Source: a virus | Length of the DNA: 64,000 nt | Direction: 5' to 3' (one strand) | IMG/VR virus record: IMGVR_UViG_3300020190_000032 | Span: 20,316 to 84,315 of that record | In this document: positions 1 to 64,000 of the stretch, piece after piece | Layout of the letters: every line of letters starts with the position of its first letter | Numbering within the stretch: the stretch's first letter is position 1 | The notes under the pieces: generated by a model | The model's input: only the letters and a program-made list of their open reading frames with translations | What the model was told of the DNA's origin: nothing | Database searches by the model: none | Translations under genes and position numbers: made by a program

Positions 1-2
1 AT

Positions 3-602
3 GGCGACGGAATACCTGATTCCGACGATCCTGACCGAGATGGAGATGGAGATCCAAATTCATCCGATCCCGATCCAGATGACCCTACGGTTAATTCTTA
101 TACTGAATTGACGGGCTGTAATATCCCAACTGAACAAAGGGAAGTTATATACAGGATGACATTAGGAAACAGGACTCAGACTCTTCCTGGGTCATGGCTG
201 GGCGGGTTCTCACCGAGTCCGGAGGAAATCTCAATGCCGATTAGCTTTAAACCCTTAATACCTGAAGAGCTTCAGGATAAAACAGATGAAGACATGACAA
301 AATTAAACTGTAATATTCTTACTAATAAATTCATCAGCACTGCTACATCCAATATGCGTAACTATGAAAAATATATAAACAAGTATTTAGCTGTTGAGGT
401 TGCAAAAAGAAGAATGGACAATCGCGGCGTTAGAGTTGTTGAAAAAATGCGTCCCGAGTTATTTGAATACTATCCATTTATGCCAATCACAGTTGTTATT
501 AATGCAAACAAGAAAAAACTTTTGACTAGAACAAGTGCGGCGACTTGGGCTTTTGACTCAACAAATGCCCTTTGTTCGCTTGATTGTTATGTACTAAATT
601 AA
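3..602 (+). CDS. 5'-partial virion/tail protein with thrombospondin type-3-like Asp-rich Ca-binding repeat
   Basis: The frame of ORF 108..602 is open back to the window edge and reads GDGIPDSDDPDRDGDGDPNSSDPDPDDP; it lies at the head of the tail gene run. Confidence 0.6.
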   Translation, partial: GDGIPDSDDPDRDGDGDPNSSDPDPDDPTVNSYTELTGCNIPTEQREVIYRMTLGNRTQTLPGSWLGGFSPSPEEISMPISFKPLIPEELQDKTDEDMTKLNCNILTNKFISTATSNMRNYEKYINKYLAVEVAKRRMDNRGVRVVEKMRPELFEYYPFMPITVVINANKKKLLTRTSAATWAFDSTNALCSLDCYVLN

Positions 603-1469
603 ATGACTACTGCAATCAGCCCAGATCTATTTAATATTTATGCACCAGTTGCGACTGGGTCAACTGGAGTTGTCTTGATTTCTCCTGCATTGCTGCATTT
701 GCCAGCAAAAGCAACATATGTAGTTTTCAATGAGGTTCCTACCGCAGGGGTTATTAAGCTTGACGGTGTCAATATAGTGGCTGGTGTAACAGAGATCTCA
801 AAAGCAGACGTACAGGCAAATAAGCTTCAATGGCATAGCAACCTTCCTAATACTACGCAATTCCTTGATGTATCGTATTTTGGATTTGACGAGAATGATC
901 AAATAGTTTCATTGCTTCAGGTATATTATCCGCCTGACATCGTTAGTGATATAACCATCAATGTAGTCAATGGTGGTAATTTTTTAACTGGTGAAGAAGG
1001 CTTTGGCATAGCTCCAGATGGCGGTGATTTTGACGCTGGAGGATTTGTTATTAATGGTTACTCATATGATGGTGGTGATTTTAATACTGGCGACAGAGTT
1101 GGCGTCGCTCCACCGCCATTAAGTAATTATAATTTCTATGCTGACGGAGAACTGGATCCCGAGGTCGAAAACATCGTAATGCTCTTGGATGAGGATTTGA
1201 TGCCCATCCAAACATCTCAGTTGCCAAATACGCAATTTATTGATTCTGGTGTAATCATGCCGGATCTGCTGTTCAATCTGGATTATACTATTGAGTTGCA
1301 GATTAGCTATGTAACCAAGTTCTTTGAAGGATTTAACTATGGATCAATCGTACCTAATGCTGGCTATGATATCGACTATGGTGCAATTACGTCTGAGCCC
1401 GATGAAGGCTATGACTTCAATAGTATTGTGAATTATGAAGAGCCGGTGCCCGGCAACGTAGCAACCTAA
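603..1469 (+). CDS. Virion structural protein, putative fibre-attachment hub
   Basis: 288 aa, acidic; repeated NGGNF/DGGDF and NYG/DYG motifs; tail context. Confidence 0.55.
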   Translation: MTTAISPDLFNIYAPVATGSTGVVLISPALLHLPAKATYVVFNEVPTAGVIKLDGVNIVAGVTEISKADVQANKLQWHSNLPNTTQFLDVSYFGFDENDQIVSLLQVYYPPDIVSDITINVVNGGNFLTGEEGFGIAPDGGDFDAGGFVINGYSYDGGDFNTGDRVGVAPPPLSNYNFYADGELDPEVENIVMLLDEDLMPIQTSQLPNTQFIDSGVIMPDLLFNLDYTIELQISYVTKFFEGFNYGSIVPNAGYDIDYGAITSEPDEGYDFNSIVNYEEPVPGNVAT

Positions 1470-1500
1470 TAGGCACACTAGTTGAGAAAAATCCGGTCGG

Positions 1501-1929
1501 ATGTCAATTATTAGTACGACCGAATTACAGAGGCAGGCTGTAACAGCGGTCACGGATAGAGACTTTGAGGCAATACTCTTAAACAGCACAAAGCCTTATA
1601 ATTCAACAACGACATACGCATCTTATATCGAAGACGAGCTTGAAACTACTGCCGGTGGATACACTCGCATTCCCTTTACGTTTAACACTTCAGATATAAC
1701 AGTTACGGCAACTGGTGTTCATACTGTTAGCCGGTATTTGACATGGTTTCACAATGGCAATGCAGAAGCCATGAATTTCGATCATATTCTTGTTGTTGAA
1801 AAGGAGTTTGCGCAACCACTTAATTTTTATTATGTTGTTGGCGTCTACAATCTTGGTGTTGGTTATACTTTAAGGCTCTTTGGCGAAAGAGCAAGATTTT
1901 CACTACGTTTTAATGTTAAGAACAAATGA
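1501..1929 (+). CDS. Putative tail protein
   Basis: 142 aa beta-rich ORF preceded by late motif GGCACACTA at 1472. Confidence 0.5.
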   Translation: MSIISTTELQRQAVTAVTDRDFEAILLNSTKPYNSTTTYASYIEDELETTAGGYTRIPFTFNTSDITVTATGVHTVSRYLTWFHNGNAEAMNFDHILVVEKEFAQPLNFYYVVGVYNLGVGYTLRLFGERARFSLRFNVKNK

Positions 1930-2201
1930 GTAACACAAGTGGCAAGACTTTACTGGACCTAGTAAATGAGTCCGCTCAGGCCAATCGTTTAAACACGGTT
2001 GAAAATGCTTTAGCCGGCGGCGGATTAGGGCAAAAGAATTTCAATGCAACCTGGCGCGGTTTTGAGCTTAACGGGCGCCCTACGGTCAAATACAAAGGAT
2101 CCCTTTACAATGTAAACGGAGACGGCTTCACGGGGCTCCCAATGAATTCTAGCGTGACTTTAAGAGTCGGGAAGAATACGCTGTCTGCTTCCTGGCGATA
2201 A
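1926..2201 (+). CDS. Small tail protein similar to the N-terminus of the next gene
   Basis: ATGA overlap; shares the W-x-G...PTV-K-x-x-G...LP pattern with the 2201 N-terminus. Confidence 0.5.
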   Translation: MSNTSGKTLLDLVNESAQANRLNTVENALAGGGLGQKNFNATWRGFELNGRPTVKYKGSLYNVNGDGFTGLPMNSSVTLRVGKNTLSASWR

Positions 2202-5185
2202 TGGGTGCATTTGAAGAGCTTCAGAAAAAATTAGACGCTCTTGCCAAGGAAGCCAGAGCTATCCTTCAAGCCAAGAAGGTTAGCGAGATCAAGGGCATTC
2301 CAGGTGAAGCTGAATGGATGGGATACAATTCAGCAAATAAACCAACTGTAAAAAAGAATGGCGAAATACTTATCGTAAAAGCGACATCTTCGATTAATTT
2401 GCCTATTGGCTCTAAAGTTTATATTGATGAAACTTTTACCATACAATATAAAACTAAAAAGCCTCCCAAGAAAGATAAGGCAGACGAAAGGAAACAGGCT
2501 AATTATGACCGCAGGCCATTCAAAAGAAGAAGAAAGGTTCCAATTCCCCCTAAAGTCATCAAGACTGTCAAAGGTTCAACTTGGTTGGTTTACCATGAAT
2601 ACCTTAAAGAATTAAATCTTACAACTGAAGCACAAATAGGTACAAACCCTCAGCTTTTTGGGTGGAGTCTTTTTCTGTCACTGGCCCCGCTAGCGATTCT
2701 TAGCGGAGGCTTACTACTTGGAGTTATCTACTGGACATTGTTTGAATTTAAAATTGAACCAGTTGATCCAATCATTGTAAACGATTTATCTAAGCAAGAA
2801 AATCATCCTGATATTTTAACTAACACAAATTTAAATGCTGATGACTATAATTATTTTCTAATTCTCCAGGGTGTCGTCGATCAACTATTTACAAGTAGCG
2901 GTTTACTGGCTTACCCCCCCAGCCAAGCAGATGGTTTTTGGTTAGGCAAGAATTTAGCAATATCTAATAACATTTTCTTTATTGGCCAAACCAATCAGAC
3001 GAGTGTTGAAACATTTACACCTGGTGCAGGATTAACATTTAGCGACAAGATATTTATTAGGCCTTGGACCTACAATGCTGCTGACAAGTTGGTTGGATTG
3101 TTGACTCATTTTGGTCCAGGCAAAGTTCAAGCTTGTCTATATCGTGTGGTTGGCGTTTTTCCTCCAAAGAGATTTAAGATCAATATTCACGCTTGGCAGA
3201 CACCTGATAGAGAACTGCCTGATTTAAATCCTGCAAGCGAGAATTATTATCAAACTCTGAACGAACTGCTTCCAATGAAGCATAAGCAATTTGTGATTCC
3301 GGATGACATAACAGAGTGGAATTCCTTGCTTGGGAGTGGTATAGTATCAGAAAATGAACAAGATGTTTCCGAGGTGATTCCATATGAGATTATTCCTGCG
3401 CATGACTTCCAGACCTATGATAATCCAGAGGCAGCTTATGATTTGACAAAGTTTGCAGCTTATTCGCAGAATAATTTATATCTAAATTATGTAGTAAAAG
3501 CTTATGCTCCTTGGACTGATTTAGGTGATACCTTTAGGATTAATTATTACGCTTTAAACATTAAAGCGACTAACCTTCCTGATGATGGTGGGATTGAAGT
3601 AAGTTATTCATTCAAACCATGCACGCTTGATTTGCCGGAGGAATTTAAATTTGATGGGAAAATTTATCTTGAAGATCCAAAATTTCCATTGCAGGGTGGT
3701 GAGCGGAATGTAGCCAGAAGGCAGATAACTTATACAATTAAAGGAACTGATGACCCAACCGCAAATGTTAGCCAAGTTGTAATATCAGCGATCAGGGGTG
3801 ATACAGAAAAAAGAGGTCTTCTTTCTGGAAGCGATCCTGACGCAATCCCAGTTTCAATTGATCAGGAGACAGGAAAGTATAAGTATGTCCCTGGACAGAA
3901 TTTAAAGTTTGAGGTTTCAGGCGCACCACAGGGCTTTTTATTGGATACAAATACTGGTGAATATGTGTTTGATCAAAATATCTCACCCTATGCTGTGTAT
4001 AATAACGGCCAAGGAACACAGTTTGATTTTGAATACACGGTGGAGGATTCGGTTGGAACAAAATCGACAGGAATTATTACAATTTATTTGATTGGCGGAA
4101 ACACTGGATTTGTATCAAGTGGATCAGAATTGATAGGATCTATTGCGAGCAGTAGTACTGGCGATGGAGGCGCTCCACCATTAAATGAATGGGACCCGGA
4201 TCCTATTATTGAATCTACCGAAACAGGAGAAGAGCAAACCTTTGAAAAGATTACCACTACGATACCATTGCCGAATGAAGACACTCAAGGTAATGTTTGG
4301 GGTTACGCCGGAAGAAGGGCTCAAGTAAAAATAAAAGATACAGCCCCGCCAATTATTAAACTTAAAGTGGGAGGTCAGTATTTTGATAACCCAGCAGGCT
4401 TTAGTGAAGAAGATTTTATCTTCTCTGTAAAGACTGATCAAGGGCGGATCGGCAGTGCAAACAATTTTATTGCTGATTTTACAGTCAAAAAAGCTAACTA
4501 TGATCGTCTTGGCCCAGACCAAGAACTTACAATTACCTACACGATTGAAGGATTGCTGAACAATGCGCCGTTCGTAGGTAATTTTGAAAATTTGATTGAT
4601 TACCAGAAGAGAAAAATTAGAAGTGATTTTATTAAGTTTGCTTTTGCTGGAGATTGGAGAAAGAATATATTCAATGAAAGACAAGAACAGCCCGCTAATA
4701 ATATTTTTGCTGATGTGGTAGGCGATTCTCCGACTAGAGATACATTAAACTTACCGGAACTGAATATTGATATTACGGAAAGAGATGTGACGGCAAATTG
4801 GATCAGAGAATTTACATGGTATAGCGAAGAAGAGGGCAAAGAAGATCCAAAGTATGCATTGAGATTTCAACAATCTGATGACAGTTCGACTACATATGAA
4901 GATGAGTACGTCAAGATTGTCCCCTTAGCCTGGGATTTTTCAAGCCAGTATAAAGAATTACTGTTTTATGCCGCAGATGATGTAAACAAGATTGAAGCAC
5001 TTGACGAGGAATCGGTCTTGGAGGCGATTGCAAACGCTAGTCAGGTACAAATAAAGAAGAAATGGCTATGGGACGCACTGCCTTTCGGGATGGATCGGAA
5101 TGACCAAACTGGTAAGAAATGGAGGCTTGACAGAGAAAGAACACAACCTCTAAAAGGCTATATGATCTTTGGTTGGTCTAGTTAG
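2201..5185 (+). CDS. Large tail-tip/adsorption protein with VCBS/cadherin-like repeats
   Basis: 994 aa; FEYTVEDSVGTKSTGIITIYLIGGN and YDRLGPDQELTITYTI VCBS-like segments; hydrophobic stretch near the N-terminus. Confidence 0.55.
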   Translation: MGAFEELQKKLDALAKEARAILQAKKVSEIKGIPGEAEWMGYNSANKPTVKKNGEILIVKATSSINLPIGSKVYIDETFTIQYKTKKPPKKDKADERKQANYDRRPFKRRRKVPIPPKVIKTVKGSTWLVYHEYLKELNLTTEAQIGTNPQLFGWSLFLSLAPLAILSGGLLLGVIYWTLFEFKIEPVDPIIVNDLSKQENHPDILTNTNLNADDYNYFLILQGVVDQLFTSSGLLAYPPSQADGFWLGKNLAISNNIFFIGQTNQTSVETFTPGAGLTFSDKIFIRPWTYNAADKLVGLLTHFGPGKVQACLYRVVGVFPPKRFKINIHAWQTPDRELPDLNPASENYYQTLNELLPMKHKQFVIPDDITEWNSLLGSGIVSENEQDVSEVIPYEIIPAHDFQTYDNPEAAYDLTKFAAYSQNNLYLNYVVKAYAPWTDLGDTFRINYYALNIKATNLPDDGGIEVSYSFKPCTLDLPEEFKFDGKIYLEDPKFPLQGGERNVARRQITYTIKGTDDPTANVSQVVISAIRGDTEKRGLLSGSDPDAIPVSIDQETGKYKYVPGQNLKFEVSGAPQGFLLDTNTGEYVFDQNISPYAVYNNGQGTQFDFEYTVEDSVGTKSTGIITIYLIGGNTGFVSSGSELIGSIASSSTGDGGAPPLNEWDPDPIIESTETGEEQTFEKITTTIPLPNEDTQGNVWGYAGRRAQVKIKDTAPPIIKLKVGGQYFDNPAGFSEEDFIFSVKTDQGRIGSANNFIADFTVKKANYDRLGPDQELTITYTIEGLLNNAPFVGNFENLIDYQKRKIRSDFIKFAFAGDWRKNIFNERQEQPANNIFADVVGDSPTRDTLNLPELNIDITERDVTANWIREFTWYSEEEGKEDPKYALRFQQSDDSSTTYEDEYVKIVPLAWDFSSQYKELLFYAADDVNKIEALDEESVLEAIANASQVQIKKKWLWDALPFGMDRNDQTGKKWRLDRERTQPLKGYMIFGWSS

Positions 5186-5220
5186 ACGAGCGGTATCCTA
5201 ATGGCAGATTGGCTTTATGA

Positions 5221-8200
5221 ATGGCTCTGCAGATAAGGAGGGTAACAGAAGCGCAGCGCCCTTTGATTACACCTGTTATAGGAGAGCCGGTATATGCATA
5301 CGATTCCAATAAGCTCTATGTTGGGGATGGTACTACACCAGGTGGGATTAATGTCATTGAGACTATCCTTGTGCAGGATTTTCTCGATGCCGAACTGGAA
5401 AATGAAGATTTAATTCATGGTACGTTTATATATTATTCAGACGCCGAGAATAAATGGAAAATTGGCAAGCCAATAATTACGACAAGCGACCTTGAAGATG
5501 TAACCGAAGCAGAGGATCTTGAGCCTGGCTTCATGATCGTTTATAATTCTACGACTGAAAAATGGGTTATTCGAGAACAATTGCCTAAGGCTATCACAGA
5601 TATTGATGGCATCTCTATTGAAGAAAACCTAGCGGTTGATAGTCTTTTAGAGTATAACGAAGAGACCCAGAACTTTGAATCAAAACCAATTCCGCCAGTA
5701 CCTTCAATTGGCGATTTACTTGGTGTTGAAATTACGGATCCCGAGAAGAGGGGTCACATGCTTTTCTTGGATGAAACCACGAATAACTTTTTTAACGAAT
5801 ATGTTTTAAGTACAACCAAGGCAAATTATCACGCAAATTTGTCTAATTTAAATAATCTTGATACCATCAAATATAACGGGACTAGTGGTCTTTTTGAAAA
5901 GAGCACACCGTTTCTTAAAGATGTAAACCTGGTGAGCCTTGATGGCCTTGAGGAACCGCCTCCGGATGATGTCACAATTGAGGTAATCATTAATGACGGA
6001 AAATTTATCTTTGATGAAGTCAGGGTAGCGCCTATCCTCAAACTTTTTAATGATCGTGATTATATCTTTGACCTCTCAGATCCATCTTTACTTGGTAAAA
6101 CATTTAGGTTCTCTACGACACTTGACGGCACACATAGTATTGACCCTCCTGGGGTAATACTGGAAAGTAACAGATTTGTAATTACGGGAACTCCTGGTGT
6201 TGATGGCGAGTTCAGAATAAACTTTACAGGATTTGGAGAAAATCCCCCGCCAAATGACTTTTTCTATTTTTGTGTAGAGGAGCCGGAATTCGGAAATGCA
6301 GTTCAGGTGACGCCACCGCCAGCTCCCAAGCCTTTTGTTATGCAATGGGATGATACGCTGGAAGCTTTTAATGCAAAAAGATTTAGCTATACACTTGGAG
6401 AGTTTGGCAATGTTTTAATCACTTCTGATGAAGAAGGTAATATAGCCAACTATCAAATGTTGAGCTGGGATGCTGGATTACAGAAGTGGACAACTCCTCT
6501 TGACAGAGTTGCTGGTGTTGGCATTGGCAATTCACTGCCTAGGACCAGGACGCAATTCTCAAATGCAATGTGGAGAGGTGGCGTACAGGGCTTAGGGACT
6601 TTTGACTTAAATTTAGAAGACGGAGAAGAACTTAAAAGTATCAAGATTAATCTTGATGAGCTTGAAATTGAAGGACAAGAGGAAGAATTTGATGCATTCT
6701 TCTTTGATAGCGAAGAAGAGCGCGAAGAGTTCATGGAAGCTCTTGAGGAGGCCGAGCGAGCATTAGGTCCTGGTGGGATCTTATCGAGAGAGGCAATTGA
6801 TGCAATTGCCAAAGAAAAAGGCGCAAAAGTAGCGCGAATGAAAACAAATAAAAAGGAATACACTCGTACTGGTAAATCAGCTTTAAATAGACCTGGATTA
6901 GAAGTCGTCGGCGGCGGCGGCGGCGGTTTTGGAGGCGGATTTGGTGGTCTCTCTGGATTAGCTCTCGCCACGGTCGCGGCGGGAGGCGGCGGCGGTGGAG
7001 GCGGCGGCGGGGGCGGTGGTGGAGGTGCTGGATCTGATGAGCCTGGCCTTGACGCACTAACTACGCCAGTTCCAAGTCCGGAAGAAGAGGCTGAGGCATT
7101 TAAAGATGCTTACAAAAATCTTGGTAATAATTTAAAAAAAGTCTTTGGCGCTTTAATGGCAAGGCGTCGTTTATTAAAGAAGTTACTGCCTGATTCACTT
7201 GCTGGTGGTGGCAGTGGCGGTGGGCTTGAACTTGAATTTGAAACCGTAGATCCAACTGGTGCATCAAGTCAAGACAAGCCTCCAATTATGATGGGCTGGA
7301 GAGCTAGTACCGATGTCTATGGTTACTATTATTTCACCTATACCCAGCGTGCATCTGCATTAACTTATAACAGTAGAAATCATTGGCTGCTGGCTCAATC
7401 TTACATGCGACGTTGTGCTTGCACGATAAGCAGGCTGAATACATTTAAAGTTGTTTATTATTATGACGCTGATGATTCCCGCTTTATGGCGGGTGAATGG
7501 CTGCGAATTGTTGAGTGGCAAAATCCTTCATCTCTTTATACAGGACAATTAGACGAATTCACTTCTACAACTATTCGTGACACGCTTGAGGAGTGGGATC
7601 CAGGCACAACTTACAGAAAAGGATCAAGGGTAATTTATGATGATAAGGTTTGGGAATGTCTAATTGAAACCTCAACCGCATCAGCACCTGCTCCAGGTAC
7701 TAAGCCGGCACCGTTATCTGTTAGCGGTGAAACCGTACAAATGTTTGTTGAGATACCGGCATTCAGTGTAAAATCCCAATTGTTCGAAGGTGTTTATCAA
7801 TTAAGATGTACGCCAGGAAAAAATACTTTTGGTGGAAAAACACACCCTGTCTTCAGATTTGGCGAACCTGGTGACGATGCCGACTTTGTTTACGTTGGCG
7901 TTAATTTGCAAACGCAAAGCGCCTTAAGTGTATTGCCAGAGGGTGCAGGCAATATCCAAATTCATGTTAACAATAAAGCTGCACACCGTCAGAATCTAGC
8001 CAATCAGAATGCAGACATTGGAGTCTTCATGTATGACATCAATGTTCATTCTGCGCTTCAGCATTTAATGGTTGCAGAATTTCAAACATTTAATATTGAG
8101 AAACGTCTTGGAGAATGCAATTTAGCCGCTAGTGTTTTACAGTATTCTAATGAACGTTCTTTTAGTCTTAGTCTTGGGAATAGCTCTGGGGCAACACCTC

Positions 8201-11200
8201 CCACGACCGGACAGAATTCCATGCCGGGCGGAATTGTCACCTATAGAGGTATCTTCAGACCATATGGCAACCAAGGTTATTTTATTGATGGCTTGAATGT
8301 TAATGCGGCAGATGGTGCTGCTTGTTTCAACCTGGATGGTGGCCTTCATAATGATGGGGCTGTTCAACCTGCTGGTTATACCTTCTTAGAAAACCTGCCT
8401 AGACCCATTTTGGATGCGAATGGAACTGGAGCATCGTTTATATCTAATTTTTATACATGGCGTAGAACTGATTACAGCGACTTTGTATTCTATTTGCCCA
8501 AAACACTTGGCGGAGGAAGAGATGCTTTACTGGGAGATAGAATTAAATATAGAAATGTTCCAAATACTTCAACCCTAATTGTTCCCAGCACTGGGTCTCC
8601 ATACGCCCCTCCCGTCAATCAAACATTGGGTGAGAATGGCCCATTTAATATGAATCTGCAACCTGCAGTTGGCTCGAATCATGTTTATGGCGTGAGATGG
8701 TGTGTCAAGAGACGTGGTGCTCCTTTGACCCCGAAGACCCAAAAGGTTGGAGAGAAAGACCTAGGTACAATTACAGATGCGAATGGTAACGTTATAGCTA
8801 CGAATGTAGAACAGTCAGCCGCAGAGCCGGGGCAGACTTGGACTAAAGACAAAACAGTTGATGTTTTGGAGGTTGTTGCAGGCAATGACATTAAGACTGG
8901 GGAAGCAGGCACTGCTACTGCAAGTCTTGGGCGAATCGTGGCAAGTAAGTCTGCGGTTTGTATTGGTCTCTGCGACGAAAGTTCAATCTTCCAATATGGA
9001 TCTTATCGCTATGATCGATGGCAAAGTTTTAGATCAGAGTTTCCCAATAGACCTCACTGGTTACTTGTGCCTAGTGAAGGTAATTCTATTTATACTGCAC
9101 CATTTCCACATTCAACGCTTGATTATGGTGCCTTAACAAACATAATAAGTCCTACGCAATTTGGTGGATCGGCCGGCGTAGTTGTTGCCAAAATACCTCC
9201 ACAAGGAAATGGTAGTGGCTTTGTAAATGCCAGTTGGGTTGGTGGTGGTTTTATTGGGAACACCTCCCAGCCAGTTCCAGATAATAGGGAAATTTTAATC
9301 TTAAGATTCCCTATGGGTACTGGAACTGATCAATCTACTCAGTGGACGTACCATTGGTACTATTTTGTTGATGGAACCACGGTTAGCAATACTTTTGTCG
9401 CTGGTTTAGTCCAAACTAGTGTGTTTTCTGAGCAGGCTGACAATAAATGGACATCTGTTGCATGGTCTCCTGGCCTTTCCCGTTATGTGGCTGTAGCTAA
9501 TTTGTATGGTAGCAATGATGTCATGTACAGCGCCAACGGTAAGCGCTGGACAGGGATCTTTGGTTCTTTTGTAAATGCTGGATCACATGGTACAGTCTTA
9601 TGGGCATCTAATATCAATAAGTTTGTATCTTTCTCCGGTTCAGACTCATTACATGGCAATATTTCTACTTCATCAAAGATCGCAACAAGTAGTGATGGTA
9701 TAACTTGGGTTCAGCAAAGCGTCGCGTTATCGCCAAATGCTCCAACGTTGTCATGGTATAAAGCAATAACATGCGCAGCATACTCACCTCAACTTGGATT
9801 AATTGTAGCCCTCTCTCCGCAGAGTGGTCAGCCCGGCGCATCTGTATTGAGAAGTACTAATGGTGTTGACTGGATTCATGGATCTTCTCCAAATAGTGAG
9901 TCATTGAACTGGTCTAGCATTTGCTGGTCGCCCGAAAAGAATTTATTTGTTGCTGTTCATGATACGAACAGTCCGAATTTCAACACTCCAGTGATGACGA
10001 GTCCAGATGGTATCAACTGGACTGCCAGAAGCGTTCCAAATAGTGAAGCAAATAGGTTCAAATCAGTTGTATGGGCTAAAGAACTTGGATTGTTTGTTGC
10101 CATTGGTATTTATGGAACAGCTAACAACGATGTAATGACAAGTCCAGATGGGATTACCTGGACCCTGAGATCTACAAATAAATTTTTGCCATGGAAATCA
10201 ATCGCCTACTCTTCAAAGTTGCAGTTATTAGTCGCAATTACAGATCAGCAAAATGTTAGTGGGGCAATTATTACCAGTCCTGATGGCATTGTTTGGACTA
10301 CCAGGTTAAATCCAGCCCCGGCAAATTCTTGGTCTTCTGTTATTTGGAATCCAGACAGAGAGGAATTTTTGGCTGTGGCTAGTTATGGTGTTGGTGATAG
10401 GGTTATGACAAGTATTGATGGTATCAACTGGTCGACTCAGACAAGCGTTTCTTGGCCGCCGTCAGGCACAATGGGTCAATACATACGATGGGATCACATT
10501 GTTAACGGTGTTGGCACCCAGATTACAACAGGGAATCCACCGGAAATACAAAAGTTTAACCCGATCAGCAAAAATCAAAAGAGTTCTCTGCCTCTTACTT
10601 ATACTTTATCTCCAGGATACAATCCAACCTGGACATCTGCCGGCAGTGAGTTCTTTAAAGCAAATATGGTTTGGATCGCCGATCCAGCCCTTGATGATGG
10701 AGGGGAAAGATCGCTCAAGAGCTTAGAGGACCAAGAGATTACAATTTCCTATCGGATGAGGATACCTTCTGGTATCAGCAGCTTGACTCAGAGCTTGAAG
10801 ATCAAAGGTGCTGCTGACAATCAGATGACCGTTCAAGTCTTAAATCCAGTCACAAATGTAACTTATACTTTGTTGCAGTCTACAAGTTTTGCAAATACGA
10901 CAGAAGTAACCATCCCACTTATACAGGTTGAACAATACTTTAGTCCTCAGCAGGTACATACTCAAGGTAAGTGGCTTGTTTTGATGGTAAAACTTAAAAA
11001 CTTGCCGAGGCCAGGCTTACCACTTACCGAGTTATACAATGTAAATTCATCAGCCTTTGCGCTATCAATTAATGCCACAATTTATGGAACTGAATATACA
11101 TTATTCAACGCAAAGGAATGGGCAAGCATACAACACGCTATCTATGGTCAAGGACTCCATAATCAAATGGGTACGCCAACAAATAGAATGATTGAAGCGG

Positions 11201-11475
11201 CATTGGGGGCTCCAAGCTATGGTCCGTATGCAGTGGTTAGAGATAATGGTAATAATACTAATATTACGGACTGGTTTGCAATGTGCGGTTTAGAAGGAAG
11301 ACCAGTTGGAACTGTGATTGGTCTCTTTGTTGATAGATCTGGTTCCATGACACAAAGTACAATTCAAGCATCTTATACTTATTTTTATGAAAGGTGTCAG
11401 CAAGCCGGATTAATTATCAATGAGGTTCAGAATTCAAATGAAGACTGGATAACTCCATTTATTACTGAAATTTAG
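5221..11475 (+). CDS. Giant multidomain tail fibre/adhesin (Mtd-N-like anchor, poly-Gly, C-type-lectin-like domain, Asp-box propeller, VWA-like end)
   Basis: MALQIRR N-terminus; TSPDGIxWT repeats; LFVDRSGSM motif near the C-terminus; 2084 aa. Confidence 0.75.
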   Translation: MALQIRRVTEAQRPLITPVIGEPVYAYDSNKLYVGDGTTPGGINVIETILVQDFLDAELENEDLIHGTFIYYSDAENKWKIGKPIITTSDLEDVTEAEDLEPGFMIVYNSTTEKWVIREQLPKAITDIDGISIEENLAVDSLLEYNEETQNFESKPIPPVPSIGDLLGVEITDPEKRGHMLFLDETTNNFFNEYVLSTTKANYHANLSNLNNLDTIKYNGTSGLFEKSTPFLKDVNLVSLDGLEEPPPDDVTIEVIINDGKFIFDEVRVAPILKLFNDRDYIFDLSDPSLLGKTFRFSTTLDGTHSIDPPGVILESNRFVITGTPGVDGEFRINFTGFGENPPPNDFFYFCVEEPEFGNAVQVTPPPAPKPFVMQWDDTLEAFNAKRFSYTLGEFGNVLITSDEEGNIANYQMLSWDAGLQKWTTPLDRVAGVGIGNSLPRTRTQFSNAMWRGGVQGLGTFDLNLEDGEELKSIKINLDELEIEGQEEEFDAFFFDSEEEREEFMEALEEAERALGPGGILSREAIDAIAKEKGAKVARMKTNKKEYTRTGKSALNRPGLEVVGGGGGGFGGGFGGLSGLALATVAAGGGGGGGGGGGGGGGAGSDEPGLDALTTPVPSPEEEAEAFKDAYKNLGNNLKKVFGALMARRRLLKKLLPDSLAGGGSGGGLELEFETVDPTGASSQDKPPIMMGWRASTDVYGYYYFTYTQRASALTYNSRNHWLLAQSYMRRCACTISRLNTFKVVYYYDADDSRFMAGEWLRIVEWQNPSSLYTGQLDEFTSTTIRDTLEEWDPGTTYRKGSRVIYDDKVWECLIETSTASAPAPGTKPAPLSVSGETVQMFVEIPAFSVKSQLFEGVYQLRCTPGKNTFGGKTHPVFRFGEPGDDADFVYVGVNLQTQSALSVLPEGAGNIQIHVNNKAAHRQNLANQNADIGVFMYDINVHSALQHLMVAEFQTFNIEKRLGECNLAASVLQYSNERSFSLSLGNSSGATPPTTGQNSMPGGIVTYRGIFRPYGNQGYFIDGLNVNAADGAACFNLDGGLHNDGAVQPAGYTFLENLPRPILDANGTGASFISNFYTWRRTDYSDFVFYLPKTLGGGRDALLGDRIKYRNVPNTSTLIVPSTGSPYAPPVNQTLGENGPFNMNLQPAVGSNHVYGVRWCVKRRGAPLTPKTQKVGEKDLGTITDANGNVIATNVEQSAAEPGQTWTKDKTVDVLEVVAGNDIKTGEAGTATASLGRIVASKSAVCIGLCDESSIFQYGSYRYDRWQSFRSEFPNRPHWLLVPSEGNSIYTAPFPHSTLDYGALTNIISPTQFGGSAGVVVAKIPPQGNGSGFVNASWVGGGFIGNTSQPVPDNREILILRFPMGTGTDQSTQWTYHWYYFVDGTTVSNTFVAGLVQTSVFSEQADNKWTSVAWSPGLSRYVAVANLYGSNDVMYSANGKRWTGIFGSFVNAGSHGTVLWASNINKFVSFSGSDSLHGNISTSSKIATSSDGITWVQQSVALSPNAPTLSWYKAITCAAYSPQLGLIVALSPQSGQPGASVLRSTNGVDWIHGSSPNSESLNWSSICWSPEKNLFVAVHDTNSPNFNTPVMTSPDGINWTARSVPNSEANRFKSVVWAKELGLFVAIGIYGTANNDVMTSPDGITWTLRSTNKFLPWKSIAYSSKLQLLVAITDQQNVSGAIITSPDGIVWTTRLNPAPANSWSSVIWNPDREEFLAVASYGVGDRVMTSIDGINWSTQTSVSWPPSGTMGQYIRWDHIVNGVGTQITTGNPPEIQKFNPISKNQKSSLPLTYTLSPGYNPTWTSAGSEFFKANMVWIADPALDDGGERSLKSLEDQEITISYRMRIPSGISSLTQSLKIKGAADNQMTVQVLNPVTNVTYTLLQSTSFANTTEVTIPLIQVEQYFSPQQVHTQGKWLVLMVKLKNLPRPGLPLTELYNVNSSAFALSINATIYGTEYTLFNAKEWASIQHAIYGQGLHNQMGTPTNRMIEAALGAPSYGPYAVVRDNGNNTNITDWFAMCGLEGRPVGTVIGLFVDRSGSMTQSTIQASYTYFYERCQQAGLIINEVQNSNEDWITPFITEI

Positions 11476-11507
11476 GGAGGGAATACTATTTTGACTTAGG
11501 ATTCGCC

Positions 11508-13517
11508 GTGGCACTTCAGTTTCGCAGGGGCACAGAAGAAGAACGGGAGCAAACTACTTTTGTCCCCCTGCTTGGGGAGCCGGTATATACAACTGATACC
11601 AAACGTCTTTATGTCGGAGACGGTAGTACGGCTGGAGGGAATCCTGTTGGCTTTAATAATAAATTAAGTGATTTACAGGATGTAGAATTAATATCGGAAG
11701 TAAGCATTCCTATCTCCGCTATCGCCGCGACCGCTGGCGTTGTATCGATAGTTACTACCTTGCCGCACGGATTAGAGACTGGTCAATTTCTGTATGTTTA
11801 TTCAACGTCTCGCGCAGCAGTTAATGGCGTAAGACAGATAACGGTTACCGGAATCACCTCGTTAACATTTCAAGCTGCTACACCAGATTTTCCAAGTACA
11901 AATGACGCAGGCGCCGTAAAATACGAACCACAAGATAAAGCGATACTTGCTTGGGATCAAGCAACTGGAAAATGGGGTGAGCAGGTTTATGTTTATAAGC
12001 TTGAAGATTTGGGTGATGTTCGAATTACAAATCCCCAACAAAATCATATTATTCAATACACAGCAATTCCTGTTGGGAACATAACAGACGAAGAAGATCA
12101 GATTGTTGAATCTGGTGTTGAAGAGCCGGATAATATTCCAGAAGGGTTGACATGGACTCAAACAGGAACAATCTCAAAATTCTTAAATAAGCAATTTGGT
12201 ATTGGGATTGACAATTTAACTGATGTACTTATAAACCAATCTACTCTTTCGGATAACCAAATTCTTGCCTATGATTCTACGCTAACAATATGGAAGAACC
12301 AAGATTATGTGAATGATATCAACGATCTTGCCGATGTAGATTTAACAGCGTTACCTGATCTAACACAAAATCTTGCAAGAATTTACATTGGAGGATCTTT
12401 TGCTAAAAATGACAAAGTTAATGTTCAGATTACTGGAACCTTGTACACTTATACAGTTACTCAGCAAGATATAAACAATATTGAGGAAACCACCAGCACA
12501 GATGCGCAGTTTGATGCAGAGATGTTGCTGCTGATTGCTGGTCGGATTCGTGATCAAATAAATGCTGACGAAGATTGTCCTGTCGTTGCGACTAGGTCAA
12601 ATGGTGTAATCACGTTAACTCCAAAAACAGCTCCAGTAAATCTAAATTTAACAGTAAGTATTGATGAAGCAGATCCAACGGATGCTTTTGTTCCCACAAT
12701 AACCAAATTTGAACCAATAACTTCTCAAGTTTTATCATATGATGGAACAAAGTGGACTAACAAAGCTCTTGAAATAAATAATTTCAGTCTTAATGCTTTA
12801 AATGATGTTGATATTGATAATCCTGAGAATGGTCAGATCCTGCAATATAACTCTACTAGTTCTACATGGAAAAACGTAGCGAACTTTATCAGCTTAAGTC
12901 AATTTGCGGATGTAGAAATAATTGATCCGGAGAATGGTAATGCACTTATTTATAATGATACAAACGATAAGTTTGAAACAAGGTCTTTTATACTTGATGA
13001 CCTAATAGATGTTAACGACCCAAGCTTTACAGAAATTATACCTGATGGCGCCATTCTGGCGTATGACGAAGCAGCGGAAGCCTGGACACCTCAACAGTTT
13101 TCAAGTTTGTCTTCCAGGACTGAAGTAAGTTTTTATAGTGGCCCACTTGAAAACCTTGAAGTAACAACTGTAGATTTTGAAGCGTTTACTGGGTACGCTT
13201 TATTCAAGATGAAAGCTTCAGCCCCGTGTACCGTTACGTTCTATGTAAGTGACTATGAGCGCGAATTTGACCTTGATAGAGCTGAAGATGAACTGCCAAG
13301 AGTTGGGGCTGGAATTTTTGCTGAACTTACTCCAACTGACACATCTTGGAGGAGAGTAGCGCCTGTGATTTATGGTTTTAATGATGATGTACCGATCACA
13401 AGGACTGCATATGCTAAGGTAAGAAATAGAAGTGGTTATTACCAGCAAAATATACAAATTTCATTGGTGATACTTCAAATTGAAGAAGATCCCGAGCAGG
13501 CTGGCGAGGGAGACTAG
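11508..13517 (+). CDS. Tail fibre protein with Mtd-N-like anchor and L-x-D-L-x-D-V repeats
   Basis: MALQFRRGT...GEPVYTTDTKRLYVGDG; repeated LxDLxDV..IL.YD....W.N units. Confidence 0.75.
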   Translation: MALQFRRGTEEEREQTTFVPLLGEPVYTTDTKRLYVGDGSTAGGNPVGFNNKLSDLQDVELISEVSIPISAIAATAGVVSIVTTLPHGLETGQFLYVYSTSRAAVNGVRQITVTGITSLTFQAATPDFPSTNDAGAVKYEPQDKAILAWDQATGKWGEQVYVYKLEDLGDVRITNPQQNHIIQYTAIPVGNITDEEDQIVESGVEEPDNIPEGLTWTQTGTISKFLNKQFGIGIDNLTDVLINQSTLSDNQILAYDSTLTIWKNQDYVNDINDLADVDLTALPDLTQNLARIYIGGSFAKNDKVNVQITGTLYTYTVTQQDINNIEETTSTDAQFDAEMLLLIAGRIRDQINADEDCPVVATRSNGVITLTPKTAPVNLNLTVSIDEADPTDAFVPTITKFEPITSQVLSYDGTKWTNKALEINNFSLNALNDVDIDNPENGQILQYNSTSSTWKNVANFISLSQFADVEIIDPENGNALIYNDTNDKFETRSFILDDLIDVNDPSFTEIIPDGAILAYDEAAEAWTPQQFSSLSSRTEVSFYSGPLENLEVTTVDFEAFTGYALFKMKASAPCTVTFYVSDYEREFDLDRAEDELPRVGAGIFAELTPTDTSWRRVAPVIYGFNDDVPITRTAYAKVRNRSGYYQQNIQISLVILQIEEDPEQAGEGD

Positions 13518-13578
13518 ACGCCTTAACAATAGGTATCCTACGTCGCACTAAACAAGGAGCAGTGATTGCTCTTTTTAT

Positions 13579-14307
13579 ATGAACGAAGAACTGAATCAGG
13601 CGACCGAGATGGAAGCCACGCAGGTTCCGGAAACAACTGTTGAAGAGACAGGGGTTGAAGAAAAAGAGGATATTCAAAATCTTCTTAAGGCATTAAAATC
13701 CGAAAGAGAAGCTCGTAAGACTTATGAGCGTCAAATTAAAGAGAAGGAAAAACAGTTAGAAAAGTTTAAAGAGTTTAATCCGGAAGAGTATCGCAAACTT
13801 CAGGCCGATGCCGCTCGCGCTGCGGAAATTGAATCGCGTTATGGCGAATCAATCCGTGCCATTGAAGAAAAATACGGCCGCCAAGCGGCAGAAGCAGAGC
13901 AAAGAGCGAAAGAGCTTGAATCAAAGAACCGAGAGTTCATTAAACGGTATGCATTAGAGAAAGTATTTAATTCCGCTGGTGGTAGAACTGATTCCGCTGA
14001 CGGTATTTCTTTCTTTGATATGTTTGCCAGTCAACTGAGCTCTCGTTTTCGGCAGGAACCTGACGGCAGTCTGACGCCACTTGACTCACAGGGGGACCCA
14101 ATCCTTGATACCGAGACAGGTAAGCGTTTGACGCCTGAAGAGTTTGTTGCGCAGTTTAAGTCTCATCCTGTTTATGGTACATTTTTTAAGGGTGTCAAAG
14201 GTTCTGGAGCTGGCTTGAATTATGGTGGCACTGATGCCAATGGTCAACCAATTGAGGATCTTTCGTCTTTATCTCGGGACGAATTATTCTTGAAAGCCTT
14301 TGGCTGA
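13579..14307 (+). CDS. Capsid scaffolding protein
   Basis: Coiled-coil ALKSEREARK, acidic N-terminus, GSGAG near the C-terminus, directly upstream of the capsid gene. Confidence 0.8.
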   Translation: MNEELNQATEMEATQVPETTVEETGVEEKEDIQNLLKALKSEREARKTYERQIKEKEKQLEKFKEFNPEEYRKLQADAARAAEIESRYGESIRAIEEKYGRQAAEAEQRAKELESKNREFIKRYALEKVFNSAGGRTDSADGISFFDMFASQLSSRFRQEPDGSLTPLDSQGDPILDTETGKRLTPEEFVAQFKSHPVYGTFFKGVKGSGAGLNYGGTDANGQPIEDLSSLSRDELFLKAFG

Positions 14308-14312
14308 AGCGG

Positions 14313-14334
14313 AAGCCCCGAAAGGGGCTTTTTT
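14313..14334 (+). terminator. Intrinsic terminator after scaffold
   Basis: AAGCCCC-GAAA-GGGGCTT plus T-tract. Confidence 0.85.
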
Positions 14335-14488
14335 ATTGGGAAGAATAAATATTTTTGGAACTATATGATAGAAAGCACCCGGTTTTGGCTGGCCGAGATG
14401 GTTGGGCAGGCAGGGTGTTCCGATGTTGGGGCGTGAGGCCCTAAGCAACGTTTCACCTTTCCTTGTTCACATCTAAAGGAGTCTTAAA

Positions 14489-15391
14489 ATGGGCCTTAGT
14501 TTATCTGAAGCCAAAAAGCATGCTTCTAATCCCCAGGAGCTTGCCGTTATTTCTGAACTCTCCGCTGGTCCCCTGCTGAGCGTTCTGCCTTTCCGTGAGA
14601 TCCAGGGCAATGGCCTGTTCTGGAAGCGTGAAGAGTCCCTCGGTGACGTGGGTTTCCGTAACTATAATGCTAGCTACGGTGAAGCCTATGCTGAGGTGAG
14701 CCAGCAGTCTGAAAGCCTCCGTCTGTTCGGTGGCGACATCAAGATTGACCGTGCCATCCTGGACCTCGAGGGTTCTGAATCCCGCGCTTATCAGGTGCAG
14801 GCTAAGACCCGCGCAATGCGTCTTTCCTGGGAGTCGCTGTTCATCAACGGCGATTCGGATCAGTCCCCCAGCGAATTTGACGGCCTGGCTACTCGCCTGC
14901 CGGCTAGTGCCTATGCATCTAACAGCCAAGTGATCCGTAACGCAGCTTCCGCTGCTGCCCTGGACCTGAACGCTCTGGACGAAGCTATTGACGCTGTGGA
15001 CGCACAAGGCGGCACCAAGTATCTGGTGATGTCCAAGTCTGCTCGTCGTCACCTGACCAAGCAGGCTCGCACTTCTTCCCAGATTGATATCGCTCGCAAC
15101 GAGTTCGGCTACCAGCAAATGGTGTATGCCGGCCTGCCCGTGATTGAGCTGGATCGCGACCACCAGAATGCTCCCATCCTGGACGGCACCCCCGCTGATC
15201 AGTCGATCTATGTGGTGACCTTCGGCGGCGACCTGCTGACCGGTATCCAGAACGGTGGCATTCAGGTGCGTGACCTGGGTGAGTCCACTGCTTCTCCTCA
15301 GGTGGTGATCCGCGTTGAGTGGTACTGCGGTCTGGCCATGATCAATGGTCGCTCGGCTGCTCGCCTGTGCAACGTGAACGCTACTGCCTGA
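14489..15391 (+). CDS. Major capsid protein (HK97-fold)
   Basis: 300 aa; LLSVLPFREIQGN, FINGD...EFDGL, IRVEWYCGLA; strong SD AAGGAG; strongly C-ending codon bias; flanked by terminators. Confidence 0.9.
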   Translation: MGLSLSEAKKHASNPQELAVISELSAGPLLSVLPFREIQGNGLFWKREESLGDVGFRNYNASYGEAYAEVSQQSESLRLFGGDIKIDRAILDLEGSESRAYQVQAKTRAMRLSWESLFINGDSDQSPSEFDGLATRLPASAYASNSQVIRNAASAAALDLNALDEAIDAVDAQGGTKYLVMSKSARRHLTKQARTSSQIDIARNEFGYQQMVYAGLPVIELDRDHQNAPILDGTPADQSIYVVTFGGDLLTGIQNGGIQVRDLGESTASPQVVIRVEWYCGLAMINGRSAARLCNVNATA

Positions 15392-15419
15392 TCTTGATAG
15401 ACTGGTAAGTGTGGGGAAT

Positions 15420-15443
15420 GAGGGGCTTCGGCCCCTCTTTTTT
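15420..15443 (+). terminator. Intrinsic terminator after major capsid gene
   Basis: GAGGGGC-TTCG-GCCCCTC plus T6. Confidence 0.9.
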
Positions 15444-15523
15444 GCCTTTTAGGAAACATACTTTAGAACCACCAGCGCTTGTTCCTGATCTGCGCGTTGG
15501 TTTTTCCGTCGTTTTTATTAATT

Positions 15524-15874
15524 ATGGCACGTCGTTCTACTGGTATTTTCCCCCGCGAAAAATTTGATCTTGACGCAAATCTGGCTGTTACCACCAGCGA
15601 TGCTAATCTGGGTGTGACCCTGAAGTACATCAAGACCATCCGCGTGATTCTCGTTAATAGCGCAATCACAGGCAACGCTACCGTCACCTTCAACATTGGC
15701 GGCCGCGATGTTGTATTTGGTGCTAATGATCTGGATCTGAATGGTGTTGGTATTGCTCACGTCCGTGGCGCCCTGTGCGACGCTGACAACCTGGTGAAGT
15801 ACACCATTGCTGCTGGCACCGGCACCGCTACTGTTGGCGGCGCTTTCCTCGACGTGGTCGAGAACGTCGGCTGA
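15524..15874 (+). CDS. Putative capsid decoration/minor capsid protein
   Basis: Follows the capsid gene with the same high-expression codon bias; small beta-rich protein; ATG 15524 preferred to TTG 15479. Confidence 0.6.
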   Translation: MARRSTGIFPREKFDLDANLAVTTSDANLGVTLKYIKTIRVILVNSAITGNATVTFNIGGRDVVFGANDLDLNGVGIAHVRGALCDADNLVKYTIAAGTGTATVGGAFLDVVENVG

Positions 15875-15895
15875 TTTTTCCTCAAACGGAATAAT

Positions 15896-15921
15896 AAGGG
15901 TGACTTTTGTCGCCCTTTTTT
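15896..15921 (+). terminator. Intrinsic terminator
   Basis: AAGGGTGAC-TTTT-GTCGCCCTT plus T-tract. Confidence 0.75.
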
Positions 15922-15927
15922 ATTGCC

Positions 15928-16167
15928 ATGCATTTACCCAAACTGCCTACCATCTTTACAAAAGACGGGGAACAACGTAAGGTTTATCACACTGTTGAAG
16001 CCCGTGAATTATCTGCTGCTGGTTGGGTAGAGGTTGCCGCCCAGAAACCTGCTGACGCAGAAGTTACAAAACCATCAGAAGAGAAGGAGACAGTAGAGGA
16101 GAAGCCAAAAGCAGTCAAGCCTAAAACTGTGGCACTCAAAGAGACTGAAATCGAGGAGTTTAAGTGA
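15928..16167 (+). CDS. Hypothetical head-region protein
   Basis: ORF 15907..16167, ATG at 15928; Glu/Lys-rich tail. Confidence 0.55.
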   Translation: MHLPKLPTIFTKDGEQRKVYHTVEARELSAAGWVEVAAQKPADAEVTKPSEEKETVEEKPKAVKPKTVALKETEIEEFK

Positions 16168-16346
16168 ACGAGCCCGAATATTTAACAGGCCCGAGATATA
16201 TTGAAGGCGTTAATTTAGACGCCGATATTATTGCGTCTCAGCCTGTTATTCATAAAAGGCAAGTAACTGATCCCGTGAACGATGGCAGTCTTGGTAAGCC
16301 TGCATACGCTCCGGGATCCACGAACAAAGATGGATCACCTTTTTAG
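16164..16346 (+). CDS. Hypothetical protein
   Basis: GTGA overlap with the previous gene; 60 aa. Confidence 0.5.
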   Translation: MNEPEYLTGPRYIEGVNLDADIIASQPVIHKRQVTDPVNDGSLGKPAYAPGSTNKDGSPF

Positions 16347-16348
16347 TC

Positions 16349-16477
16349 ATGCCATTTAAATCGGCAAAACAAAAAAGATTTTTATATGCTTTTGAGCCAG
16401 AAGTGGCTAAAAAGTTTCAACGTGAAGAAGATAAAGTAAAGGCAAAGCGGAAGACTAAGAAAAAGGGGAAGAAGTAA
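16349..16477 (+). CDS. Small basic protein MPFKSAKQKRFLYAFEPEVAKK (42 aa, not in ORF track)
   Basis: Translated by hand; resembles a widespread small phage protein; TAATG-coupled to the next gene. Confidence 0.65.
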   Translation: MPFKSAKQKRFLYAFEPEVAKKFQREEDKVKAKRKTKKKGKK

Positions 16478-16629
16478 TGGCTTTACCGCTATCTACGGCC
16501 AAGCAAGTATCGCGGAAGAAGTCTTCCTGTAAGGTCATTAGTGAGTATTCGTCTAAAGCTTCACCTAAAAGGACTAAGCCTTTTAATGGTGCTACTGATC
16601 GCTTTCGGCCTGCCAATAGGAAGAAGTAA
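16477..16629 (+). CDS. Small basic protein (50 aa, not in ORF track)
   Basis: TAATG overlaps at both ends; Lys/Arg/Ser-rich. Confidence 0.55.
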   Translation: MALPLSTAKQVSRKKSSCKVISEYSSKASPKRTKPFNGATDRFRPANRKK

Positions 16630-16928
16630 TGGCACAGAAGAAAAGATCTACCGCCGATTTTTACGCAAAAAATCCTGAGGCATATAAAAAGAAACTCGCC
16701 TACGACAAAAAACGTAACTCGAGCCCAGATCGCAAGGAATACCGGGCTGAACTGGCTCGTGAGCGACGTGCTAGAGGGATCATGGGCAAGGGCGGAAAAG
16801 ATGTCAGTCACGCTGCTGGAGGCGGGTTTAAACTTGAGGAACCGAGCAAAAACCGGGCTAGAAACGGACATGGCAACAATGGCAGACTTGCGCCGGGCAA
16901 GGGTAGCAGGAAATCCACCAAGAAGTAA
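16629..16928 (+). CDS. Basic protein with degenerate HNH-like motif
   Basis: GKDVSH...KNRARNG pattern of small phage HNH-like proteins. Confidence 0.6.
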   Translation: MAQKKRSTADFYAKNPEAYKKKLAYDKKRNSSPDRKEYRAELARERRARGIMGKGGKDVSHAAGGGFKLEEPSKNRARNGHGNNGRLAPGKGSRKSTKK

Positions 16929-16962
16929 AGGGGCGGAATACTAGTTCAGCTCTTAAACGGAA

Positions 16963-18492
16963 ATGCCGATTCCGGCCAATCGTGCGAAGATACAGCTTGC
17001 GCGAGGCAATTACAACAATCTACTTGCCAATGTAGGTGAGTTTGCCGAAGGCGAGCTTTCTTATGCAAAAGATGAAAATCTTTTATATATTAAAGAAGAA
17101 GGTCAATTAATCCGCCTCGAGTATGTTACTCGGGCCGATCTTGATCAGGCTGTAGAAGATTCTATTGATCTTGAGGTATATGGTGGCGATGGTCTTTTAA
17201 CCGTTAATGGTGGCGAAGGATCTTCCCCTACCACTACGTTATCTGTTGATGAAGTCTGGTTAAGAGATAAGGTTGGGATTACTGATTCAAAGGAACCTGC
17301 TGGATTTGTCGATAAGACAACGACGGTTATTGCCTATCGCCCTGTTGAGCAGCAATTTTGGCTTTATCCTACGGGAGCATCTGCGGCTGTATGGTGTCAA
17401 GGAGTAAAGCATACTTTTACGACATACAAGTCGGTTGCGGAACCAACGACAAGCGGTATTTATTATATTTATCTTGACAGTAGCGCTAATTTACAAATTA
17501 AATCAACTGAATTTAATTACAAACTAGACACTCCCGTTTGCCAGATTTACTGGAACGAGACGCTGGGTGCTCCACAATTGCTTGTTGATCACAGGCATGG
17601 AATTGCGATGAATTGGGCAACCCAGGAATTCCTGGAGTTAGCCACCAGTGCTGCTGTTAAGACAGGATTTACTATTTCTGGTATTACCAATAATCCAAAT
17701 GGTAATACCGACAGTCATGCAAAGTTTGCACTGACGGGTGGGACGGCACTGTTCCAAGACGTAAAGATTGAAGTTGATCATAGCGCAACACCTGCTCCGA
17801 ATGTTGCGTCAAATTTATTTCAGCAGATATTAAATCCAGTAGCAAAGTTACCTGTTTTTCATCAAGATGGATCGGAATGGAAGTATTCTACGCCTTCTGA
17901 TTATGCGTTTGTTGTTGAAACGGGAGTTCCTGTTTACAATAACTTTAATGTAACTTGGCAGAAACAGCAAGTAGGAAATGGTAAATACTTTATTTCTTAT
18001 ATTGCAGCGACTGGCAATACTGAATATCCCGCTGTAGCATTTTCTGGCCAGCAGCAATATAACGATTTAAGCGCTGCGGAAGCTGCTGTCTTTGGTGATT
18101 TAGATTTAAATGGTCTTGAGGTAATACCGATCAGAATATTATATAAAATTATTTATAAATACAGCACAGCTTATACGAGTACAGTTAAAGTTACAATTGA
18201 AGGATATCAAGACCTTAGATCATCTGGCGTCAACGGAGCAACTGCTGGAGTTACGGATCACGGTAGATTAGGTGGTCTTTTAGACGATGACCACAGCCAA
18301 TATGTTCATGTATCTATTGATAGAGTCATTAGCGCTGATCATAGTCATTCTGGCACAATTGACATTACAAATGAAACTCAAAGTACAAGTGCAGAGACTG
18401 GTGCCTTGCGGATTGCCGGTGGCGTAGGAATATCCGGTAATCTTAATGTTGCCGGTGATATTGGTGCTACTTTAGACGGCGGAAATTTTTGA
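16963..18492 (+). CDS. Fibre/virion protein with Mtd-N-like anchor, ending LDGGNF
   Basis: KIQLARG...EGELSYAKDENLLYI; DHGRLGGLLDDDHSQY; TGALRIAGGVGISGNLNV. Confidence 0.7.
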   Translation: MPIPANRAKIQLARGNYNNLLANVGEFAEGELSYAKDENLLYIKEEGQLIRLEYVTRADLDQAVEDSIDLEVYGGDGLLTVNGGEGSSPTTTLSVDEVWLRDKVGITDSKEPAGFVDKTTTVIAYRPVEQQFWLYPTGASAAVWCQGVKHTFTTYKSVAEPTTSGIYYIYLDSSANLQIKSTEFNYKLDTPVCQIYWNETLGAPQLLVDHRHGIAMNWATQEFLELATSAAVKTGFTISGITNNPNGNTDSHAKFALTGGTALFQDVKIEVDHSATPAPNVASNLFQQILNPVAKLPVFHQDGSEWKYSTPSDYAFVVETGVPVYNNFNVTWQKQQVGNGKYFISYIAATGNTEYPAVAFSGQQQYNDLSAAEAAVFGDLDLNGLEVIPIRILYKIIYKYSTAYTSTVKVTIEGYQDLRSSGVNGATAGVTDHGRLGGLLDDDHSQYVHVSIDRVISADHSHSGTIDITNETQSTSAETGALRIAGGVGISGNLNVAGDIGATLDGGNF

Positions 18493-18529
18493 TAGTAGGA
18501 ATGATATAATGACTGCTTAAGTTTTTAAA

Positions 18530-19681
18530 ATGGCTAGTGCCATCAGGATCAAGCGGAGAGACGCCAGTGGTGCCGCTGGAGCACCCGCAAATCTGCTTCA
18601 TGCCGAGTTGGCATTTAACGAAGCTGATAAAACACTTTATTATGGTTTTGGGTCTGGGGTCGGGAGCAACTCCAGTTCAATTATTTCAATAGCCGGCGAG
18701 GGTGCGTTTTTTTCCAAGAGTATTGTTCAGCAGGCTAATAAAGTTTTAGCAGGCCCTGCAAGTGGTGCAGATGCTGCGCCGACGTTTAGGACGCTTGTTG
18801 CTGATGATATCCCGTCGCTGACAGCATCAAAAATCAGCGATTTTGACACTCAGGTCAGAACAAATCGACTTGATCAGATGGCGGCTCCGACCGCCTCTGT
18901 TGCGTTTAACGCCCAAAAGATCACAGGTCTTGCGGATCCTACTGACGATCAAGATGCTGCAACAAAAGCATACGTTGATGCTGCCCGCAGTGGTCTTGAC
19001 GTAAAAGCAAGTGTCCGTGCTGCTACTATTGGCAATATCACTCTGTCTGGCACGCAGACAATTGACGGCGTTGCATTAGTTGCTGGCAACCGAGTCCTCG
19101 TCAAAAACCAATCTATTGCTGCCGACAACGGCATTTACGTTGTCGCATCGGGTTCTTGGTCTCGTTCCGATGATGCTAACAGTGATGTCGAGGTTACACC
19201 CGGCATGTTTACCTTCGTAGAAGAAGGTACTGCAAATGCTGATTCCGGCTGGGTTCTTACTAATAATGCGACCGTAAATCTTGGTCTTACCGGTCTAGCT
19301 TTTTCCCAGTTCTCCGGTGCTGGACAAATTACTGCTGGTGCCGGTCTTACCAAGACTGGCAATACTATTGATGTCGGCGGTACTACCAACCGAATCACAG
19401 TAAATGCTGATTCGATCGATATTGCTTCGACTTACGTCGGCCAGAGTTCAATTACAACACTTGGCACCGTAACCAGTGGCACATGGAACGGTACTACTAT
19501 TGGTGTTGCCTATGGTGGAACTGGTTTGACTTCCGCAACTAAAGGTTCTGTCCTGGTTGCAAATGCTGCTAATACCTTAAGCGCTTTGGATGGTGGTGGG
19601 GTCAATGATGGATTGCTTTTTTATACCGCAAGTTCAGACACAATCTCCTGGACTAACGAAATCGATGGCGGCACATACTAG
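18530..19681 (+). CDS. Fibre protein (head/tail fibre shaft), ending IDGGTY
   Basis: IRIKRR anchor; DAATKAYVD...VKASVRAAT...NRVLVKNQ conserved phage fibre block. Confidence 0.75.
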   Translation: MASAIRIKRRDASGAAGAPANLLHAELAFNEADKTLYYGFGSGVGSNSSSIISIAGEGAFFSKSIVQQANKVLAGPASGADAAPTFRTLVADDIPSLTASKISDFDTQVRTNRLDQMAAPTASVAFNAQKITGLADPTDDQDAATKAYVDAARSGLDVKASVRAATIGNITLSGTQTIDGVALVAGNRVLVKNQSIAADNGIYVVASGSWSRSDDANSDVEVTPGMFTFVEEGTANADSGWVLTNNATVNLGLTGLAFSQFSGAGQITAGAGLTKTGNTIDVGGTTNRITVNADSIDIASTYVGQSSITTLGTVTSGTWNGTTIGVAYGGTGLTSATKGSVLVANAANTLSALDGGGVNDGLLFYTASSDTISWTNEIDGGTY

Positions 19682-19747
19682 GTAGGAACCCTAGGACGCC
19701 ATTAGATAATGGCTCTATAGGGCTTTATAGCCGCCGGAGAATGCCAC

Positions 19748-20653
19748 ATGGCAGCGCCAGTTGTTAAGCTAAAGCGGTCTAGCGTACCAGGAAAAATACC
19801 GCTTACTACGGACATTGATCTGGGCGAAATTGCCATAAATACGTTTGATGGTAAAGCATATTTTAAAAAGGATAACGGCACTGAGTCTATCGTTGAGATT
19901 GGTACTGGTGCCGGTGGTGGCGGTGGAGGCAGTTACACCGCTCCTGCAATTTTAACTTTATATAATAAGAATAATTCTGGAGGTCCGGCAACATTTGACG
20001 GAACAGAAACAAGATTTCAGTTAAGGGATTCTCCCGGAAATATTGTTACCGTCAGCAGTGCTCTTCTGGCTGCAATTAGTGTAGATGGTGTTATCCAAAA
20101 ACCGAATAGTGGTATTCCTGTTGGTAGCTTTGAGGGATTTTATGTTACCACAAACGCAACATTAGGATATGATATTGTTTTTGGCTCTGCTCCTTCTAGC
20201 ACCTCTACATTTTTCGGTGTTTTAAGTGGTACGTTTGCTGCAACAAGCGGAACGACCGGGATAACAAAGCTTGATAGCCTTACCAGTCAATTCAACGGTA
20301 CTGCAACATCATTCACTTTAAAAGTAAACAATGTTGCGTATGCACCAGAATATGCAAATGCAGTCTTAATTATTGTTGGTGGCGTTGTTCAGATTCCAAC
20401 TTCTGCTTACACAATATCTGGTTCAACGATTGCGTTTACGTCAGCTCCACCAACTGGAACCAGTTTCTATGGAATCGATTTCAAAATAGGTGATAGTGGT
20501 GGCAGTGCATCACTGATCACAGAAAATAAAATTGTAATCGATCAGAATGTAACAATTGGAGTTGGGTATAATGGGTTAAGCGCTGGCCCGATTGAGGTTG
20601 CGGCAACCTATAGCGTTGAAGTTCCCTCCGGTGGCACCTGGGTGATTCTCTGA
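19748..20653 (+). CDS. Fibre/baseplate-type structural protein
   Basis: VKLKRSSVPGKIP..GEIAINTFDGK anchor; two F[DN]G..F.L..V.GV.Q.P..F..AP repeats. Confidence 0.7.
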   Translation: MAAPVVKLKRSSVPGKIPLTTDIDLGEIAINTFDGKAYFKKDNGTESIVEIGTGAGGGGGGSYTAPAILTLYNKNNSGGPATFDGTETRFQLRDSPGNIVTVSSALLAAISVDGVIQKPNSGIPVGSFEGFYVTTNATLGYDIVFGSAPSSTSTFFGVLSGTFAATSGTTGITKLDSLTSQFNGTATSFTLKVNNVAYAPEYANAVLIIVGGVVQIPTSAYTISGSTIAFTSAPPTGTSFYGIDFKIGDSGGSASLITENKIVIDQNVTIGVGYNGLSAGPIEVAATYSVEVPSGGTWVIL

Positions 20654-21315
20654 TGACTTACGGATCTGTCAAAATTGATTCTATTGTTACGAGCACTCAG
20701 ACCGTAACGGTAGACACCCTGAAGAGCGTTATAGACGCGGCTTTAGCTAAGTCCGGTGGGACGATGACTGGGGCGATTGTATTTGCCGCCGGACAGACTA
20801 CGCCTGCAGTTGCTGCAATTACAAGTGGCTCGATTAGTGGGATCAATGATCTTGCTATTGCCGATGGCGGAACTGGAGCTAGTTCCGCTTCTGCCGCAAG
20901 AACAAATTTAGGCTTGGTGATCAACACTGATGTTCAAGCATATGATGCTGATACAGCTAAAACAGATATTGTTCAGACGTTTACGGCTGGGCAACGCGGC
21001 GAAGTAACAACTGTGACGAGTTCTGCCGGTGCTTTGGCGATTAATTTTGATGACAGTAATAATTTTATTTGCACATTAAGTCAAAATATTACTTCCGTGA
21101 CATTTACGAATGCTACGGCCGGTCAGTCTGGTTCTATTTTTATCAAGCAGCCGGCGTCAGGTGGTCCTTACACGGTTGGCGGTTGGGGCAGTGGGTTTAA
21201 GTTTTCTGCCGGTACGGCGCCAACAATTACAGCTACAAGTTCGAAAACAGATAGAATTGATTATGTGGTGATTGGTGCATCCGAAGTGCAAGTTGTTTGG
21301 ACGGGTAACTACTGA
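20653..21315 (+). CDS. Tail fibre distal subunit
   Basis: LAKSGGTMTG, IADGGTGASSASAARTNLGL; C-terminal GQSGSIFIKQ..W adaptor domain. Confidence 0.7.
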   Translation: MTYGSVKIDSIVTSTQTVTVDTLKSVIDAALAKSGGTMTGAIVFAAGQTTPAVAAITSGSISGINDLAIADGGTGASSASAARTNLGLVINTDVQAYDADTAKTDIVQTFTAGQRGEVTTVTSSAGALAINFDDSNNFICTLSQNITSVTFTNATAGQSGSIFIKQPASGGPYTVGGWGSGFKFSAGTAPTITATSSKTDRIDYVVIGASEVQVVWTGNY

Positions 21316-24098
21316 TGTCTATTGTTGGAAGCAACGTACTTGCTGGCGCAAGTGGTCAATCGAGAGGCATTAAAATCGAAAGAAGCCTTCGTTTCAATAG
21401 TATAGACAGTGCCTTCTTGTCCCGCCAACCATCAACGGCGGGCAATAGGAAGATCTTTACATTATCTTTTTGGTGGAAAAATACCGTCAGGTCAACAGGG
21501 CTTCAGCGACCTATTTTTGTCGCTCAGGAGGCTTCGCCGCGAAAGGAATATTGGACAAAGTTGGTAACAACCGACGGTAACATTCTTTCCTTTGCTTCAC
21601 GATCTGGCGGAGCAGATATTTTTAGCCTAGTTACCACACAAGTCTTTCGTGACCCTTCAGCTTGGTATCATATTGTTTTACAAGCAGACACTACGCAGGC
21701 AACCGCATCAAACCGCCTACGGCTTTATGTCAACGGCACGCAGGTTACTACGTTCAGTACAGCAACCTATCCATCTCCAAGTCTTGATATTGCTTACATC
21801 AACGAGTCTGGGGCGTCGCATTTCCTAGGCAGGTATTTAGACAATACATACGAGTATCTTGATTCCTATCTCGCCGACATCTGGTTCGTCGACTCACAAG
21901 CGTTGACCCCATCAGCATTTGGGGAGTTCGACACCAACAACGTCTGGCAGCCCAAGGCATACTCCGGCAGCTACTCAGGCAACTCCTTTCACCTCGACTT
22001 TGCCGACAACAGTGCAGCAACCGCCGCCGCATTAGGGAAGGACACTTCTGGCAACGGGCATAACTGGACGCCGAACAACCTATCGGTCACGGCTGGTGCA
22101 GGAAACGACAGCCTCGTAGACTCCCCCACTAATTACGGCACCGATACAGGCGCTGGTGGGGAGGTGAGGGGAAATTATGCGACGTTGAATCCGTTGGCTA
22201 AGGGCACAACCCAAGTGCTTGCCAATGGAAATCTCGATGTACTAGCACCTTCTGGTCACGGAACGACAAATGCAACGATTGCGGTTACCGCTGGACTCAA
22301 GGCATACATGGAGTTCACCCGCACGGGCGGCACAGAGGGTGGAGGGTGGGGATTTACTAGCAACTTAACCCCTTACTCTGGCTATCCAGGAAACGCGTCG
22401 AATCTCTGGTGGGTGTATGACAATGGCGGTAACTTTGTGTATGAAAACAATGGCACGACAACGCAATACGCATCAAAAACAACCAATGGGCAAATTCTTC
22501 AGCTTGCTATTGACTACGATGCTGGTAAAGCATGGATTGGCATAAATAATACCTGGTTCACTGCAGCCAACGCCACTACTGGTAATCCATCAACAGGCGC
22601 TAACCCTACCCTTACGTTTTCAACCACCCTGCCACTCTTCCCTTTGGTTGAAGCTGCGGGCTGGACAGTTGCTTGCAACTTCGGCCAACGCCCCTTCGCC
22701 TACACCGCCCCCAGCGGCTTCAAGGCACTCTGCACCGCCAACCTGCCGACGCCGACGATTGCCAAAGGCTCGGACTATATGGACGTAAAGCTCTACACCG
22801 GCAATGGCTCAACGCAGACCATTAGTGGGCTGAACTTCTCGCCTGACTTTGTTTGGTTGAAATCTAGAAGTTCTGGTTCCTATAGCCACAATATTTATGA
22901 CATTGTGCGTGGAGCGACAAAAATTATTTATAGCGACAGCACTTCAGCAGAAAATACAGATGCTAGTGGCCTGACTGCTTTCAACTCTGATGGTTTTAGC
23001 CTTGGAAGCACCGCTGCTACTAACGCAAGTAGTACAACTTATGTCGGCTGGTGCTGGGACGCCGGCGCCAACAGCAGCAAGACCTACACCGTCACCGTTG
23101 TCAGCGATAAGTTTCACATCGACGGCAAACAGCAACCCACGCTGAACCTAGAAGAAGGCAGCACATACACCTTTGATCTATCTGCTGCGTCTAACTCTGG
23201 GCATCCATTCCGGCTATCAGAATCAGCCAATGGACCTACGCAATACACAACAGGGGTGACGACTAGCGGTACTGCCGGCAATGCTGGCGCTACTTTGACA
23301 ATCGCCGTTGCATCAGGCGCACCCACGCTGTACTACTTCTGCACCAACCACAGTGGAATGGGCGGGCAGATCAATACGAACACCACCGCAGGCGCGTCCA
23401 ACTTCGCAGGCAGCATCACTTCTCAGGTGAGGGCTAATGCTAGTGCGGGGTTTTCGGTGGTTACTTATACGGGGACGGGTTCTGCTGGCACAGTGGGGCA
23501 TGGGTTGGGTGTGTCCCCCGAGTTCATCATTGTCAAAAGTAGAAGCAGTACAGCGGACTGGCACATTTGGCATCGCAGCTTGAACAATGGAGTCAGCGCT
23601 GGGCAGTATGTACTCATCTTTACAACTGCATCCACTTTTGGCCCAAACGCTACTTGGTGGAATAACACGACGCCATCTTCTACTGTTTTTAGTGTCGGTG
23701 GTGGTAGCGGAACAAGTGGTAGCAGTTCCACCTACGTCGCCTACTGCTTCGCCCCAGTAGCCGGGTACTCTTCTTTTGGCAGCTACACCGGCAACGGCAG
23801 CGCGAATGGTCCCTTTGTTTATACCGGGTTTAGGCCGAGGTGGATTCTGTTTAAAAACAGTTCCGTGGGCGTAGAAGATTGGTGGCTGCACGACACAGCG
23901 AGAAATACTTACAACGTCATGACAAGCCTATTGGTTCCAAACTCTAGTAACGCAGAAGCCACAAGCGCTGGCCACAGTGTTGATGCGTTATCCAATGGCT
24001 TCAAGATCAGGACTACGGCGCAAGGCGTTAATGGTTTGCACACCATTGTGTACGCCGCCTTCGCCGAGCACCCCTTCGCCTACGCTCGCGCTAGGTGA
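21315..24098 (+). CDS. Receptor-binding protein: LamG/ConA-like plus SPRY domains with a cupredoxin-like insert
   Basis: SLRFNS..FRDPSAWYHIV; NFGQRPFAYTAPSGFKALCT; YTGNG repeats; YYFCTNHSGMG. Confidence 0.75.
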   Translation: MSIVGSNVLAGASGQSRGIKIERSLRFNSIDSAFLSRQPSTAGNRKIFTLSFWWKNTVRSTGLQRPIFVAQEASPRKEYWTKLVTTDGNILSFASRSGGADIFSLVTTQVFRDPSAWYHIVLQADTTQATASNRLRLYVNGTQVTTFSTATYPSPSLDIAYINESGASHFLGRYLDNTYEYLDSYLADIWFVDSQALTPSAFGEFDTNNVWQPKAYSGSYSGNSFHLDFADNSAATAAALGKDTSGNGHNWTPNNLSVTAGAGNDSLVDSPTNYGTDTGAGGEVRGNYATLNPLAKGTTQVLANGNLDVLAPSGHGTTNATIAVTAGLKAYMEFTRTGGTEGGGWGFTSNLTPYSGYPGNASNLWWVYDNGGNFVYENNGTTTQYASKTTNGQILQLAIDYDAGKAWIGINNTWFTAANATTGNPSTGANPTLTFSTTLPLFPLVEAAGWTVACNFGQRPFAYTAPSGFKALCTANLPTPTIAKGSDYMDVKLYTGNGSTQTISGLNFSPDFVWLKSRSSGSYSHNIYDIVRGATKIIYSDSTSAENTDASGLTAFNSDGFSLGSTAATNASSTTYVGWCWDAGANSSKTYTVTVVSDKFHIDGKQQPTLNLEEGSTYTFDLSAASNSGHPFRLSESANGPTQYTTGVTTSGTAGNAGATLTIAVASGAPTLYYFCTNHSGMGGQINTNTTAGASNFAGSITSQVRANASAGFSVVTYTGTGSAGTVGHGLGVSPEFIIVKSRSSTADWHIWHRSLNNGVSAGQYVLIFTTASTFGPNATWWNNTTPSSTVFSVGGGSGTSGSSSTYVAYCFAPVAGYSSFGSYTGNGSANGPFVYTGFRPRWILFKNSSVGVEDWWLHDTARNTYNVMTSLLVPNSSNAEATSAGHSVDALSNGFKIRTTAQGVNGLHTIVYAAFAEHPFAYARAR

Positions 24099-24151
24099 CG
24101 TAAATACATTAAACTTTTACTTGGCACCCTAAATCGACTACCATTTCAATC

Positions 24152-24703
24152 ATGTTTTTACTGGACGGCAAACCTATTTCCTTGGATGCTCCATTCCAAA
24201 CAGAAGATGGTCGTCAGTTTCCTGCAAACTTCCTCCGTCTTGCAACACAAGAAGAACGTGAAGCTATTGGTATCACAGAAGGAAGTGATCCTCCGGTTTT
24301 TGATCAGAGGTATTACTGGGGTTACGATTCTGAGAATAATTTAATTCCAAAACAACTTGAAGACGAATCTATCTTGGACGAAGATGGTAATGATACTGGC
24401 AGTATTCAAACAGGATTAAAGACGCAACTAATCCGCCAACAGAAAGAAATCGCCGGTTCATTGCTCGCCTCAACCGACTGGTATGTAACCCGTAAAACTG
24501 AAACGGGGGCCGACATTCCTCAAGATGTGTTGGCTTACAGACAACAAGTAAGAGAAGTCAGCAACTTAAGAGAGCTTGAAATTTCTGAAGTTACAACTGT
24601 TGAAGAATTAGTGGTATTACTAAATAGCCAGCCAACTATTTTTGATCCGGAAACGGGAGAAACTGTTCCCAACACTGATTCGTTTATTACTCCTTGGCCG
24701 TAA
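24152..24703 (+). CDS. Tail fibre assembly/chaperone-like protein
   Basis: LLASTDWYVTRKTE..YRQQVR..PWP C-terminus, directly after the fibre gene. Confidence 0.65.
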   Translation: MFLLDGKPISLDAPFQTEDGRQFPANFLRLATQEEREAIGITEGSDPPVFDQRYYWGYDSENNLIPKQLEDESILDEDGNDTGSIQTGLKTQLIRQQKEIAGSLLASTDWYVTRKTETGADIPQDVLAYRQQVREVSNLRELEISEVTTVEELVVLLNSQPTIFDPETGETVPNTDSFITPWP

Positions 24704-24741
24704 ACCAATGGAAGCCTATGCCTGTAGACTCACCAGGGTCC

Positions 24742-24843
24742 ATGGCTGAAAAGTGGATTCAAAAAGCAATTAAGAAAAAAGGCGTGACTGGTCGCCGAGC
24801 ACACCTTGCTGAGACTCTCGGCAAGCCTCGCAAAGGTAAGTAA
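24742..24843 (+). CDS. Small basic protein MAEKWIQKAIKKKG (33 aa, probably internally shortened)
   Basis: Hand translation; preceded by late motif GGAAGCCTA at 24710. Confidence 0.5.
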   Translation: MAEKWIQKAIKKKGVTGRRAHLAETLGKPRKGK

Positions 24844-24845
24844 AA

Positions 24846-25088
24846 ATGCTTGAATTAATGGCTGCAATTACTGGTGGCTTAATTGGACTGAGTGGGATTG
24901 CCGCCGGGTCGATAATCAAAAGATCAGGTGATGGTAGGGACGCTATTGTCAAATTAAGCATGGGCATTGAACATATTGGCTCAGAGCTGCAGGCGTTAAG
25001 GCAAGACATGAAAGAAGATCGCCGCGAGATCTATGGTCGCCTTGGTACTGCCGAGCAAAGAATTTCTGCATTAGAAGCAAAGCAATAA
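24846..25088 (+). CDS. Single-TM coiled-coil protein (holin/antiholin-like)
   Basis: N-terminal hydrophobic helix plus coiled coil at the start of the lysis cassette. Confidence 0.5.
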   Translation: MLELMAAITGGLIGLSGIAAGSIIKRSGDGRDAIVKLSMGIEHIGSELQALRQDMKEDRREIYGRLGTAEQRISALEAKQ

Positions 25089-25132
25089 TTCGATAAATTT
25101 GTTGGCACACTAGGGCAACCGATAGATTTATC

Positions 25133-25321
25133 ATGTTGGGAATTACTGCTTGGTTCCTGGCTCATGGAACCGAAGTATTTGCTGCTTTATTTGCCGTTCA
25201 TGCAGCGGCTGTTGCTGTGGTGAACTTAACCCCAACACCAAAGGACGACGAAGCAGTCGCAAAGTATTATAGAATTATTGAATTTGCCGCTGGCCTTTTC
25301 ACCCGTCTAGCCAAGAAATGA
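25133..25321 (+). CDS. Putative holin
   Basis: 62 aa; TM segment then LTPTPKDD..YRIIE motif; upstream of endolysin. Confidence 0.6.
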   Translation: MLGITAWFLAHGTEVFAALFAVHAAAVAVVNLTPTPKDDEAVAKYYRIIEFAAGLFTRLAKK

Positions 25322-25482
25322 TTGATAAAAACAAAAAAGATTTAACGCCATCCGAAAGGATGGCTATTTGTCGTAGCTGCATATATTTTGAAAGAAAGTT
25401 TGCTCGTTGCTCACAATGCAACTGCTGGATGAACGTCAAGACTCAAAAGCCAGATGAATCTTGTCCGCTTGAAAAATGGTAG
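25318..25482 (+). CDS. 54-aa six-cysteine protein, copy 1 (DUF6171-like; not in ORF track)
   Basis: ERMAICRSC..RCSQCNCWM..K..CPLEKW; ATGA overlap with the holin. Confidence 0.7.
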   Translation: MIDKNKKDLTPSERMAICRSCIYFERKFARCSQCNCWMNVKTQKPDESCPLEKW

Positions 25483-25491
25483 GATTTAAAA

Positions 25492-25656
25492 ATGGATAAT
25501 GAAAAGAAAAGAATTACTGACCCTGCTGAGCGGATGAAGATCTGCAAGCAATGTGAATACCTTACTAGTCAGTTTGCACGGTGTAAGATATGTGGATGTT
25601 TTATGGCAATCAAAACCAAGATTCCCATGACAAAATGCCCAGATGGGCGCTGGTGA
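25492..25656 (+). CDS. 54-aa six-cysteine protein, copy 2 (DUF6171-like; not in ORF track)
   Basis: ERMKICKQC..RCKICGCFM..K..CPDGRW. Confidence 0.75.
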   Translation: MDNEKKRITDPAERMKICKQCEYLTSQFARCKICGCFMAIKTKIPMTKCPDGRW

Positions 25657-25685
25657 TGGTACACTAGTTCGCATTATTTTTACCA

Positions 25686-26834
25686 ATGTCGGTAACATCT
25701 TGGCATCTAATTGCCGAGCTAGCTGTTAAAGCTGGCTGCAAATTTCCTGAGCTAGTTGCCGCACAATGGGCATGCGAATCAGGCTGGGGCCAGTATCAGT
25801 CTGGTAAAAATAATTTTTTTGGTATTAAAGGTCCTGGAACTAAGAAAGAAACTAAGGAGTGGGATGGTGCTAAATTTGTTACCATTGTGGATGAATTCAA
25901 GGACTATTCGTCTCCAGAAGAATGTGTCAATGACCTTGTCGAAAAATGGTATAAGGATTACAAGGGATATTCCGGCATCAATAACGCTCCAAACAGAGAA
26001 GAAGCTGCAAGGCAATTAGTGAAGCAGGGGTACGCCACGGATCCTGCGTATAGTTCAAAATTAATAGATATCATGAGTCGTAATGCTCCTCCCGATCCGA
26101 ACATGCGGAAACCGACTGAGGAGTATGTAAGGCTTGTTGACGCCGCTAAATATTTCCGTGGTGAAAAGCATCAGATTGAGGCTCTAGAGGCGCTAGAAGA
26201 CACATTAACTGAACAACAGAGGGAAGACTTCACAAAGAGCTTCAGAGGCCCTCAGAAGCCTCCTAGGGCGCCCCTACCGGCAAAGCCTAAATTCCCTTTG
26301 GATGTTGTTTATTTTTATCAAAGAGACAGTAAGACGGGTCACGGAGAAAGATCCTGTCAGTCGTCAGCTATTGCCATGGCGATTGAATACATTGACCCTG
26401 AAATCATCTTTGATGATGATGAATACTTAAGAAAAGTCTTCAAGTACGGTGATACCATCTCTCAGCTTGCTCAGAAAAAAGCGCTTGACAGTCTTGGTAT
26501 CAAAAACCAATTCAAAATGAATGGCTCTGAGCAAGATTTGATCAATTTATTGAACAAAGGTTATCCTGTTCCCATCGGGATTCTTCATAAAGGCAGTATT
26601 TTTGCCCCGACAGGTGGCGGACATTGGATAACCTTGATTGGCTTTGATGAAAAGCATTTTTATGTTCATGATCCGTTCGGCGAACTTGACTTAATTAATG
26701 GTGGATATCCAAAGACAGGTCCCACAGATGGTAAGTGCAAAAAATATACACGCACAAACCTGATGAAGCGTTGGCTGATTACCAGTAAGTCAGATGGCTG
26801 GCTTTGGGATTTTTCCGCTAATACAATTAAATGA
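25686..26834 (+). CDS. Endolysin: GH73 glucosaminidase plus C39-like peptidase
   Basis: AAQWACESGWG, NNFFGIKG, GYATDPAY; YFYQRD..SCQSSAIAM..GHWITLIGFD..VHDPFG. Confidence 0.85.
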   Translation: MSVTSWHLIAELAVKAGCKFPELVAAQWACESGWGQYQSGKNNFFGIKGPGTKKETKEWDGAKFVTIVDEFKDYSSPEECVNDLVEKWYKDYKGYSGINNAPNREEAARQLVKQGYATDPAYSSKLIDIMSRNAPPDPNMRKPTEEYVRLVDAAKYFRGEKHQIEALEALEDTLTEQQREDFTKSFRGPQKPPRAPLPAKPKFPLDVVYFYQRDSKTGHGERSCQSSAIAMAIEYIDPEIIFDDDEYLRKVFKYGDTISQLAQKKALDSLGIKNQFKMNGSEQDLINLLNKGYPVPIGILHKGSIFAPTGGGHWITLIGFDEKHFYVHDPFGELDLINGGYPKTGPTDGKCKKYTRTNLMKRWLITSKSDGWLWDFSANTIK

Positions 26835-27037
26835 CACAAGTAGTACTACCATTTTTGCCAGGATATTACTGGGATGGGAGAACGCTACGCAGTACAGGCG
26901 TAGCGATATATCCCAGTCAACATGTAAGTTTAAAGAATGGTGAGATTATGTATTATGTACGACCTATAGGCTGGGGGTGTTCTTGTTATATTCGACATCA
27001 GGGCATTCTTGATTACATTGCTGGACTGGATTTGTAA
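26831..27037 (+). CDS. Hypothetical protein
   Basis: ATGA overlap with the endolysin. Confidence 0.45.
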   Translation: MTQVVLPFLPGYYWDGRTLRSTGVAIYPSQHVSLKNGEIMYYVRPIGWGCSCYIRHQGILDYIAGLDL

Positions 27038-27173
27038 TCCAGCAAACAGCGCCATTCTGAGCCCATTCGGCTCTTAGTCTATCAATCTCAGAAACTAAGA
27101 CTTCTTCGCTTCTTGTTATCCCGCAGGAATACCGATTTAAGATAGCAGTTTGCATGATCTCCAAGCAACCCTA

Positions 27174-27554
27174 TCATTCTTCCTGATTTATTGCCGGGCC
27201 AGTAGCAATTACTTCGTGAAGGTATCGCTCAACATTTTCGACTTCCCAGTCATGTTCGTTGGCGAGAACATTGCCAAGAAGGTTTAAACTATCTTCATGA
27301 TCTTCGTTCCATTTGCCTGACTTAAGTGCATCATTTCTGATTTCATTGATACCTAACAGAACATTAAGTTCAGAGATTTCTTCTTCTTGCTCGCTTATGA
27401 CCTGCGCATGGCGCATTCTTTCTTTATCAATTAAAGTAAGCACTATCCAGCCAATTTTGCCATTTATAATAATTAAACCTTCTGCTATACCTTTGATTAT
27501 TTTAAGTATGAGCAGGTTAGTATGGCTAACAAGGCTGAATAGTGCGTTTTTCAC
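27174..27554 (-). CDS. Hypothetical protein
   Basis: 126 aa, coupled to the helicase stop. Confidence 0.55.
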   Translation of the reverse strand: MKNALFSLVSHTNLLILKIIKGIAEGLIIINGKIGWIVLTLIDKERMRHAQVISEQEEEISELNVLLGINEIRNDALKSGKWNEDHEDSLNLLGNVLANEHDWEVENVERYLHEVIATGPAINQEE

Positions 27555-29302
27555 ATCAATAATCCCATAGATCGTTTTCGTTGTTCGATATCACTAATCG
27601 TAGTATCTGATTCGATCGAGGTAGTTTCGTAATCGATCCTGATAATGCTTTTTTCATGGAAGCCTTTTATACTTTCAAGGATGTCCTCACCTTGCTTCCA
27701 TAGGGCTTGTCTGCCTCTTACTTTAGAGTGCCATACCTCAAGGTCTCTATTTATTTTATCGCCATCAGCTTTAACACGTCTGATTAGCCATGTTGCATGA
27801 GAGACATGCGCCAAAGCGTCAGTTCCGCGAATCTCATTAAGTTGGGGTTCGGCACTGGAAGTTGCATCCATTCCAACACGATTAAGCTGAGCAAGTACGA
27901 ATAAATCAATATCCAATTCTTTGGCAGCCGTCATAAGTTTATAGGCTCTGTCTTCAAGCATTGCACTAGGATTACTGGCTGAACCGCCTTTGTGCCTGGC
28001 CAGTGCGTGGAAGTGATCAAGAACAACGGCCCTAAGTTCAGGGTTCTTAGCTTTCATGCTTCTCATCGTGTTTATACATGTGTCTACACATGCGCCCCAA
28101 GGAGCCTCAATAAGCATTTTGCCACCAACCTCGTCGAGCCTCATTGAGACTTCGGCGACGATTCGTGCAATACGTTCTTGTGCTTGGGTCGCTCCCGGCA
28201 GTTCTAGTTCGCCAACCGTAACATGACCTATTTTGTCTGGGGTTGTTTTTCTCCAGTGGTAAGGAGAAATCAAACTTTTACTGAGATTTGCAATCAGACG
28301 TGCTTCGATTGCCCGATTTTCAAGTTCAGCAGAAATGAATCCAACCGTCAGACCACCTTTTGCAAGGGATGCGGCCACATGAACGCCAAGAGCAGTCTTG
28401 CCAACGCCAGTCCTTGCTCCGACAACCATTAATCTGCCTGCGCGAGGTGTGTGAGGTCTTGGCGGGGCAACGCCACCTTCAATATCAAGGTCAAAAGCGG
28501 GAACACCGGTAGAAACTGGTTGATCTTGGATCTTGGCATTCAGAATGTAATCAGCCCAATTGAGACGCCCCGTGCCGGGATCGCCAATGATTGATTGAAC
28601 CAAGTCAACAACCTGTCCTTGATTACCAATAGAACCGCTCAGCATTCCAATACCTTCAAGCGTTCTTTCGTGCAAGAACTCCAAGGCCTTGGAAAGATTG
28701 GGGTCTGTTTTTAGGAATTGATTGGAAAGGTAAAGTGTTTCCTTGAATAAACTTGAAACACGTTTTTGCTTAAGAATGTCAAGGGCCGTATTCCATTCAG
28801 ACGCAGCATCTCCATAAGCCTCTATCGTTTCCGAGTCTGCAAGTTCAGAAATAGTCTCACAAAAATCAGAAAAAGAAACATTATTATTATTTTTTATGAT
28901 AGATTCATAGCCAGTTATGATGCTATCTTTTGATATTGTTTTACCCGTTCTTTCGCCGATGAAAGTTAAGTCAATCTCTTTTGCAATTGCCCTGAAGACC
29001 ATTGACGACCATAGATTTTCAGGAAGTTCCTGCCCATGGCCAACACCAAAAGCGGTTCTGAGTTGAGACCATAGTTCCCTAGCTACACCAGAAACACTGC
29101 TGAGAACGCGACTTAAAACAATTGCTTCTTGATTTAATGTGTCTTCACGTTCTGCAATAGTTGTTGGCTGAAGCTTTTCAACCAATCTTGCAGATGCCAT
29201 GACGGTCTCAATAGCAGCTTGATTTGTTCCGCAAATTTTGTCATCTTGTACTTCAAGCAGCCCGAGATCAACTGCTTTCTGGATGTAAAAGGGAAGTGTC
29301 AT
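27551..29302 (-). CDS. dnaB: DnaB-like replicative helicase
   Basis: Walker A GARTGVGKT, FISAE, VVLDHF, LAQLNR, SKVRG. Confidence 0.9.
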   Translation of the reverse strand: MTLPFYIQKAVDLGLLEVQDDKICGTNQAAIETVMASARLVEKLQPTTIAEREDTLNQEAIVLSRVLSSVSGVARELWSQLRTAFGVGHGQELPENLWSSMVFRAIAKEIDLTFIGERTGKTISKDSIITGYESIIKNNNNVSFSDFCETISELADSETIEAYGDAASEWNTALDILKQKRVSSLFKETLYLSNQFLKTDPNLSKALEFLHERTLEGIGMLSGSIGNQGQVVDLVQSIIGDPGTGRLNWADYILNAKIQDQPVSTGVPAFDLDIEGGVAPPRPHTPRAGRLMVVGARTGVGKTALGVHVAASLAKGGLTVGFISAELENRAIEARLIANLSKSLISPYHWRKTTPDKIGHVTVGELELPGATQAQERIARIVAEVSMRLDEVGGKMLIEAPWGACVDTCINTMRSMKAKNPELRAVVLDHFHALARHKGGSASNPSAMLEDRAYKLMTAAKELDIDLFVLAQLNRVGMDATSSAEPQLNEIRGTDALAHVSHATWLIRRVKADGDKINRDLEVWHSKVRGRQALWKQGEDILESIKGFHEKSIIRIDYETTSIESDTTISDIEQRKRSMGLLM

Positions 29303-30309
29303 TGTTGAGACTCGATGAAGACGTTGTTCGATTGCAGTTGCTGATTTATAGTGTCAAGTTCTTCTTGCCAACGTTTAATATCTGCTTCGTTATTTCGATT
29401 GCGGGCTTTTTCATATTCAAACGAAATATATTTATAAGTTCTAATAAGATCCTTCTGCTCTTGGTTTAGTGTGTCGCTCTTATTTGTAGCCTCGGAATCA
29501 TCTTGTCCAAGTATAAAAAGATTCTCAACATTTTTTAATTTAGTATCATGCGGATTACCATAACCAAAGACCGCGCTAAAATTTCTACCACTTTGATCAA
29601 TTTTGTTTGACCAAAAATCGCTTCTTTCTATACCTTTGCACACATATTCTATTAAGTAACAAACATCTGATTGTTTTTGGCCAAGATTTTTAAGATGCTT
29701 GTTAATAGCTTCAAGTTGCTTCGACGAAAGTGTACGAATTTTAGAATAACTTTCTGGCTTATGAGAATTCCAGCATTGAATAATGCTTGCAACTGTTTGC
29801 GGCCTTACAGGTTCTTCTTTCTTTAACATTTCTTTTTTGCTACTCGAAGCAGGTTGATCTAATTTCTGTTCTACAGGAAGTGCAACAACATTAACCGGCA
29901 GTTCATCTTGGTCTGTATAACCGAATTCGAACTTCACGGTAGGTATGAATTCGTCAATAATATTTTTATAGGCCGCATAAGGATCATGCATTGTCACGGT
30001 GCCATTATCTTCAACGGTGACAAAACCTTCTTCAACAAGTTGCGCTAGGCAACTCCTTCGTGCTTTTGTTGCACATCTCATCATCTTTTCGCAGTCAGCC
30101 CAGGAAATATTTTGAGCAGCGGGGTGAACCGCCGCCAGCCAGAGCCAGAGAAGTCGGGCCTGCTTTGTAAGCCGATTATTAAAAACTATTTCATTTAAAG
30201 GCGCTCTGACGAAACCACCCTGGTAGTCCCAGGGCCTTGCAACTTTGTTCAGGCGGCCAACAGGCAAGGCGTCGACTTCAGGCATTGGTTCGACAGGGAT
30301 CGCAAGCAC
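29299..30309 (-). CDS. Putative replication initiator (N-terminal winged HTH)
   Basis: LTKQARLLWLWL..CLAQLVEEGFV wHTH; C-terminal IIQCWN..RSDFW domain; immediately upstream of DnaB. Confidence 0.6.
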   Translation of the reverse strand: MLAIPVEPMPEVDALPVGRLNKVARPWDYQGGFVRAPLNEIVFNNRLTKQARLLWLWLAAVHPAAQNISWADCEKMMRCATKARRSCLAQLVEEGFVTVEDNGTVTMHDPYAAYKNIIDEFIPTVKFEFGYTDQDELPVNVVALPVEQKLDQPASSSKKEMLKKEEPVRPQTVASIIQCWNSHKPESYSKIRTLSSKQLEAINKHLKNLGQKQSDVCYLIEYVCKGIERSDFWSNKIDQSGRNFSAVFGYGNPHDTKLKNVENLFILGQDDSEATNKSDTLNQEQKDLIRTYKYISFEYEKARNRNNEADIKRWQEELDTINQQLQSNNVFIESQQ

Positions 30310-30344
30310 CTTAAGGGGGTAGTCAAGGGGGGTTGTTTAAATAC

Positions 30345-30430
30345 AGGTTGTCTTAAGCAACCTTTGGGGTTTCCTCAGGCTAGGTTTGGGGTATCCTTAG
30401 GCAACCTTTAGGGGTTTCCAAAGACCACCC
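30345..30430. repeat. Four ~20-bp iteron/operator-like repeats followed by a TA run
   Basis: aggttgtcttaagcaacc, ggggtttcctcaggctagg, ggggtatccttaggcaacc, ggggtttccaaagaccacc at about 22-nt period. Confidence 0.7.
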
Positions 30431-30473
30431 TACCTTTAATATATATATATAAGATTATTTTAGATTTTTTAAT

Positions 30474-30752
30474 ATGGGAAAACGGGGAAGACCAAAAAGG
30501 GAAAAACCGCTGACGGACGAGGAACTGGCACAAAGGAGAGCCCGTTACAACTCAACCCGGAAGCAAGCCCGTAGGCTGGCCTCACAGCAGCTCAAGGAGG
30601 AGCGACGGGAGTGGGAGGAAGTCGGCTGGATTGTCAGAAAAATGAATCGGGAAGCTGGGTTGAGTCAGGAAAGAATTTGGGAGCTGCTTGGTGGACTGGT
30701 AATTCGAAAGAAAATAAAAAAATGGTGCTCTGATGACTTCTCACCTCGTTAG
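30474..30752 (+). CDS. Putative HTH DNA-binding protein
   Basis: KRGRPK N-terminus; GLSQERIWELLGG HTH-like; divergent from the initiator gene. Confidence 0.5.
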   Translation: MGKRGRPKREKPLTDEELAQRRARYNSTRKQARRLASQQLKEERREWEEVGWIVRKMNREAGLSQERIWELLGGLVIRKKIKKWCSDDFSPR

Positions 30753-30776
30753 CCTGTTTTCACTCACCTGATACCC

Positions 30777-31478
30777 ATGCCTCAGGAACTCCCTCAACTG
30801 GGTGGCATTGCCACCAAAGATCTGGTCGAACATATTGGTAGTGGCAGCTTTAAAGCTTCATATATCAACTGGAGCCGTACTATGGAATTGCTCCGTAAAC
30901 ATGCTCCAGGTTGGATGGTGGAGCAAATTTTTATGGAAGATGGCAATTCTTTGCATGCCTCTCCGGTCGGCGCAAAAATTTACTTAAGGTTTCGCCATCT
31001 AGACGGAACAGTTACGACCGCTGTTCCTCAGGCCGTGATGGACCATCGAAATAATTCGATCCCTTACGACAAAATTACTTCTCGTGACGAGACTGATACG
31101 CACAGAAGAGGTTCTTGCCTGTTAGCTGCCTACCAGTTCGGATTGGCTTATGAGCTTTGGGCCAAGATGCCCTTGGAGAATGGCTATCAAGTTGCTGATG
31201 AGCAGACGATTGAAAAAGCTCGTCAGGGAACTGGTGCCACTTCAGACCCCAAGCCAACTGCTGCTAAGCTTGCGGCTACTCCTGCGGCAGAGGCAACAGA
31301 AGCTGACTTCATTAAGGCTTGTATCGCCAAAGGGCTAAATGAAGAGGCAGCAAAGAGTCTTGTTTCCAAGCTTAAAGGTGACTTCGGCAACGGAATCAAA
31401 ACCATTGCAGACAAAGATGAAGTATTTGTATCAAAACTTAATGCCAAATTTCAGGCTAGTCCAGGAGAGGATTATTGA
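30777..31478 (+). CDS. Sak3/DUF1071-like single-strand annealing protein
   Basis: SYINWSRTMELLRKHAP..AVMDHRNNSI..RRGSCL..FGLAYELW. Confidence 0.7.
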   Translation: MPQELPQLGGIATKDLVEHIGSGSFKASYINWSRTMELLRKHAPGWMVEQIFMEDGNSLHASPVGAKIYLRFRHLDGTVTTAVPQAVMDHRNNSIPYDKITSRDETDTHRRGSCLLAAYQFGLAYELWAKMPLENGYQVADEQTIEKARQGTGATSDPKPTAAKLAATPAAEATEADFIKACIAKGLNEEAAKSLVSKLKGDFGNGIKTIADKDEVFVSKLNAKFQASPGEDY

Positions 31479-31551
31479 TATTGACGACATAGCCAAAGAG
31501 CTTGCGCTGTTTTTTAATGGCGTTATCGTCAAAACTGAAGAAATCTTTTAG
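31441..31551 (+). CDS. 36-aa peptide resembling the cyanobacterial DnaX C-terminal motif
   Basis: IDDIAKELALFFNGVIV; fills the gap between the Sak-like gene and a hairpin. Confidence 0.4.
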   Translation: MPNFRLVQERIIDIDDIAKELALFFNGVIVKTEEIF

Positions 31552-31556
31552 GGGGC

Positions 31557-31585
31557 TTGACTGCCCCCTTTCTATTGATTATCCT
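31557..31585 (+). promoter_or_regulatory. Sigma70-type promoter for the sigma gene
   Basis: TTGACT-17 nt-TATCCT. Confidence 0.55.
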
Positions 31586-31607
31586 CTACCTGAATCTTTT
31601 TCTTTCC

Positions 31608-32402
31608 ATGGCCGCCGACTGCGACACCGTCAAATTTTGGCTTGATGCTGCGGGTCGCTATCCAGTTCTAAAAACCGATCAAGTTTTATTGCTTGCTAAG
31701 CAGATCCAATCAAATTCTCCCGAGAGTCTTGCGTACAAAAAGGCATTACAAAAACTTGTACGACATAATCTTAAATTGATCCCAACGGTTGCTCGTCGGG
31801 CAATGAGAAATAAATATGGCAAAAACTTTGGTGGCAGTTACACGGAAGATGTATTTCAGTGTGGCGTTGTTGGATTAATGCGAGCTGCTCAAAAATTCGA
31901 TCCAACTCGTGGTTATGCTTTTAGCACTTACGCGGTTGGATGGATTTACCAAGCCATGCAACGTGATCTTTATAACAATATGTCCCCAATCCGTGTCCCT
32001 GAAAATACAATTAGAGAATATTACACAATATTTGTTAAGTCAAATGACAACCTTGCCCTTTCTGACGTAGACCCTAAAAAGATGATTCGATACATGGATA
32101 CGGCAAGTGCAATTCGCTGCAGATCATTGGATACCTATAGGCCCTCAGGGCACGCTGAAGATGGGCTTACAGAAGGCATTGAAGTCGCGTCCGATGACAG
32201 TCCTAAGGGTATTGAGCCTATTGACAAAATCATCGACATGTCTGACTGTTCAGACCTAGCCAAGCAAATGGTCTTGGATTACTACCAGGATAATTTGACG
32301 ATGCTTGAAATTGGTGAAAAAAATGGAGTTTCAAGGGGTCGGGTTTCCAAAATGATTCAAGCATGCCTCAAGGATCTCCGCGAGAAGTTATCGGCGGTAT
32401 AA
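31608..32402 (+). CDS. RNA polymerase sigma-70 family factor (RpoD-like, regions 1.2, 2 and 4)
   Basis: WLDAAGRYPVL, LVRHNLKLI, GLMRAAQKFDPTRGYAFSTYAVGWI, LTMLEIGEKNGVSRGRVS. Confidence 0.9.
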   Translation: MAADCDTVKFWLDAAGRYPVLKTDQVLLLAKQIQSNSPESLAYKKALQKLVRHNLKLIPTVARRAMRNKYGKNFGGSYTEDVFQCGVVGLMRAAQKFDPTRGYAFSTYAVGWIYQAMQRDLYNNMSPIRVPENTIREYYTIFVKSNDNLALSDVDPKKMIRYMDTASAIRCRSLDTYRPSGHAEDGLTEGIEVASDDSPKGIEPIDKIIDMSDCSDLAKQMVLDYYQDNLTMLEIGEKNGVSRGRVSKMIQACLKDLREKLSAV

Positions 32403-32432
32403 TTTAAGGTACTCGCCCTTTTGGGTAACGCA

Positions 32433-32789
32433 ATGGCATCTATCGCCCTCGCCGGCAAAGTGGTCGGCAAAAACGGTGAATCCCCTGTCTCTCTTAAAGA
32501 AGGCAAGGATTATACAATTGCTTCCTTTTCCATCAAGGACAGCACTTATTGCTACTTCAAGAATAAGGATGACAATCCCGGTCAGTTTTATCGCTGTGAG
32601 GTTCTCGGCAAGCAGGCAGCCCTGGCTGCAGAGCGCCTGAAGCGTGGAGACCGAGTTGCTGTGTCTGGTCAGCCTGTCTGGCGTGAATACAATGGCAACA
32701 AGTATCTTGATGTAAAGAATTGCCAGATCACCTTCCTGGAGGATCTTGCAAAAACTGGTACAAGCAGTTCTGGTGAAGACTTGTTCTGA
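32433..32789 (+). CDS. ssb: Single-stranded DNA-binding protein
   Basis: IALAGKV..FYRCEVLGKQA..LKRGDRVAVSG; acidic tail EDLF. Confidence 0.85.
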   Translation: MASIALAGKVVGKNGESPVSLKEGKDYTIASFSIKDSTYCYFKNKDDNPGQFYRCEVLGKQAALAAERLKRGDRVAVSGQPVWREYNGNKYLDVKNCQITFLEDLAKTGTSSSGEDLF

Positions 32790-32906
32790 CTGAGGAATTC
32801 TGTAAAATTCCTTTGAAGAACTGGTAAACCACATGGTGGGAGCAGCGATTGCTGTTCTCACCATTTTTATTCCATTATCAGTTGTCTTGTTAGACAGCAA
32901 AGGGCC

Positions 32907-33326
32907 ATGCTCACAGCAAAACAACGGTCAATGTTACCTGGTGGACTAGGTCCATTGGTTGATGAAAATCCGTTGTTAACCCATGCCCATATTAGACCTT
33001 ACATTATTGCGATTTTATTACATCGTGGTGGTGTTCGTTTCGATGAAATTCTTTCAGCGCTTACTCCGCATGCCGCTCAAATTGACTTGAAGGTTGGAGC
33101 TTACGGAGAGCTTGATGATTGCGATCCCGATAAATCAAGGCTTGAACTGCTCACTGAAGAAGTGCTTGCGGAAATGCTAATAGAACGGCTGATTAGATAT
33201 AATGACGAAAAAGATCTCTGGGTCCTTTCCAACGGGAAAAAACAAAATAATTTGACAACCATTATTGCATGGGCTTCTGTTACTGGCGGACAAATTCCAC
33301 ACCATCTTTTAATTGATGTCGATTAA
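32907..33326 (+). CDS. Hypothetical protein
   Basis: 139 aa ORF in the co-oriented operon. Confidence 0.55.
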   Translation: MLTAKQRSMLPGGLGPLVDENPLLTHAHIRPYIIAILLHRGGVRFDEILSALTPHAAQIDLKVGAYGELDDCDPDKSRLELLTEEVLAEMLIERLIRYNDEKDLWVLSNGKKQNNLTTIIAWASVTGGQIPHHLLIDVD

Positions 33327-33327
33327 A

Positions 33328-33579
33328 ATGAAAAAACTTGAAGCTAAAATTAAGCAGAAAAAATTACACCTTGAAACTGCAGCATGGATGAACAAGCATC
33401 CATACCCACTTCCTTTGTTTAGCAAGGGTCAAGAGGTTGAGGTTTACCGAGGAGCAGTTTGGAACCTTGGAACTGTGATTGAAAGCACAAGTAGGGGCTG
33501 TATTGTTAAAATGGAAGAACCTCTAGGCGATATTCGGGTTTACGACGCTCGTTGTATTCGACCGACTGCCAAGCTCTGA
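33328..33579 (+). CDS. Hypothetical SH3/Tudor-like protein
   Basis: FSKGQEVEVY..W..GTVIE pattern. Confidence 0.5.
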   Translation: MKKLEAKIKQKKLHLETAAWMNKHPYPLPLFSKGQEVEVYRGAVWNLGTVIESTSRGCIVKMEEPLGDIRVYDARCIRPTAKL

Positions 33580-34020
33580 ATGAAACGTCAACTGCAAATT
33601 GCGTCGGCATGCGACGAGATCAAAACCTTACTGATTGATAAAAATCTTCGCTACGGAGATAGCGCTTTAAATCCAGTTCGAATTTTTAGCAAATCGGACG
33701 CAGTCGAACAAATTCTAGTTCGTATCGACGACAAACTCAGCAGGATTCAACGTGGTGCGGGGCTGATAGCAAGTGATGAAGATGTTGTCAATGATCTCAT
33801 TGGCTATCTTATTCTTTTGAAAATTGCTCTTAAGGAAAATATTCAGCCGGAACATGATTCAATCACTGGCAGTTTTTTTACCTCAAGAAGCGAGTACGAT
33901 AATATTTTATTACGCAATAACTCTGATTCCATAAATCGTAATGACGTGTGGGACGGAGCTGATATTGACTCTCCATTTGATTTTTATATTGATACTATTA
34001 ATTCACGCAGTCCCGATTAA
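33580..34020 (+). CDS. Nucleotide-modification-associated domain 1 (DUF1599-like) protein
   Basis: KNLRYGDS..ILVRIDDKLSRI..DLIGYLIL. Confidence 0.7.
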   Translation: MKRQLQIASACDEIKTLLIDKNLRYGDSALNPVRIFSKSDAVEQILVRIDDKLSRIQRGAGLIASDEDVVNDLIGYLILLKIALKENIQPEHDSITGSFFTSRSEYDNILLRNNSDSINRNDVWDGADIDSPFDFYIDTINSRSPD

Positions 34021-34379
34021 TGGACTACCCGGAAATCATACTGCCTTTGCGTTTAATGTCAAAGGCCAGGCCGAGAGTAACCAGCATGGGCACTTATATG
34101 CCAAAGCCTTATCAACTTTGGCGTAAAGAATGTGCTGATTTACTAAAAGAAGCTTGGCAAAGGCCTCCATTAGATCATCCTATAGCGGTAGAGATTGACT
34201 GTTATGGGACTGCTCGCGGTGATATTGATAATTATATGGGCGCTCTTTTTGATACTGCGAACGGAATAGTTTGGACAGACGACAGAGCTTCAATTATTCA
34301 ACGGGCGACAATCAGTTATTACAAGCGACCGATACTTGAGAGCTGCTGGAAGCTTAGGGTCTCAGACCTGCTAGAATAG
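34020..34379 (+). CDS. rusA: RusA-like Holliday junction resolvase
   Basis: KARPRV, GDIDNYMGALFD..GIVWTDD. Confidence 0.8.
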   Translation: MDYPEIILPLRLMSKARPRVTSMGTYMPKPYQLWRKECADLLKEAWQRPPLDHPIAVEIDCYGTARGDIDNYMGALFDTANGIVWTDDRASIIQRATISYYKRPILESCWKLRVSDLLE

Positions 34380-34396
34380 TCAGAGTTATCAAATTT

Positions 34397-35281
34397 ATGA
34401 CAGACTTCAAGGCGGAGGTTTGTTATTTTCAGCAAGACGGTGAATATCGTCGCCAAGCCGGTGAAAGCCAGTCGCACCTGAAATCAATACTGCTTAGTCC
34501 AGCCCATTACCAAGCCAACAGGAAACGTCGCTTTAGGGCGTCTTCTGTCATGACCATTGGCACTGCTACACATTGCAGGGCCTTAGAGGGCGACCAAACA
34601 TTTGAAAACAGTTTTGTCCTGAAGCCTGAAAATGTAAAATATACTACAAAAGAAGGCCGAGAGTGGCGTGACTCACAAGGGAATAAAACCATTCTCGTAA
34701 ATGACGGGATTGACCATCAATGGGATTGTGTAATGGGTATGACCGAGGCCCTGAGAAAGATGTCTTGGTTCGATCCGTCTCAGAAAGATTACAGAAAATA
34801 CAACGAAGTATCTTTCTACTGGGAAGAGATGGGCATTCCTTGTAAGGCAAGGCTTGATAGGATTCTTGTGACTGATGACGAAGTTCATGTTATCGACTTA
34901 AAGACCACGGATTCAATTTCTGTGGAAAAGTTTCAGAGTAAAGCAGTTGACCTTGGCTACGATTTTCAGGCGGGCTGGTATTCACATGCCGCTGAATTGG
35001 TGTACGAAAAGCCGGTCAGATTTACTTTTGTTGCAATTGAACGCAATGAGCCATGGTCTGTTGGCATTTTTGAGGTGCCACAAGACATGATGCAAGAAGC
35101 TAGGCGTAAAAACGAAAAAGCACTCAAGACCTTAAGGAAATGTTTGGATACTGGGGAGTGGCCAGGCATCCTTCCAGTCCCTAAAATCCTTGAGTACCCG
35201 CGCTGGTACACACCAATTTCCGATACAGTTAACCTAGAACCTGCCAACAGCAATAGCAATGACTTCGTCCCACTTTTCTGA
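34397..35281 (+). CDS. RecE/ExoVIII-like PD-(D/E)XK exonuclease (DUF3799)
   Basis: SQSHLK, GTATHCRALE, CKARLD..IDLKTT, GYDFQAGWY. Confidence 0.85.
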   Translation: MTDFKAEVCYFQQDGEYRRQAGESQSHLKSILLSPAHYQANRKRRFRASSVMTIGTATHCRALEGDQTFENSFVLKPENVKYTTKEGREWRDSQGNKTILVNDGIDHQWDCVMGMTEALRKMSWFDPSQKDYRKYNEVSFYWEEMGIPCKARLDRILVTDDEVHVIDLKTTDSISVEKFQSKAVDLGYDFQAGWYSHAAELVYEKPVRFTFVAIERNEPWSVGIFEVPQDMMQEARRKNEKALKTLRKCLDTGEWPGILPVPKILEYPRWYTPISDTVNLEPANSNSNDFVPLF

Positions 35282-35924
35282 TTGCAAGCTCGTTAGCATT
35301 ACTCCCAATGCGGAAGAACAACTTGTGTTCTTTGCTCGGGTTAGTAATCCGAAGGGCCAAGACAACAAGGATACGGCTCCTAAATTAATTAAATACTTAA
35401 TCACTCATAAGCATTGGTCGCCATTTCAATTGGCAGACATGACCATTGAGATTAATACAACAAGAGCAATCTCTGCGCAGATTTTGCGACATAGGGCCTT
35501 TACATTCCAAGAATTTTCTCAGCGATATGCTGACGTTGGACTTCTTGGGGCACCAATTGTGCCGCACCTTAGAGCGCAAGATTTTAAAAACCGTCAAAAC
35601 AGTACGGATGACTTAGCGGAAAGACTTGGAGCGGAAAAGCTCAGCTCTTTCTATAGAAGAATTTCTAACTTATTTGAGGAATCGGAGCATCTTTACGGTG
35701 AGATGGTTTCTGTCGGCGTGGCAAAAGAATGCGCAAGGAGTATTTTACCCTTGGCATCGCGAACTCGCTTGTATATGCATGGTTCAGTGCGTGATTGGAT
35801 ACATTATCTACAGGTTCGCAGTGGAGTTGAAACTCAACTTGAACATCGGGAGATTGCTTTAGCAATTCTTGAGATCTTTAAGCAGCAATTACCAAACACC
35901 TATGAGGCCGCATTCGGATCCTGA
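35259..35924 (+). CDS. thyX: FAD-dependent thymidylate synthase
   Basis: HKHWSPF, RHRAFTFQEFSQRY (RHRX7S), AKECAR. Confidence 0.95.
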   Translation: MTSSHFSDCKLVSITPNAEEQLVFFARVSNPKGQDNKDTAPKLIKYLITHKHWSPFQLADMTIEINTTRAISAQILRHRAFTFQEFSQRYADVGLLGAPIVPHLRAQDFKNRQNSTDDLAERLGAEKLSSFYRRISNLFEESEHLYGEMVSVGVAKECARSILPLASRTRLYMHGSVRDWIHYLQVRSGVETQLEHREIALAILEIFKQQLPNTYEAAFGS

Positions 35925-35926
35925 AA

Positions 35927-36115
35927 ATGTTAAAACCCAAAGTTTATCCGGTTCTGCTGCAGGCAATTGAAGAAGGAGTTCTTTATGGTTATAACAGGGC
36001 TCATAAGCATGTTGAAAAACCAGATGATATTCTTCTTGTAGATACCATTGTTAAATGCACCATGGAAGCGGTGCTGGAGTGGTTTGAGATTGAGGATAGC
36101 AATATGGCATCCTAA
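35927..36115 (+). CDS. Hypothetical protein
   Basis: AIEEGVLYGYNRAHKH, typical small cyanophage ORF. Confidence 0.55.
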   Translation: MLKPKVYPVLLQAIEEGVLYGYNRAHKHVEKPDDILLVDTIVKCTMEAVLEWFEIEDSNMAS

Positions 36116-36135
36116 CGGGATTCATAAATTAACTA

Positions 36136-36723
36136 GTGGCAGGTCATTGCTACGATTTCCGCAGGGGATACGAGATTAGAACCAAATATGGTAAGCATGA
36201 AAATGCTAACCAATTTAAAGCGTTCCAAGAATACTTAAGGATGGGCGCTAATCGCTCATTTGAACCTGTAGCAAAAACTGCAAGTGTAGATTCAAGTACA
36301 GTTCGTACTTGGGCTAAAAAGTTTGAATGGGAAAAAAGAGCAGCTCAATGGGATAAAGAGCAGGTTGCTATGACTTGGCGTGATGCAGATAAGATGCGCG
36401 AAAGGCGTCATAAGCAATCTATTATTGAATTTAGAGATGCATCTGAGCGGCAAGCTCGTATGATGATGGAAATCTCTGAAGACCTTCTTTGCGTTCTAAC
36501 TAAAAGAGTTAAAGATGCTCAAGATCGAGGCGAGGAGGTCCCAATGGCTCTTGTTTCTGGTTTGCTTCGTGCAACGGCTAACATCACAGAGCAATCGAGA
36601 CAAGCCTGGGCATCTGCCTTAGGTGTGGAGGATATGCTACAGCTTGTGGAGCAGGAACTTGAACGAGTTACAGTCGAAGAGATTGACGAAGTAGATGATG
36701 ATATAATTGAGTTAGACGAATAA
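36136..36723 (+). CDS. terS: Putative terminase small subunit
   Basis: AFQEYL.MG..RS..VA..TVRTWAKKFEWEKRA HTH; upstream of TerL; late motif at 36106. Confidence 0.65.
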   Translation: MAGHCYDFRRGYEIRTKYGKHENANQFKAFQEYLRMGANRSFEPVAKTASVDSSTVRTWAKKFEWEKRAAQWDKEQVAMTWRDADKMRERRHKQSIIEFRDASERQARMMMEISEDLLCVLTKRVKDAQDRGEEVPMALVSGLLRATANITEQSRQAWASALGVEDMLQLVEQELERVTVEEIDEVDDDIIELDE

Positions 36724-36728
36724 AACAA

Positions 36729-36899
36729 ATGGAAGATCAAAAATTAAGAGTCATTGAAAACGAAGACGGCAGTCTCACTATTGAATGGGACGAAGATCAT
36801 CCGTTTGCTTCCATTTTTGAAAGCTGGACTGAGGATGACTGGGTTGAATCTATTCGCCTTGGCAGTGAAAGAGCCAAGGAACTAGAAAATGGCCAATAA
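36729..36899 (+). CDS. 56-aa acidic hypothetical protein (not in ORF track)
   Basis: MEDQKLRVIENEDGSLTIEWDEDHP; fills the terS-terL gap. Confidence 0.55.
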   Translation: MEDQKLRVIENEDGSLTIEWDEDHPFASIFESWTEDDWVESIRLGSERAKELENGQ

Positions 36900-38409
36900 A
36901 CTCGGCAGGGATTACTTACAAAAATCAGCAAGATCTCAGGGGATGCTTAAAGCCCTGAGAGAAAAGAAGCTGCAATTAAAAGAGAAAGGGGAACGAATAC
37001 TTCTTCATAAATTCATCAAAGAAGTTTATCCAAATTACAAGTTCTATAAATTTCACGCCGTATTAATTAAACAACTTCAACGGATTATTGACGGAGAATG
37101 CACAAGGCTAATTTTGCAGGTTCCGCCAAGAACGGGGAAAAGTCTTCTCAGTTCTCAGTTACTTCCTGCTGCATACCTGTTGGCGCATCCAGATCGGTTT
37201 GTAGGTATATCTTCTTATTCGGCAGAACTTAGTCAAGGATTCTCCCGCAAGGCTAGGGACTTCTTTAAAGAAGCTGGAGGGCAGCTAGACCCCACCTCTC
37301 AGGCCGTGAATGCCTGGGGGACCCAGGGCGGTGGTGGTTTATGGGCGGCAGGTGTTGGGGGTGCCATTACGGGCCGTTCTGGCCACCTCCTCATTATTGA
37401 TGACCCCGTTAAAAACAGGGAAGAAGCCGAAAGTCCTCGTTTGATGGAAAAGCTTTGGGACTGGTATGCATCAACCCTGTATACACGTTTGGAGCCTGAG
37501 GTTGGATCTATTGTTGTCATTCAGACTAGATGGTCTGAAACAGACATGATTGGACAACTTATTGAAAACGAGCTTAATGTAAGCGAACGAGGTAGAGAGA
37601 ATTGGACTATTGTTGATTTACCTGCATTGTTTGAGGATGAAGGAAGTCGTCCACCCTTACCTGGGCATTGTGAAGTAGTGCCCGATTGGCGAGAAGAAGA
37701 AGGTCAGGCATTATGTCCTCAAAGGTATGACGAGGAAGATTACGAAAGGATTAGGGAAGCAATTGGAGCGCGAGAATTTGCCTCGCTTTATCAACAAAGA
37801 CCCGCCCCGGTTGGCGGTAACATGTTCAATCCTGATTGGTGGCAATATTATGAACATGATACAATTATGCCGGATTTTAGCAGAATAATGCTTTCTGTTG
37901 ACTGTACCTTTACGGACGCAAATACGAGTGACTTTGTTGTCGGCGCTGTTATTGGCCAAGCGGGTAATTCATTTTATGTTTTAGATTTATTTAGGGAAAA
38001 AACTGACGTTATTGGCACTATGTCAATGATTTCAAGAATGTACAAACGACACGTCCTTGACGGAACAGTTATTGAACTTGCTGCAAGTGGTTATGCTGTT
38101 TATCAAATGGCCAAAAAGAAAATTCCAGGATTGATTGGATTCAAGCCAGAAAAGAGCAAAGAGGCTAGGGCTGCTGGCATTGTTCCTGTGGTTGAAGCTG
38201 GAAATGTCTATTTGCCCGCTAGCGCTCCTTGGCTTGATGCCTTTATATCAGAATTTAGTTTGTTCCCAGCGGCAAAAAATGACGACCAGGTTGACGCTGT
38301 GACAATGGCGATCAACTATTGCCTTCAAAGAACCGCACCTCAGTTGACTCAGGTTACTTGGGGTAGGGGCACAAGATATATTGATGAAGGCAGTATCTAT
38401 AACTCATAG
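36889..38409 (+). CDS. terL: Terminase large subunit
   Basis: VPPRTGKS Walker A, LLIIDDP Walker B, IQTRW, YQQRP, SVD, NDDQVDA nuclease. Confidence 0.95.
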   Translation: MANKLGRDYLQKSARSQGMLKALREKKLQLKEKGERILLHKFIKEVYPNYKFYKFHAVLIKQLQRIIDGECTRLILQVPPRTGKSLLSSQLLPAAYLLAHPDRFVGISSYSAELSQGFSRKARDFFKEAGGQLDPTSQAVNAWGTQGGGGLWAAGVGGAITGRSGHLLIIDDPVKNREEAESPRLMEKLWDWYASTLYTRLEPEVGSIVVIQTRWSETDMIGQLIENELNVSERGRENWTIVDLPALFEDEGSRPPLPGHCEVVPDWREEEGQALCPQRYDEEDYERIREAIGAREFASLYQQRPAPVGGNMFNPDWWQYYEHDTIMPDFSRIMLSVDCTFTDANTSDFVVGAVIGQAGNSFYVLDLFREKTDVIGTMSMISRMYKRHVLDGTVIELAASGYAVYQMAKKKIPGLIGFKPEKSKEARAAGIVPVVEAGNVYLPASAPWLDAFISEFSLFPAAKNDDQVDAVTMAINYCLQRTAPQLTQVTWGRGTRYIDEGSIYNS

Positions 38410-38437
38410 TGATACACTGGTATAAATAGTTATTTAA

Positions 38438-39064
38438 ATGGCACGCAAAGCCAGGCAGTTTCAATTATCAAAAGAGCAACAAAAGTTAGCCTCTGATAAT
38501 ATCAACTTAGCTCGCCGTGAAGCTTGGCGGCTACAAAGAACAACTGACATCGATTACGATACCCTTGAGGGCGCTGCGCTGGAAGGATTATGCAAGGCGG
38601 CGTACAGATATGATCCTTCTTCTGGTTATAAGTTCAGCAGCTTAGCGGTCCCCACAATTAGAGGAGAACTTCTTCACTGGATTAGAGATAAAACATATTC
38701 AATGCGTTTGACGCACAAGATGCGTGAGACATGGATCAGAGGCAGAAAGTTATTATATAAAGGATTCTTGGATGACGAGATTGCAAAGGCTCTGGAAATA
38801 ACCTCTGAAGAATGGCAGGAAATTAAAGGCGTTTGCTCCGGCCCGCCACTTGAGTTGAACGATCAAGCCAATCCAACAGAGTCACTTGAGCCAGAGGAAA
38901 TTAATTTTGCAGAAAGGTTTCAGGTATTAACCAAAATGGGATGGAGTCAAATGACGGAGCAGGAGCAGCAAATGATTTCAAATTATTTCAACAACCCTTC
39001 GACTCGCATACCGTACAATCAGGTAAAGGCTTTTACTGAAAACTCAATTCGATTTGATGTCTAA
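38438..39064 (+). CDS. SigF/SigB-like sigma factor lacking a recognisable region 4.2
   Basis: NINLAR, EGLCKAAYRYDPSSGYKFSSLAVPTIRGELLHWIRDK, EIAKALEIT. Confidence 0.85.
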   Translation: MARKARQFQLSKEQQKLASDNINLARREAWRLQRTTDIDYDTLEGAALEGLCKAAYRYDPSSGYKFSSLAVPTIRGELLHWIRDKTYSMRLTHKMRETWIRGRKLLYKGFLDDEIAKALEITSEEWQEIKGVCSGPPLELNDQANPTESLEPEEINFAERFQVLTKMGWSQMTEQEQQMISNYFNNPSTRIPYNQVKAFTENSIRFDV

Positions 39065-39109
39065 AATCTTTATTTAGTCTCACTTTGAGACGTTGCAGTC
39101 CGCGATGAC

Positions 39110-40717
39110 GTGGATACACTGCAAATATTAAAAGGACTCGGTTTGGCGCTTTCAGAGGAAACGATAGAAAAGATTAAGAGCCTGACGGTTTCTGCCGTTC
39201 TTGAAAAAGAAGGTGTATTTCTTAAAAGAGTAGGAAGAGAATTCGTTACACATTGTATTTGGCATAAAGATAAAAATCCATCTCTTACGATCTCAGACGA
39301 AAAAGGTTTCACTTTTTGTCACGTCTGCAGAGAGGGTGGTGATGTAATCAGTTTCATTAAGAAGAAGTATGGCTTAAATTTCAGGGAGGCTTGTGAAAGG
39401 ATTGCAGCATCAAATAATATACAGGTTATCTACAAGGACGAAGATCCCGGTGTAGCAATTGAGAAAAAGAAAAAAATCGATGCCGCATTGCATGAAGCTC
39501 ATCAAAAACACGAGTATTTTAGGTCGACATTAAAGCAGAGTGAAACTGCTATTAATTTTATTAAACAGCGTGGTATTTTACCTGAAACTTCTAGGCAGTT
39601 CAGTCTCGGTTATGACCCAAAAGAAAATCGACTTGTAATACCTATTAAAGATTACATGGGTAGAGTTGTTGGCTTTAGCAGAAGAGCAATCGGAGATGAT
39701 AGGCCAAAATATAAAAACACTGAAAATAATCTCATTTTCAATAAGTCAGAAATTGTTTTCAACGAATATGATGCAATGGAGTCGATGCGCTCCGAAGGGC
39801 AATGTATTTTCGTAGAAGGTCATATTGATGTCATTTCGATGTGGCAAGCTGGCATTAAAAATGTTGTTGCTTTGCAGGGTACTGCTTCTCCATCTGACAA
39901 TGTTATACAGCGAATGATGCGCAGAACAAATAGTTTTGTTCTTTGCATGGATGCTGATGAGGGCGGTGAAAAAGCTATAGGAATATTTTTAAACGCAGTT
40001 AAGTCTTTGACGTTATCTGGAAAGCTTGACGTAAAAATAGCTTCAATATCCGGCGGCAAGGACCCAGATGAAGCAATAAAAAATGGTTTTAATATTCAGG
40101 ATGCTATTGACAATGCTATTCCATGGCTTGATTGGATTCTTGATAAATGGCTTTTAAATTTAGACTTTACTAATACATCAAAAATTCAAGAAGTTGAAAG
40201 TAAAGTCAAAGAACTTATTTCAAATATAACCAGTTCGGCTTTACGGGCTCATTATTTTGACAAGGCGGCAATTCGGCTTGCTCAGAACAAACAAAATGTC
40301 GCGGCGGAAATACTTAAAAATCTTCAGTCAGATACCTCTTGCACACCGGGACAAAGGGTTTGGAGAAGGCCGGATAAATATTGGACTCGCTCCATTGTGG
40401 AAAAAAGATTACTTCGTCTTTATATCCATCAGCCATCTTTGCGGTTTATGCTTGGATCATTAATGGATAACTTGATTAATCCGGATATGATCTGGCTTTG
40501 GAGTAGGATAAAAGAGCTTGAAGGGCAGTCTTTGGTTGACTGCACTCCTTATAGCGTTATGGCTATACTTGCAGTTGCTGAGCCTAGGTACTTACAAAAG
40601 TTAAGGCCACTTGCAAGGCCAACTGTGAAAGTTGACGATTCTGATCAAGTCTTGATTCATATTGAAGACGTAATGACAAAGTCGATTACTGAAGAAATCG
40701 AAGGCACACTATCCTGA
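39110..40717 (+). CDS. dnaG: DnaG-type DNA primase
   Basis: CIWH..PSL..CHVC zinc finger; PKYKN; VEGHIDV; DADEGG TOPRIM; KDPDE. Confidence 0.93.
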   Translation: MDTLQILKGLGLALSEETIEKIKSLTVSAVLEKEGVFLKRVGREFVTHCIWHKDKNPSLTISDEKGFTFCHVCREGGDVISFIKKKYGLNFREACERIAASNNIQVIYKDEDPGVAIEKKKKIDAALHEAHQKHEYFRSTLKQSETAINFIKQRGILPETSRQFSLGYDPKENRLVIPIKDYMGRVVGFSRRAIGDDRPKYKNTENNLIFNKSEIVFNEYDAMESMRSEGQCIFVEGHIDVISMWQAGIKNVVALQGTASPSDNVIQRMMRRTNSFVLCMDADEGGEKAIGIFLNAVKSLTLSGKLDVKIASISGGKDPDEAIKNGFNIQDAIDNAIPWLDWILDKWLLNLDFTNTSKIQEVESKVKELISNITSSALRAHYFDKAAIRLAQNKQNVAAEILKNLQSDTSCTPGQRVWRRPDKYWTRSIVEKRLLRLYIHQPSLRFMLGSLMDNLINPDMIWLWSRIKELEGQSLVDCTPYSVMAILAVAEPRYLQKLRPLARPTVKVDDSDQVLIHIEDVMTKSITEEIEGTLS

Positions 40718-40734
40718 CGGTAACACCATGAACA

Positions 40735-40962
40735 ATGGGGCTGTACTTTCTTTATCTGACGCTCATCTGTTTAGCCATTTTTTATCCTGTCGATGCGGCC
40801 ATTGCTGCTGAGACCATCTGGTTGAAGGTGAAAATCTTTTTTCTGGATGCCGTTTTGCTTATTCAGTCCTACATTATTTACCGTAAACTGAAAGCGGATT
40901 TTGAGAGGATGCAAATTCCTGTTCCTCCTTTCCGCTTTACCTCAATACAGGAACGACACTAA
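40735..40962 (+). CDS. Small membrane protein
   Basis: Two hydrophobic segments. Confidence 0.5.
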   Translation: MGLYFLYLTLICLAIFYPVDAAIAAETIWLKVKIFFLDAVLLIQSYIIYRKLKADFERMQIPVPPFRFTSIQERH

Positions 40963-41114
40963 TGTCCAAGAAGACTGCCACCGTATTTGAATCTGCGCCT
41001 CCTAAGCGAACAAGAATTGGTGACGGCCGAAGGGTCAGAACCCGTCTGGCACAAGGTCGTACAAAGCGCAGTCCTAAGCGTAAATTCTACAGAGGACAAG
41101 GTAAGGGTTGAGTC

Positions 41115-41429
41115 ATGATTAGTAACGAGGGGCAGTACATCAAGAAAGTCTGTGACGAAGTTCATCTTCTGCTTTTAGAAGATCGAATTGCTGAGGCTGC
41201 CTCTCTGTTGTTTGAAATTAACAAAGAAGACAGCAGCTTTTGGTATAAAGCTAAAATTGCTTTATACAAATCTGCTGTAGGGCATCGCGAGCTATTCGTG
41301 ATAGCAAGCCTCATTGGCGTGGCAGAAAAGGACGAACTTGACCAGTCCTACCATTTAGTGCCAGGTCTATTTGCACTTCGCAAACAAAATCATGATCACT
41401 CAAAAGGATTCATCCCACCAAAAGGATGA
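41115..41429 (+). CDS. Hypothetical protein
   Basis: 104 aa ORF. Confidence 0.45.
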   Translation: MISNEGQYIKKVCDEVHLLLLEDRIAEAASLLFEINKEDSSFWYKAKIALYKSAVGHRELFVIASLIGVAEKDELDQSYHLVPGLFALRKQNHDHSKGFIPPKG

Positions 41430-41526
41430 GCCAGTTAAGGATTTAGACCAAGAACGTGCTGACTTTTGGCAGAAAAAGTGCCTTGAAGAGCCAGCTTGCA
41501 TTGGTTGCAAAATTTATGATTTATAA
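41392..41526 (+). CDS. 44-aa CP12-like peptide (C-terminal domain only; not in ORF track)
   Basis: Ends DFWQKKCLEEPACIGCKIYDL = C-x3-P-x4-C-x-I-Y-D. Confidence 0.55.
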   Translation: MITQKDSSHQKDEPVKDLDQERADFWQKKCLEEPACIGCKIYDL

Positions 41527-41576
41527 GGAAATTTGTAGCCAACGCCGGTAGACTGTATCTACCGATCATCACACGG

Positions 41577-43919
41577 ATGGCAGAATTTTCCAAGGCCGCT
41601 CCCAGTGCAGAGGCAGTTTTCTATCGCACTTACAGCCGCCGCAAGGCTGATGGGACAAGGGAGAATTTCAAGGAGGCTATGACCCGTTGTGTTAACTCAA
41701 TTGCAATAATCGGTCAGTTTACAAATGAAGAAAAGCATCTCGTTATCAAGCAAGCTCTAAAGCAGGCATGCTTCCCGTCTGGCAGAGCTTTTTGGGTCGC
41801 CGGTACGGAATGGGCTAAAAAGAAACAAAACTATAGTGGTTGGTACAATTGTACTAGTACTAGGGTTGTAGACCTAGAGGCCTTTGAGCTAATCATGGAG
41901 CTTGCCATGATGGGCTCAGGCACTGGAGCGATGCTTGAGACGCATGTTATTGATGCATTGCCTTCGGTTGAAAATTTTATTGATATTGTACTAACGACAG
42001 AAGTTGGCGGCATTGAACCTGCGCAGAGGCAGGATGAAACTTTTGTTGTTACTCCGGAAGAGAGTGGCGAGAATGAGTATGTATTGGTCGTTGGCGATAG
42101 CCGCCAAGGCTGGGTAAAAGCTTATCGGGCGATCCTCGATCTTGCTTGCAATCCTACTGGTAATGACGTTCAATTAATCATTGATCTTGGAAATATTCGT
42201 TCTGCAGGCGAAAAGTTAAAAGGTTTTGGTGGAACTGCCAATCCAATCAAGCTGCGAGAGATGTTCGAAAGGGTTGCAAAAATCCTTAACAAAGCAGTTG
42301 GTCGCAAGTTGACTGCCATCGAATGCTGCCTTATCATTGACGAGGCTGCAGCCTGCGTTGTTGCCGGCAACATTCGTCGCAGCGCAGGAATGAGACAATT
42401 CTCTTGGGATGATACCCAAGCAGTTAACTCCAAATCCGGTCTTTATTCCCAAGATGAAAACGGCAACTGGCGGGTCGACTCCGAAAAAGAAGCCCTTCGG
42501 ATGGCTAATCATACTTCCTGCTATCACTTTAAGCCTTCAAAAGATGAAGTAGAAGAGTCAATTCGCCAGCAGTTCTACAGCGGTGAAGGAGCTATTCAGT
42601 ATGTCCCGCAGGCTCTTTTGAGAGCCAATGCTGACTTGCTTGATACGGAAGAATCAAAACAGCGCTTCCTAAGGGAGTATGCAAAGGGGCGTGAATTTGC
42701 AGAATCATTCTTAGTTTTATACGGCTACGAGAAGGGAATCAAATTGCAAAAGAGAGAGGCTGAGCATCGGATTAGCCGGTACGGCCTTAATCCTTGCGGT
42801 GAAATCATTGGCAGCGACTTCCACTGCAATCTTTCTGAAGTACATTTGAATACAATTGATCCTAACGATCGTCAGGCTCAAATTGATGCTTTCAAGGCTG
42901 GGGCTTTACAAGTTGCTGCCTTACTGCACCATGAATTTAAAGATGAGCGCTATCAATACAGCCGTGAGATTGACCCCATTGTTGGCGTAAGTTTTACCGG
43001 TCTGTTTGATTTCTTTGTTCAAGCCTTTGGAGCCGAATGGCTTAGCTGGATGATGAAGGGTCGTCCTAATAATAACGCTGGCAGAAAGTATCAAGATTTA
43101 GAAATGAAATACTTGGCGCTTTGGCGTTCTATTGTTAGGGAAACGATTTCCGAATACTGCATTAAACACGGACTGCGCGTACCCAACCGTACAACAACCG
43201 TACAACCTGCTGGCACGAAAAGTTTGCTTACAGGTGCTTCTTCTGGATGGCATCCTCCCAAAGCTCAACGTTTCATCCGTCGTATTACTTTTGGCAAGAC
43301 CGACCCGTTGGTGTCAGCTTTGAGAGATTGGGGTTACAATGTTATCCCTGCTCAGTCAGCAAAAGATGAAAATGGCAATCTTTTGGATGACATCCTTGAC
43401 GATCGCGTTCAGGAAGTTTTGGTTGAAATTCCCACAGAGGTATCCTGGGCTAATCTTGAGGGATGTGATCAGTTTGAATTAAGCCAATTGCCTGCAGAAT
43501 CTCAATGGGGTCTGTATATGCAGGTTCAAAAGTATTACACTGAACACAATACAAGCGCCACCATTGAATATAGAGAAAACGAAATCCCAGTTCTGACTGA
43601 GTTAATTCACGACTCAATCAAGAATGATACTGGCTACATCTCTGCCGCCTTGCTAGCTCGGTTTGACGAAAATGAAACCTTCCCTCGTTTGCCGTTTGAG
43701 CCAATTGATAAGACGACCCTTGATAGACTGAATGGTATATCGGAGTCGTATCGATCTGTTTTGCCAGTCATTCTAGGCAAGGACGAGGTCAGTTTCCTTG
43801 ATGTTCTGAATCAGTACGACAAGCCTGATTACGAACTGAAAGGGGCCGCTGGTTGCGATAGCGACAAGTGCCTTTCTGAAGCGGAGAAGGATGGCGATCA
43901 GGTCGGTCAATCGATTTGA
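41577..43919 (+). CDS. nrdJ: Class II (adenosylcobalamin) ribonucleotide reductase
   Basis: FYRTYSR, YNCTS, GNIRRSA, GLNPCGEI, TTVQPAGTKSLL, C-terminal GCDSDKC. Confidence 0.95.
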   Translation: MAEFSKAAPSAEAVFYRTYSRRKADGTRENFKEAMTRCVNSIAIIGQFTNEEKHLVIKQALKQACFPSGRAFWVAGTEWAKKKQNYSGWYNCTSTRVVDLEAFELIMELAMMGSGTGAMLETHVIDALPSVENFIDIVLTTEVGGIEPAQRQDETFVVTPEESGENEYVLVVGDSRQGWVKAYRAILDLACNPTGNDVQLIIDLGNIRSAGEKLKGFGGTANPIKLREMFERVAKILNKAVGRKLTAIECCLIIDEAAACVVAGNIRRSAGMRQFSWDDTQAVNSKSGLYSQDENGNWRVDSEKEALRMANHTSCYHFKPSKDEVEESIRQQFYSGEGAIQYVPQALLRANADLLDTEESKQRFLREYAKGREFAESFLVLYGYEKGIKLQKREAEHRISRYGLNPCGEIIGSDFHCNLSEVHLNTIDPNDRQAQIDAFKAGALQVAALLHHEFKDERYQYSREIDPIVGVSFTGLFDFFVQAFGAEWLSWMMKGRPNNNAGRKYQDLEMKYLALWRSIVRETISEYCIKHGLRVPNRTTTVQPAGTKSLLTGASSGWHPPKAQRFIRRITFGKTDPLVSALRDWGYNVIPAQSAKDENGNLLDDILDDRVQEVLVEIPTEVSWANLEGCDQFELSQLPAESQWGLYMQVQKYYTEHNTSATIEYRENEIPVLTELIHDSIKNDTGYISAALLARFDENETFPRLPFEPIDKTTLDRLNGISESYRSVLPVILGKDEVSFLDVLNQYDKPDYELKGAAGCDSDKCLSEAEKDGDQVGQSI

Positions 43920-43921
43920 TC

Positions 43922-44440
43922 ATGAGCACACTCGTAGACCATCAGATCAGAGATCTTTGCCGTAAATCTGGCCTCGTCGAACCTCTCGATGTTGACTTTA
44001 TCAATCCGGCGAGCATGGACGTTACTCTTGGTTCCGTAATACGGGTCGAGGGGCGAGTGTGCGGTCCCGCAAATGAAAGAGTGAGATGGCGCGAGGTTGA
44101 CATTACTAATGGCTACACACTGTCACCCGGTAATTTCATCCTCGCCCACACCGAAGAATGCGTTCGGATCCCTAATTGGGTTGAATGCCAATTTCAGTTG
44201 AAGAGTAGCAGGGCTAGGGAAGGCCTTGAACATCTTCTGGCTGGATACATCGACCCTGGATTTACGGGTCAAATCACCCTAGAGCTTTTAAATGTTAACC
44301 AACGTCACAATATTGAATTGTGGCCAGGAATGAGGATTGGACAGTTACGTTTTAACTCTTTAGACGTAGCCCCACTGAGATCTTATGCTGTCACGGGAAG
44401 GTACATGAATGACAAAGGTCCTGTCCCCAGCAAAGGTTGA
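43922..44440 (+). CDS. dcd: dCTP deaminase
   Basis: INPASMDVTLG, KSSRAREG, AGYIDPGFTGQITLEL, GMRIGQ. Confidence 0.92.
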   Translation: MSTLVDHQIRDLCRKSGLVEPLDVDFINPASMDVTLGSVIRVEGRVCGPANERVRWREVDITNGYTLSPGNFILAHTEECVRIPNWVECQFQLKSSRAREGLEHLLAGYIDPGFTGQITLELLNVNQRHNIELWPGMRIGQLRFNSLDVAPLRSYAVTGRYMNDKGPVPSKG

Positions 44441-44453
44441 AGGTAGACTAATA

Positions 44454-44513
44454 GGAGTCGTGTGATACGACAAATAATATTCTGCCGTGAAGGCATCACT
44501 CCGCTGAGATAGC
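44454..44513 (+). promoter_or_regulatory. Structured 5' leader of portal with three G[AT]GAN-loop hairpins
   Basis: GTCGT-GTGAT-ACGAC; TGCC-GTGAA-GGCA; GCT-GAGAT-AGC. Confidence 0.6.
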
Positions 44514-44514
44514 A

Positions 44515-46107
44515 ATGCTTGGAGTTCCTCATCCGACCAGCGATCCTAGTCTGGTTTCATATCATCGACCAGAACTCTTAAGACAATTACCATCGCTTGA
44601 AGTCGCCTCAGACTGCTGGTATTTGCTGGATTCAGTTTATACTAATAAAAAAGGAACAAATATTTCTGTAAAAGAAAAATATCTCCATAAAGAGCAAGCC
44701 GAGCCTCAGAAGGCTTACGAGGAAAGATTACATAGGGCAACTTATACTCCTATTTATAGGGACAGTATCAGAGCCTATGCAGGATTGTTAAATCGTTTTC
44801 AACTTGTCGACGCCCCCGTGTCGATGGCTGATTCCGAGAAAAATATTGACCTTCAAGGTGAGAGCATTCAGAGTTTTTGGAATCGTTGTGACGAAAGAGC
44901 GCTGAGAGATGGTGGTGTCTACATTATGGTAGACATGACACAAGAAGAAGAAGAATTAAATTTCCTAGATGAACAGCAAAGTGGAAGAAGACCATATTTA
45001 ATTATGATTGATCGCCAAGATGTGATCAATTGGTCGGTCGTTTATGAAAATGGTAGAGAAAGAATTGCTCATGCTACGATTCGGCAAATGCGTCAAATTC
45101 CAATTCCGAATGGATTCGGAGTAGAGCTTGAGGCAATTTACTATGTTGTTCGTCCAAACTTAGTTGAAACCTATCGCCTTGACAAAGTTGGCAATCAATG
45201 GCAACAGAAGAAGATCGGCGAAGTAAGAACATCTCTTCCTGTTGTCCCCCTTGTTTGGTATGGAGCCACTTCCCCTCATTTCGCTCAAGGTGAGTTACCG
45301 CTGAACGGATTAGCTGAACTCTCAATTCAGCATTTTCAAATGCGTTCTGACCTGCAGGAGCTTTTGCATAAATGCGCGATGCCAGTGCCTGTCAGAACCG
45401 GGGCAAGGATTGGCCCTGATGGCAGACCTGTACCTTTAGTCCTTGGTCCCAATACGGCTGTTGACCTTGATGCCGAAGGTGGTAAGTTTGAATTTGCGGA
45501 GCCATCGGGGAGAAGTTTAGAGCGCCATCAGGCTGAGATTAGACACGTTGAGGAGTTGATGGACCGTAGTGGTCTTAATTTCTTATACGGTGCAAATATC
45601 AAGACTGCTACCGAAGCATCTTTAAGGGCTTCCCAGATAGCCTCTCAGGTATCCGCGTTAGTTCGTAACAAGACGGCTGCTTTCAATATCATTATGAGGC
45701 TATGGGCGGCCTATAACGGCGAGTTAAAGCAGATTACATCTGAGTCTGGCATCGCCATGAATGACAGCCTGATCAATAAGCCCTTGGGCGCATCTGAAAT
45801 TGCTCAGCTCGTTAATCTTTACTCGCAAGGCATTCTTTCCAAGAGGACAATTCTTGATGAGCTACAACGTGGTGGTATTCTTGATCCAGACCTGAGGGTT
45901 GACGAAGAAATCAATCGGACTGATAAAGAAAGAAAAGATGAGCTTAAAAAGTCAATCGATGAGACTGTAAAGCGTCAAGAAGCTTTCCAGGAGTCCGCAC
46001 CAAACTCATCGGCTAGCCCGACCAGCCAAAACGAAAACCCAAGGGAGCCTATAAAGAATCAGCAATCTCCTGATCGATTACAAGCTGCGGCTCAAAGAGC
46101 TCAGTAA
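44515..46107 (+). CDS. Portal protein (DUF4055-type)
   Basis: KYLHKE..AYEERLHRA, NIDLQG, RRPYL, VVPLV, LAELSIQHFQ..SDL..LH; 530 aa. Confidence 0.85.
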   Translation: MLGVPHPTSDPSLVSYHRPELLRQLPSLEVASDCWYLLDSVYTNKKGTNISVKEKYLHKEQAEPQKAYEERLHRATYTPIYRDSIRAYAGLLNRFQLVDAPVSMADSEKNIDLQGESIQSFWNRCDERALRDGGVYIMVDMTQEEEELNFLDEQQSGRRPYLIMIDRQDVINWSVVYENGRERIAHATIRQMRQIPIPNGFGVELEAIYYVVRPNLVETYRLDKVGNQWQQKKIGEVRTSLPVVPLVWYGATSPHFAQGELPLNGLAELSIQHFQMRSDLQELLHKCAMPVPVRTGARIGPDGRPVPLVLGPNTAVDLDAEGGKFEFAEPSGRSLERHQAEIRHVEELMDRSGLNFLYGANIKTATEASLRASQIASQVSALVRNKTAAFNIIMRLWAAYNGELKQITSESGIAMNDSLINKPLGASEIAQLVNLYSQGILSKRTILDELQRGGILDPDLRVDEEINRTDKERKDELKKSIDETVKRQEAFQESAPNSSASPTSQNENPREPIKNQQSPDRLQAAAQRAQ

Positions 46108-46137
46108 AACGATATATTGACAAAAAAGGACATCAAA

Positions 46138-46335
46138 ATGGTTATAGCACGTTTTGAATTTCATCCTGAACACGCCGATCAGTTTGCCTGGCAAGCTGGT
46201 CAGAATATTGTAGAGATGACCTTTGACAACGTTTTTGATTTAATTCAAGCGTGTCAGGAACTTGAAGATGCCATTAAGGATTGCACGGTTATCATGGATG
46301 GACATATGATTAATCTCCAGGCTTTATCTGTTTGA
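46138..46335 (+). CDS. Hypothetical protein
   Basis: ORF 46117..46335, ATG at 46138. Confidence 0.5.
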   Translation: MVIARFEFHPEHADQFAWQAGQNIVEMTFDNVFDLIQACQELEDAIKDCTVIMDGHMINLQALSV

Positions 46336-46733
46336 ACCATCCATTAATAAGCGGGAAGCTTATCCGGTCTCATGGTGGTTCGTTTGTCTATCAGATCATA
46401 GCTCCAGTCTGTAGGCTGTACGACAGGGAAGACCTCCCCTGGCCGTCTTGTTCTGTTACCTGGAAAGGTAAACAGCCGAGCTGGAATCGAATCGGTGCGA
46501 GATTGGTCCCTGATATGGCTGCAATGCGCTGCCCTTCTTATGTTGTTGAAGGTAGAGACTTACATGGGAATTGCTGGAATGAAGTTGTAATTTTTTACTG
46601 GGAGAGACTAGATGCAAGTACTAAAAATTGGTGGTACTATAAAGGACCCAAAAACAAGCCATACCCCGCTGCTCCATGGCAGGCTCGTTTGACCCAGGAT
46701 TTTGGTCCAGAGTGCTTGGAGAAAAAGGCCTAG
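46332..46733 (+). CDS. Hypothetical protein
   Basis: 133 aa Trp-rich ORF. Confidence 0.55.
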   Translation: MNHPLISGKLIRSHGGSFVYQIIAPVCRLYDREDLPWPSCSVTWKGKQPSWNRIGARLVPDMAAMRCPSYVVEGRDLHGNCWNEVVIFYWERLDASTKNWWYYKGPKNKPYPAAPWQARLTQDFGPECLEKKA

Positions 46734-46910
46734 AGAGTCCAGGCAGAGAGGAGGCTGTTCGGAAGACGCTGGAACATGTGGCCAAGAAGAAGCAGGTGAA
46801 AGAAGAGGAGCGAAAGGAGAAACAGACTCAGAAGAGCGGGCGTAAGAAAAAATGATTCCTTTTAGTGCCGTTATTTTCGCTGTAAACTGGAGATATTATC
46901 GTATTTTAAA

Positions 46911-47138
46911 ATGCAAACTCCTAAGAGCCCTAAAAATAAATTTCCTCAAAGCGCCATTGGCCAATTTCTTGCCCTAGCAGCATTCAAGCCAGGTCGAGCA
47001 ACCTTTTATGCCCTATGTGCGTTTGGTTTTTATTTTGCTGTCTTTTTAGCCACAGGTAGCATTGTTTCGTCATTGTTTGGGGCTCCGTTTTGGCCCTCTG
47101 TAGGCCTTGTCTTTTTGCTTCGCCTGTGCTTTACTTGA
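46911..47138 (+). CDS. Small membrane protein
   Basis: Two hydrophobic segments. Confidence 0.5.
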   Translation: MQTPKSPKNKFPQSAIGQFLALAAFKPGRATFYALCAFGFYFAVFLATGSIVSSLFGAPFWPSVGLVFLLRLCFT

Positions 47139-47146
47139 TGAGCTGC

Positions 47147-47222
47147 GGGCGCGTAGCATAATGGATAATGCAGCATCCTTCTAAGATGCCTTATGGGGGT
47201 TCGAGTCCCTCCGCGCCTGCCA
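47147..47222 (+). tRNA. trnR: tRNA-Arg(TCT)
   Basis: Acceptor GGGCGCG/CGCGCCT, anticodon arm GCATC-CTTCTAA-GATGC, TTCGAGT loop, encoded CCA. Confidence 0.93.
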
Positions 47223-47224
47223 CT

Positions 47225-47300
47225 GCTCCTTTAGCAATCTGGTGAATGCAGCGAACTCATAATTCGCCTTAGGTGAGTTCGATCCTCACAAGGAGCACCA
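47225..47300 (+). tRNA. tRNA with CAT anticodon (Ile2-like, otherwise elongator Met)
   Basis: Acceptor GCTCCTT/AAGGAGC, GCGAA-CTCATAA-TTCGC, encoded CCA; C4:G69 and C5:G68. Confidence 0.9.
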
Positions 47301-47303
47301 CTA

Positions 47304-47376
47304 GCCCGAGTAGCCCAGCGGAAGAGGCAAACGATTTAAAATCGTTCCAGCGTGAGTTCGAATCTCACCTCGGGTA
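47304..47376 (+). tRNA. trnL: tRNA-Leu(TAA), short variable loop, no encoded CCA
   Basis: Acceptor GCCCGAG/CTCGGGT, AACGA-TTTAAAA-TCGTT, GTGAG-TTCGAAT-CTCAC. Confidence 0.88.
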
Positions 47377-47852
47377 TAAACAATCGATACATTGAACCAG
47401 AATTAGTTGATTCTTTGCATCGTCACCATATCTTGCCTCGATATAGAGGTGGATCTAATGAACCTTCGAATATTGTTGAGGTGACAGTTCGCCAGCATGC
47501 CATGTGGCATTTTTGTAACTGGCAGTTGTGGAATGACGATAGGGATTACTGTGCCTGGAAAGGACTGGCAGGACTGATAAATAAAAAGCAGATTCTTGGC
47601 CATTTGTCTGCTGCAAAGAGAAAAAGCTTAATTGATCCTCGTGTCGCTAAGATGGAGATCGATTGCGATGAGACCATGAAATGCGTGAAATGCGGATCTG
47701 TCAGCAACTTGATGGGATCAGAATCACTTGGTCATACGGTGCGTAGAATAAGGGTCTGTCCCAAGTGTGGACACAAATTTCTCACATATGAGATTGCTCA
47801 AATTGATCTCAGCGAGGCAGAGGAATTTGTCAAGTCTGGACACGCCCGGTAA
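47352..47852 (+). CDS. HNH endonuclease in frame with an NrdR-like Zn-ribbon (true start probably downstream of the tRNA)
   Basis: HRHHILPRYRGGSNEPSNIV..QHAMWH; then MKCVKCG..VRRIRVCPKCGHKFLTYE from 47676. Confidence 0.7.
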   Translation: MSSNLTSGINNRYIEPELVDSLHRHHILPRYRGGSNEPSNIVEVTVRQHAMWHFCNWQLWNDDRDYCAWKGLAGLINKKQILGHLSAAKRKSLIDPRVAKMEIDCDETMKCVKCGSVSNLMGSESLGHTVRRIRVCPKCGHKFLTYEIAQIDLSEAEEFVKSGHAR

Positions 47853-47938
47853 ACTAGCCGAAGTGAGCTGCCCTGCAGCCACTCGGGCTTGCCCGCCCTG
47901 GCATTGGGGATCAATGTCGTTGAGTTCTGTTTTTATTA

Positions 47939-48310
47939 TTGCTTAAAAAAATTTATTCTACTGCTGTCCTGATCGGTTGCACTTTCACGACTGCAGTAGC
48001 CCCGGCAGAAGCCGGTAGCCTCGGCTGCTCTTATGTATCTCATTACGGAATTGGAGATGGTTACCATGGGCGCAGAACAGCTAACGGGGAATCATTCAAT
48101 GCTTACGGTCTATCAGCAGCCCATCGTTATTTGCCGTTTGGCACAAAATTGAAGATTACAGATCAAGCAACAGGAAAATCGGCAATTGTCCGAATTAATG
48201 ATCGAGGACCATACGTTTCTGGCCGCATCCTCGATTTGAGTTACGGAGCATTTGCCGCCATCACCAGTCCCTCAAGGGGTGTAACAAAAATTTGCATAGC
48301 CCAAATTTAA
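47939..48310 (+). CDS. rlpA: RlpA-like (DPBB) lytic transglycosylase with signal peptide
   Basis: YHGRRTANGE.FN..AAHRYLPFGT..VRINDRGPYVSGRILDLSYGAF. Confidence 0.9.
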   Translation: MLKKIYSTAVLIGCTFTTAVAPAEAGSLGCSYVSHYGIGDGYHGRRTANGESFNAYGLSAAHRYLPFGTKLKITDQATGKSAIVRINDRGPYVSGRILDLSYGAFAAITSPSRGVTKICIAQI

Positions 48311-48319
48311 TACCTTGAC

Positions 48320-48350
48320 AAGGGAGTTACGATGACGTGACTCCCTTCTT
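48320..48350 (+). terminator. Terminator-like hairpin after rlpA
   Basis: AAGGGAGTTACG-ATGA-CGTGACTCCCTT. Confidence 0.6.
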
Positions 48351-48353
48351 TAT

Positions 48354-48884
48354 ATGATTTTTCGACTATCCGACGAGGAGCGGTTAATGGCTCTGCTGGA
48401 GGCGGCCAGACGCCAAGAGGTGAATGAGCAACGAAACGTCCTCGGACGCAATGGTGGAGCATCTACCGGTGAGCTGGCTCTCTTCTACCATAAGATAGGC
48501 GCAGCCGGAGAGGTGGCAGTAGCTTCCTATCTTGGCCTAAAGGATTATTTGTTTAAGGATAAAAATCCAACGAGAGATTCTTATGATTTACCATATAACA
48601 TTGATGTCAAGACGAGAGCTAGGCATAATTACGACCTTATTGTTCAGCTCGATGATAAGCCTGACAAGATTTACTGGTTAGTTACCATAGAGAACAGGGA
48701 GATTCAGATTCATGGTTGGATACCTCACTCGGAATGTGCTAAAACGGAGTACATAAAAGATCCCGCTGGTGGCAGGAAAGCGTATTTTGTGCCTAAAAAG
48801 GCGCTCTACCCACCTGAATTATTGAGTTTTATAGGTCAGAGCACTGAATCGGTTGACAATCAGGGTTTCACCTGCTACAGTTGA
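48354..48884 (+). CDS. Putative PD-(D/E)XK-like nuclease
   Basis: GAAGEVAVASYLG..D..IDVKT. Confidence 0.55.
   Translation: MIFRLSDEERLMALLEAARRQEVNEQRNVLGRNGGASTGELALFYHKIGAAGEVAVASYLGLKDYLFKDKNPTRDSYDLPYNIDVKTRARHNYDLIVQLDDKPDKIYWLVTIENREIQIHGWIPHSECAKTEYIKDPAGGRKAYFVPKKALYPPELLSFIGQSTESVDNQGFTCYS
48853..48881 (+). promoter_or_regulatory. Sigma70-type promoter
   Basis: TTGACA-17 nt-TACAGT. Confidence 0.65.
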
Positions 48885-48907
48885 GAAGCTTTTAAGGGTT
48901 GATCCCC

Positions 48908-49423
48908 ATGCGTTCTAACACCTATCCTACACAGAAGGCAGTCTATGCCTTGCTCGATTTTATTCGTGAGATCCCTTTTTCGCGGAGATCCCTCGGAGAT
49001 ACTGTTGTTGATGTGCGTCGCAACGTTGATATAGCAGAACAGATTTTTTCCGTTACCGTTTTTGACCGCCTTGTTATGCAGGTAAGAAAAGAAGGAAACG
49101 AGATTGTTGATATCTATGTATTCTCAGGATTTTACTATGATGCTGACGGCAATCCAACAAGAACTGTAAGAGAGCGACTTAATGGTCTACTGGACACCCT
49201 TGGGGAAGAAGGGATTATTCCCCTTGGGGTCAGAGTCATTATGGACAAAGAATATAACATGTGCTACCTAGCTCTTAATGATGACATGGTTGCCTTGAAT
49301 AAGCATTATTGTGACATGATAGGCATCAAACCTTATCGTCATAGCCTTATCTTTGGCGCTCTTGATCCAACCAGAGACCAAAAAGAGTATAGTCTTGTAC
49401 ATTTAACAAAACAGGAAGCCTAA
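48908..49423 (+). CDS. Hypothetical protein
   Basis: ORF 48899..49423; PTRTVRERLNGLL motif seen in phage early proteins. Confidence 0.55.
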   Translation: MRSNTYPTQKAVYALLDFIREIPFSRRSLGDTVVDVRRNVDIAEQIFSVTVFDRLVMQVRKEGNEIVDIYVFSGFYYDADGNPTRTVRERLNGLLDTLGEEGIIPLGVRVIMDKEYNMCYLALNDDMVALNKHYCDMIGIKPYRHSLIFGALDPTRDQKEYSLVHLTKQEA

Positions 49424-49441
49424 GTCAATCTCGGATTGACG

Positions 49442-49603
49442 ATGGCTAAGCCTGGTCTTTATGCCAATATCCATGCTAAACGCAAAAGGATTGAGTCTGG
49501 CAGTGACGAAAGGATGCGTAGTCCCGGCGCCAAGGGTGCTCCGAGTGCTGCTGACTTCAAAGCTGCAGCAAAGACCGCTAAAAAGCGGAAGAAGAAAAAG
49601 TGA
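49442..49603 (+). CDS. Small basic protein MAKPGLYANIHAKRKR (53 aa, not in ORF track)
   Basis: Hand translation; late motif GGAAGCCTA at 49414. Confidence 0.7.
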   Translation: MAKPGLYANIHAKRKRIESGSDERMRSPGAKGAPSAADFKAAAKTAKKRKKKK

Positions 49604-49752
49604 AAAAGAAATCAGCAAAAATGACGACTGCTGACAAATATCAGTCGTTAAAGCGCCAGACAGAACAGGCTGGCATGACTGTTACTGAAAAAGCAGGAAA
49701 ACTTGTCGTATCAAAGAAGAACAATGGCAAGCAAAAAAGATCCAAGGCTTGA
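49600..49752 (+). CDS. Small basic protein (50 aa, not in ORF track)
   Basis: GTGA overlap; Lys-rich. Confidence 0.5.
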   Translation: MKKKSAKMTTADKYQSLKRQTEQAGMTVTEKAGKLVVSKKNNGKQKRSKA

Positions 49753-50014
49753 GCGGGCAGGCGTTGATGGCTACAATAAGCCTAAGCGCACCCCTTCTCA
49801 CCCAACAAAAAGCCACATTGTTGTCGCGAAAGACGGTGAAAACATCAAGACGATCCGTTTTGGCGAACAAGGAGCGAAGACTGCTGGCAAGCCTAAGGCT
49901 GGCGAGAGCGAGGTGATGAAAGATAAACGAGCATCTTTCAAGGCACGCCATGCTAAAAATATTGCCAAGGGCAAGATGTCGGCTGCTTATTGGGCTGATC
50001 GCGTCAAATGGTGA
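49724..50014 (+). CDS. Basic protein of a widespread phage family
   Basis: GYNKPKRTPSHPTKSH..IRFGEQG..SFKARHAKNI..SAAYWADRVKW. Confidence 0.75.
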   Translation: MASKKDPRLERAGVDGYNKPKRTPSHPTKSHIVVAKDGENIKTIRFGEQGAKTAGKPKAGESEVMKDKRASFKARHAKNIAKGKMSAAYWADRVKW

Positions 50015-50269
50015 CTACTCGGCGTTGCGGCTGAGAGAGATGAGCGTCGTTAATAATCCCATTAAAACGGCAATTGATCTGTTGTCTGCATCATTACAAC
50101 CCATAGGAGCTGGATCAATCTTTTCTGATTGCTCAGTTCCAATGTACTTGGCGTACCACGGCCACACTGTCGGTAGCACATAAAATCGACAAGAGGCCCA
50201 TTGTAAGGTGGTAACTAAGGCAATTACCGCTGACAATCCGACGATTGCCCTCCAAAGCCAGCCAGGCAC
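50015..50269 (-). CDS. Two-TM membrane protein
   Basis: Hydrophobic ends; late motif GGGATCCTA 28 nt upstream on the minus strand. Confidence 0.6.
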   Translation of the reverse strand: MPGWLWRAIVGLSAVIALVTTLQWASCRFYVLPTVWPWYAKYIGTEQSEKIDPAPMGCNDADNRSIAVLMGLLTTLISLSRNAE

Positions 50270-50428
50270 AATTGGACTCCAGTTAAGCTAGGATCCCAAC
50301 GGTAAACTTTACTTGCGTCCGGTTATTATTTTGGAACTTCCTTGGGATATAATCATTGGATTATCGATAATTTTACTTGGTGTTCTTGCGTGCATTGTTT
50401 ATATATTACTGCTTGATAATATTGAATC

Positions 50429-50608
50429 ATGAATACTAAAGAGCAAGCCTTGTACGCCCTATTTCGTGGGCGAATGAATATTCCTGCAGCAGCCAAACAC
50501 TGTGGAATCGAGCCGGAGAGAATGAAGGATTACTTTAAAGAATATGCAGCCAATACACCTCCAGAGGACTGGGAGCTTGACATTGTTCTTTGCTGGCCTT
50601 ATGCTTGA
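50429..50608 (+). CDS. 59-aa HTH-like protein (not in ORF track)
   Basis: ALFRGRMNIPAAAKHCGI..MK..F.EY. Confidence 0.55.
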   Translation: MNTKEQALYALFRGRMNIPAAAKHCGIEPERMKDYFKEYAANTPPEDWELDIVLCWPYA

Positions 50609-50983
50609 AGAGTCCGAGCGATAATGCATGCCCAGTGACATGGCCTGCTGTCTTGACGACAGTTGCCCAATGAAACAAAACTGCCTTCGTTTTTTAATGA
50701 AAAAATCCAGTCCCTATCAATGGTACGCAGATTTTCCACGAAAAGAGGAATCATGTGAGTATCACATTCCCGTGCAACAAAGTGAACTATCCGCTCCGCG
50801 ATAAGATTGCTAGGCACATGTGGCAAATGTGGAGCGAAGCAAATAGTCCTCACCTTGATGGATATAACTGCCCAAAAGAGTTTTATTTCATGGCCGAAAT
50901 TGCCATGAAGTGTGTATGTAAGGAACTCGATGAGATGATCCTTGACATTGTCAAACAACGTCTTGAAAAATTAGTTTAAACAG

Positions 50984-51391
50984 ATGGAACCGATCAACCG
51001 GCTTCTGAAATTTGAGGATCTTTGCGATCAAATCGCAAAAGAGCTTGCCATTTATTATGATGGCATTGAAAATACTTCTGATGAATTCAAATCAGAAAGT
51101 CTTATCATTGCAAATTGTGTAAGGAAGCGCGTTGAGGGGGTGTTAACATTCACTAGCCCTTCTACCGTGCGCCGAGGGCTGGAGTTAATGTTTGACTTAC
51201 AGCCTCAAGTAAATTCTACCCACCATGATTCTCAACCAAAGATTCGTACTTCACTCCAAAGCCGGGTATCTCGCGACGGACGGACACTTCGTCGCCGATC
51301 TTCGGCAAGCAACATTGTTTATGTCGGAGTACAGCGCTCTAGCGGCGTGGAAGTGTATTCGCGGCAAAACCAATTCATCCGTAGAACTTAA
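50984..51391 (+). CDS. Hypothetical protein (3' extent uncertain, overlaps 51225..51443)
   Basis: ORF track. Confidence 0.4.
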   Translation: MEPINRLLKFEDLCDQIAKELAIYYDGIENTSDEFKSESLIIANCVRKRVEGVLTFTSPSTVRRGLELMFDLQPQVNSTHHDSQPKIRTSLQSRVSRDGRTLRRRSSASNIVYVGVQRSSGVEVYSRQNQFIRRT

Positions 51392-51587
51392 ATTGATTAA
51401 TGTGCCTCGCGAATATTGTGCTTGGTCGAAATTTGCAACATGAAAAACAAATCTCTTCTTCTTGCGTTCCTTGCTGGAATGGCTTGTGTTTTTAGCCTGC
51501 ATCTTGCAGAAACAACTTTTCAGGATAAGTCTCATGAGAATATCATGAGAAAATATTGCTCTGAGAAGAAACTTAATTTAGAGGCGT

Positions 51588-51896
51588 GTGGTAAATATGT
51601 TAACTGAAGAAGATTTCATTGCTTTGTGGAAAGATTTAAAATCTGATTTCCCAAAAGAATCAGAGGACACACTTGCTCCAATATTTGCCGTTGAAATTTT
51701 GAGACGCTGGGGTTGGCCTTATAAACCAACCTCGATCAGCGAATCATATCCACCAGTGAATCAAACTTTTCTTGGTTTTTACCCTGAAACCGGATGGATG
51801 ATGGCTCACTGGAAACAAGGATTTGTTCCTTTACCTGACGAGGTACCTACATATTGGCTTTCGATGAACATACTTCCCAATCCTGAGTCGAACTGA
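51588..51896 (+). CDS. Hypothetical protein (DUF551-like C-terminus)
   Basis: SISESYPP..PTYWLSM..LP. Confidence 0.5.
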   Translation: MVNMLTEEDFIALWKDLKSDFPKESEDTLAPIFAVEILRRWGWPYKPTSISESYPPVNQTFLGFYPETGWMMAHWKQGFVPLPDEVPTYWLSMNILPNPESN

Positions 51897-52081
51897 TGTC
51901 TCAAACCAATCCAGGATCAGATGCAGCATTGCAGTCTGGTTGCACCTGTCCTGTCCTCGATAACTGTCGAGGCGAAGGCGCCTATGGCACAAAACATTTA
52001 TTTTTTATTAATCATCAATGTCCGTTGCACGGCATCAAATTTGACCGTAACAACCCTTGTCAAACCGCGAAGCACTGCTAA
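51896..52081 (+). CDS. Small Cys/His protein
   Basis: NPGSDAA..GCTCPVLDN..CPLHG. Confidence 0.6.
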   Translation: MSQTNPGSDAALQSGCTCPVLDNCRGEGAYGTKHLFFINHQCPLHGIKFDRNNPCQTAKHC

Positions 52082-52123
52082 TATTTCGTCAGCAGCCTCC
52101 ACTGCACTCACCAGCTCCCACTC

Positions 52124-52588
52124 ATGGATCATTTCCAGTTTTCGAGCATTAAGCTTCTCCAGCTCAAGGCAGCCGATCAGCCAATCTTCTCTTTTAACGA
52201 AGGTAGTTTAACAATTACTGCGACAAGAGACGGGGCAACAATTATGATCAAAGCTCCAATGAAAAATATTGGAGAGATTAAAAATGGTGCTGCTGATTTG
52301 ATTCTTGCTCCCAAGCCTAAGCAGGATAAATCTATTAGGCAAACAAAACCTCGTCGCAGATATACTTATTCTGCAGCAGTTCGGCGCGGAGAGCGGCATC
52401 CTTTCTCTCGTTTAACCGAAGTTCAGGTTCGGCAAATCAAAGAACGCTTTGCTAGCCCAGTTTACATGAAGCAATTCAATTCACAGCTAGCCGCTTGGGA
52501 TGAAATTGCAAAAGAATATGGTGTCTCGATGGCATGTATTTCTCATATACATGCCGAAAGAACCTGGAGACATGTTCAAGTAGCTTGA
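52124..52588 (+). CDS. DNA-binding protein with a homing-endonuclease-type C-terminal HTH
   Basis: GERHPFSRLTEVQV..IAKEYGVS..ISHI..TWRHV. Confidence 0.65.
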   Translation: MDHFQFSSIKLLQLKAADQPIFSFNEGSLTITATRDGATIMIKAPMKNIGEIKNGAADLILAPKPKQDKSIRQTKPRRRYTYSAAVRRGERHPFSRLTEVQVRQIKERFASPVYMKQFNSQLAAWDEIAKEYGVSMACISHIHAERTWRHVQVA

Positions 52589-52590
52589 TC

Positions 52591-52617
52591 AAAAAGCCAC
52601 CGAAAGGTGGCTTTTTT
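52591..52617. terminator. Bidirectional terminator
   Basis: A5-GCCACC-GAAA-GGTGGC-T6 between convergent genes. Confidence 0.85.
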
Positions 52618-52791
52618 AATGGGCATCATTCCAATGCCTGATGACTCCAGCTACAATAAAAAAATTTGTTATAAAATACATCGCAAATATAGTTGTTCTT
52701 ATTATAGCAATATGATCAGCGATTTTATTTTCATTGTGAGCCTTTTCTCCCAAGGCTCTTGCCCATATTTCCCAGAGTGTTTTTCTTTTAG

Positions 52792-52865
52792 AGCCCCTGA
52801 CTGGATTCGAACCAGCAATCTTCGCTTTACAAGAGCGCTGCATCGCCACTTAATGCTTCAAGGGC
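52792..52865 (-). tRNA. trnT: tRNA-Thr(TGT)
   Basis: Reverse complement GCCCTTG..CGCT-CTTGTAA-AGCG..CTGG-TTCGAAT-CCAG..CAGGGGC. Confidence 0.85.
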
Positions 52866-52892
52866 ACCCTCCAGTTTACCGGAGGGTTTTGG

Positions 52893-53192
52893 TCACAGAA
52901 CGCGGATCAGGCGCTTGCGGGGTCGTAACAACTTGGCTTTAAATACTGGCTTCCGTAAACCCAGTTCTTCGCGTTTTTCAGGATTGACGACAAATACAGG
53001 ATTGCCTGTCTTACTGGAGATACCACGACGGGATAAAAGGCCCATCCGCTGACACCAGTTCATCGTGCGATGCTGGACGCTCCAGAGGTCTCTGAGGGAC
53101 TGGTATTCCTGAGGCTCTGTGCCTCGGCGGGTGTAAATGTCAAACTCTTCAATAAAACGCCGCTGGGCAGGCGTGAGACGAAGGTTGGTCAT
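52893..53192 (-). CDS. Hypothetical winged-helix-like protein
   Basis: MTNLRLTPAQRRF; TTGACA-18-TACCTT promoter at 53249-53220. Confidence 0.5.
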   Translation of the reverse strand: MTNLRLTPAQRRFIEEFDIYTRRGTEPQEYQSLRDLWSVQHRTMNWCQRMGLLSRRGISSKTGNPVFVVNPEKREELGLRKPVFKAKLLRPRKRLIRVL

Positions 53193-53321
53193 GGCGTATG
53201 TGTGGAACGCGACATATTCAAGGTAGATACGCACGGGACCAGGTGTCAAGCCCTAAGACTGTCTCAATTATTGGTTTTGCTTATCAGAATCAGGAATCCT
53301 ATTGACAGCCTGGCCTCGGTA

Positions 53322-53522
53322 ATGGCGCTCACTCAAGCAGAGTTACTAAAAAACGAATCAATTGATGATCGCGTGAATTCTCTTCTGGTTGCTGGTACCG
53401 GTATTAATTTGACGTATGACGATAACGCAAATACATTAACAATCGCTGGCGCTGGAAACCTGGATTACGGGCTAATTACTGGCTCTGTTACTGGTACCAG
53501 CGATTACGGGAGCTTGACCTAA
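53322..53522 (+). CDS. 66-aa fibre adaptor with two DYG motifs
   Basis: MALTQ..AGTGINLTYDD..LDYGLIT..DYGSLT; late motif at 53293 fixes the start. Confidence 0.65.
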   Translation: MALTQAELLKNESIDDRVNSLLVAGTGINLTYDDNANTLTIAGAGNLDYGLITGSVTGTSDYGSLT

Positions 53523-55498
53523 TGGCACAACAAGTACAGTTCCGTCGTGGTACGACTGCAGAGCACAGTACTTTTACTGGTGCTGCTGGTGAAGTTACTG
53601 TAGACACTGACAAGGATGTCGTTGTCGTTCACGATGGTAATACGGCAGGCGGTGCGCCGTTGCTCAGGGAGAACGGCAGCCAGAACGCCGTTACTACTGG
53701 CGCCAACACCGCCGCACGGTTCATCCCCACCGGCAGCAGCGTCCCGACGAATGGCGTCTACCTACCTGCCGCAAACACCGTAGGGGTAGCAACTGGTGGG
53801 TCTGGCCGCCTCTTCATTAACAGTGACGGAACCATCTCGGCGGGAGCTGCAATCAGTGGAGGGGGTGGTGTTGTTTTGTTTAACAATGGCGGTCAAACGA
53901 CAGCTAATCTTTCTACGTCAAGCAACAACGATTCTTTTATTGTCGCTCGCCACAATAGCGCCAGCGCAGGAGCCGGGGGTGCTTTTATTGTCGGCGCTCA
54001 GGCAGGATCCTTTGCGGCGATCAAAGGTCTGCTAACCGATGGCAGCAACAACACAGCGGGTGATCTTGCTTTTGCCACTAGAACCACGTCATCAGCGTCA
54101 ACACTTACCGAACGCCTACGCATCACCTCCGCTGGCCTCGTGGGAGTGGGGACTTCAAGCCCTGGGGAAAACCTATCCATTTCTGGAACTGCAAACGTAT
54201 ATTTATCCTTGACTTCAAGTGGAGGTGTCAAGAGTCAGCTAAACGCTGCAGATGCTACAGGTGCTGCTGCTGTCGGTACAGTAACAAATCATCCATTACG
54301 GCTTGAAACTAACAACACCGAACGCCTGCGCGTGACCTCCGCTGGCCTCGTAGGCGTGGGGACTTCAAGCCCTGTCGCAAAGTTTCAAATCAATGTACAA
54401 GACGGCTTTCGCTTTGACGTTGGCGCCAATGCATATTCTTATATGCAGTTTGGATCTGCTGGAGCAGGAGAAGGCACAGCAGAAATTGGCTATGAAAGAA
54501 CTAGCGCCAAGGTCTTTCTTAAAAATACCATCAGCGGTTCCTTAACAACATTTCTAACCGGAGACAGCGTAGGCCGAGTAGGGATTGGCACTACGAGTCC
54601 TGTGGCGCGTGTTCATAGCGACTGGAATGGTGGCAATCAATTCAGAGCATCTAACGGATCAGCAACTTTCGACATACTGAATGATTCCACAAACAGCCTT
54701 CTTATCTCAAGCGGTCCCATGTTCTACCGGACAGGGACATCAGGGCCTCACATCTTTCAAAAAGATGGAGGCAGCAGCGAAGTAGCACGTATTGATGCAT
54801 CAGGACGCCTGTTAGTTGGCACGTCTAGTGTGTATGGCGTTGCAGGTTTATCCCATACAGATATTCAACTTTCACGGGCAAATGCCGATGCTGGCTATTC
54901 GGTTACGTGCTGGAAGGCGGACAACATTGGATTTAATCCAAGTCTAACCTTCATGAGATCCTATAACAATACAGCAGGATCTCACACAGCTCTGCCAAAC
55001 GGTGCGTTTCTTGGGGTTGTAAGGTTTACCGGCTCTGACGGTTCAGTATTTCGCGAGGGTGCTACTATTCGAGCAGACGCAGATGGTCAGGCGTGGGCGA
55101 ATGCTGACTGCCCAACAAAGCTAGTGTTCTCGGTTACCGCTGATGGTGCGTCATCACCAACTGAAGCACTTCGAATTAAAAATGATAGAAGCATCGCCGT
55201 CATTCAAGCTCCAGGCAAGTACACGATAAGTACTTCTGAAGGTGCGACCAGCGTTGCAAATAACGGCACAATAGATTTTTCTAGTTTTTCAGGTTTAATT
55301 TTAATAAATGATCATAGCAGCGGACACACTCAAGTCTTGATTGCTGGAGGCGGGAACGTAACCAGTCTTGGAACTGCAGGCGGTACAGTCGGAAGCCTTG
55401 CGTACAATGTTGGCATTGACGGTTACCGTTGGACAAATAATACTGGTGCAACACGAACTTTCGGGTTCTTCTGCGTGCGAACCCGTCCAAACGCTTGA
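53522..55498 (+). CDS. Tail fibre protein with Mtd-N-like anchor
   Basis: QVQFRRGTTAEHSTFTGAAGEVTVDT; ERLRITSAGLVGVGTSSP repeats. Confidence 0.85.
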   Translation: MAQQVQFRRGTTAEHSTFTGAAGEVTVDTDKDVVVVHDGNTAGGAPLLRENGSQNAVTTGANTAARFIPTGSSVPTNGVYLPAANTVGVATGGSGRLFINSDGTISAGAAISGGGGVVLFNNGGQTTANLSTSSNNDSFIVARHNSASAGAGGAFIVGAQAGSFAAIKGLLTDGSNNTAGDLAFATRTTSSASTLTERLRITSAGLVGVGTSSPGENLSISGTANVYLSLTSSGGVKSQLNAADATGAAAVGTVTNHPLRLETNNTERLRVTSAGLVGVGTSSPVAKFQINVQDGFRFDVGANAYSYMQFGSAGAGEGTAEIGYERTSAKVFLKNTISGSLTTFLTGDSVGRVGIGTTSPVARVHSDWNGGNQFRASNGSATFDILNDSTNSLLISSGPMFYRTGTSGPHIFQKDGGSSEVARIDASGRLLVGTSSVYGVAGLSHTDIQLSRANADAGYSVTCWKADNIGFNPSLTFMRSYNNTAGSHTALPNGAFLGVVRFTGSDGSVFREGATIRADADGQAWANADCPTKLVFSVTADGASSPTEALRIKNDRSIAVIQAPGKYTISTSEGATSVANNGTIDFSSFSGLILINDHSSGHTQVLIAGGGNVTSLGTAGGTVGSLAYNVGIDGYRWTNNTGATRTFGFFCVRTRPNA

Positions 55499-55517
55499 TC
55501 CAACTAGGAGTTTTCCC

Positions 55518-55790
55518 GTGAGCTACCAATCCCGGCAGATCGCCGATAACGCCTTTGAAATCACTGCTGACTTCCAAGGCAGTCCAGTTACATTTAACGT
55601 CATTGTCGCCAACGATGAATCCGAAGTACCGGAACTGGTTGAGCATCATCTCAACTATTTGAATAGCCCATCGCCGGTTTATTCGGAAACTATTGCCGCA
55701 AGACCCCCTGACCTTCAGCAAGTTATACAAGAGCAGTCAGCACAAATCCAAGCCTTAAATGACCGTCTTGCAGCCCTTGAAAACGCGTAG
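55518..55790 (+). CDS. Small fibre-associated protein with C-terminal coiled coil
   Basis: GTG 55518 in ORF 55368..55790; ends QEQSAQIQALNDRLAALENA. Confidence 0.5.
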   Translation: MSYQSRQIADNAFEITADFQGSPVTFNVIVANDESEVPELVEHHLNYLNSPSPVYSETIAARPPDLQQVIQEQSAQIQALNDRLAALENA

Positions 55791-55915
55791 TCCCCTTCAT
55801 CTGTGCGCCTGGCTCGGCATAGCAAACTGAGCCACCGTAGTCTTTGACACTAATCGGCTACCCGAACATTTCACTAAACTAACTTAGGCACACTGTACCG
55901 GATCCATTTCTAAAC

Positions 55916-56221
55916 ATGAGTACTGAATTTACCTGGAGTGTCTCCCAGCTCGAAAGAGAGACAAGTGACGGTTACGTCTATACAATTCATTATCAAATTG
56001 ATGCCAGTGATGATAGTTACTCTACAGGCGCATATGGCTCATTGGGCTTTGAGCGTCCTGAGTGTGATCTAATTCCTTATGATTCGTTGACGCCTGAGAT
56101 CTGCGTTGGCTGGGTGAAAGATCAGCTTGGCGAGGAGAAGGTTGCTGAGATCGAAGCAGCCCTGCAGGCTCAACTTGACGAAAAGCATGCACCGACTAAG
56201 GCTGTAGGCATTCCCTGGTAA
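55916..56221 (+). CDS. Fibre-associated conserved phage protein
   Basis: TWSVSQLERETSDGYV..IPYDSLT..GWVK; late motif variant at 55887. Confidence 0.65.
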   Translation: MSTEFTWSVSQLERETSDGYVYTIHYQIDASDDSYSTGAYGSLGFERPECDLIPYDSLTPEICVGWVKDQLGEEKVAEIEAALQAQLDEKHAPTKAVGIPW

Positions 56222-56238
56222 GGGATTAAGAAATAATT

Positions 56239-56270
56239 CCCTGCGGAAAACTATTTCCGTAGGGTTTTTT
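56239..56270 (+). terminator. Intrinsic terminator
   Basis: CCCTGCGGAAA-ACTA-TTTCCGTAGGG plus T-tract. Confidence 0.8.
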
Positions 56271-56451
56271 ATTGCCTACCGGTAATGATTGAGCTGTTAG
56301 CTGCTATTGCTGGTGCTGCGATAATTGAAGCTACTGCAGATGCCGCTGAATTAAACGCTTACATTACCAGTCCAGATTATCCTGTATGGCCCAATGATCC
56401 TAGTGTAATTATTGCTTCCGATCCGGAAAGCTAATACAGCTTGGTTTCATC

Positions 56452-58128
56452 ATGGCACTTACACAGGTATCTGGTGGAGGCGTTAAAGATGGCAGCATTA
56501 ATAATGTTGACATCAACGCAAGTGCTGCTATTGCTGGTAGTAAAGTAACTCCTGATTTCGGCAGTCAGAATGTAACAACAACTGGTACTGTAACAGGTGC
56601 CAGTTTAATTCCTGGTGGCAGCACCGTTCCCACCCTGGGCCTTTATCAACCCTCCGCAGGGGTTTTAGGGGTAGCAACTGGTGGGTCTGGCCGCCTCTTC
56701 ATTGATAGCAATGGGAATGTCGGAGTTGGTGTTGCTTCTCCGTCAGTTGCTTTTGATTGCAACGGAGCTGTGCGTTCAAGCACTGGTGTTATCCAGGCAA
56801 ACAGTGCAGATCAGTATAAGTACATTGAGTTTATGCACTCTGGTACGCGCCAGAGTCACATTTCTTGGGACAACACCAATAACTGGCTTTTTGTTCAGGC
56901 AAATGCCGCCAATAGCCAGATGCTTTTCTCGACAAATAATAGCGAGAAAATGCGCATCACCTCCGCTGGCCTTGTTGGCGTGGGAACTTCGAGTCCTACA
57001 GCTCGACTTGAATCAAGCCAAAATATTGGTTTTGGCACTGGCGGCACATTTGCCGCTGGACAGCTTTATTCTGATGCAAATTGGGGCGTTATTCTTAGCG
57101 CCAAGCAAGCCTCTCCTAACACTGCTGAGTTTGCATTTCAGAACGCTGGTGGCACAGAACGTTTTCGAGTTACAGGAACTGGAACGTTCAATATCAAAGG
57201 TGCTGGAGACGGTACGACAACTCAAGCCTATTCGTTTAACGGCAGCGCACCAGTCAACAGCCTCGTTGTTAACTCCAGTGGACAAGTAGGGATTGGCACT
57301 GCGAGCCCTGCCGCTGCGCTTGATGTCAATGGAGCTGCAAAAATTGGCGCGGCTACTGGAGACGCACAATTAGAAATTGGCGCGGGAGCCAGTGGCAATC
57401 GTAATGCTTATGTTGATCTTGTTGGTGATACAACTTATACCGATTACGGCTTACGGGTCATTCGTGAAGGTACTGGTGCCAATACCACTAGTGCGATTGC
57501 GCACAGAGGCACTGGCGAGTTGCGCCTCATTGCACAGGAAGCGGCCCCTATCGCTTTTCGGACGACTAACCAAGAGCGGATGAGGATTACAAGCGATGGA
57601 GAGGTGCTTATAGGCAGGACAACATTTGCAGCACCAGATACGACCATAGGTGTAATGTTGAATCCAACAGGTTTCCTGACATTAACATCTAGTGCAGAAG
57701 CTGGATCGTTTAATAGACAGGGCAGTGATGGAACTGTATTTCAATTTAGACGTGCAAATACAATCGTTGGATCGATTGGGGTAACTGCTACTGCAACATC
57801 ATATGCAACTTCTTCCGACTACCGCCTCAAGAAAAACGTCACTGCAGTTATTGACGGTATCACACGTCTGCGGCAACTCAAACCGAGCCGTTTTAACTTT
57901 ATTGCTACTCCCGATAAGACAGTTGATGGTTTTCTTGCTCATGAAGTGCAGGACGTAGTTCCCGAAGCCATCACTGGCACGAAGGATGAAGTCGATGCTG
58001 ACGGCACCCCCGTCTACCAGGGCATCGACCAGTCCAAGCTGGTGCCTTTGCTGACGGCTGCGCTGCAGGAAGCCATCAGTGAAATCGAATCACTAAAGGC
58101 TCGCGTTGCTGCACTTGAAGCCAACTAA
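56452..58128 (+). CDS. Tail fibre with C-terminal peptidase S74 intramolecular chaperone
   Basis: SDYRLKKNV..LKPSRFNF..GFLAHEVQ..IDQSKLVPLL..coiled coil; GNVGVG repeats. Confidence 0.9.
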   Translation: MALTQVSGGGVKDGSINNVDINASAAIAGSKVTPDFGSQNVTTTGTVTGASLIPGGSTVPTLGLYQPSAGVLGVATGGSGRLFIDSNGNVGVGVASPSVAFDCNGAVRSSTGVIQANSADQYKYIEFMHSGTRQSHISWDNTNNWLFVQANAANSQMLFSTNNSEKMRITSAGLVGVGTSSPTARLESSQNIGFGTGGTFAAGQLYSDANWGVILSAKQASPNTAEFAFQNAGGTERFRVTGTGTFNIKGAGDGTTTQAYSFNGSAPVNSLVVNSSGQVGIGTASPAAALDVNGAAKIGAATGDAQLEIGAGASGNRNAYVDLVGDTTYTDYGLRVIREGTGANTTSAIAHRGTGELRLIAQEAAPIAFRTTNQERMRITSDGEVLIGRTTFAAPDTTIGVMLNPTGFLTLTSSAEAGSFNRQGSDGTVFQFRRANTIVGSIGVTATATSYATSSDYRLKKNVTAVIDGITRLRQLKPSRFNFIATPDKTVDGFLAHEVQDVVPEAITGTKDEVDADGTPVYQGIDQSKLVPLLTAALQEAISEIESLKARVAALEAN

Positions 58129-58184
58129 AGAAGTCCCCTTCACTAAGACCTCATCATTAGGGATTCTAATGGTGGGGTCTACAA

Positions 58185-58409
58185 ATGTCTAAACGTGAAT
58201 TCAATACGCCCCATCGTGAGGCGTGGAATGCCCCGATTCATCAAATCCTGAAAGCAATTGATGAACATATGCGACTTTACATGGAGTCGCGTGATCCCTG
58301 GCATGTTGAAAAGGCTGAAGACTTGCGTGTATATCTCCATGAGCTGAAAACCTTCATCCACCGTCAGGAGGGTAAGATCAATGGCATCGAAAGACACGAT
58401 TTGGGGTGA
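58185..58409 (+). CDS. Hypothetical cyanophage-type protein
   Basis: REFNTP.RE.WN..ILKAID.H; late motif at 58160. Confidence 0.6.
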   Translation: MSKREFNTPHREAWNAPIHQILKAIDEHMRLYMESRDPWHVEKAEDLRVYLHELKTFIHRQEGKINGIERHDLG

Positions 58410-58719
58410 TTTAGAGTCCACTCCAACGAAATTAAAATTAAACATTTTTAAGGGAATTTACGATAGCTGCAAGACCAGAAATCCAATCATTGACTTCTTT
58501 ATTTTTTCTTTATTATTCTGGTTAGAAGAACGTTATATTGATTACAAAACCAAGGTTGCTATCGACGTAGCAGAGATTGAATATCACCACGAGATGGATA
58601 AGATTGAGAAGGACTGGAAAGAGTCCGCCGTGATCACTGAAACTAAGTCTCCTACATCTGAACTACTGCCCGAGATGCGGATTCGTGCGCCGTGGGTTGA
58701 AGGCGATAAACTGGACTGA
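58381..58719 (+). CDS. Hypothetical protein
   Basis: 112 aa ORF. Confidence 0.5.
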   Translation: MASKDTIWGDLESTPTKLKLNIFKGIYDSCKTRNPIIDFFIFSLLFWLEERYIDYKTKVAIDVAEIEYHHEMDKIEKDWKESAVITETKSPTSELLPEMRIRAPWVEGDKLD

Positions 58720-59371
58720 CTGCTTTCCTGTCATGACTGTTTCGATCTCTAAGGAACGTGTTGGCGACATCATCGAAGTTGAGATGACGATCCGCATGCC
58801 GGAATTTAAGGTGTCACAATTTACTCATGTCGGCCAGTCATTTGATGACTACCGCTATGAAATCATTAATCAAGCTGAGTCCAAGCTTCGCTCCTACATC
58901 GAAGCAGCTTCTAAAGCTTATGAGGGCTGTGAAGATGAATGAAGACGTGAAGTGGCTCAGGGATGAGTATGCAATGAAAGCTTTTGAATTTTTTATTCAG
59001 AAGTATTTTGACCGCGACTTTGAAAAGTTTGCTGCCGATTGCGAACTTGACATCCATGAAACCGTTGCATCCCTCAGCTACATGTTGGCTGATGAAATGA
59101 TCAAGCAACGATAAAACAATATCGTTATGGATTATTTGCCGGCTTATGTCGTTGAACTGCATCGCGGTATTCGCCGTGAAACGGTCATTGTCAATGCGGA
59201 ATCCGCGTTTGAGGCACAGGAACTGGCCTTGAAGCGGTTTCCTGGCCATAAAATAACCTCAATCTCCCGAAAACTGGAAGACTGAGGTGTTCGAGATGGA
59301 TCGGGGGAGCGAAAGCTCCCTTTTTTATTGGTTATGGGGAATGATTTCTCTCTCACTCTCTTTCTTGTTAG

Positions 59372-59581
59372 TTATACTGTTTCATCACTCCAATGATAAC
59401 GAAGTTTATCACCATCCGCAGAAATGTTCAGGTGATAGATTTTATCACTTTCAGTATAAACACCAATCCAAAGTGTGCGTTCATTCATGCTTTCCAGATG
59501 AAACATCTGAATGTCTTGAAGCACAATCTCATCAGGATTTTCTGTAAATCTGCTCACTTCAATATCCCTCATAGGCATCAA
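59372..59581 (-). CDS. Hypothetical protein
   Basis: NPDEIVL..FHLESM..LWIGVY. Confidence 0.55.
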   Translation of the reverse strand: MMPMRDIEVSRFTENPDEIVLQDIQMFHLESMNERTLWIGVYTESDKIYHLNISADGDKLRYHWSDETV

Positions 59582-59897
59582 GAATTGTTTTTGCTAATGC
59601 GATTGCTAAATCTTTTTGTCCAATACTAAGATCCTCGCGAGCACCACCAAAGGCTTTCATTTCAACTTCAGTCATTGTTGTCGAGCTCCAGATCAGTAGG
59701 GAAAACAATGTCGGACATAGCAGCCTCGTATTTTGCTTCACAATCTTGATAACCTGCCTGATAGCCCGCTCTAAAAGCTTCGACCAACAAGTCGCGAAGT
59801 TCTGGCTCTTCGTCAACCCATAGCGTCTCCCACTTTTCCAACAGCCAGAAAGCAGGATCTGGCAGATTAGTTGCAGAGGCAGTGTTCTCGTTTTTCA

Positions 59898-60224
59898 TTA
59901 GTAATCGTCTGGTGAAAGAATTGTTGTATAGCAACAGCTTACTCCCTCATCTTGCATCCCATAACCATCTGTAATAATCCATAACCTTTTATCATCTGTC
60001 AATTTGTAAGCACCCATCAGTCGCCCATTTGGTGTTTTTCGTCGAATCGTATCAATATTTGCCTGCCAATCGTCTTCGTCTAAGTCGCCCCAATCTCCGT
60101 CAATATACTGAACGAGATAATCATGAATTCGATAAAGGATCTCCGGTTTTTCCTTAACCCATCTATTTACAGTTTGAGTATAAAGAATTGGTCCAAGAGC
60201 AAGTGGATCTGGTTTCGTAATCAT
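59898..60224 (-). CDS. Conserved mobile-element protein (GDWGD..LWIIT..TTIL.P.DY family)
   Basis: Motif pattern common in plasmid/phage early regions. Confidence 0.65.
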   Translation of the reverse strand: MITKPDPLALGPILYTQTVNRWVKEKPEILYRIHDYLVQYIDGDWGDLDEDDWQANIDTIRRKTPNGRLMGAYKLTDDKRLWIITDGYGMQDEGVSCCYTTILSPDDY

Positions 60225-60506
60225 TCAATTCTCCTGTTCGGGATCATTGCCATACGCCGATTCAATCTGACCAGAACAATGGTCACAGAATAAATCTTCT
60301 TCTTCCCAATTGATGTCAAGACCTAGAATACACCATCCATCTGAACCTGTGGTTGTTCCAATCGCTTCTCTTTCTGTTTTGCAACATTTATGACACAAGA
60401 CACCTGCATCACTTGTCATCGCAAACATTGGATAACCACCAGGCCAAGCAAATGGATTACTTGCCAACTCATCAGCAAATCGAAGGCTTTTTGATTGTGT
60501 CGTCAT
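60225..60506 (-). CDS. Zn-binding early protein
   Basis: AWPGGYP..LCHKC..INWE..CDHC..IESAY. Confidence 0.65.
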   Translation of the reverse strand: MTTQSKSLRFADELASNPFAWPGGYPMFAMTSDAGVLCHKCCKTEREAIGTTTGSDGWCILGLDINWEEEDLFCDHCSGQIESAYGNDPEQEN

Positions 60507-60507
60507 T

Positions 60508-60822
60508 TTAATTCATTAACTCCGAATAAATGGGATGTGCTTTTGCTTGTTCAAATTTCAATCCGACAAGCGCTAAAGGCCATCCAAACCGCGTAATTTT
60601 ATAAAGCGTTCCATTCTTCCATCTAACAAACGTAACCCTCTCCAAGGCCCAGGAAACGCCCGTTGGCGTCGTTACCACCTCGTCACTCATCGCTGCAGCG
60701 CGATAAATATGACCATAACGTGGATACCAGTCCTCACAAACATATTCATTAGGATGTGGATCATCCACAATGAATGATGGCATGGTCGCAAATCGAAAAT
60801 TTTTTGATTGTGTCGTCATCAT
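60508..60822 (-). CDS. Hypothetical early protein
   Basis: Shares its first 11 codons with the neighbouring gene. Confidence 0.5.
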   Translation of the reverse strand: MMTTQSKNFRFATMPSFIVDDPHPNEYVCEDWYPRYGHIYRAAAMSDEVVTTPTGVSWALERVTFVRWKNGTLYKITRFGWPLALVGLKFEQAKAHPIYSELMN

Positions 60823-61190
60823 TTAAATCCTTTATTTGGCTTTTCAGAATACAAATCTAAAATATCCTTATTATCTATTGTTTTTTTTAGTGCTTCACGA
60901 GAGACAGGGAGCCTTGCATTTGTCACTTTATCGATATTACATACGAGAACAGCACAGAAATCTTCTTTTTTGCCTTTTTCTTGTGCTACTTGATCTTCGA
61001 AGAAATACTTTTCTCCAATGTCATTATAAAGTTTTCTCAACACTGCGCGTAAGCGACGCTTGGCAATTAGTTGTTCATATTTCTTGAATAACTTCAAGTC
61101 TCTTTTAAGAGCGATTAGTGAAATGTCTTTCACTTCGGGATGGAGTGAATGCTCTTTCCACTTTCCGTCTTTGATTTTGTAATCAGTCAT
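60819..61190 (-). CDS. Hypothetical protein
   Basis: ORF 60819..61295, ATG at 61190 avoids overlap. Confidence 0.5.
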   Translation of the reverse strand: MTDYKIKDGKWKEHSLHPEVKDISLIALKRDLKLFKKYEQLIAKRRLRAVLRKLYNDIGEKYFFEDQVAQEKGKKEDFCAVLVCNIDKVTNARLPVSREALKKTIDNKDILDLYSEKPNKGFK

Positions 61191-61224
61191 CGATTTCAAT
61201 GATAAATTGCTTGATAAAAAACCT

Positions 61225-61524
61225 TCAGTTCTCAACTCTCTCCCAGATAGCCTCAGAACCATTTGCACGGATCCGCAGCACTCTGGTGGCATCAAAACTA
61301 CGCCATGTAGTCTTACCCTCCTCTTTGTTGTTTACTTCACGGATCCGGAAGATATTCGGATCATCGCAGGTACTACCAGTACCCTTGATCTCGTTCCAAT
61401 CACGGGGATTGAATGTGATCTGACGTTCAGTGCCATCCTTCTTTAGGAAGTTGACAGAAACCAACTTAGAACCAGCTTTTTGGATGATGTCACGGATGAT
61501 CTCGTGACGCGGTTTAATAGTCAT
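61225..61524 (-). CDS. WYL-like/SH3 beta-barrel protein
   Basis: VSVNFLKKDGTERQ..WRSF. Confidence 0.65.
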   Translation of the reverse strand: MTIKPRHEIIRDIIQKAGSKLVSVNFLKKDGTERQITFNPRDWNEIKGTGSTCDDPNIFRIREVNNKEEGKTTWRSFDATRVLRIRANGSEAIWERVEN

Positions 61525-61526
61525 GT

Positions 61527-61712
61527 TCAGTTCCAGTAATCAGAAATAAATTGGATGACTTGATCAAGAGTGTCAAAGTCAGGGCTGACCTGAAGTTCCG
61601 TGGATCGATCAATGATTTGATAGAAGGTCCCAGGCTGCCCTTCGAAGCAGGCTACGACCTCTTTGTCCTGTCTCTTTAGGGATCGATTGATCACCTCGAT
61701 GGTGGTGTTCAT
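61527..61712 (-). CDS. Hypothetical early protein
   Basis: ATG downstream of the promoter at 61766-61738. Confidence 0.5.
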   Translation of the reverse strand: MNTTIEVINRSLKRQDKEVVACFEGQPGTFYQIIDRSTELQVSPDFDTLDQVIQFISDYWN

Positions 61713-61737
61713 GGGGCTTGCCCTTGACGACTCCCTA

Positions 61738-61766
61738 ATCATACAGCAAAGGGGTCGCTTGCGCAA
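61738..61766 (-). promoter_or_regulatory. Sigma70-type early promoter
   Basis: TTGCGC-17 nt-TATGAT on the minus strand. Confidence 0.6.
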
Positions 61767-61795
61767 CCCCTTCACAATTATTGACCTTTCAGGCC

Positions 61796-61984
61796 TCAGG
61801 CAAACTTGGCGACCCTGGCAGATGCCTCATGAATACTGTGAATCGTTTGCCCTTTTTGCTTTGCCCTATTGACAAATTTAATGCATTCATCCTCATCAAC
61901 GCAACCTGCAACAATCATCGTGGAATGACCGCCAACCTCTGCATCGAGAACAACGCGGTAGGCCTTGGGTTTTTGAATGGACAT
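61796..61984 (-). CDS. Hypothetical protein
   Basis: 62 aa with SD-like AAGGA upstream. Confidence 0.5.
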   Translation of the reverse strand: MSIQKPKAYRVVLDAEVGGHSTMIVAGCVDEDECIKFVNRAKQKGQTIHSIHEASARVAKFA

Positions 61985-62062
61985 GGATTCGTCCTTGAGA
62001 ACCCAGCTACCGTAATGCCAAAACTTACCGCGTCGAGCACCTGTAACAATAAGTATAAATAC

Positions 62063-62338
62063 CTATTCTTCGGTATCATCAAATACATTGATCAGCGCAT
62101 GGTTTCCAATTACATGTAATGCCAACTTGTTCCATGCCTTCGCGGCATCAATCTCATTCTCAAATGCACCAATAAACCATCTTCTACCTTGATAAGCTAA
62201 TGATGCTCGATATGGTTTCTTCGGATTATTATTACTTGTTACTCCCTTGTATTTGCTAAATTTTTTTTTGCTATTTGGTCTGCTTGCAAGTTTAATATAA
62301 TACTCTTTCTCGTCGACATTCTTTGTGTAGTAGCTCAT
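62063..62338 (-). CDS. AP2-domain DNA-binding protein
   Basis: SKYKGV..YRA..IGAFENEIDAAKAWN. Confidence 0.8.
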   Translation of the reverse strand: MSYYTKNVDEKEYYIKLASRPNSKKKFSKYKGVTSNNNPKKPYRASLAYQGRRWFIGAFENEIDAAKAWNKLALHVIGNHALINVFDDTEE

Positions 62339-62412
62339 TGAAAAAACAAAAGCCCATGGACTTTAGCACCACCCAATAATCCCCGTGGACCCTTTATGAT
62401 TTCTTAATTATC

Positions 62413-62727
62413 CTAATTACCCTCTCCCCTGAACCATCTCCTCTTATTCCCAAACCATTCAGCTAACGTAATTGGATCCTGTGGTCCAACTAAATGATCA
62501 CTCGGATCAGGTTCACCAATATCTAATGCTTGACAGAATTGATCCATATCACTTGGATCATCACCCTGTACAGCAGCTCTCCTTGCCTGTCTCAACATCT
62601 TATCAACAGTTGGATTTCTATCTGCCCATTTTTGAATCCAGGTCATATCATTGAACTCAACTGAAGCTCCAACCCTTATTCTTTCACAAATAAATTCAAC
62701 TCTTAAACGGGTTTGAGATGACAGCAT
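62413..62727 (-). CDS. Hypothetical cyanophage-type protein
   Basis: MLSSQTRLRVEFIC..LRQARR..LDIGEPDPSDH. Confidence 0.65.
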   Translation of the reverse strand: MLSSQTRLRVEFICERIRVGASVEFNDMTWIQKWADRNPTVDKMLRQARRAAVQGDDPSDMDQFCQALDIGEPDPSDHLVGPQDPITLAEWFGNKRRWFRGEGN

Positions 62728-62802
62728 ATCCCATTCAAGGCTTGCATATTGTTCCGTTTGCCGTCTTATTTATTCTCAATAAGAATTATTTTTCTCAATA
62801 AA

Positions 62803-62899
62803 GGGGGTATCCTGAGACTACCTTTTATAGAGAGGGGGTATCCTGAGACTACCTTTAGGGTTTCCTAAGACTACCCCTAGGGGTTTCCTAAGACTACCC
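62803..62899. repeat. Four iteron-like repeats GGGT[AT]TCCT[GA]AGACTACC in a putative replication origin
   Basis: Units at about 62804, 62835, 62858 and 62880; non-coding region with an AT-rich block at about 63440-63580. Confidence 0.75.
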
Positions 62900-64000
62900 T
62901 TTGCTATTTAACTAATAGATTATTATATTATTAATTAAAACCAAGATTGAAGAAAGATTCTTTTAGATTACCCCCTATAGTCCCCCACACCGTTTAGCCC
63001 TTAACCATTCTCAATAAGAATTTTTTTTTCTCAATAAAAACTATTTTTTGTAGCCAAAAGAACATTTCATAGGGTCTGCATGTAAGTCGTAGTGAAAGAT
63101 TGATCCTAGAATCCCCTGAGAGGTGTCTAGAAGCCCTTAGAAGACCTGTATAACCCTTGATGAACCCATTCCCCTATAAAGCCTTCTGAAAGCCTATTAG
63201 AGAGCCTTCTAGACCTTAGTTCTATTTTTGACCCCTAGTCTTAGACTGAGTCTCATAACTCTTATCCCATCTCACTCATACGAATTCCCCTCCCTACCTA
63301 TTTATCCCATCTTCCCCTTAACCCTAAAACCCTTACAATATCTACATCCTAACCCCTTATTAACTCTCTCTATTATCCAATTTATACCCCTAAATGATAG
63401 CCTTTACTACTTCCCTTAGTACATTTTTGAAACCAATAACCCCTTAGGTAACAAGTCTTAATATAATATATATTATATAATATATAACTAATGGTTTATT
63501 ATTAACTAATAGTCTTAAATATTCAATTACAGAGTAATTGAATATTCTATTTAACTAACTAGTAATAACTAGTTATAGTATATGCCTCTACACTACTCCT
63601 TCTCTCTCTCATCATTCATCCGCCGACTTCTTCACTGATCGGCAATTTTCTTAAAATTTGAAAATCTTTTCCCATAATTGAAAAATGGAAAATCTAATTT
63701 TCTTAAAATAAATCCGCTTGACGGGATACTTAATGCTCAGTCTCAAAGTGAGTCTCAAAAAAGACTTGGCCAGGCTTTTGCGTACCTGTGTATGATGCAG
63801 GTACTCTGGCCCAAATGTTTCATTCCGCTCAGCAGGGTTGACAAAAGACCTAGACCGGGTCCGAAAAAAATCCACGCGCAAGCGCGATCGTGAATGAAGG
63901 CCGCAACGCGGCTCATTCACGCTCACCATATTAAATATAAAAAAAGGGGGGCAATCTGCCCCCGTAAAAACTATTTAACTTTGCATAACCTTTCAGATAA

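Follow-up and report, generated by a model that had tools for sequence, protein, structure and literature searches.

We found that one cis-acting RNA signal, so far undescribed, recurs in seven hairpins at the portal, scaffold and major capsid genes of a freshwater S-CBS2/P-SS2-like cyanosiphovirus; it consists of a short stem, unconstrained in sequence, that carries a G-N-G-A-N pentaloop. The window, the whole stretch of DNA that was analysed, comprises 64,000 nt of the viral record IMGVR_UViG_3300020190_000032. To our knowledge, how tailed phages match portal, scaffold and capsid output is largely unknown, and autoregulation of the P22 scaffold is the one classical hint, in which no RNA element has ever been implicated. 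In this phage, a small and sharply defined RNA signal marks exactly three head genes despite a separation of 30 kb, and it is kept from the Prochlorococcus phage P-SS2 to freshwater relatives.

All seven hairpins that an earlier note on this DNA had described were recovered when their sequences and coordinates were re-read (Table 1). The portal gene lies 30 kb from the scaffold and capsid genes, and its leader is immediately preceded by nucleotide-metabolism genes. Reading the sequence around the start codons, we found AAGGAG at 14476-14481, ahead of the major capsid ATG, and no Shine-Dalgarno sequence at a working distance from the portal and scaffold starts. The intrinsic terminator between the scaffold and capsid genes was also present in most relatives inspected at the capsid locus.

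Table 1. Genes, late promoter motifs, hairpins and other elements at the three procapsid loci (positions in the window).
Feature	Position	Strand	Sequence	Remarks
Scaffold late promoter motif	13532..13540	+	GGTATCCTA	matches GGNANN[CA]TA; 47 nt before ATG
S1	13554..13574	+	AAGGAGCA-GTGAT-TGCTCTTT	8-bp stem; ends 4 nt before scaffold ATG
Scaffold protein gene	13579..14307	+		242 aa; phrog_206, E 1.7e-28
S2	13599..13617	+	GGCGACC-GAGAT-GGAAGCC	within scaffold CDS, codons 7-13
Intrinsic terminator	14314..14335	+	AGCCCC-GAAA-GGGGCT + T run	after scaffold gene; direct sequence reading
Capsid late promoter motif	14357..14365	+	GGAACTATA	132 nt before ATG
M1, composite hairpin	14374..14419	+	basal helix AGCACCC/GGGTGTT, internal loops, apical stem	capsid leader
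M1, apical stem	14389-14405	+	CTGGCC-GAGAT-GGTTGG	loop 14395-14399; sequence reading
M2	14426..14444	+	TTGGGGC-GTGAG-GCCCTAA	7-bp stem; capsid leader
Pyrimidine tract after M2	14451..14466	+	UUUCACCUUUCCUUGU	conserved among relatives
Major capsid protein gene	14489..15391	+		300 aa; phrog_212, E 2.1e-70
Portal late promoter motif	44442..44450	+	GGTAGACTA	73 nt before ATG; directly follows dCTP deaminase stop
P1	44457..44471	+	GTCGT-GTGAT-ACGAC	portal leader
P2	44483..44495	+	TGCC-GTGAA-GGCA	portal leader
P3	44503..44513	+	GCT-GAGAT-AGC	3-bp stem; ends 1 nt before portal ATG
Portal protein gene	44515..46107	+		530 aa; phrog_145, E 1.5e-89

The decisive support for the predicted hairpins is comparative. 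Leaders of relatives were aligned for the capsid (A1, 54 sequences), scaffold (A2, 53 sequences) and portal genes (A3, 40 sequences), and covariation was controlled by sliding the partner strand and by 500 shuffles. Pairing was found in 88.7% of the cells in A1 (30-50% when slid), 92.7% in A2 (41-51%) and 84.8% in A3 (26-45%), and double-change cells numbered 142, 150 and 70 vs 48.5, 52.0 and 33.0 in the shuffles, respectively (0/500 in each case). The covariation that had been proposed as a check is thus present in the homologous leaders, with compensatory stem changes for all seven hairpins.

At the scaffold gene, the loop of S1 reads GNGAN in 53/53 sequences (with G at position 2 in only 3/53), its helix is 99.1% paired and four of its five pairs show changes on both sides. 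S2 retains the loop in 51/53 sequences with a helix that is 88.4% paired, and all six pairs have changed on both sides. Its loop, GAGAT, encodes Glu and the first two bases of Met; these codons are kept as GAG-AYN (Glu-Met or Glu-Thr) while the flanking residues vary freely among relatives, indicating selection on the RNA within the coding sequence.

In the capsid leader, the apical helix of M1 is 94% paired, with both-side changes in 4/4 pairs, and the loop is GNGAN in 51/54 sequences, the remaining three being shifted by misalignment and reading GTGAT. The ACCC/GGGU core of the basal helix pairs in 53-54 of 54 sequences and shows no covariation because it is nearly invariant. M2 carries the GNGAN loop in 54/54 sequences, its helix is 86.9% paired, and both-side changes affect 6/6 pairs. 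Within the pyrimidine tract that follows M2, A107, C108 and C109 of A1 are invariant or nearly so, and a (C)ACC that resembles this tract follows P2 in the portal leaders of relatives.

For P1 and P2 of the portal leader, GNGAN was found in 37/40 and 33/40 sequences, with 82.5% and 84.5% helix pairing and both-side changes in 3/4 and 4/4 pairs, respectively. P3 retains the loop in 29/40 sequences, with gaps in 7 rows, and its helix shows 88.9% pairing; the pair adjacent to the loop is UA in 15 sequences and AU in 14. The GGAG/CTCC stem that had been thought to enclose P1 and P2 did not hold up: the letters are present in this phage, but among relatives they are paired in 56.2% of cases vs 57.3% after shuffling.

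The idea of a single loop class, G[AT]GAN, on unrelated stems stands insofar as there is one class and the stems covary, but the class is wider, G-N-G-A-N, because position 2 may also be C or G. Per hairpin, GNGAN is retained in 29-54 of 40-54 sequences. Position 5 is mostly U or C, with A in a minority of sequences (e.g., 17/40 for P2 and 1/54 for M1). Position 2 is uncoordinated among the hairpins of one genome, every U/A combination being seen across 44 loci. A fixed loop on drifting stems with an uncoordinated position 2 fits a readout of shape plus G1, G3 and A4, and argues against base-pairing to another RNA. The fold of the loop is presumably that of a GNRA tetraloop extended by one base on the 3' side.

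A scan against shuffled sequence, also suggested in the earlier note, gave a divided result. Over the whole genome, hairpins of at least 4 bp were no more frequent than in dinucleotide shuffles (30 vs 31.0 ± 4.7), but those of at least 6 bp numbered 12 vs 4.8 ± 2.2, and the excess was found only in non-coding DNA (8/182 vs 60/10,905, p = 1.4e-5), with none in the coding DNA of the genome. On the + strand of the window there are 23 G[AT]GAN hairpins of at least 3 bp, six of which fall within the 267 nt of the leaders vs 0.07 expected (Poisson, 1.7e-10, post hoc). A scan match at 15894-15910 is part of a terminator (GGGTGAC-TTTT-GTCGCCC followed by a T run) and does not belong to the set. Across 420 kb of capsid loci, we counted 239 hairpins on the sense strand vs 21 on the opposite strand, the former piling up at the scaffold start and in the capsid leader. 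Moreover, G-U pairs are abundant (e.g., GU 20, GU 19 and UG 17 in M1). This strand asymmetry and the many G-U pairs indicate that the element acts as RNA and not as DNA.

The proposed restriction to the three procapsid genes holds in this genome, since only the portal, scaffold and capsid genes carry the element, and the small terminase gene and the other late genes, including the tail genes under the same promoter, have none. The hairpins also occur in well over a hundred relatives, among them the isolates S-CBS2, P-SS2, S-CRES1 and S-CRES3 and all four P-SS2-like contigs (4/4). They are absent from phiCbK and the Microcystis phage Mwe-JY26, whose capsid proteins are ~35% identical. One divergent genome (the contig of loci L062 and L126) keeps the scaffold and capsid hairpins and has an ordinary, short portal leader.

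Leader length was measured as the distance from the late motif, searched as GGNANN[CA]TA, to the start codon. The lengths that had been claimed for the three genes (47, 132 and 73 nt) were measured as the same values, and ordinary late genes have shorter leaders of 27-32 nt, a distance seen in 14 of the 29 motif-to-start pairs listed. The scaffold motif is conserved in A2 (columns 46-54). In each leader, the first hairpin begins 7-14 nt past the promoter motif, which places it right at the 5' terminus of the message.

It is very probable that the scattered head genes are subject to one common control after transcription. We lean, by a small degree, towards reading the seven hairpins as operator copies for one putative trans-acting reader that would control translation or stability. 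Each of the three mRNAs is transcribed from its own copy of the late promoter and carries two or three hairpins, placed right at the 5' terminus and about the start codon; one reader binding the loops would then place three dispersed procapsid genes under common post-transcriptional control. This reader would probably be a dimer or multimer, given that the sites are grouped, with spacings of 19-44 nt. The positions of P3 and S1, 1 nt and 4 nt before the AUG, fit translational control, and binding may occlude or expose the ribosome site of the portal message and of the scaffold message, in which the AUG lies between two hairpins. At the capsid gene, the distance of 45-115 nt between hairpins and start codon is too great for direct occlusion of the ribosome site to explain everything; here, the reader may affect how stable the mRNA is or how it folds, or may itself be titrated by capsid mRNA, which is abundant.

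That a reader exists, what it is and in which direction it acts are points that we infer. No CsrA, S21, RRM, CSD, S1 or L7Ae domain was found in the phage by searches whose controls matched, and for ten ORFs that are small or basic no Pfam family scored above the cut-off. The scaffold protein and a clade-restricted, Cys-rich protein of 133 aa, encoded near the portal gene, share the distribution of the hairpins among isolates, and both are candidate readers on this ground. A more specific version, which we put forward tentatively and think improbable as a whole, is an assembly-sensing regulon: unassembled scaffold or the Cys-rich protein would bind the hairpins and set the portal:scaffold:capsid ratio, and the abundant capsid leader would serve as a sink, so that growing amounts of capsid mRNA would release the translation of portal and scaffold. 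If true, it would be the first case of feedback in head assembly for which an RNA operator is defined, and an entire clade of cyanophages, marine and freshwater, would share it. Against a single reader, a head takes about 12 copies of the portal but hundreds of the capsid protein, and regulation of one sign does not obviously suit both. Nor does a single-reader model account for the ACCC...AGGGUG...CACC that is invariant in the capsid leader. With so small and sharply defined a signal at exactly these three genes, the question of how their output is matched is directly testable.

The hairpins might also work with no dedicated reader, as 5'-terminal stabilisers against 5'-end-dependent RNases, or as folding or ribosome-recruiting modules for starts that lack a Shine-Dalgarno sequence, their GNRA-like loops serving as stable caps or docking onto a receptor in RNA or in the ribosome. 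The 5'-terminal position of the first hairpin, the portal and scaffold starts, the conserved pyrimidine tract after M2 and P2 and the failure to find a classical RNA-binding domain in the phage all agree with this reading. We nevertheless regard it as unlikely: stability alone needs neither the retained G1, G3 and A4, nor a loop of exactly five bases, nor repetition of the hairpin two or three times; the tail genes and other late genes with abundant products do without these hairpins, and the coding sequence in which S2 lies is an unexpected place for a stabiliser.

Control at the level of transcription appears quite improbable. Here, boxB/nut-like or put-like sites in the nascent RNA would load a factor on RNA polymerase soon after it leaves the late promoter, for processive antitermination or similar control, a reading suggested by promoter-proximal hairpins with a GNRA-like pentaloop, as in boxB, by the terminator between scaffold and capsid, and by the two sigma factors and an ORF of 92 aa with an arginine-rich N-terminus (30474-30752) that the phage encodes. 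However, the loop A is at position 4 and not 5, the capsid gene has its own promoter past the terminator and needs no read-through, and hairpins that abut or flank the AUG, with one in the coding sequence, suggest the ribosome as the target and not the polymerase. The arginine-rich ORF itself had no tblastn match (E 1e-4) in S-CBS2 or P-SS2, which both carry the hairpins, although short, fast-evolving proteins can escape tblastn. A site-specific endoribonuclease that recognises the hairpins, and either inactivates the messages of the head genes or trims them so that their 5' ends are defined and stable, would account for conserved loops on variable stems at message borders, and the genes just ahead of the portal leader are a possible source of read-through transcripts; yet each gene already has a promoter 7-14 nt upstream and no candidate nuclease was identified, which makes such processing sites a slightly poorer prospect still. 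Chance hairpins, or DNA palindromes serving as operators of a DNA-binding protein, would agree with a genome count at the shuffle level for stems of at least 4 bp, but all seven stems covary, and a symmetric DNA site is incompatible with the strand asymmetry and the G-U pairs; the comparative data refute this reading, and we give it almost no weight.

In line with an undescribed element, our search of the literature found no description of these hairpins, and the Rfam search proposed in the earlier note gave no family match with the covariance models of Rfam 15. At the gathering score, the whole window contained 4 tRNAs only, and in 13500-14500 and 44400-44560, searched up to an E of 10, the best scores were 11.5-16.9 bits vs gathering scores of 34-80. 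The analogy with lambda N proved loose. The boxB hairpins of the lambda and P22 nut sites are read by the arginine-rich motif of N, and their pentaloop is G-N-N-N-A, in which positions 1 and 5 form a sheared G-A pair. Both elements have a short stem of little sequence constraint and a five-base, GNRA-like loop, and both are promoter-proximal and present in several copies per genome; reading by shape and a few bases is known for boxB and proposed for the GNGAN hairpins. Whereas boxB has its A at position 5, every GNGAN loop has it at position 4, which sets these loops apart from the boxB/nut type in sequence, and the hairpins are located at late head genes, adjoining or inside the start regions.

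The coat-protein operators of MS2, PP7 and Qbeta are single hairpins that include the start codon and have a bulged purine and a loop of four to six bases with another, fixed sequence. There too, small hairpins adjoining the start codon mark capsid-related genes, with loop bases that are read by a protein, the protein reader being putative in our case; but these are ssRNA phages with one operator, whereas here a dsDNA phage has two to three hairpins on each of three messages. The loops are GNGAN, the start codons lie outside the hairpins, and no conserved bulge was seen in S1, P1, P2, P3 or M2, so an operator of the MS2/PP7 type was set aside. CsrA/RsmA-type leaders carry several GGA-loop hairpins, one of them at the ribosome site, bridged by a dimer. 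They resemble the present leaders in having multiple loop-conserved hairpins tens of nt apart, one at the start site, at dispersed genes; however, the loops are GNGAN and not GGA, and PF02599 had 0 matches in the phage (the control matched in 3/14 genomes). ANTAR target RNAs consist of two tandem hairpins with six-base loops, read by an ANTAR-domain protein, and the five-base loops differ from these. S1 is not an intrinsic terminator, since the UUUUUAU that follows it here is replaced by other sequences in relatives (A2).

The P22 scaffolding protein gene is reportedly autoregulated post-transcriptionally, and we know of no RNA operator defined for it. In both phages a head-assembly gene is concerned, whose output is set post-transcriptionally in P22, presumably in step with assembly; regulation is reported there for one gene, whereas here an RNA element, known from sequence, spans three genes. 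The element is a candidate for Rfam and an aid to annotation, as S-CBS2 illustrates: its portal leader is annotated as coding sequence, and its scaffold gene as 'host specific protein J'.

All seven hairpins that the earlier note had described at the portal, scaffold and major capsid genes were found in the window, each at the claimed position and with the claimed sequence. The unusual length of these leaders was borne out as well, the late motif GGNANN[CA]TA lying 47 nt from the start codon in scaffold, 132 nt in capsid and 73 nt in portal; this spacing is 27–32 nt in 14 of the 29 motif–start pairs found with the pattern. A mechanical scan of the + strand returned 23 hairpins with a G[AT]GAN loop and a stem of 3 bp or more, and the three leaders (267 nt) hold six of them where 0.07 would be expected (Poisson 1.7e-10, a post-hoc test); the seventh, S2, went uncounted because its stem is interrupted. 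When the whole genome was compared with dinucleotide shuffles, GNGAN hairpins of at least 4 bp were no more frequent than in shuffled sequence (30 vs 31.0 ± 4.7), whereas an excess appeared at 6 bp and above (12 vs 4.8 ± 2.2). This excess is wholly non-coding (8 of 182 loop words vs 60 of 10,905 other positions, p = 1.4e-5), with none in coding DNA (4/978 vs 291/72,245). Taken alone, the genome gives only moderate support for the hairpins.

Positions in the window of the hairpins and of the genes discussed in the text
Feature	Position	Remarks
Scaffold hairpin S1	13554-13574	before the ATG
Head scaffolding protein gene	13579-14307	+ strand; phrog_206
Scaffold hairpin S2	13599-13617	inside the coding sequence
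Capsid hairpin M1	14374-14419	composite; apical stem 14389-14405
Capsid hairpin M2	14426-14444	
Major head protein gene	14489-15391	+ strand; phrog_212
92-aa ORF	30474-30752	arginine-rich N-terminus; first gene of rightward early unit
208-aa sigma factor gene	38438-39064	
Portal hairpin P1	44457-44471	
Portal hairpin P2	44483-44495	
Portal hairpin P3	44503-44513	
Portal gene	44515-46107	+ strand; phrog_145; directly 3' of ribonucleotide reductase and dCTP deaminase genes
133-aa Cys-rich protein gene	46332-46733	two genes after portal

The source is an 84,315-bp IMG/VR virus record, complete by CheckV estimate, of which the window covers bases 20316-84315. Its capsid protein is 66–69% identical to those of the Synechococcus siphoviruses S-CBS2 and S-CRES1-3, 50.5% identical to that of Prochlorococcus phage P-SS2 and ~35% identical to those of phiCbK-like Caulobacter phages. 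Moreover, near-identical DNA occurs in 20 metagenome runs, all from lakes or other freshwater. Given these identities and this occurrence, the phage is a freshwater member of the S-CBS2/P-SS2 cyanosiphovirus group. No RNA run was found among the matching runs listed, all 20 being DNA.

For the comparison of homologous leaders, a capsid-protein search of IMG/VR gave 196 relatives, of which the best 80 (69–94% identical) were kept with their scaffold genes, and a portal search gave 52 relatives in 51 loci (58–84% identical); the P-SS2 capsid protein, used as query, found 4 loci. The capsid alignment left out L040, a locus cut at its 5' end, and collapsing duplicates gave 53 sequences plus the window. 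From the scaffold alignment we left out seven loci whose scaffold ORF was truncated or miscalled (L006, L023, L047, L059, L070, L074 and L078) and also L025, with an apparent deletion through S1, and identical sequences were merged. In L025 (1555-1600) the 3' half of S1 and the ATG are missing, by deletion or assembly error. The portal alignment was made without L088 and L111, which were too short, and L120, cut at the 5' end.

Covariation in homologous leaders, which the earlier note had named as a check, is present in the stems of all three genes. For capsid, with 54 distinct sequences aligned, pairing over the three helices was 88.7%, against 30–50% when the 3' partner was slid by 1–3 columns, and double-change cells numbered 142 against 48.5 ± 9.6 after shuffling, the observed value being reached in 0 of 500 shuffles; the shuffle tests, here and below, ignore relatedness, and the slid controls, which allow for it, agree with them. 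In the two apical stems, each of the 10 pairs showed compensatory changes. The two scaffold hairpins (53 sequences) were 92.7% paired vs 41–51% when slid, with 150 double changes vs 52.0 ± 6.3 (0/500), and the three portal hairpins (40 sequences) 84.8% paired vs 26–45%, with 70 double changes vs 33.0 ± 3.9 (0/500) and compensatory changes at 10 of 11 pairs. The GGAG/CTCC stem proposed to enclose P1 and P2 found no comparative support (56.2% paired vs 57.3% shuffled) and was rejected.

The proposal of a single loop class on differing stems held, whereas its definition as G[AT]GAN proved too narrow, since position 2 may be U, A, C or G. A GNGAN loop was present in 51/54 sequences for M1, 54/54 for M2, 53/53 for S1 and 51/53 for S2, and in the portal leader in 37/40 for P1, 33/40 for P2 and 29/40 for P3. 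Seven of the P3 misses are gaps; in the three sequences without the loop at M1, MAFFT had displaced the row, and the unaligned sequence reads GTGAT. Position 2 showed no coordination among the hairpins of one genome; position 5 is mainly U or C, with A in many P2 loops. Overall, the observation is confirmed far beyond chance, and the three procapsid genes carry a shared, specific RNA tag.

Every capsid leader inspected followed a common plan: promoter motif, ACCC, a hairpin whose loop is G-N-G-A-Y, AGGGUG, another whose loop is G-N-G-A-N, (C/U)ACC and lastly a pyrimidine tract. Across the 54 sequences, ACCC, AGGGUG and (C/U)ACC (within 14374-14457 in the window) are invariant or nearly so. The GGGUG can pair with either neighbour, and RNAfold favours the downstream CACC on the window sequence; this pairing was not adopted, as no more than 2–3 pairs would survive in relatives that have UACC or UUCC. 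A hairpin-operator model does not account for the conservation of these three elements.

Strand and codon patterns show that the hairpins act as an RNA signal. Their stems are rich in G-U pairs (in M1: GU 20, GU 19, UG 17), which become C-A mismatches on the opposite strand. Over 420 kb of capsid loci, the sense strand had 239 hairpins of at least 5 bp and the opposite strand 21; of the 239, the scaffold start (three bins) accounted for 94 and the capsid leader (one bin) for 97, and the portal loci showed a peak of 48 hairpins within 100 nt 5' of the start. S2 occupies scaffold codons 7–13, where the flanking residues vary (ASEME, ALETS, APETG, VSEMD, TSETE and others) while the stem is kept. 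Its loop codons are constant, GAG-AUG or GAG-ACN, and the sole feature common to Met and Thr at this place is an A followed by a pyrimidine.

G1, G3 and A4 of the loop are fixed, N2 is free, N5 is nearly free and the stem sequence is arbitrary, a pattern typical of recognition by shape and a few bases, and one that would fit a fold of the GNRA type extended by a single 3' nucleotide. The free variation at position 2 excludes pairing of the loop with 16S rRNA, including that of GUGAU with its 3' end, or with any other RNA. The hairpins are grouped in twos or threes, their loops spaced 19–44 nt, an arrangement that would suit a dimeric or multimeric reader, that is, a putative trans-acting factor binding the loops. 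The gap between P3 and the portal AUG is 1 nt, that between S1 and the scaffold AUG is 4 nt, and S2 begins 20 nt after the latter; with hairpins so placed, a reader bound at portal and scaffold would control access of the 30S subunit. The capsid hairpins lie 45–115 nt upstream of the start and are followed by the conserved pyrimidine tract and, in the window's phage, by a normal AAGGAG. Any effect on capsid would, at this distance, necessarily be indirect, through stability, folding or titration.

The main rival explanation is that the hairpins stabilise the messages independently of any reader. It is kept in play by the position of the first hairpin of each leader, which starts 7–14 nt after the promoter motif and so is probably 5'-terminal. 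A single protein reader exerting stoichiometric control, as the earlier note had proposed, is plausible and unproven, and that note's interpretation as a whole is partly supported. The element works like boxB and the MS2-type phage hairpin operators, yet it fails the defining features of each.

Profile searches of the phage for CsrA, S21, RRM_1, CSD, S1 and L7Ae gave no match, while the controls matched for each; an ANTAR search gave none either but is uninformative, since its control failed. Among 20 small, basic or conserved unknown phage proteins, none had a Pfam match above cut-off. A tblastn comparison of all ORFs with S-CBS2 and P-SS2 defined a shared core; the 92-aa ORF had no match in either phage. 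Two core proteins, the scaffold family and the 133-aa Cys-rich protein, occur in 8 records each of 50,697 phage records, with the same distribution as the hairpin-bearing isolates (S-CBS2, S-CRES1-3 and P-SS2); the capsid protein, by contrast, matches 264 records. This co-distribution is weak evidence, because the five phages form one clade, and the two proteins are the first candidate readers to test. The 133-aa protein has 20 invariant positions across 26 sequences and is present in every portal locus that extends over its gene; the five isolates named are the only ones that have it. It matched nothing in Pfam above cut-off, its best PDB profile hit had E 0.52, and the ESM Atlas offered nothing usable (model pLDDT 0.34).

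Among isolates, the hairpins were found in S-CBS2 (loci L078 and L102), P-SS2, S-CRES3 and S-CRES1, and they were present in 4 of 4 P-SS2-like contigs; phiCbK and Microcystis phage Mwe-JY26 have none in either the scaffold or the capsid leader. One divergent genome (the contig of loci L062 and L126) has them in the scaffold and capsid leaders, its portal leader being ordinary and short. Within the window's genome the members are portal, scaffold and capsid only, and the leader of the small terminase (phrog_6299) is of ordinary length, 30 nt, and contains no GNGAN hairpin. In 2 of 12 distinct relatives (L140 and L145), a GATTCA-GTGAT-TGGATC hairpin lies directly before the small-terminase start, ~20 nt 5' of the match start; the window and nine other distinct relatives lack it, so membership of terS in the regulon varies within the clade.

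Three further candidates in the window were rejected: 15894-15910 is a terminator instead, 46347-46363, which lies within the 133-aa gene and has the loop GGGAA, is unconserved in 46 distinct homologues, and 47899-47919 (8 bp, GGGAT), part of the leader of the gene at 47939, has GGGGT or GAGGT loops in two of three close relatives, with no covariation. Other scan hits lie at 16997-17009, at 32841-32853 and in coding regions. A hairpin ~1285 nt 3' of the capsid start, on Cys-Asp codons, recurs in 14 close relatives, its membership being unproven. A 91-nt structured leader (47848-47938) stands behind a late motif and before a gene (47939) matching phrog_7930, 'lipoprotein precursor'. Near-invariant in three close relatives and replaced by a CCC-GAGA-GGG hairpin in more distant ones, this leader may be a separate RNA element.

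Rfam 15 gave no family match, neither at the gathering score nor at E up to 10, and a full-text literature search, as far as texts were searchable, found no description of the element, which is thus undescribed in Rfam and the searchable literature. The P-SS2 genome paper (PMC2784084) gives predicted sigma-70 promoters and terminators and reports a group-3 sigma factor, and the words 'hairpin' and 'motif' are absent from its accessible text. A 2023 paper (PMC10690425) that catalogues over 10,000 candidate structured RNAs from viruses speaks of candidates lying 5' of a T7-type capsid gene, and the present element may be listed, unnamed, in its supplements.

The motif GGNANN[CA]TA stands 27–32 nt 5' of the start codon in 14 late genes, at sites that span 1472-56253 (for example 5192, 11480, 16935, 24123 and 25104), a spacing that would leave most late messages a leader of just a dozen bases or so. 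We take the motif to resemble the -10 element of sporulation-type group-3 sigma factors; the phage encodes a 208-aa sigma factor. In the S-CBS2 record NC_015463.1 (loci L135 and L136), the scaffold gene bears the name 'host specific protein J' and the start of the portal CDS is placed 72 nt too early, thereby including the leader hairpins, both of which are likely annotation slips. The same record has an HNH endonuclease gene inserted between scaffold and capsid.
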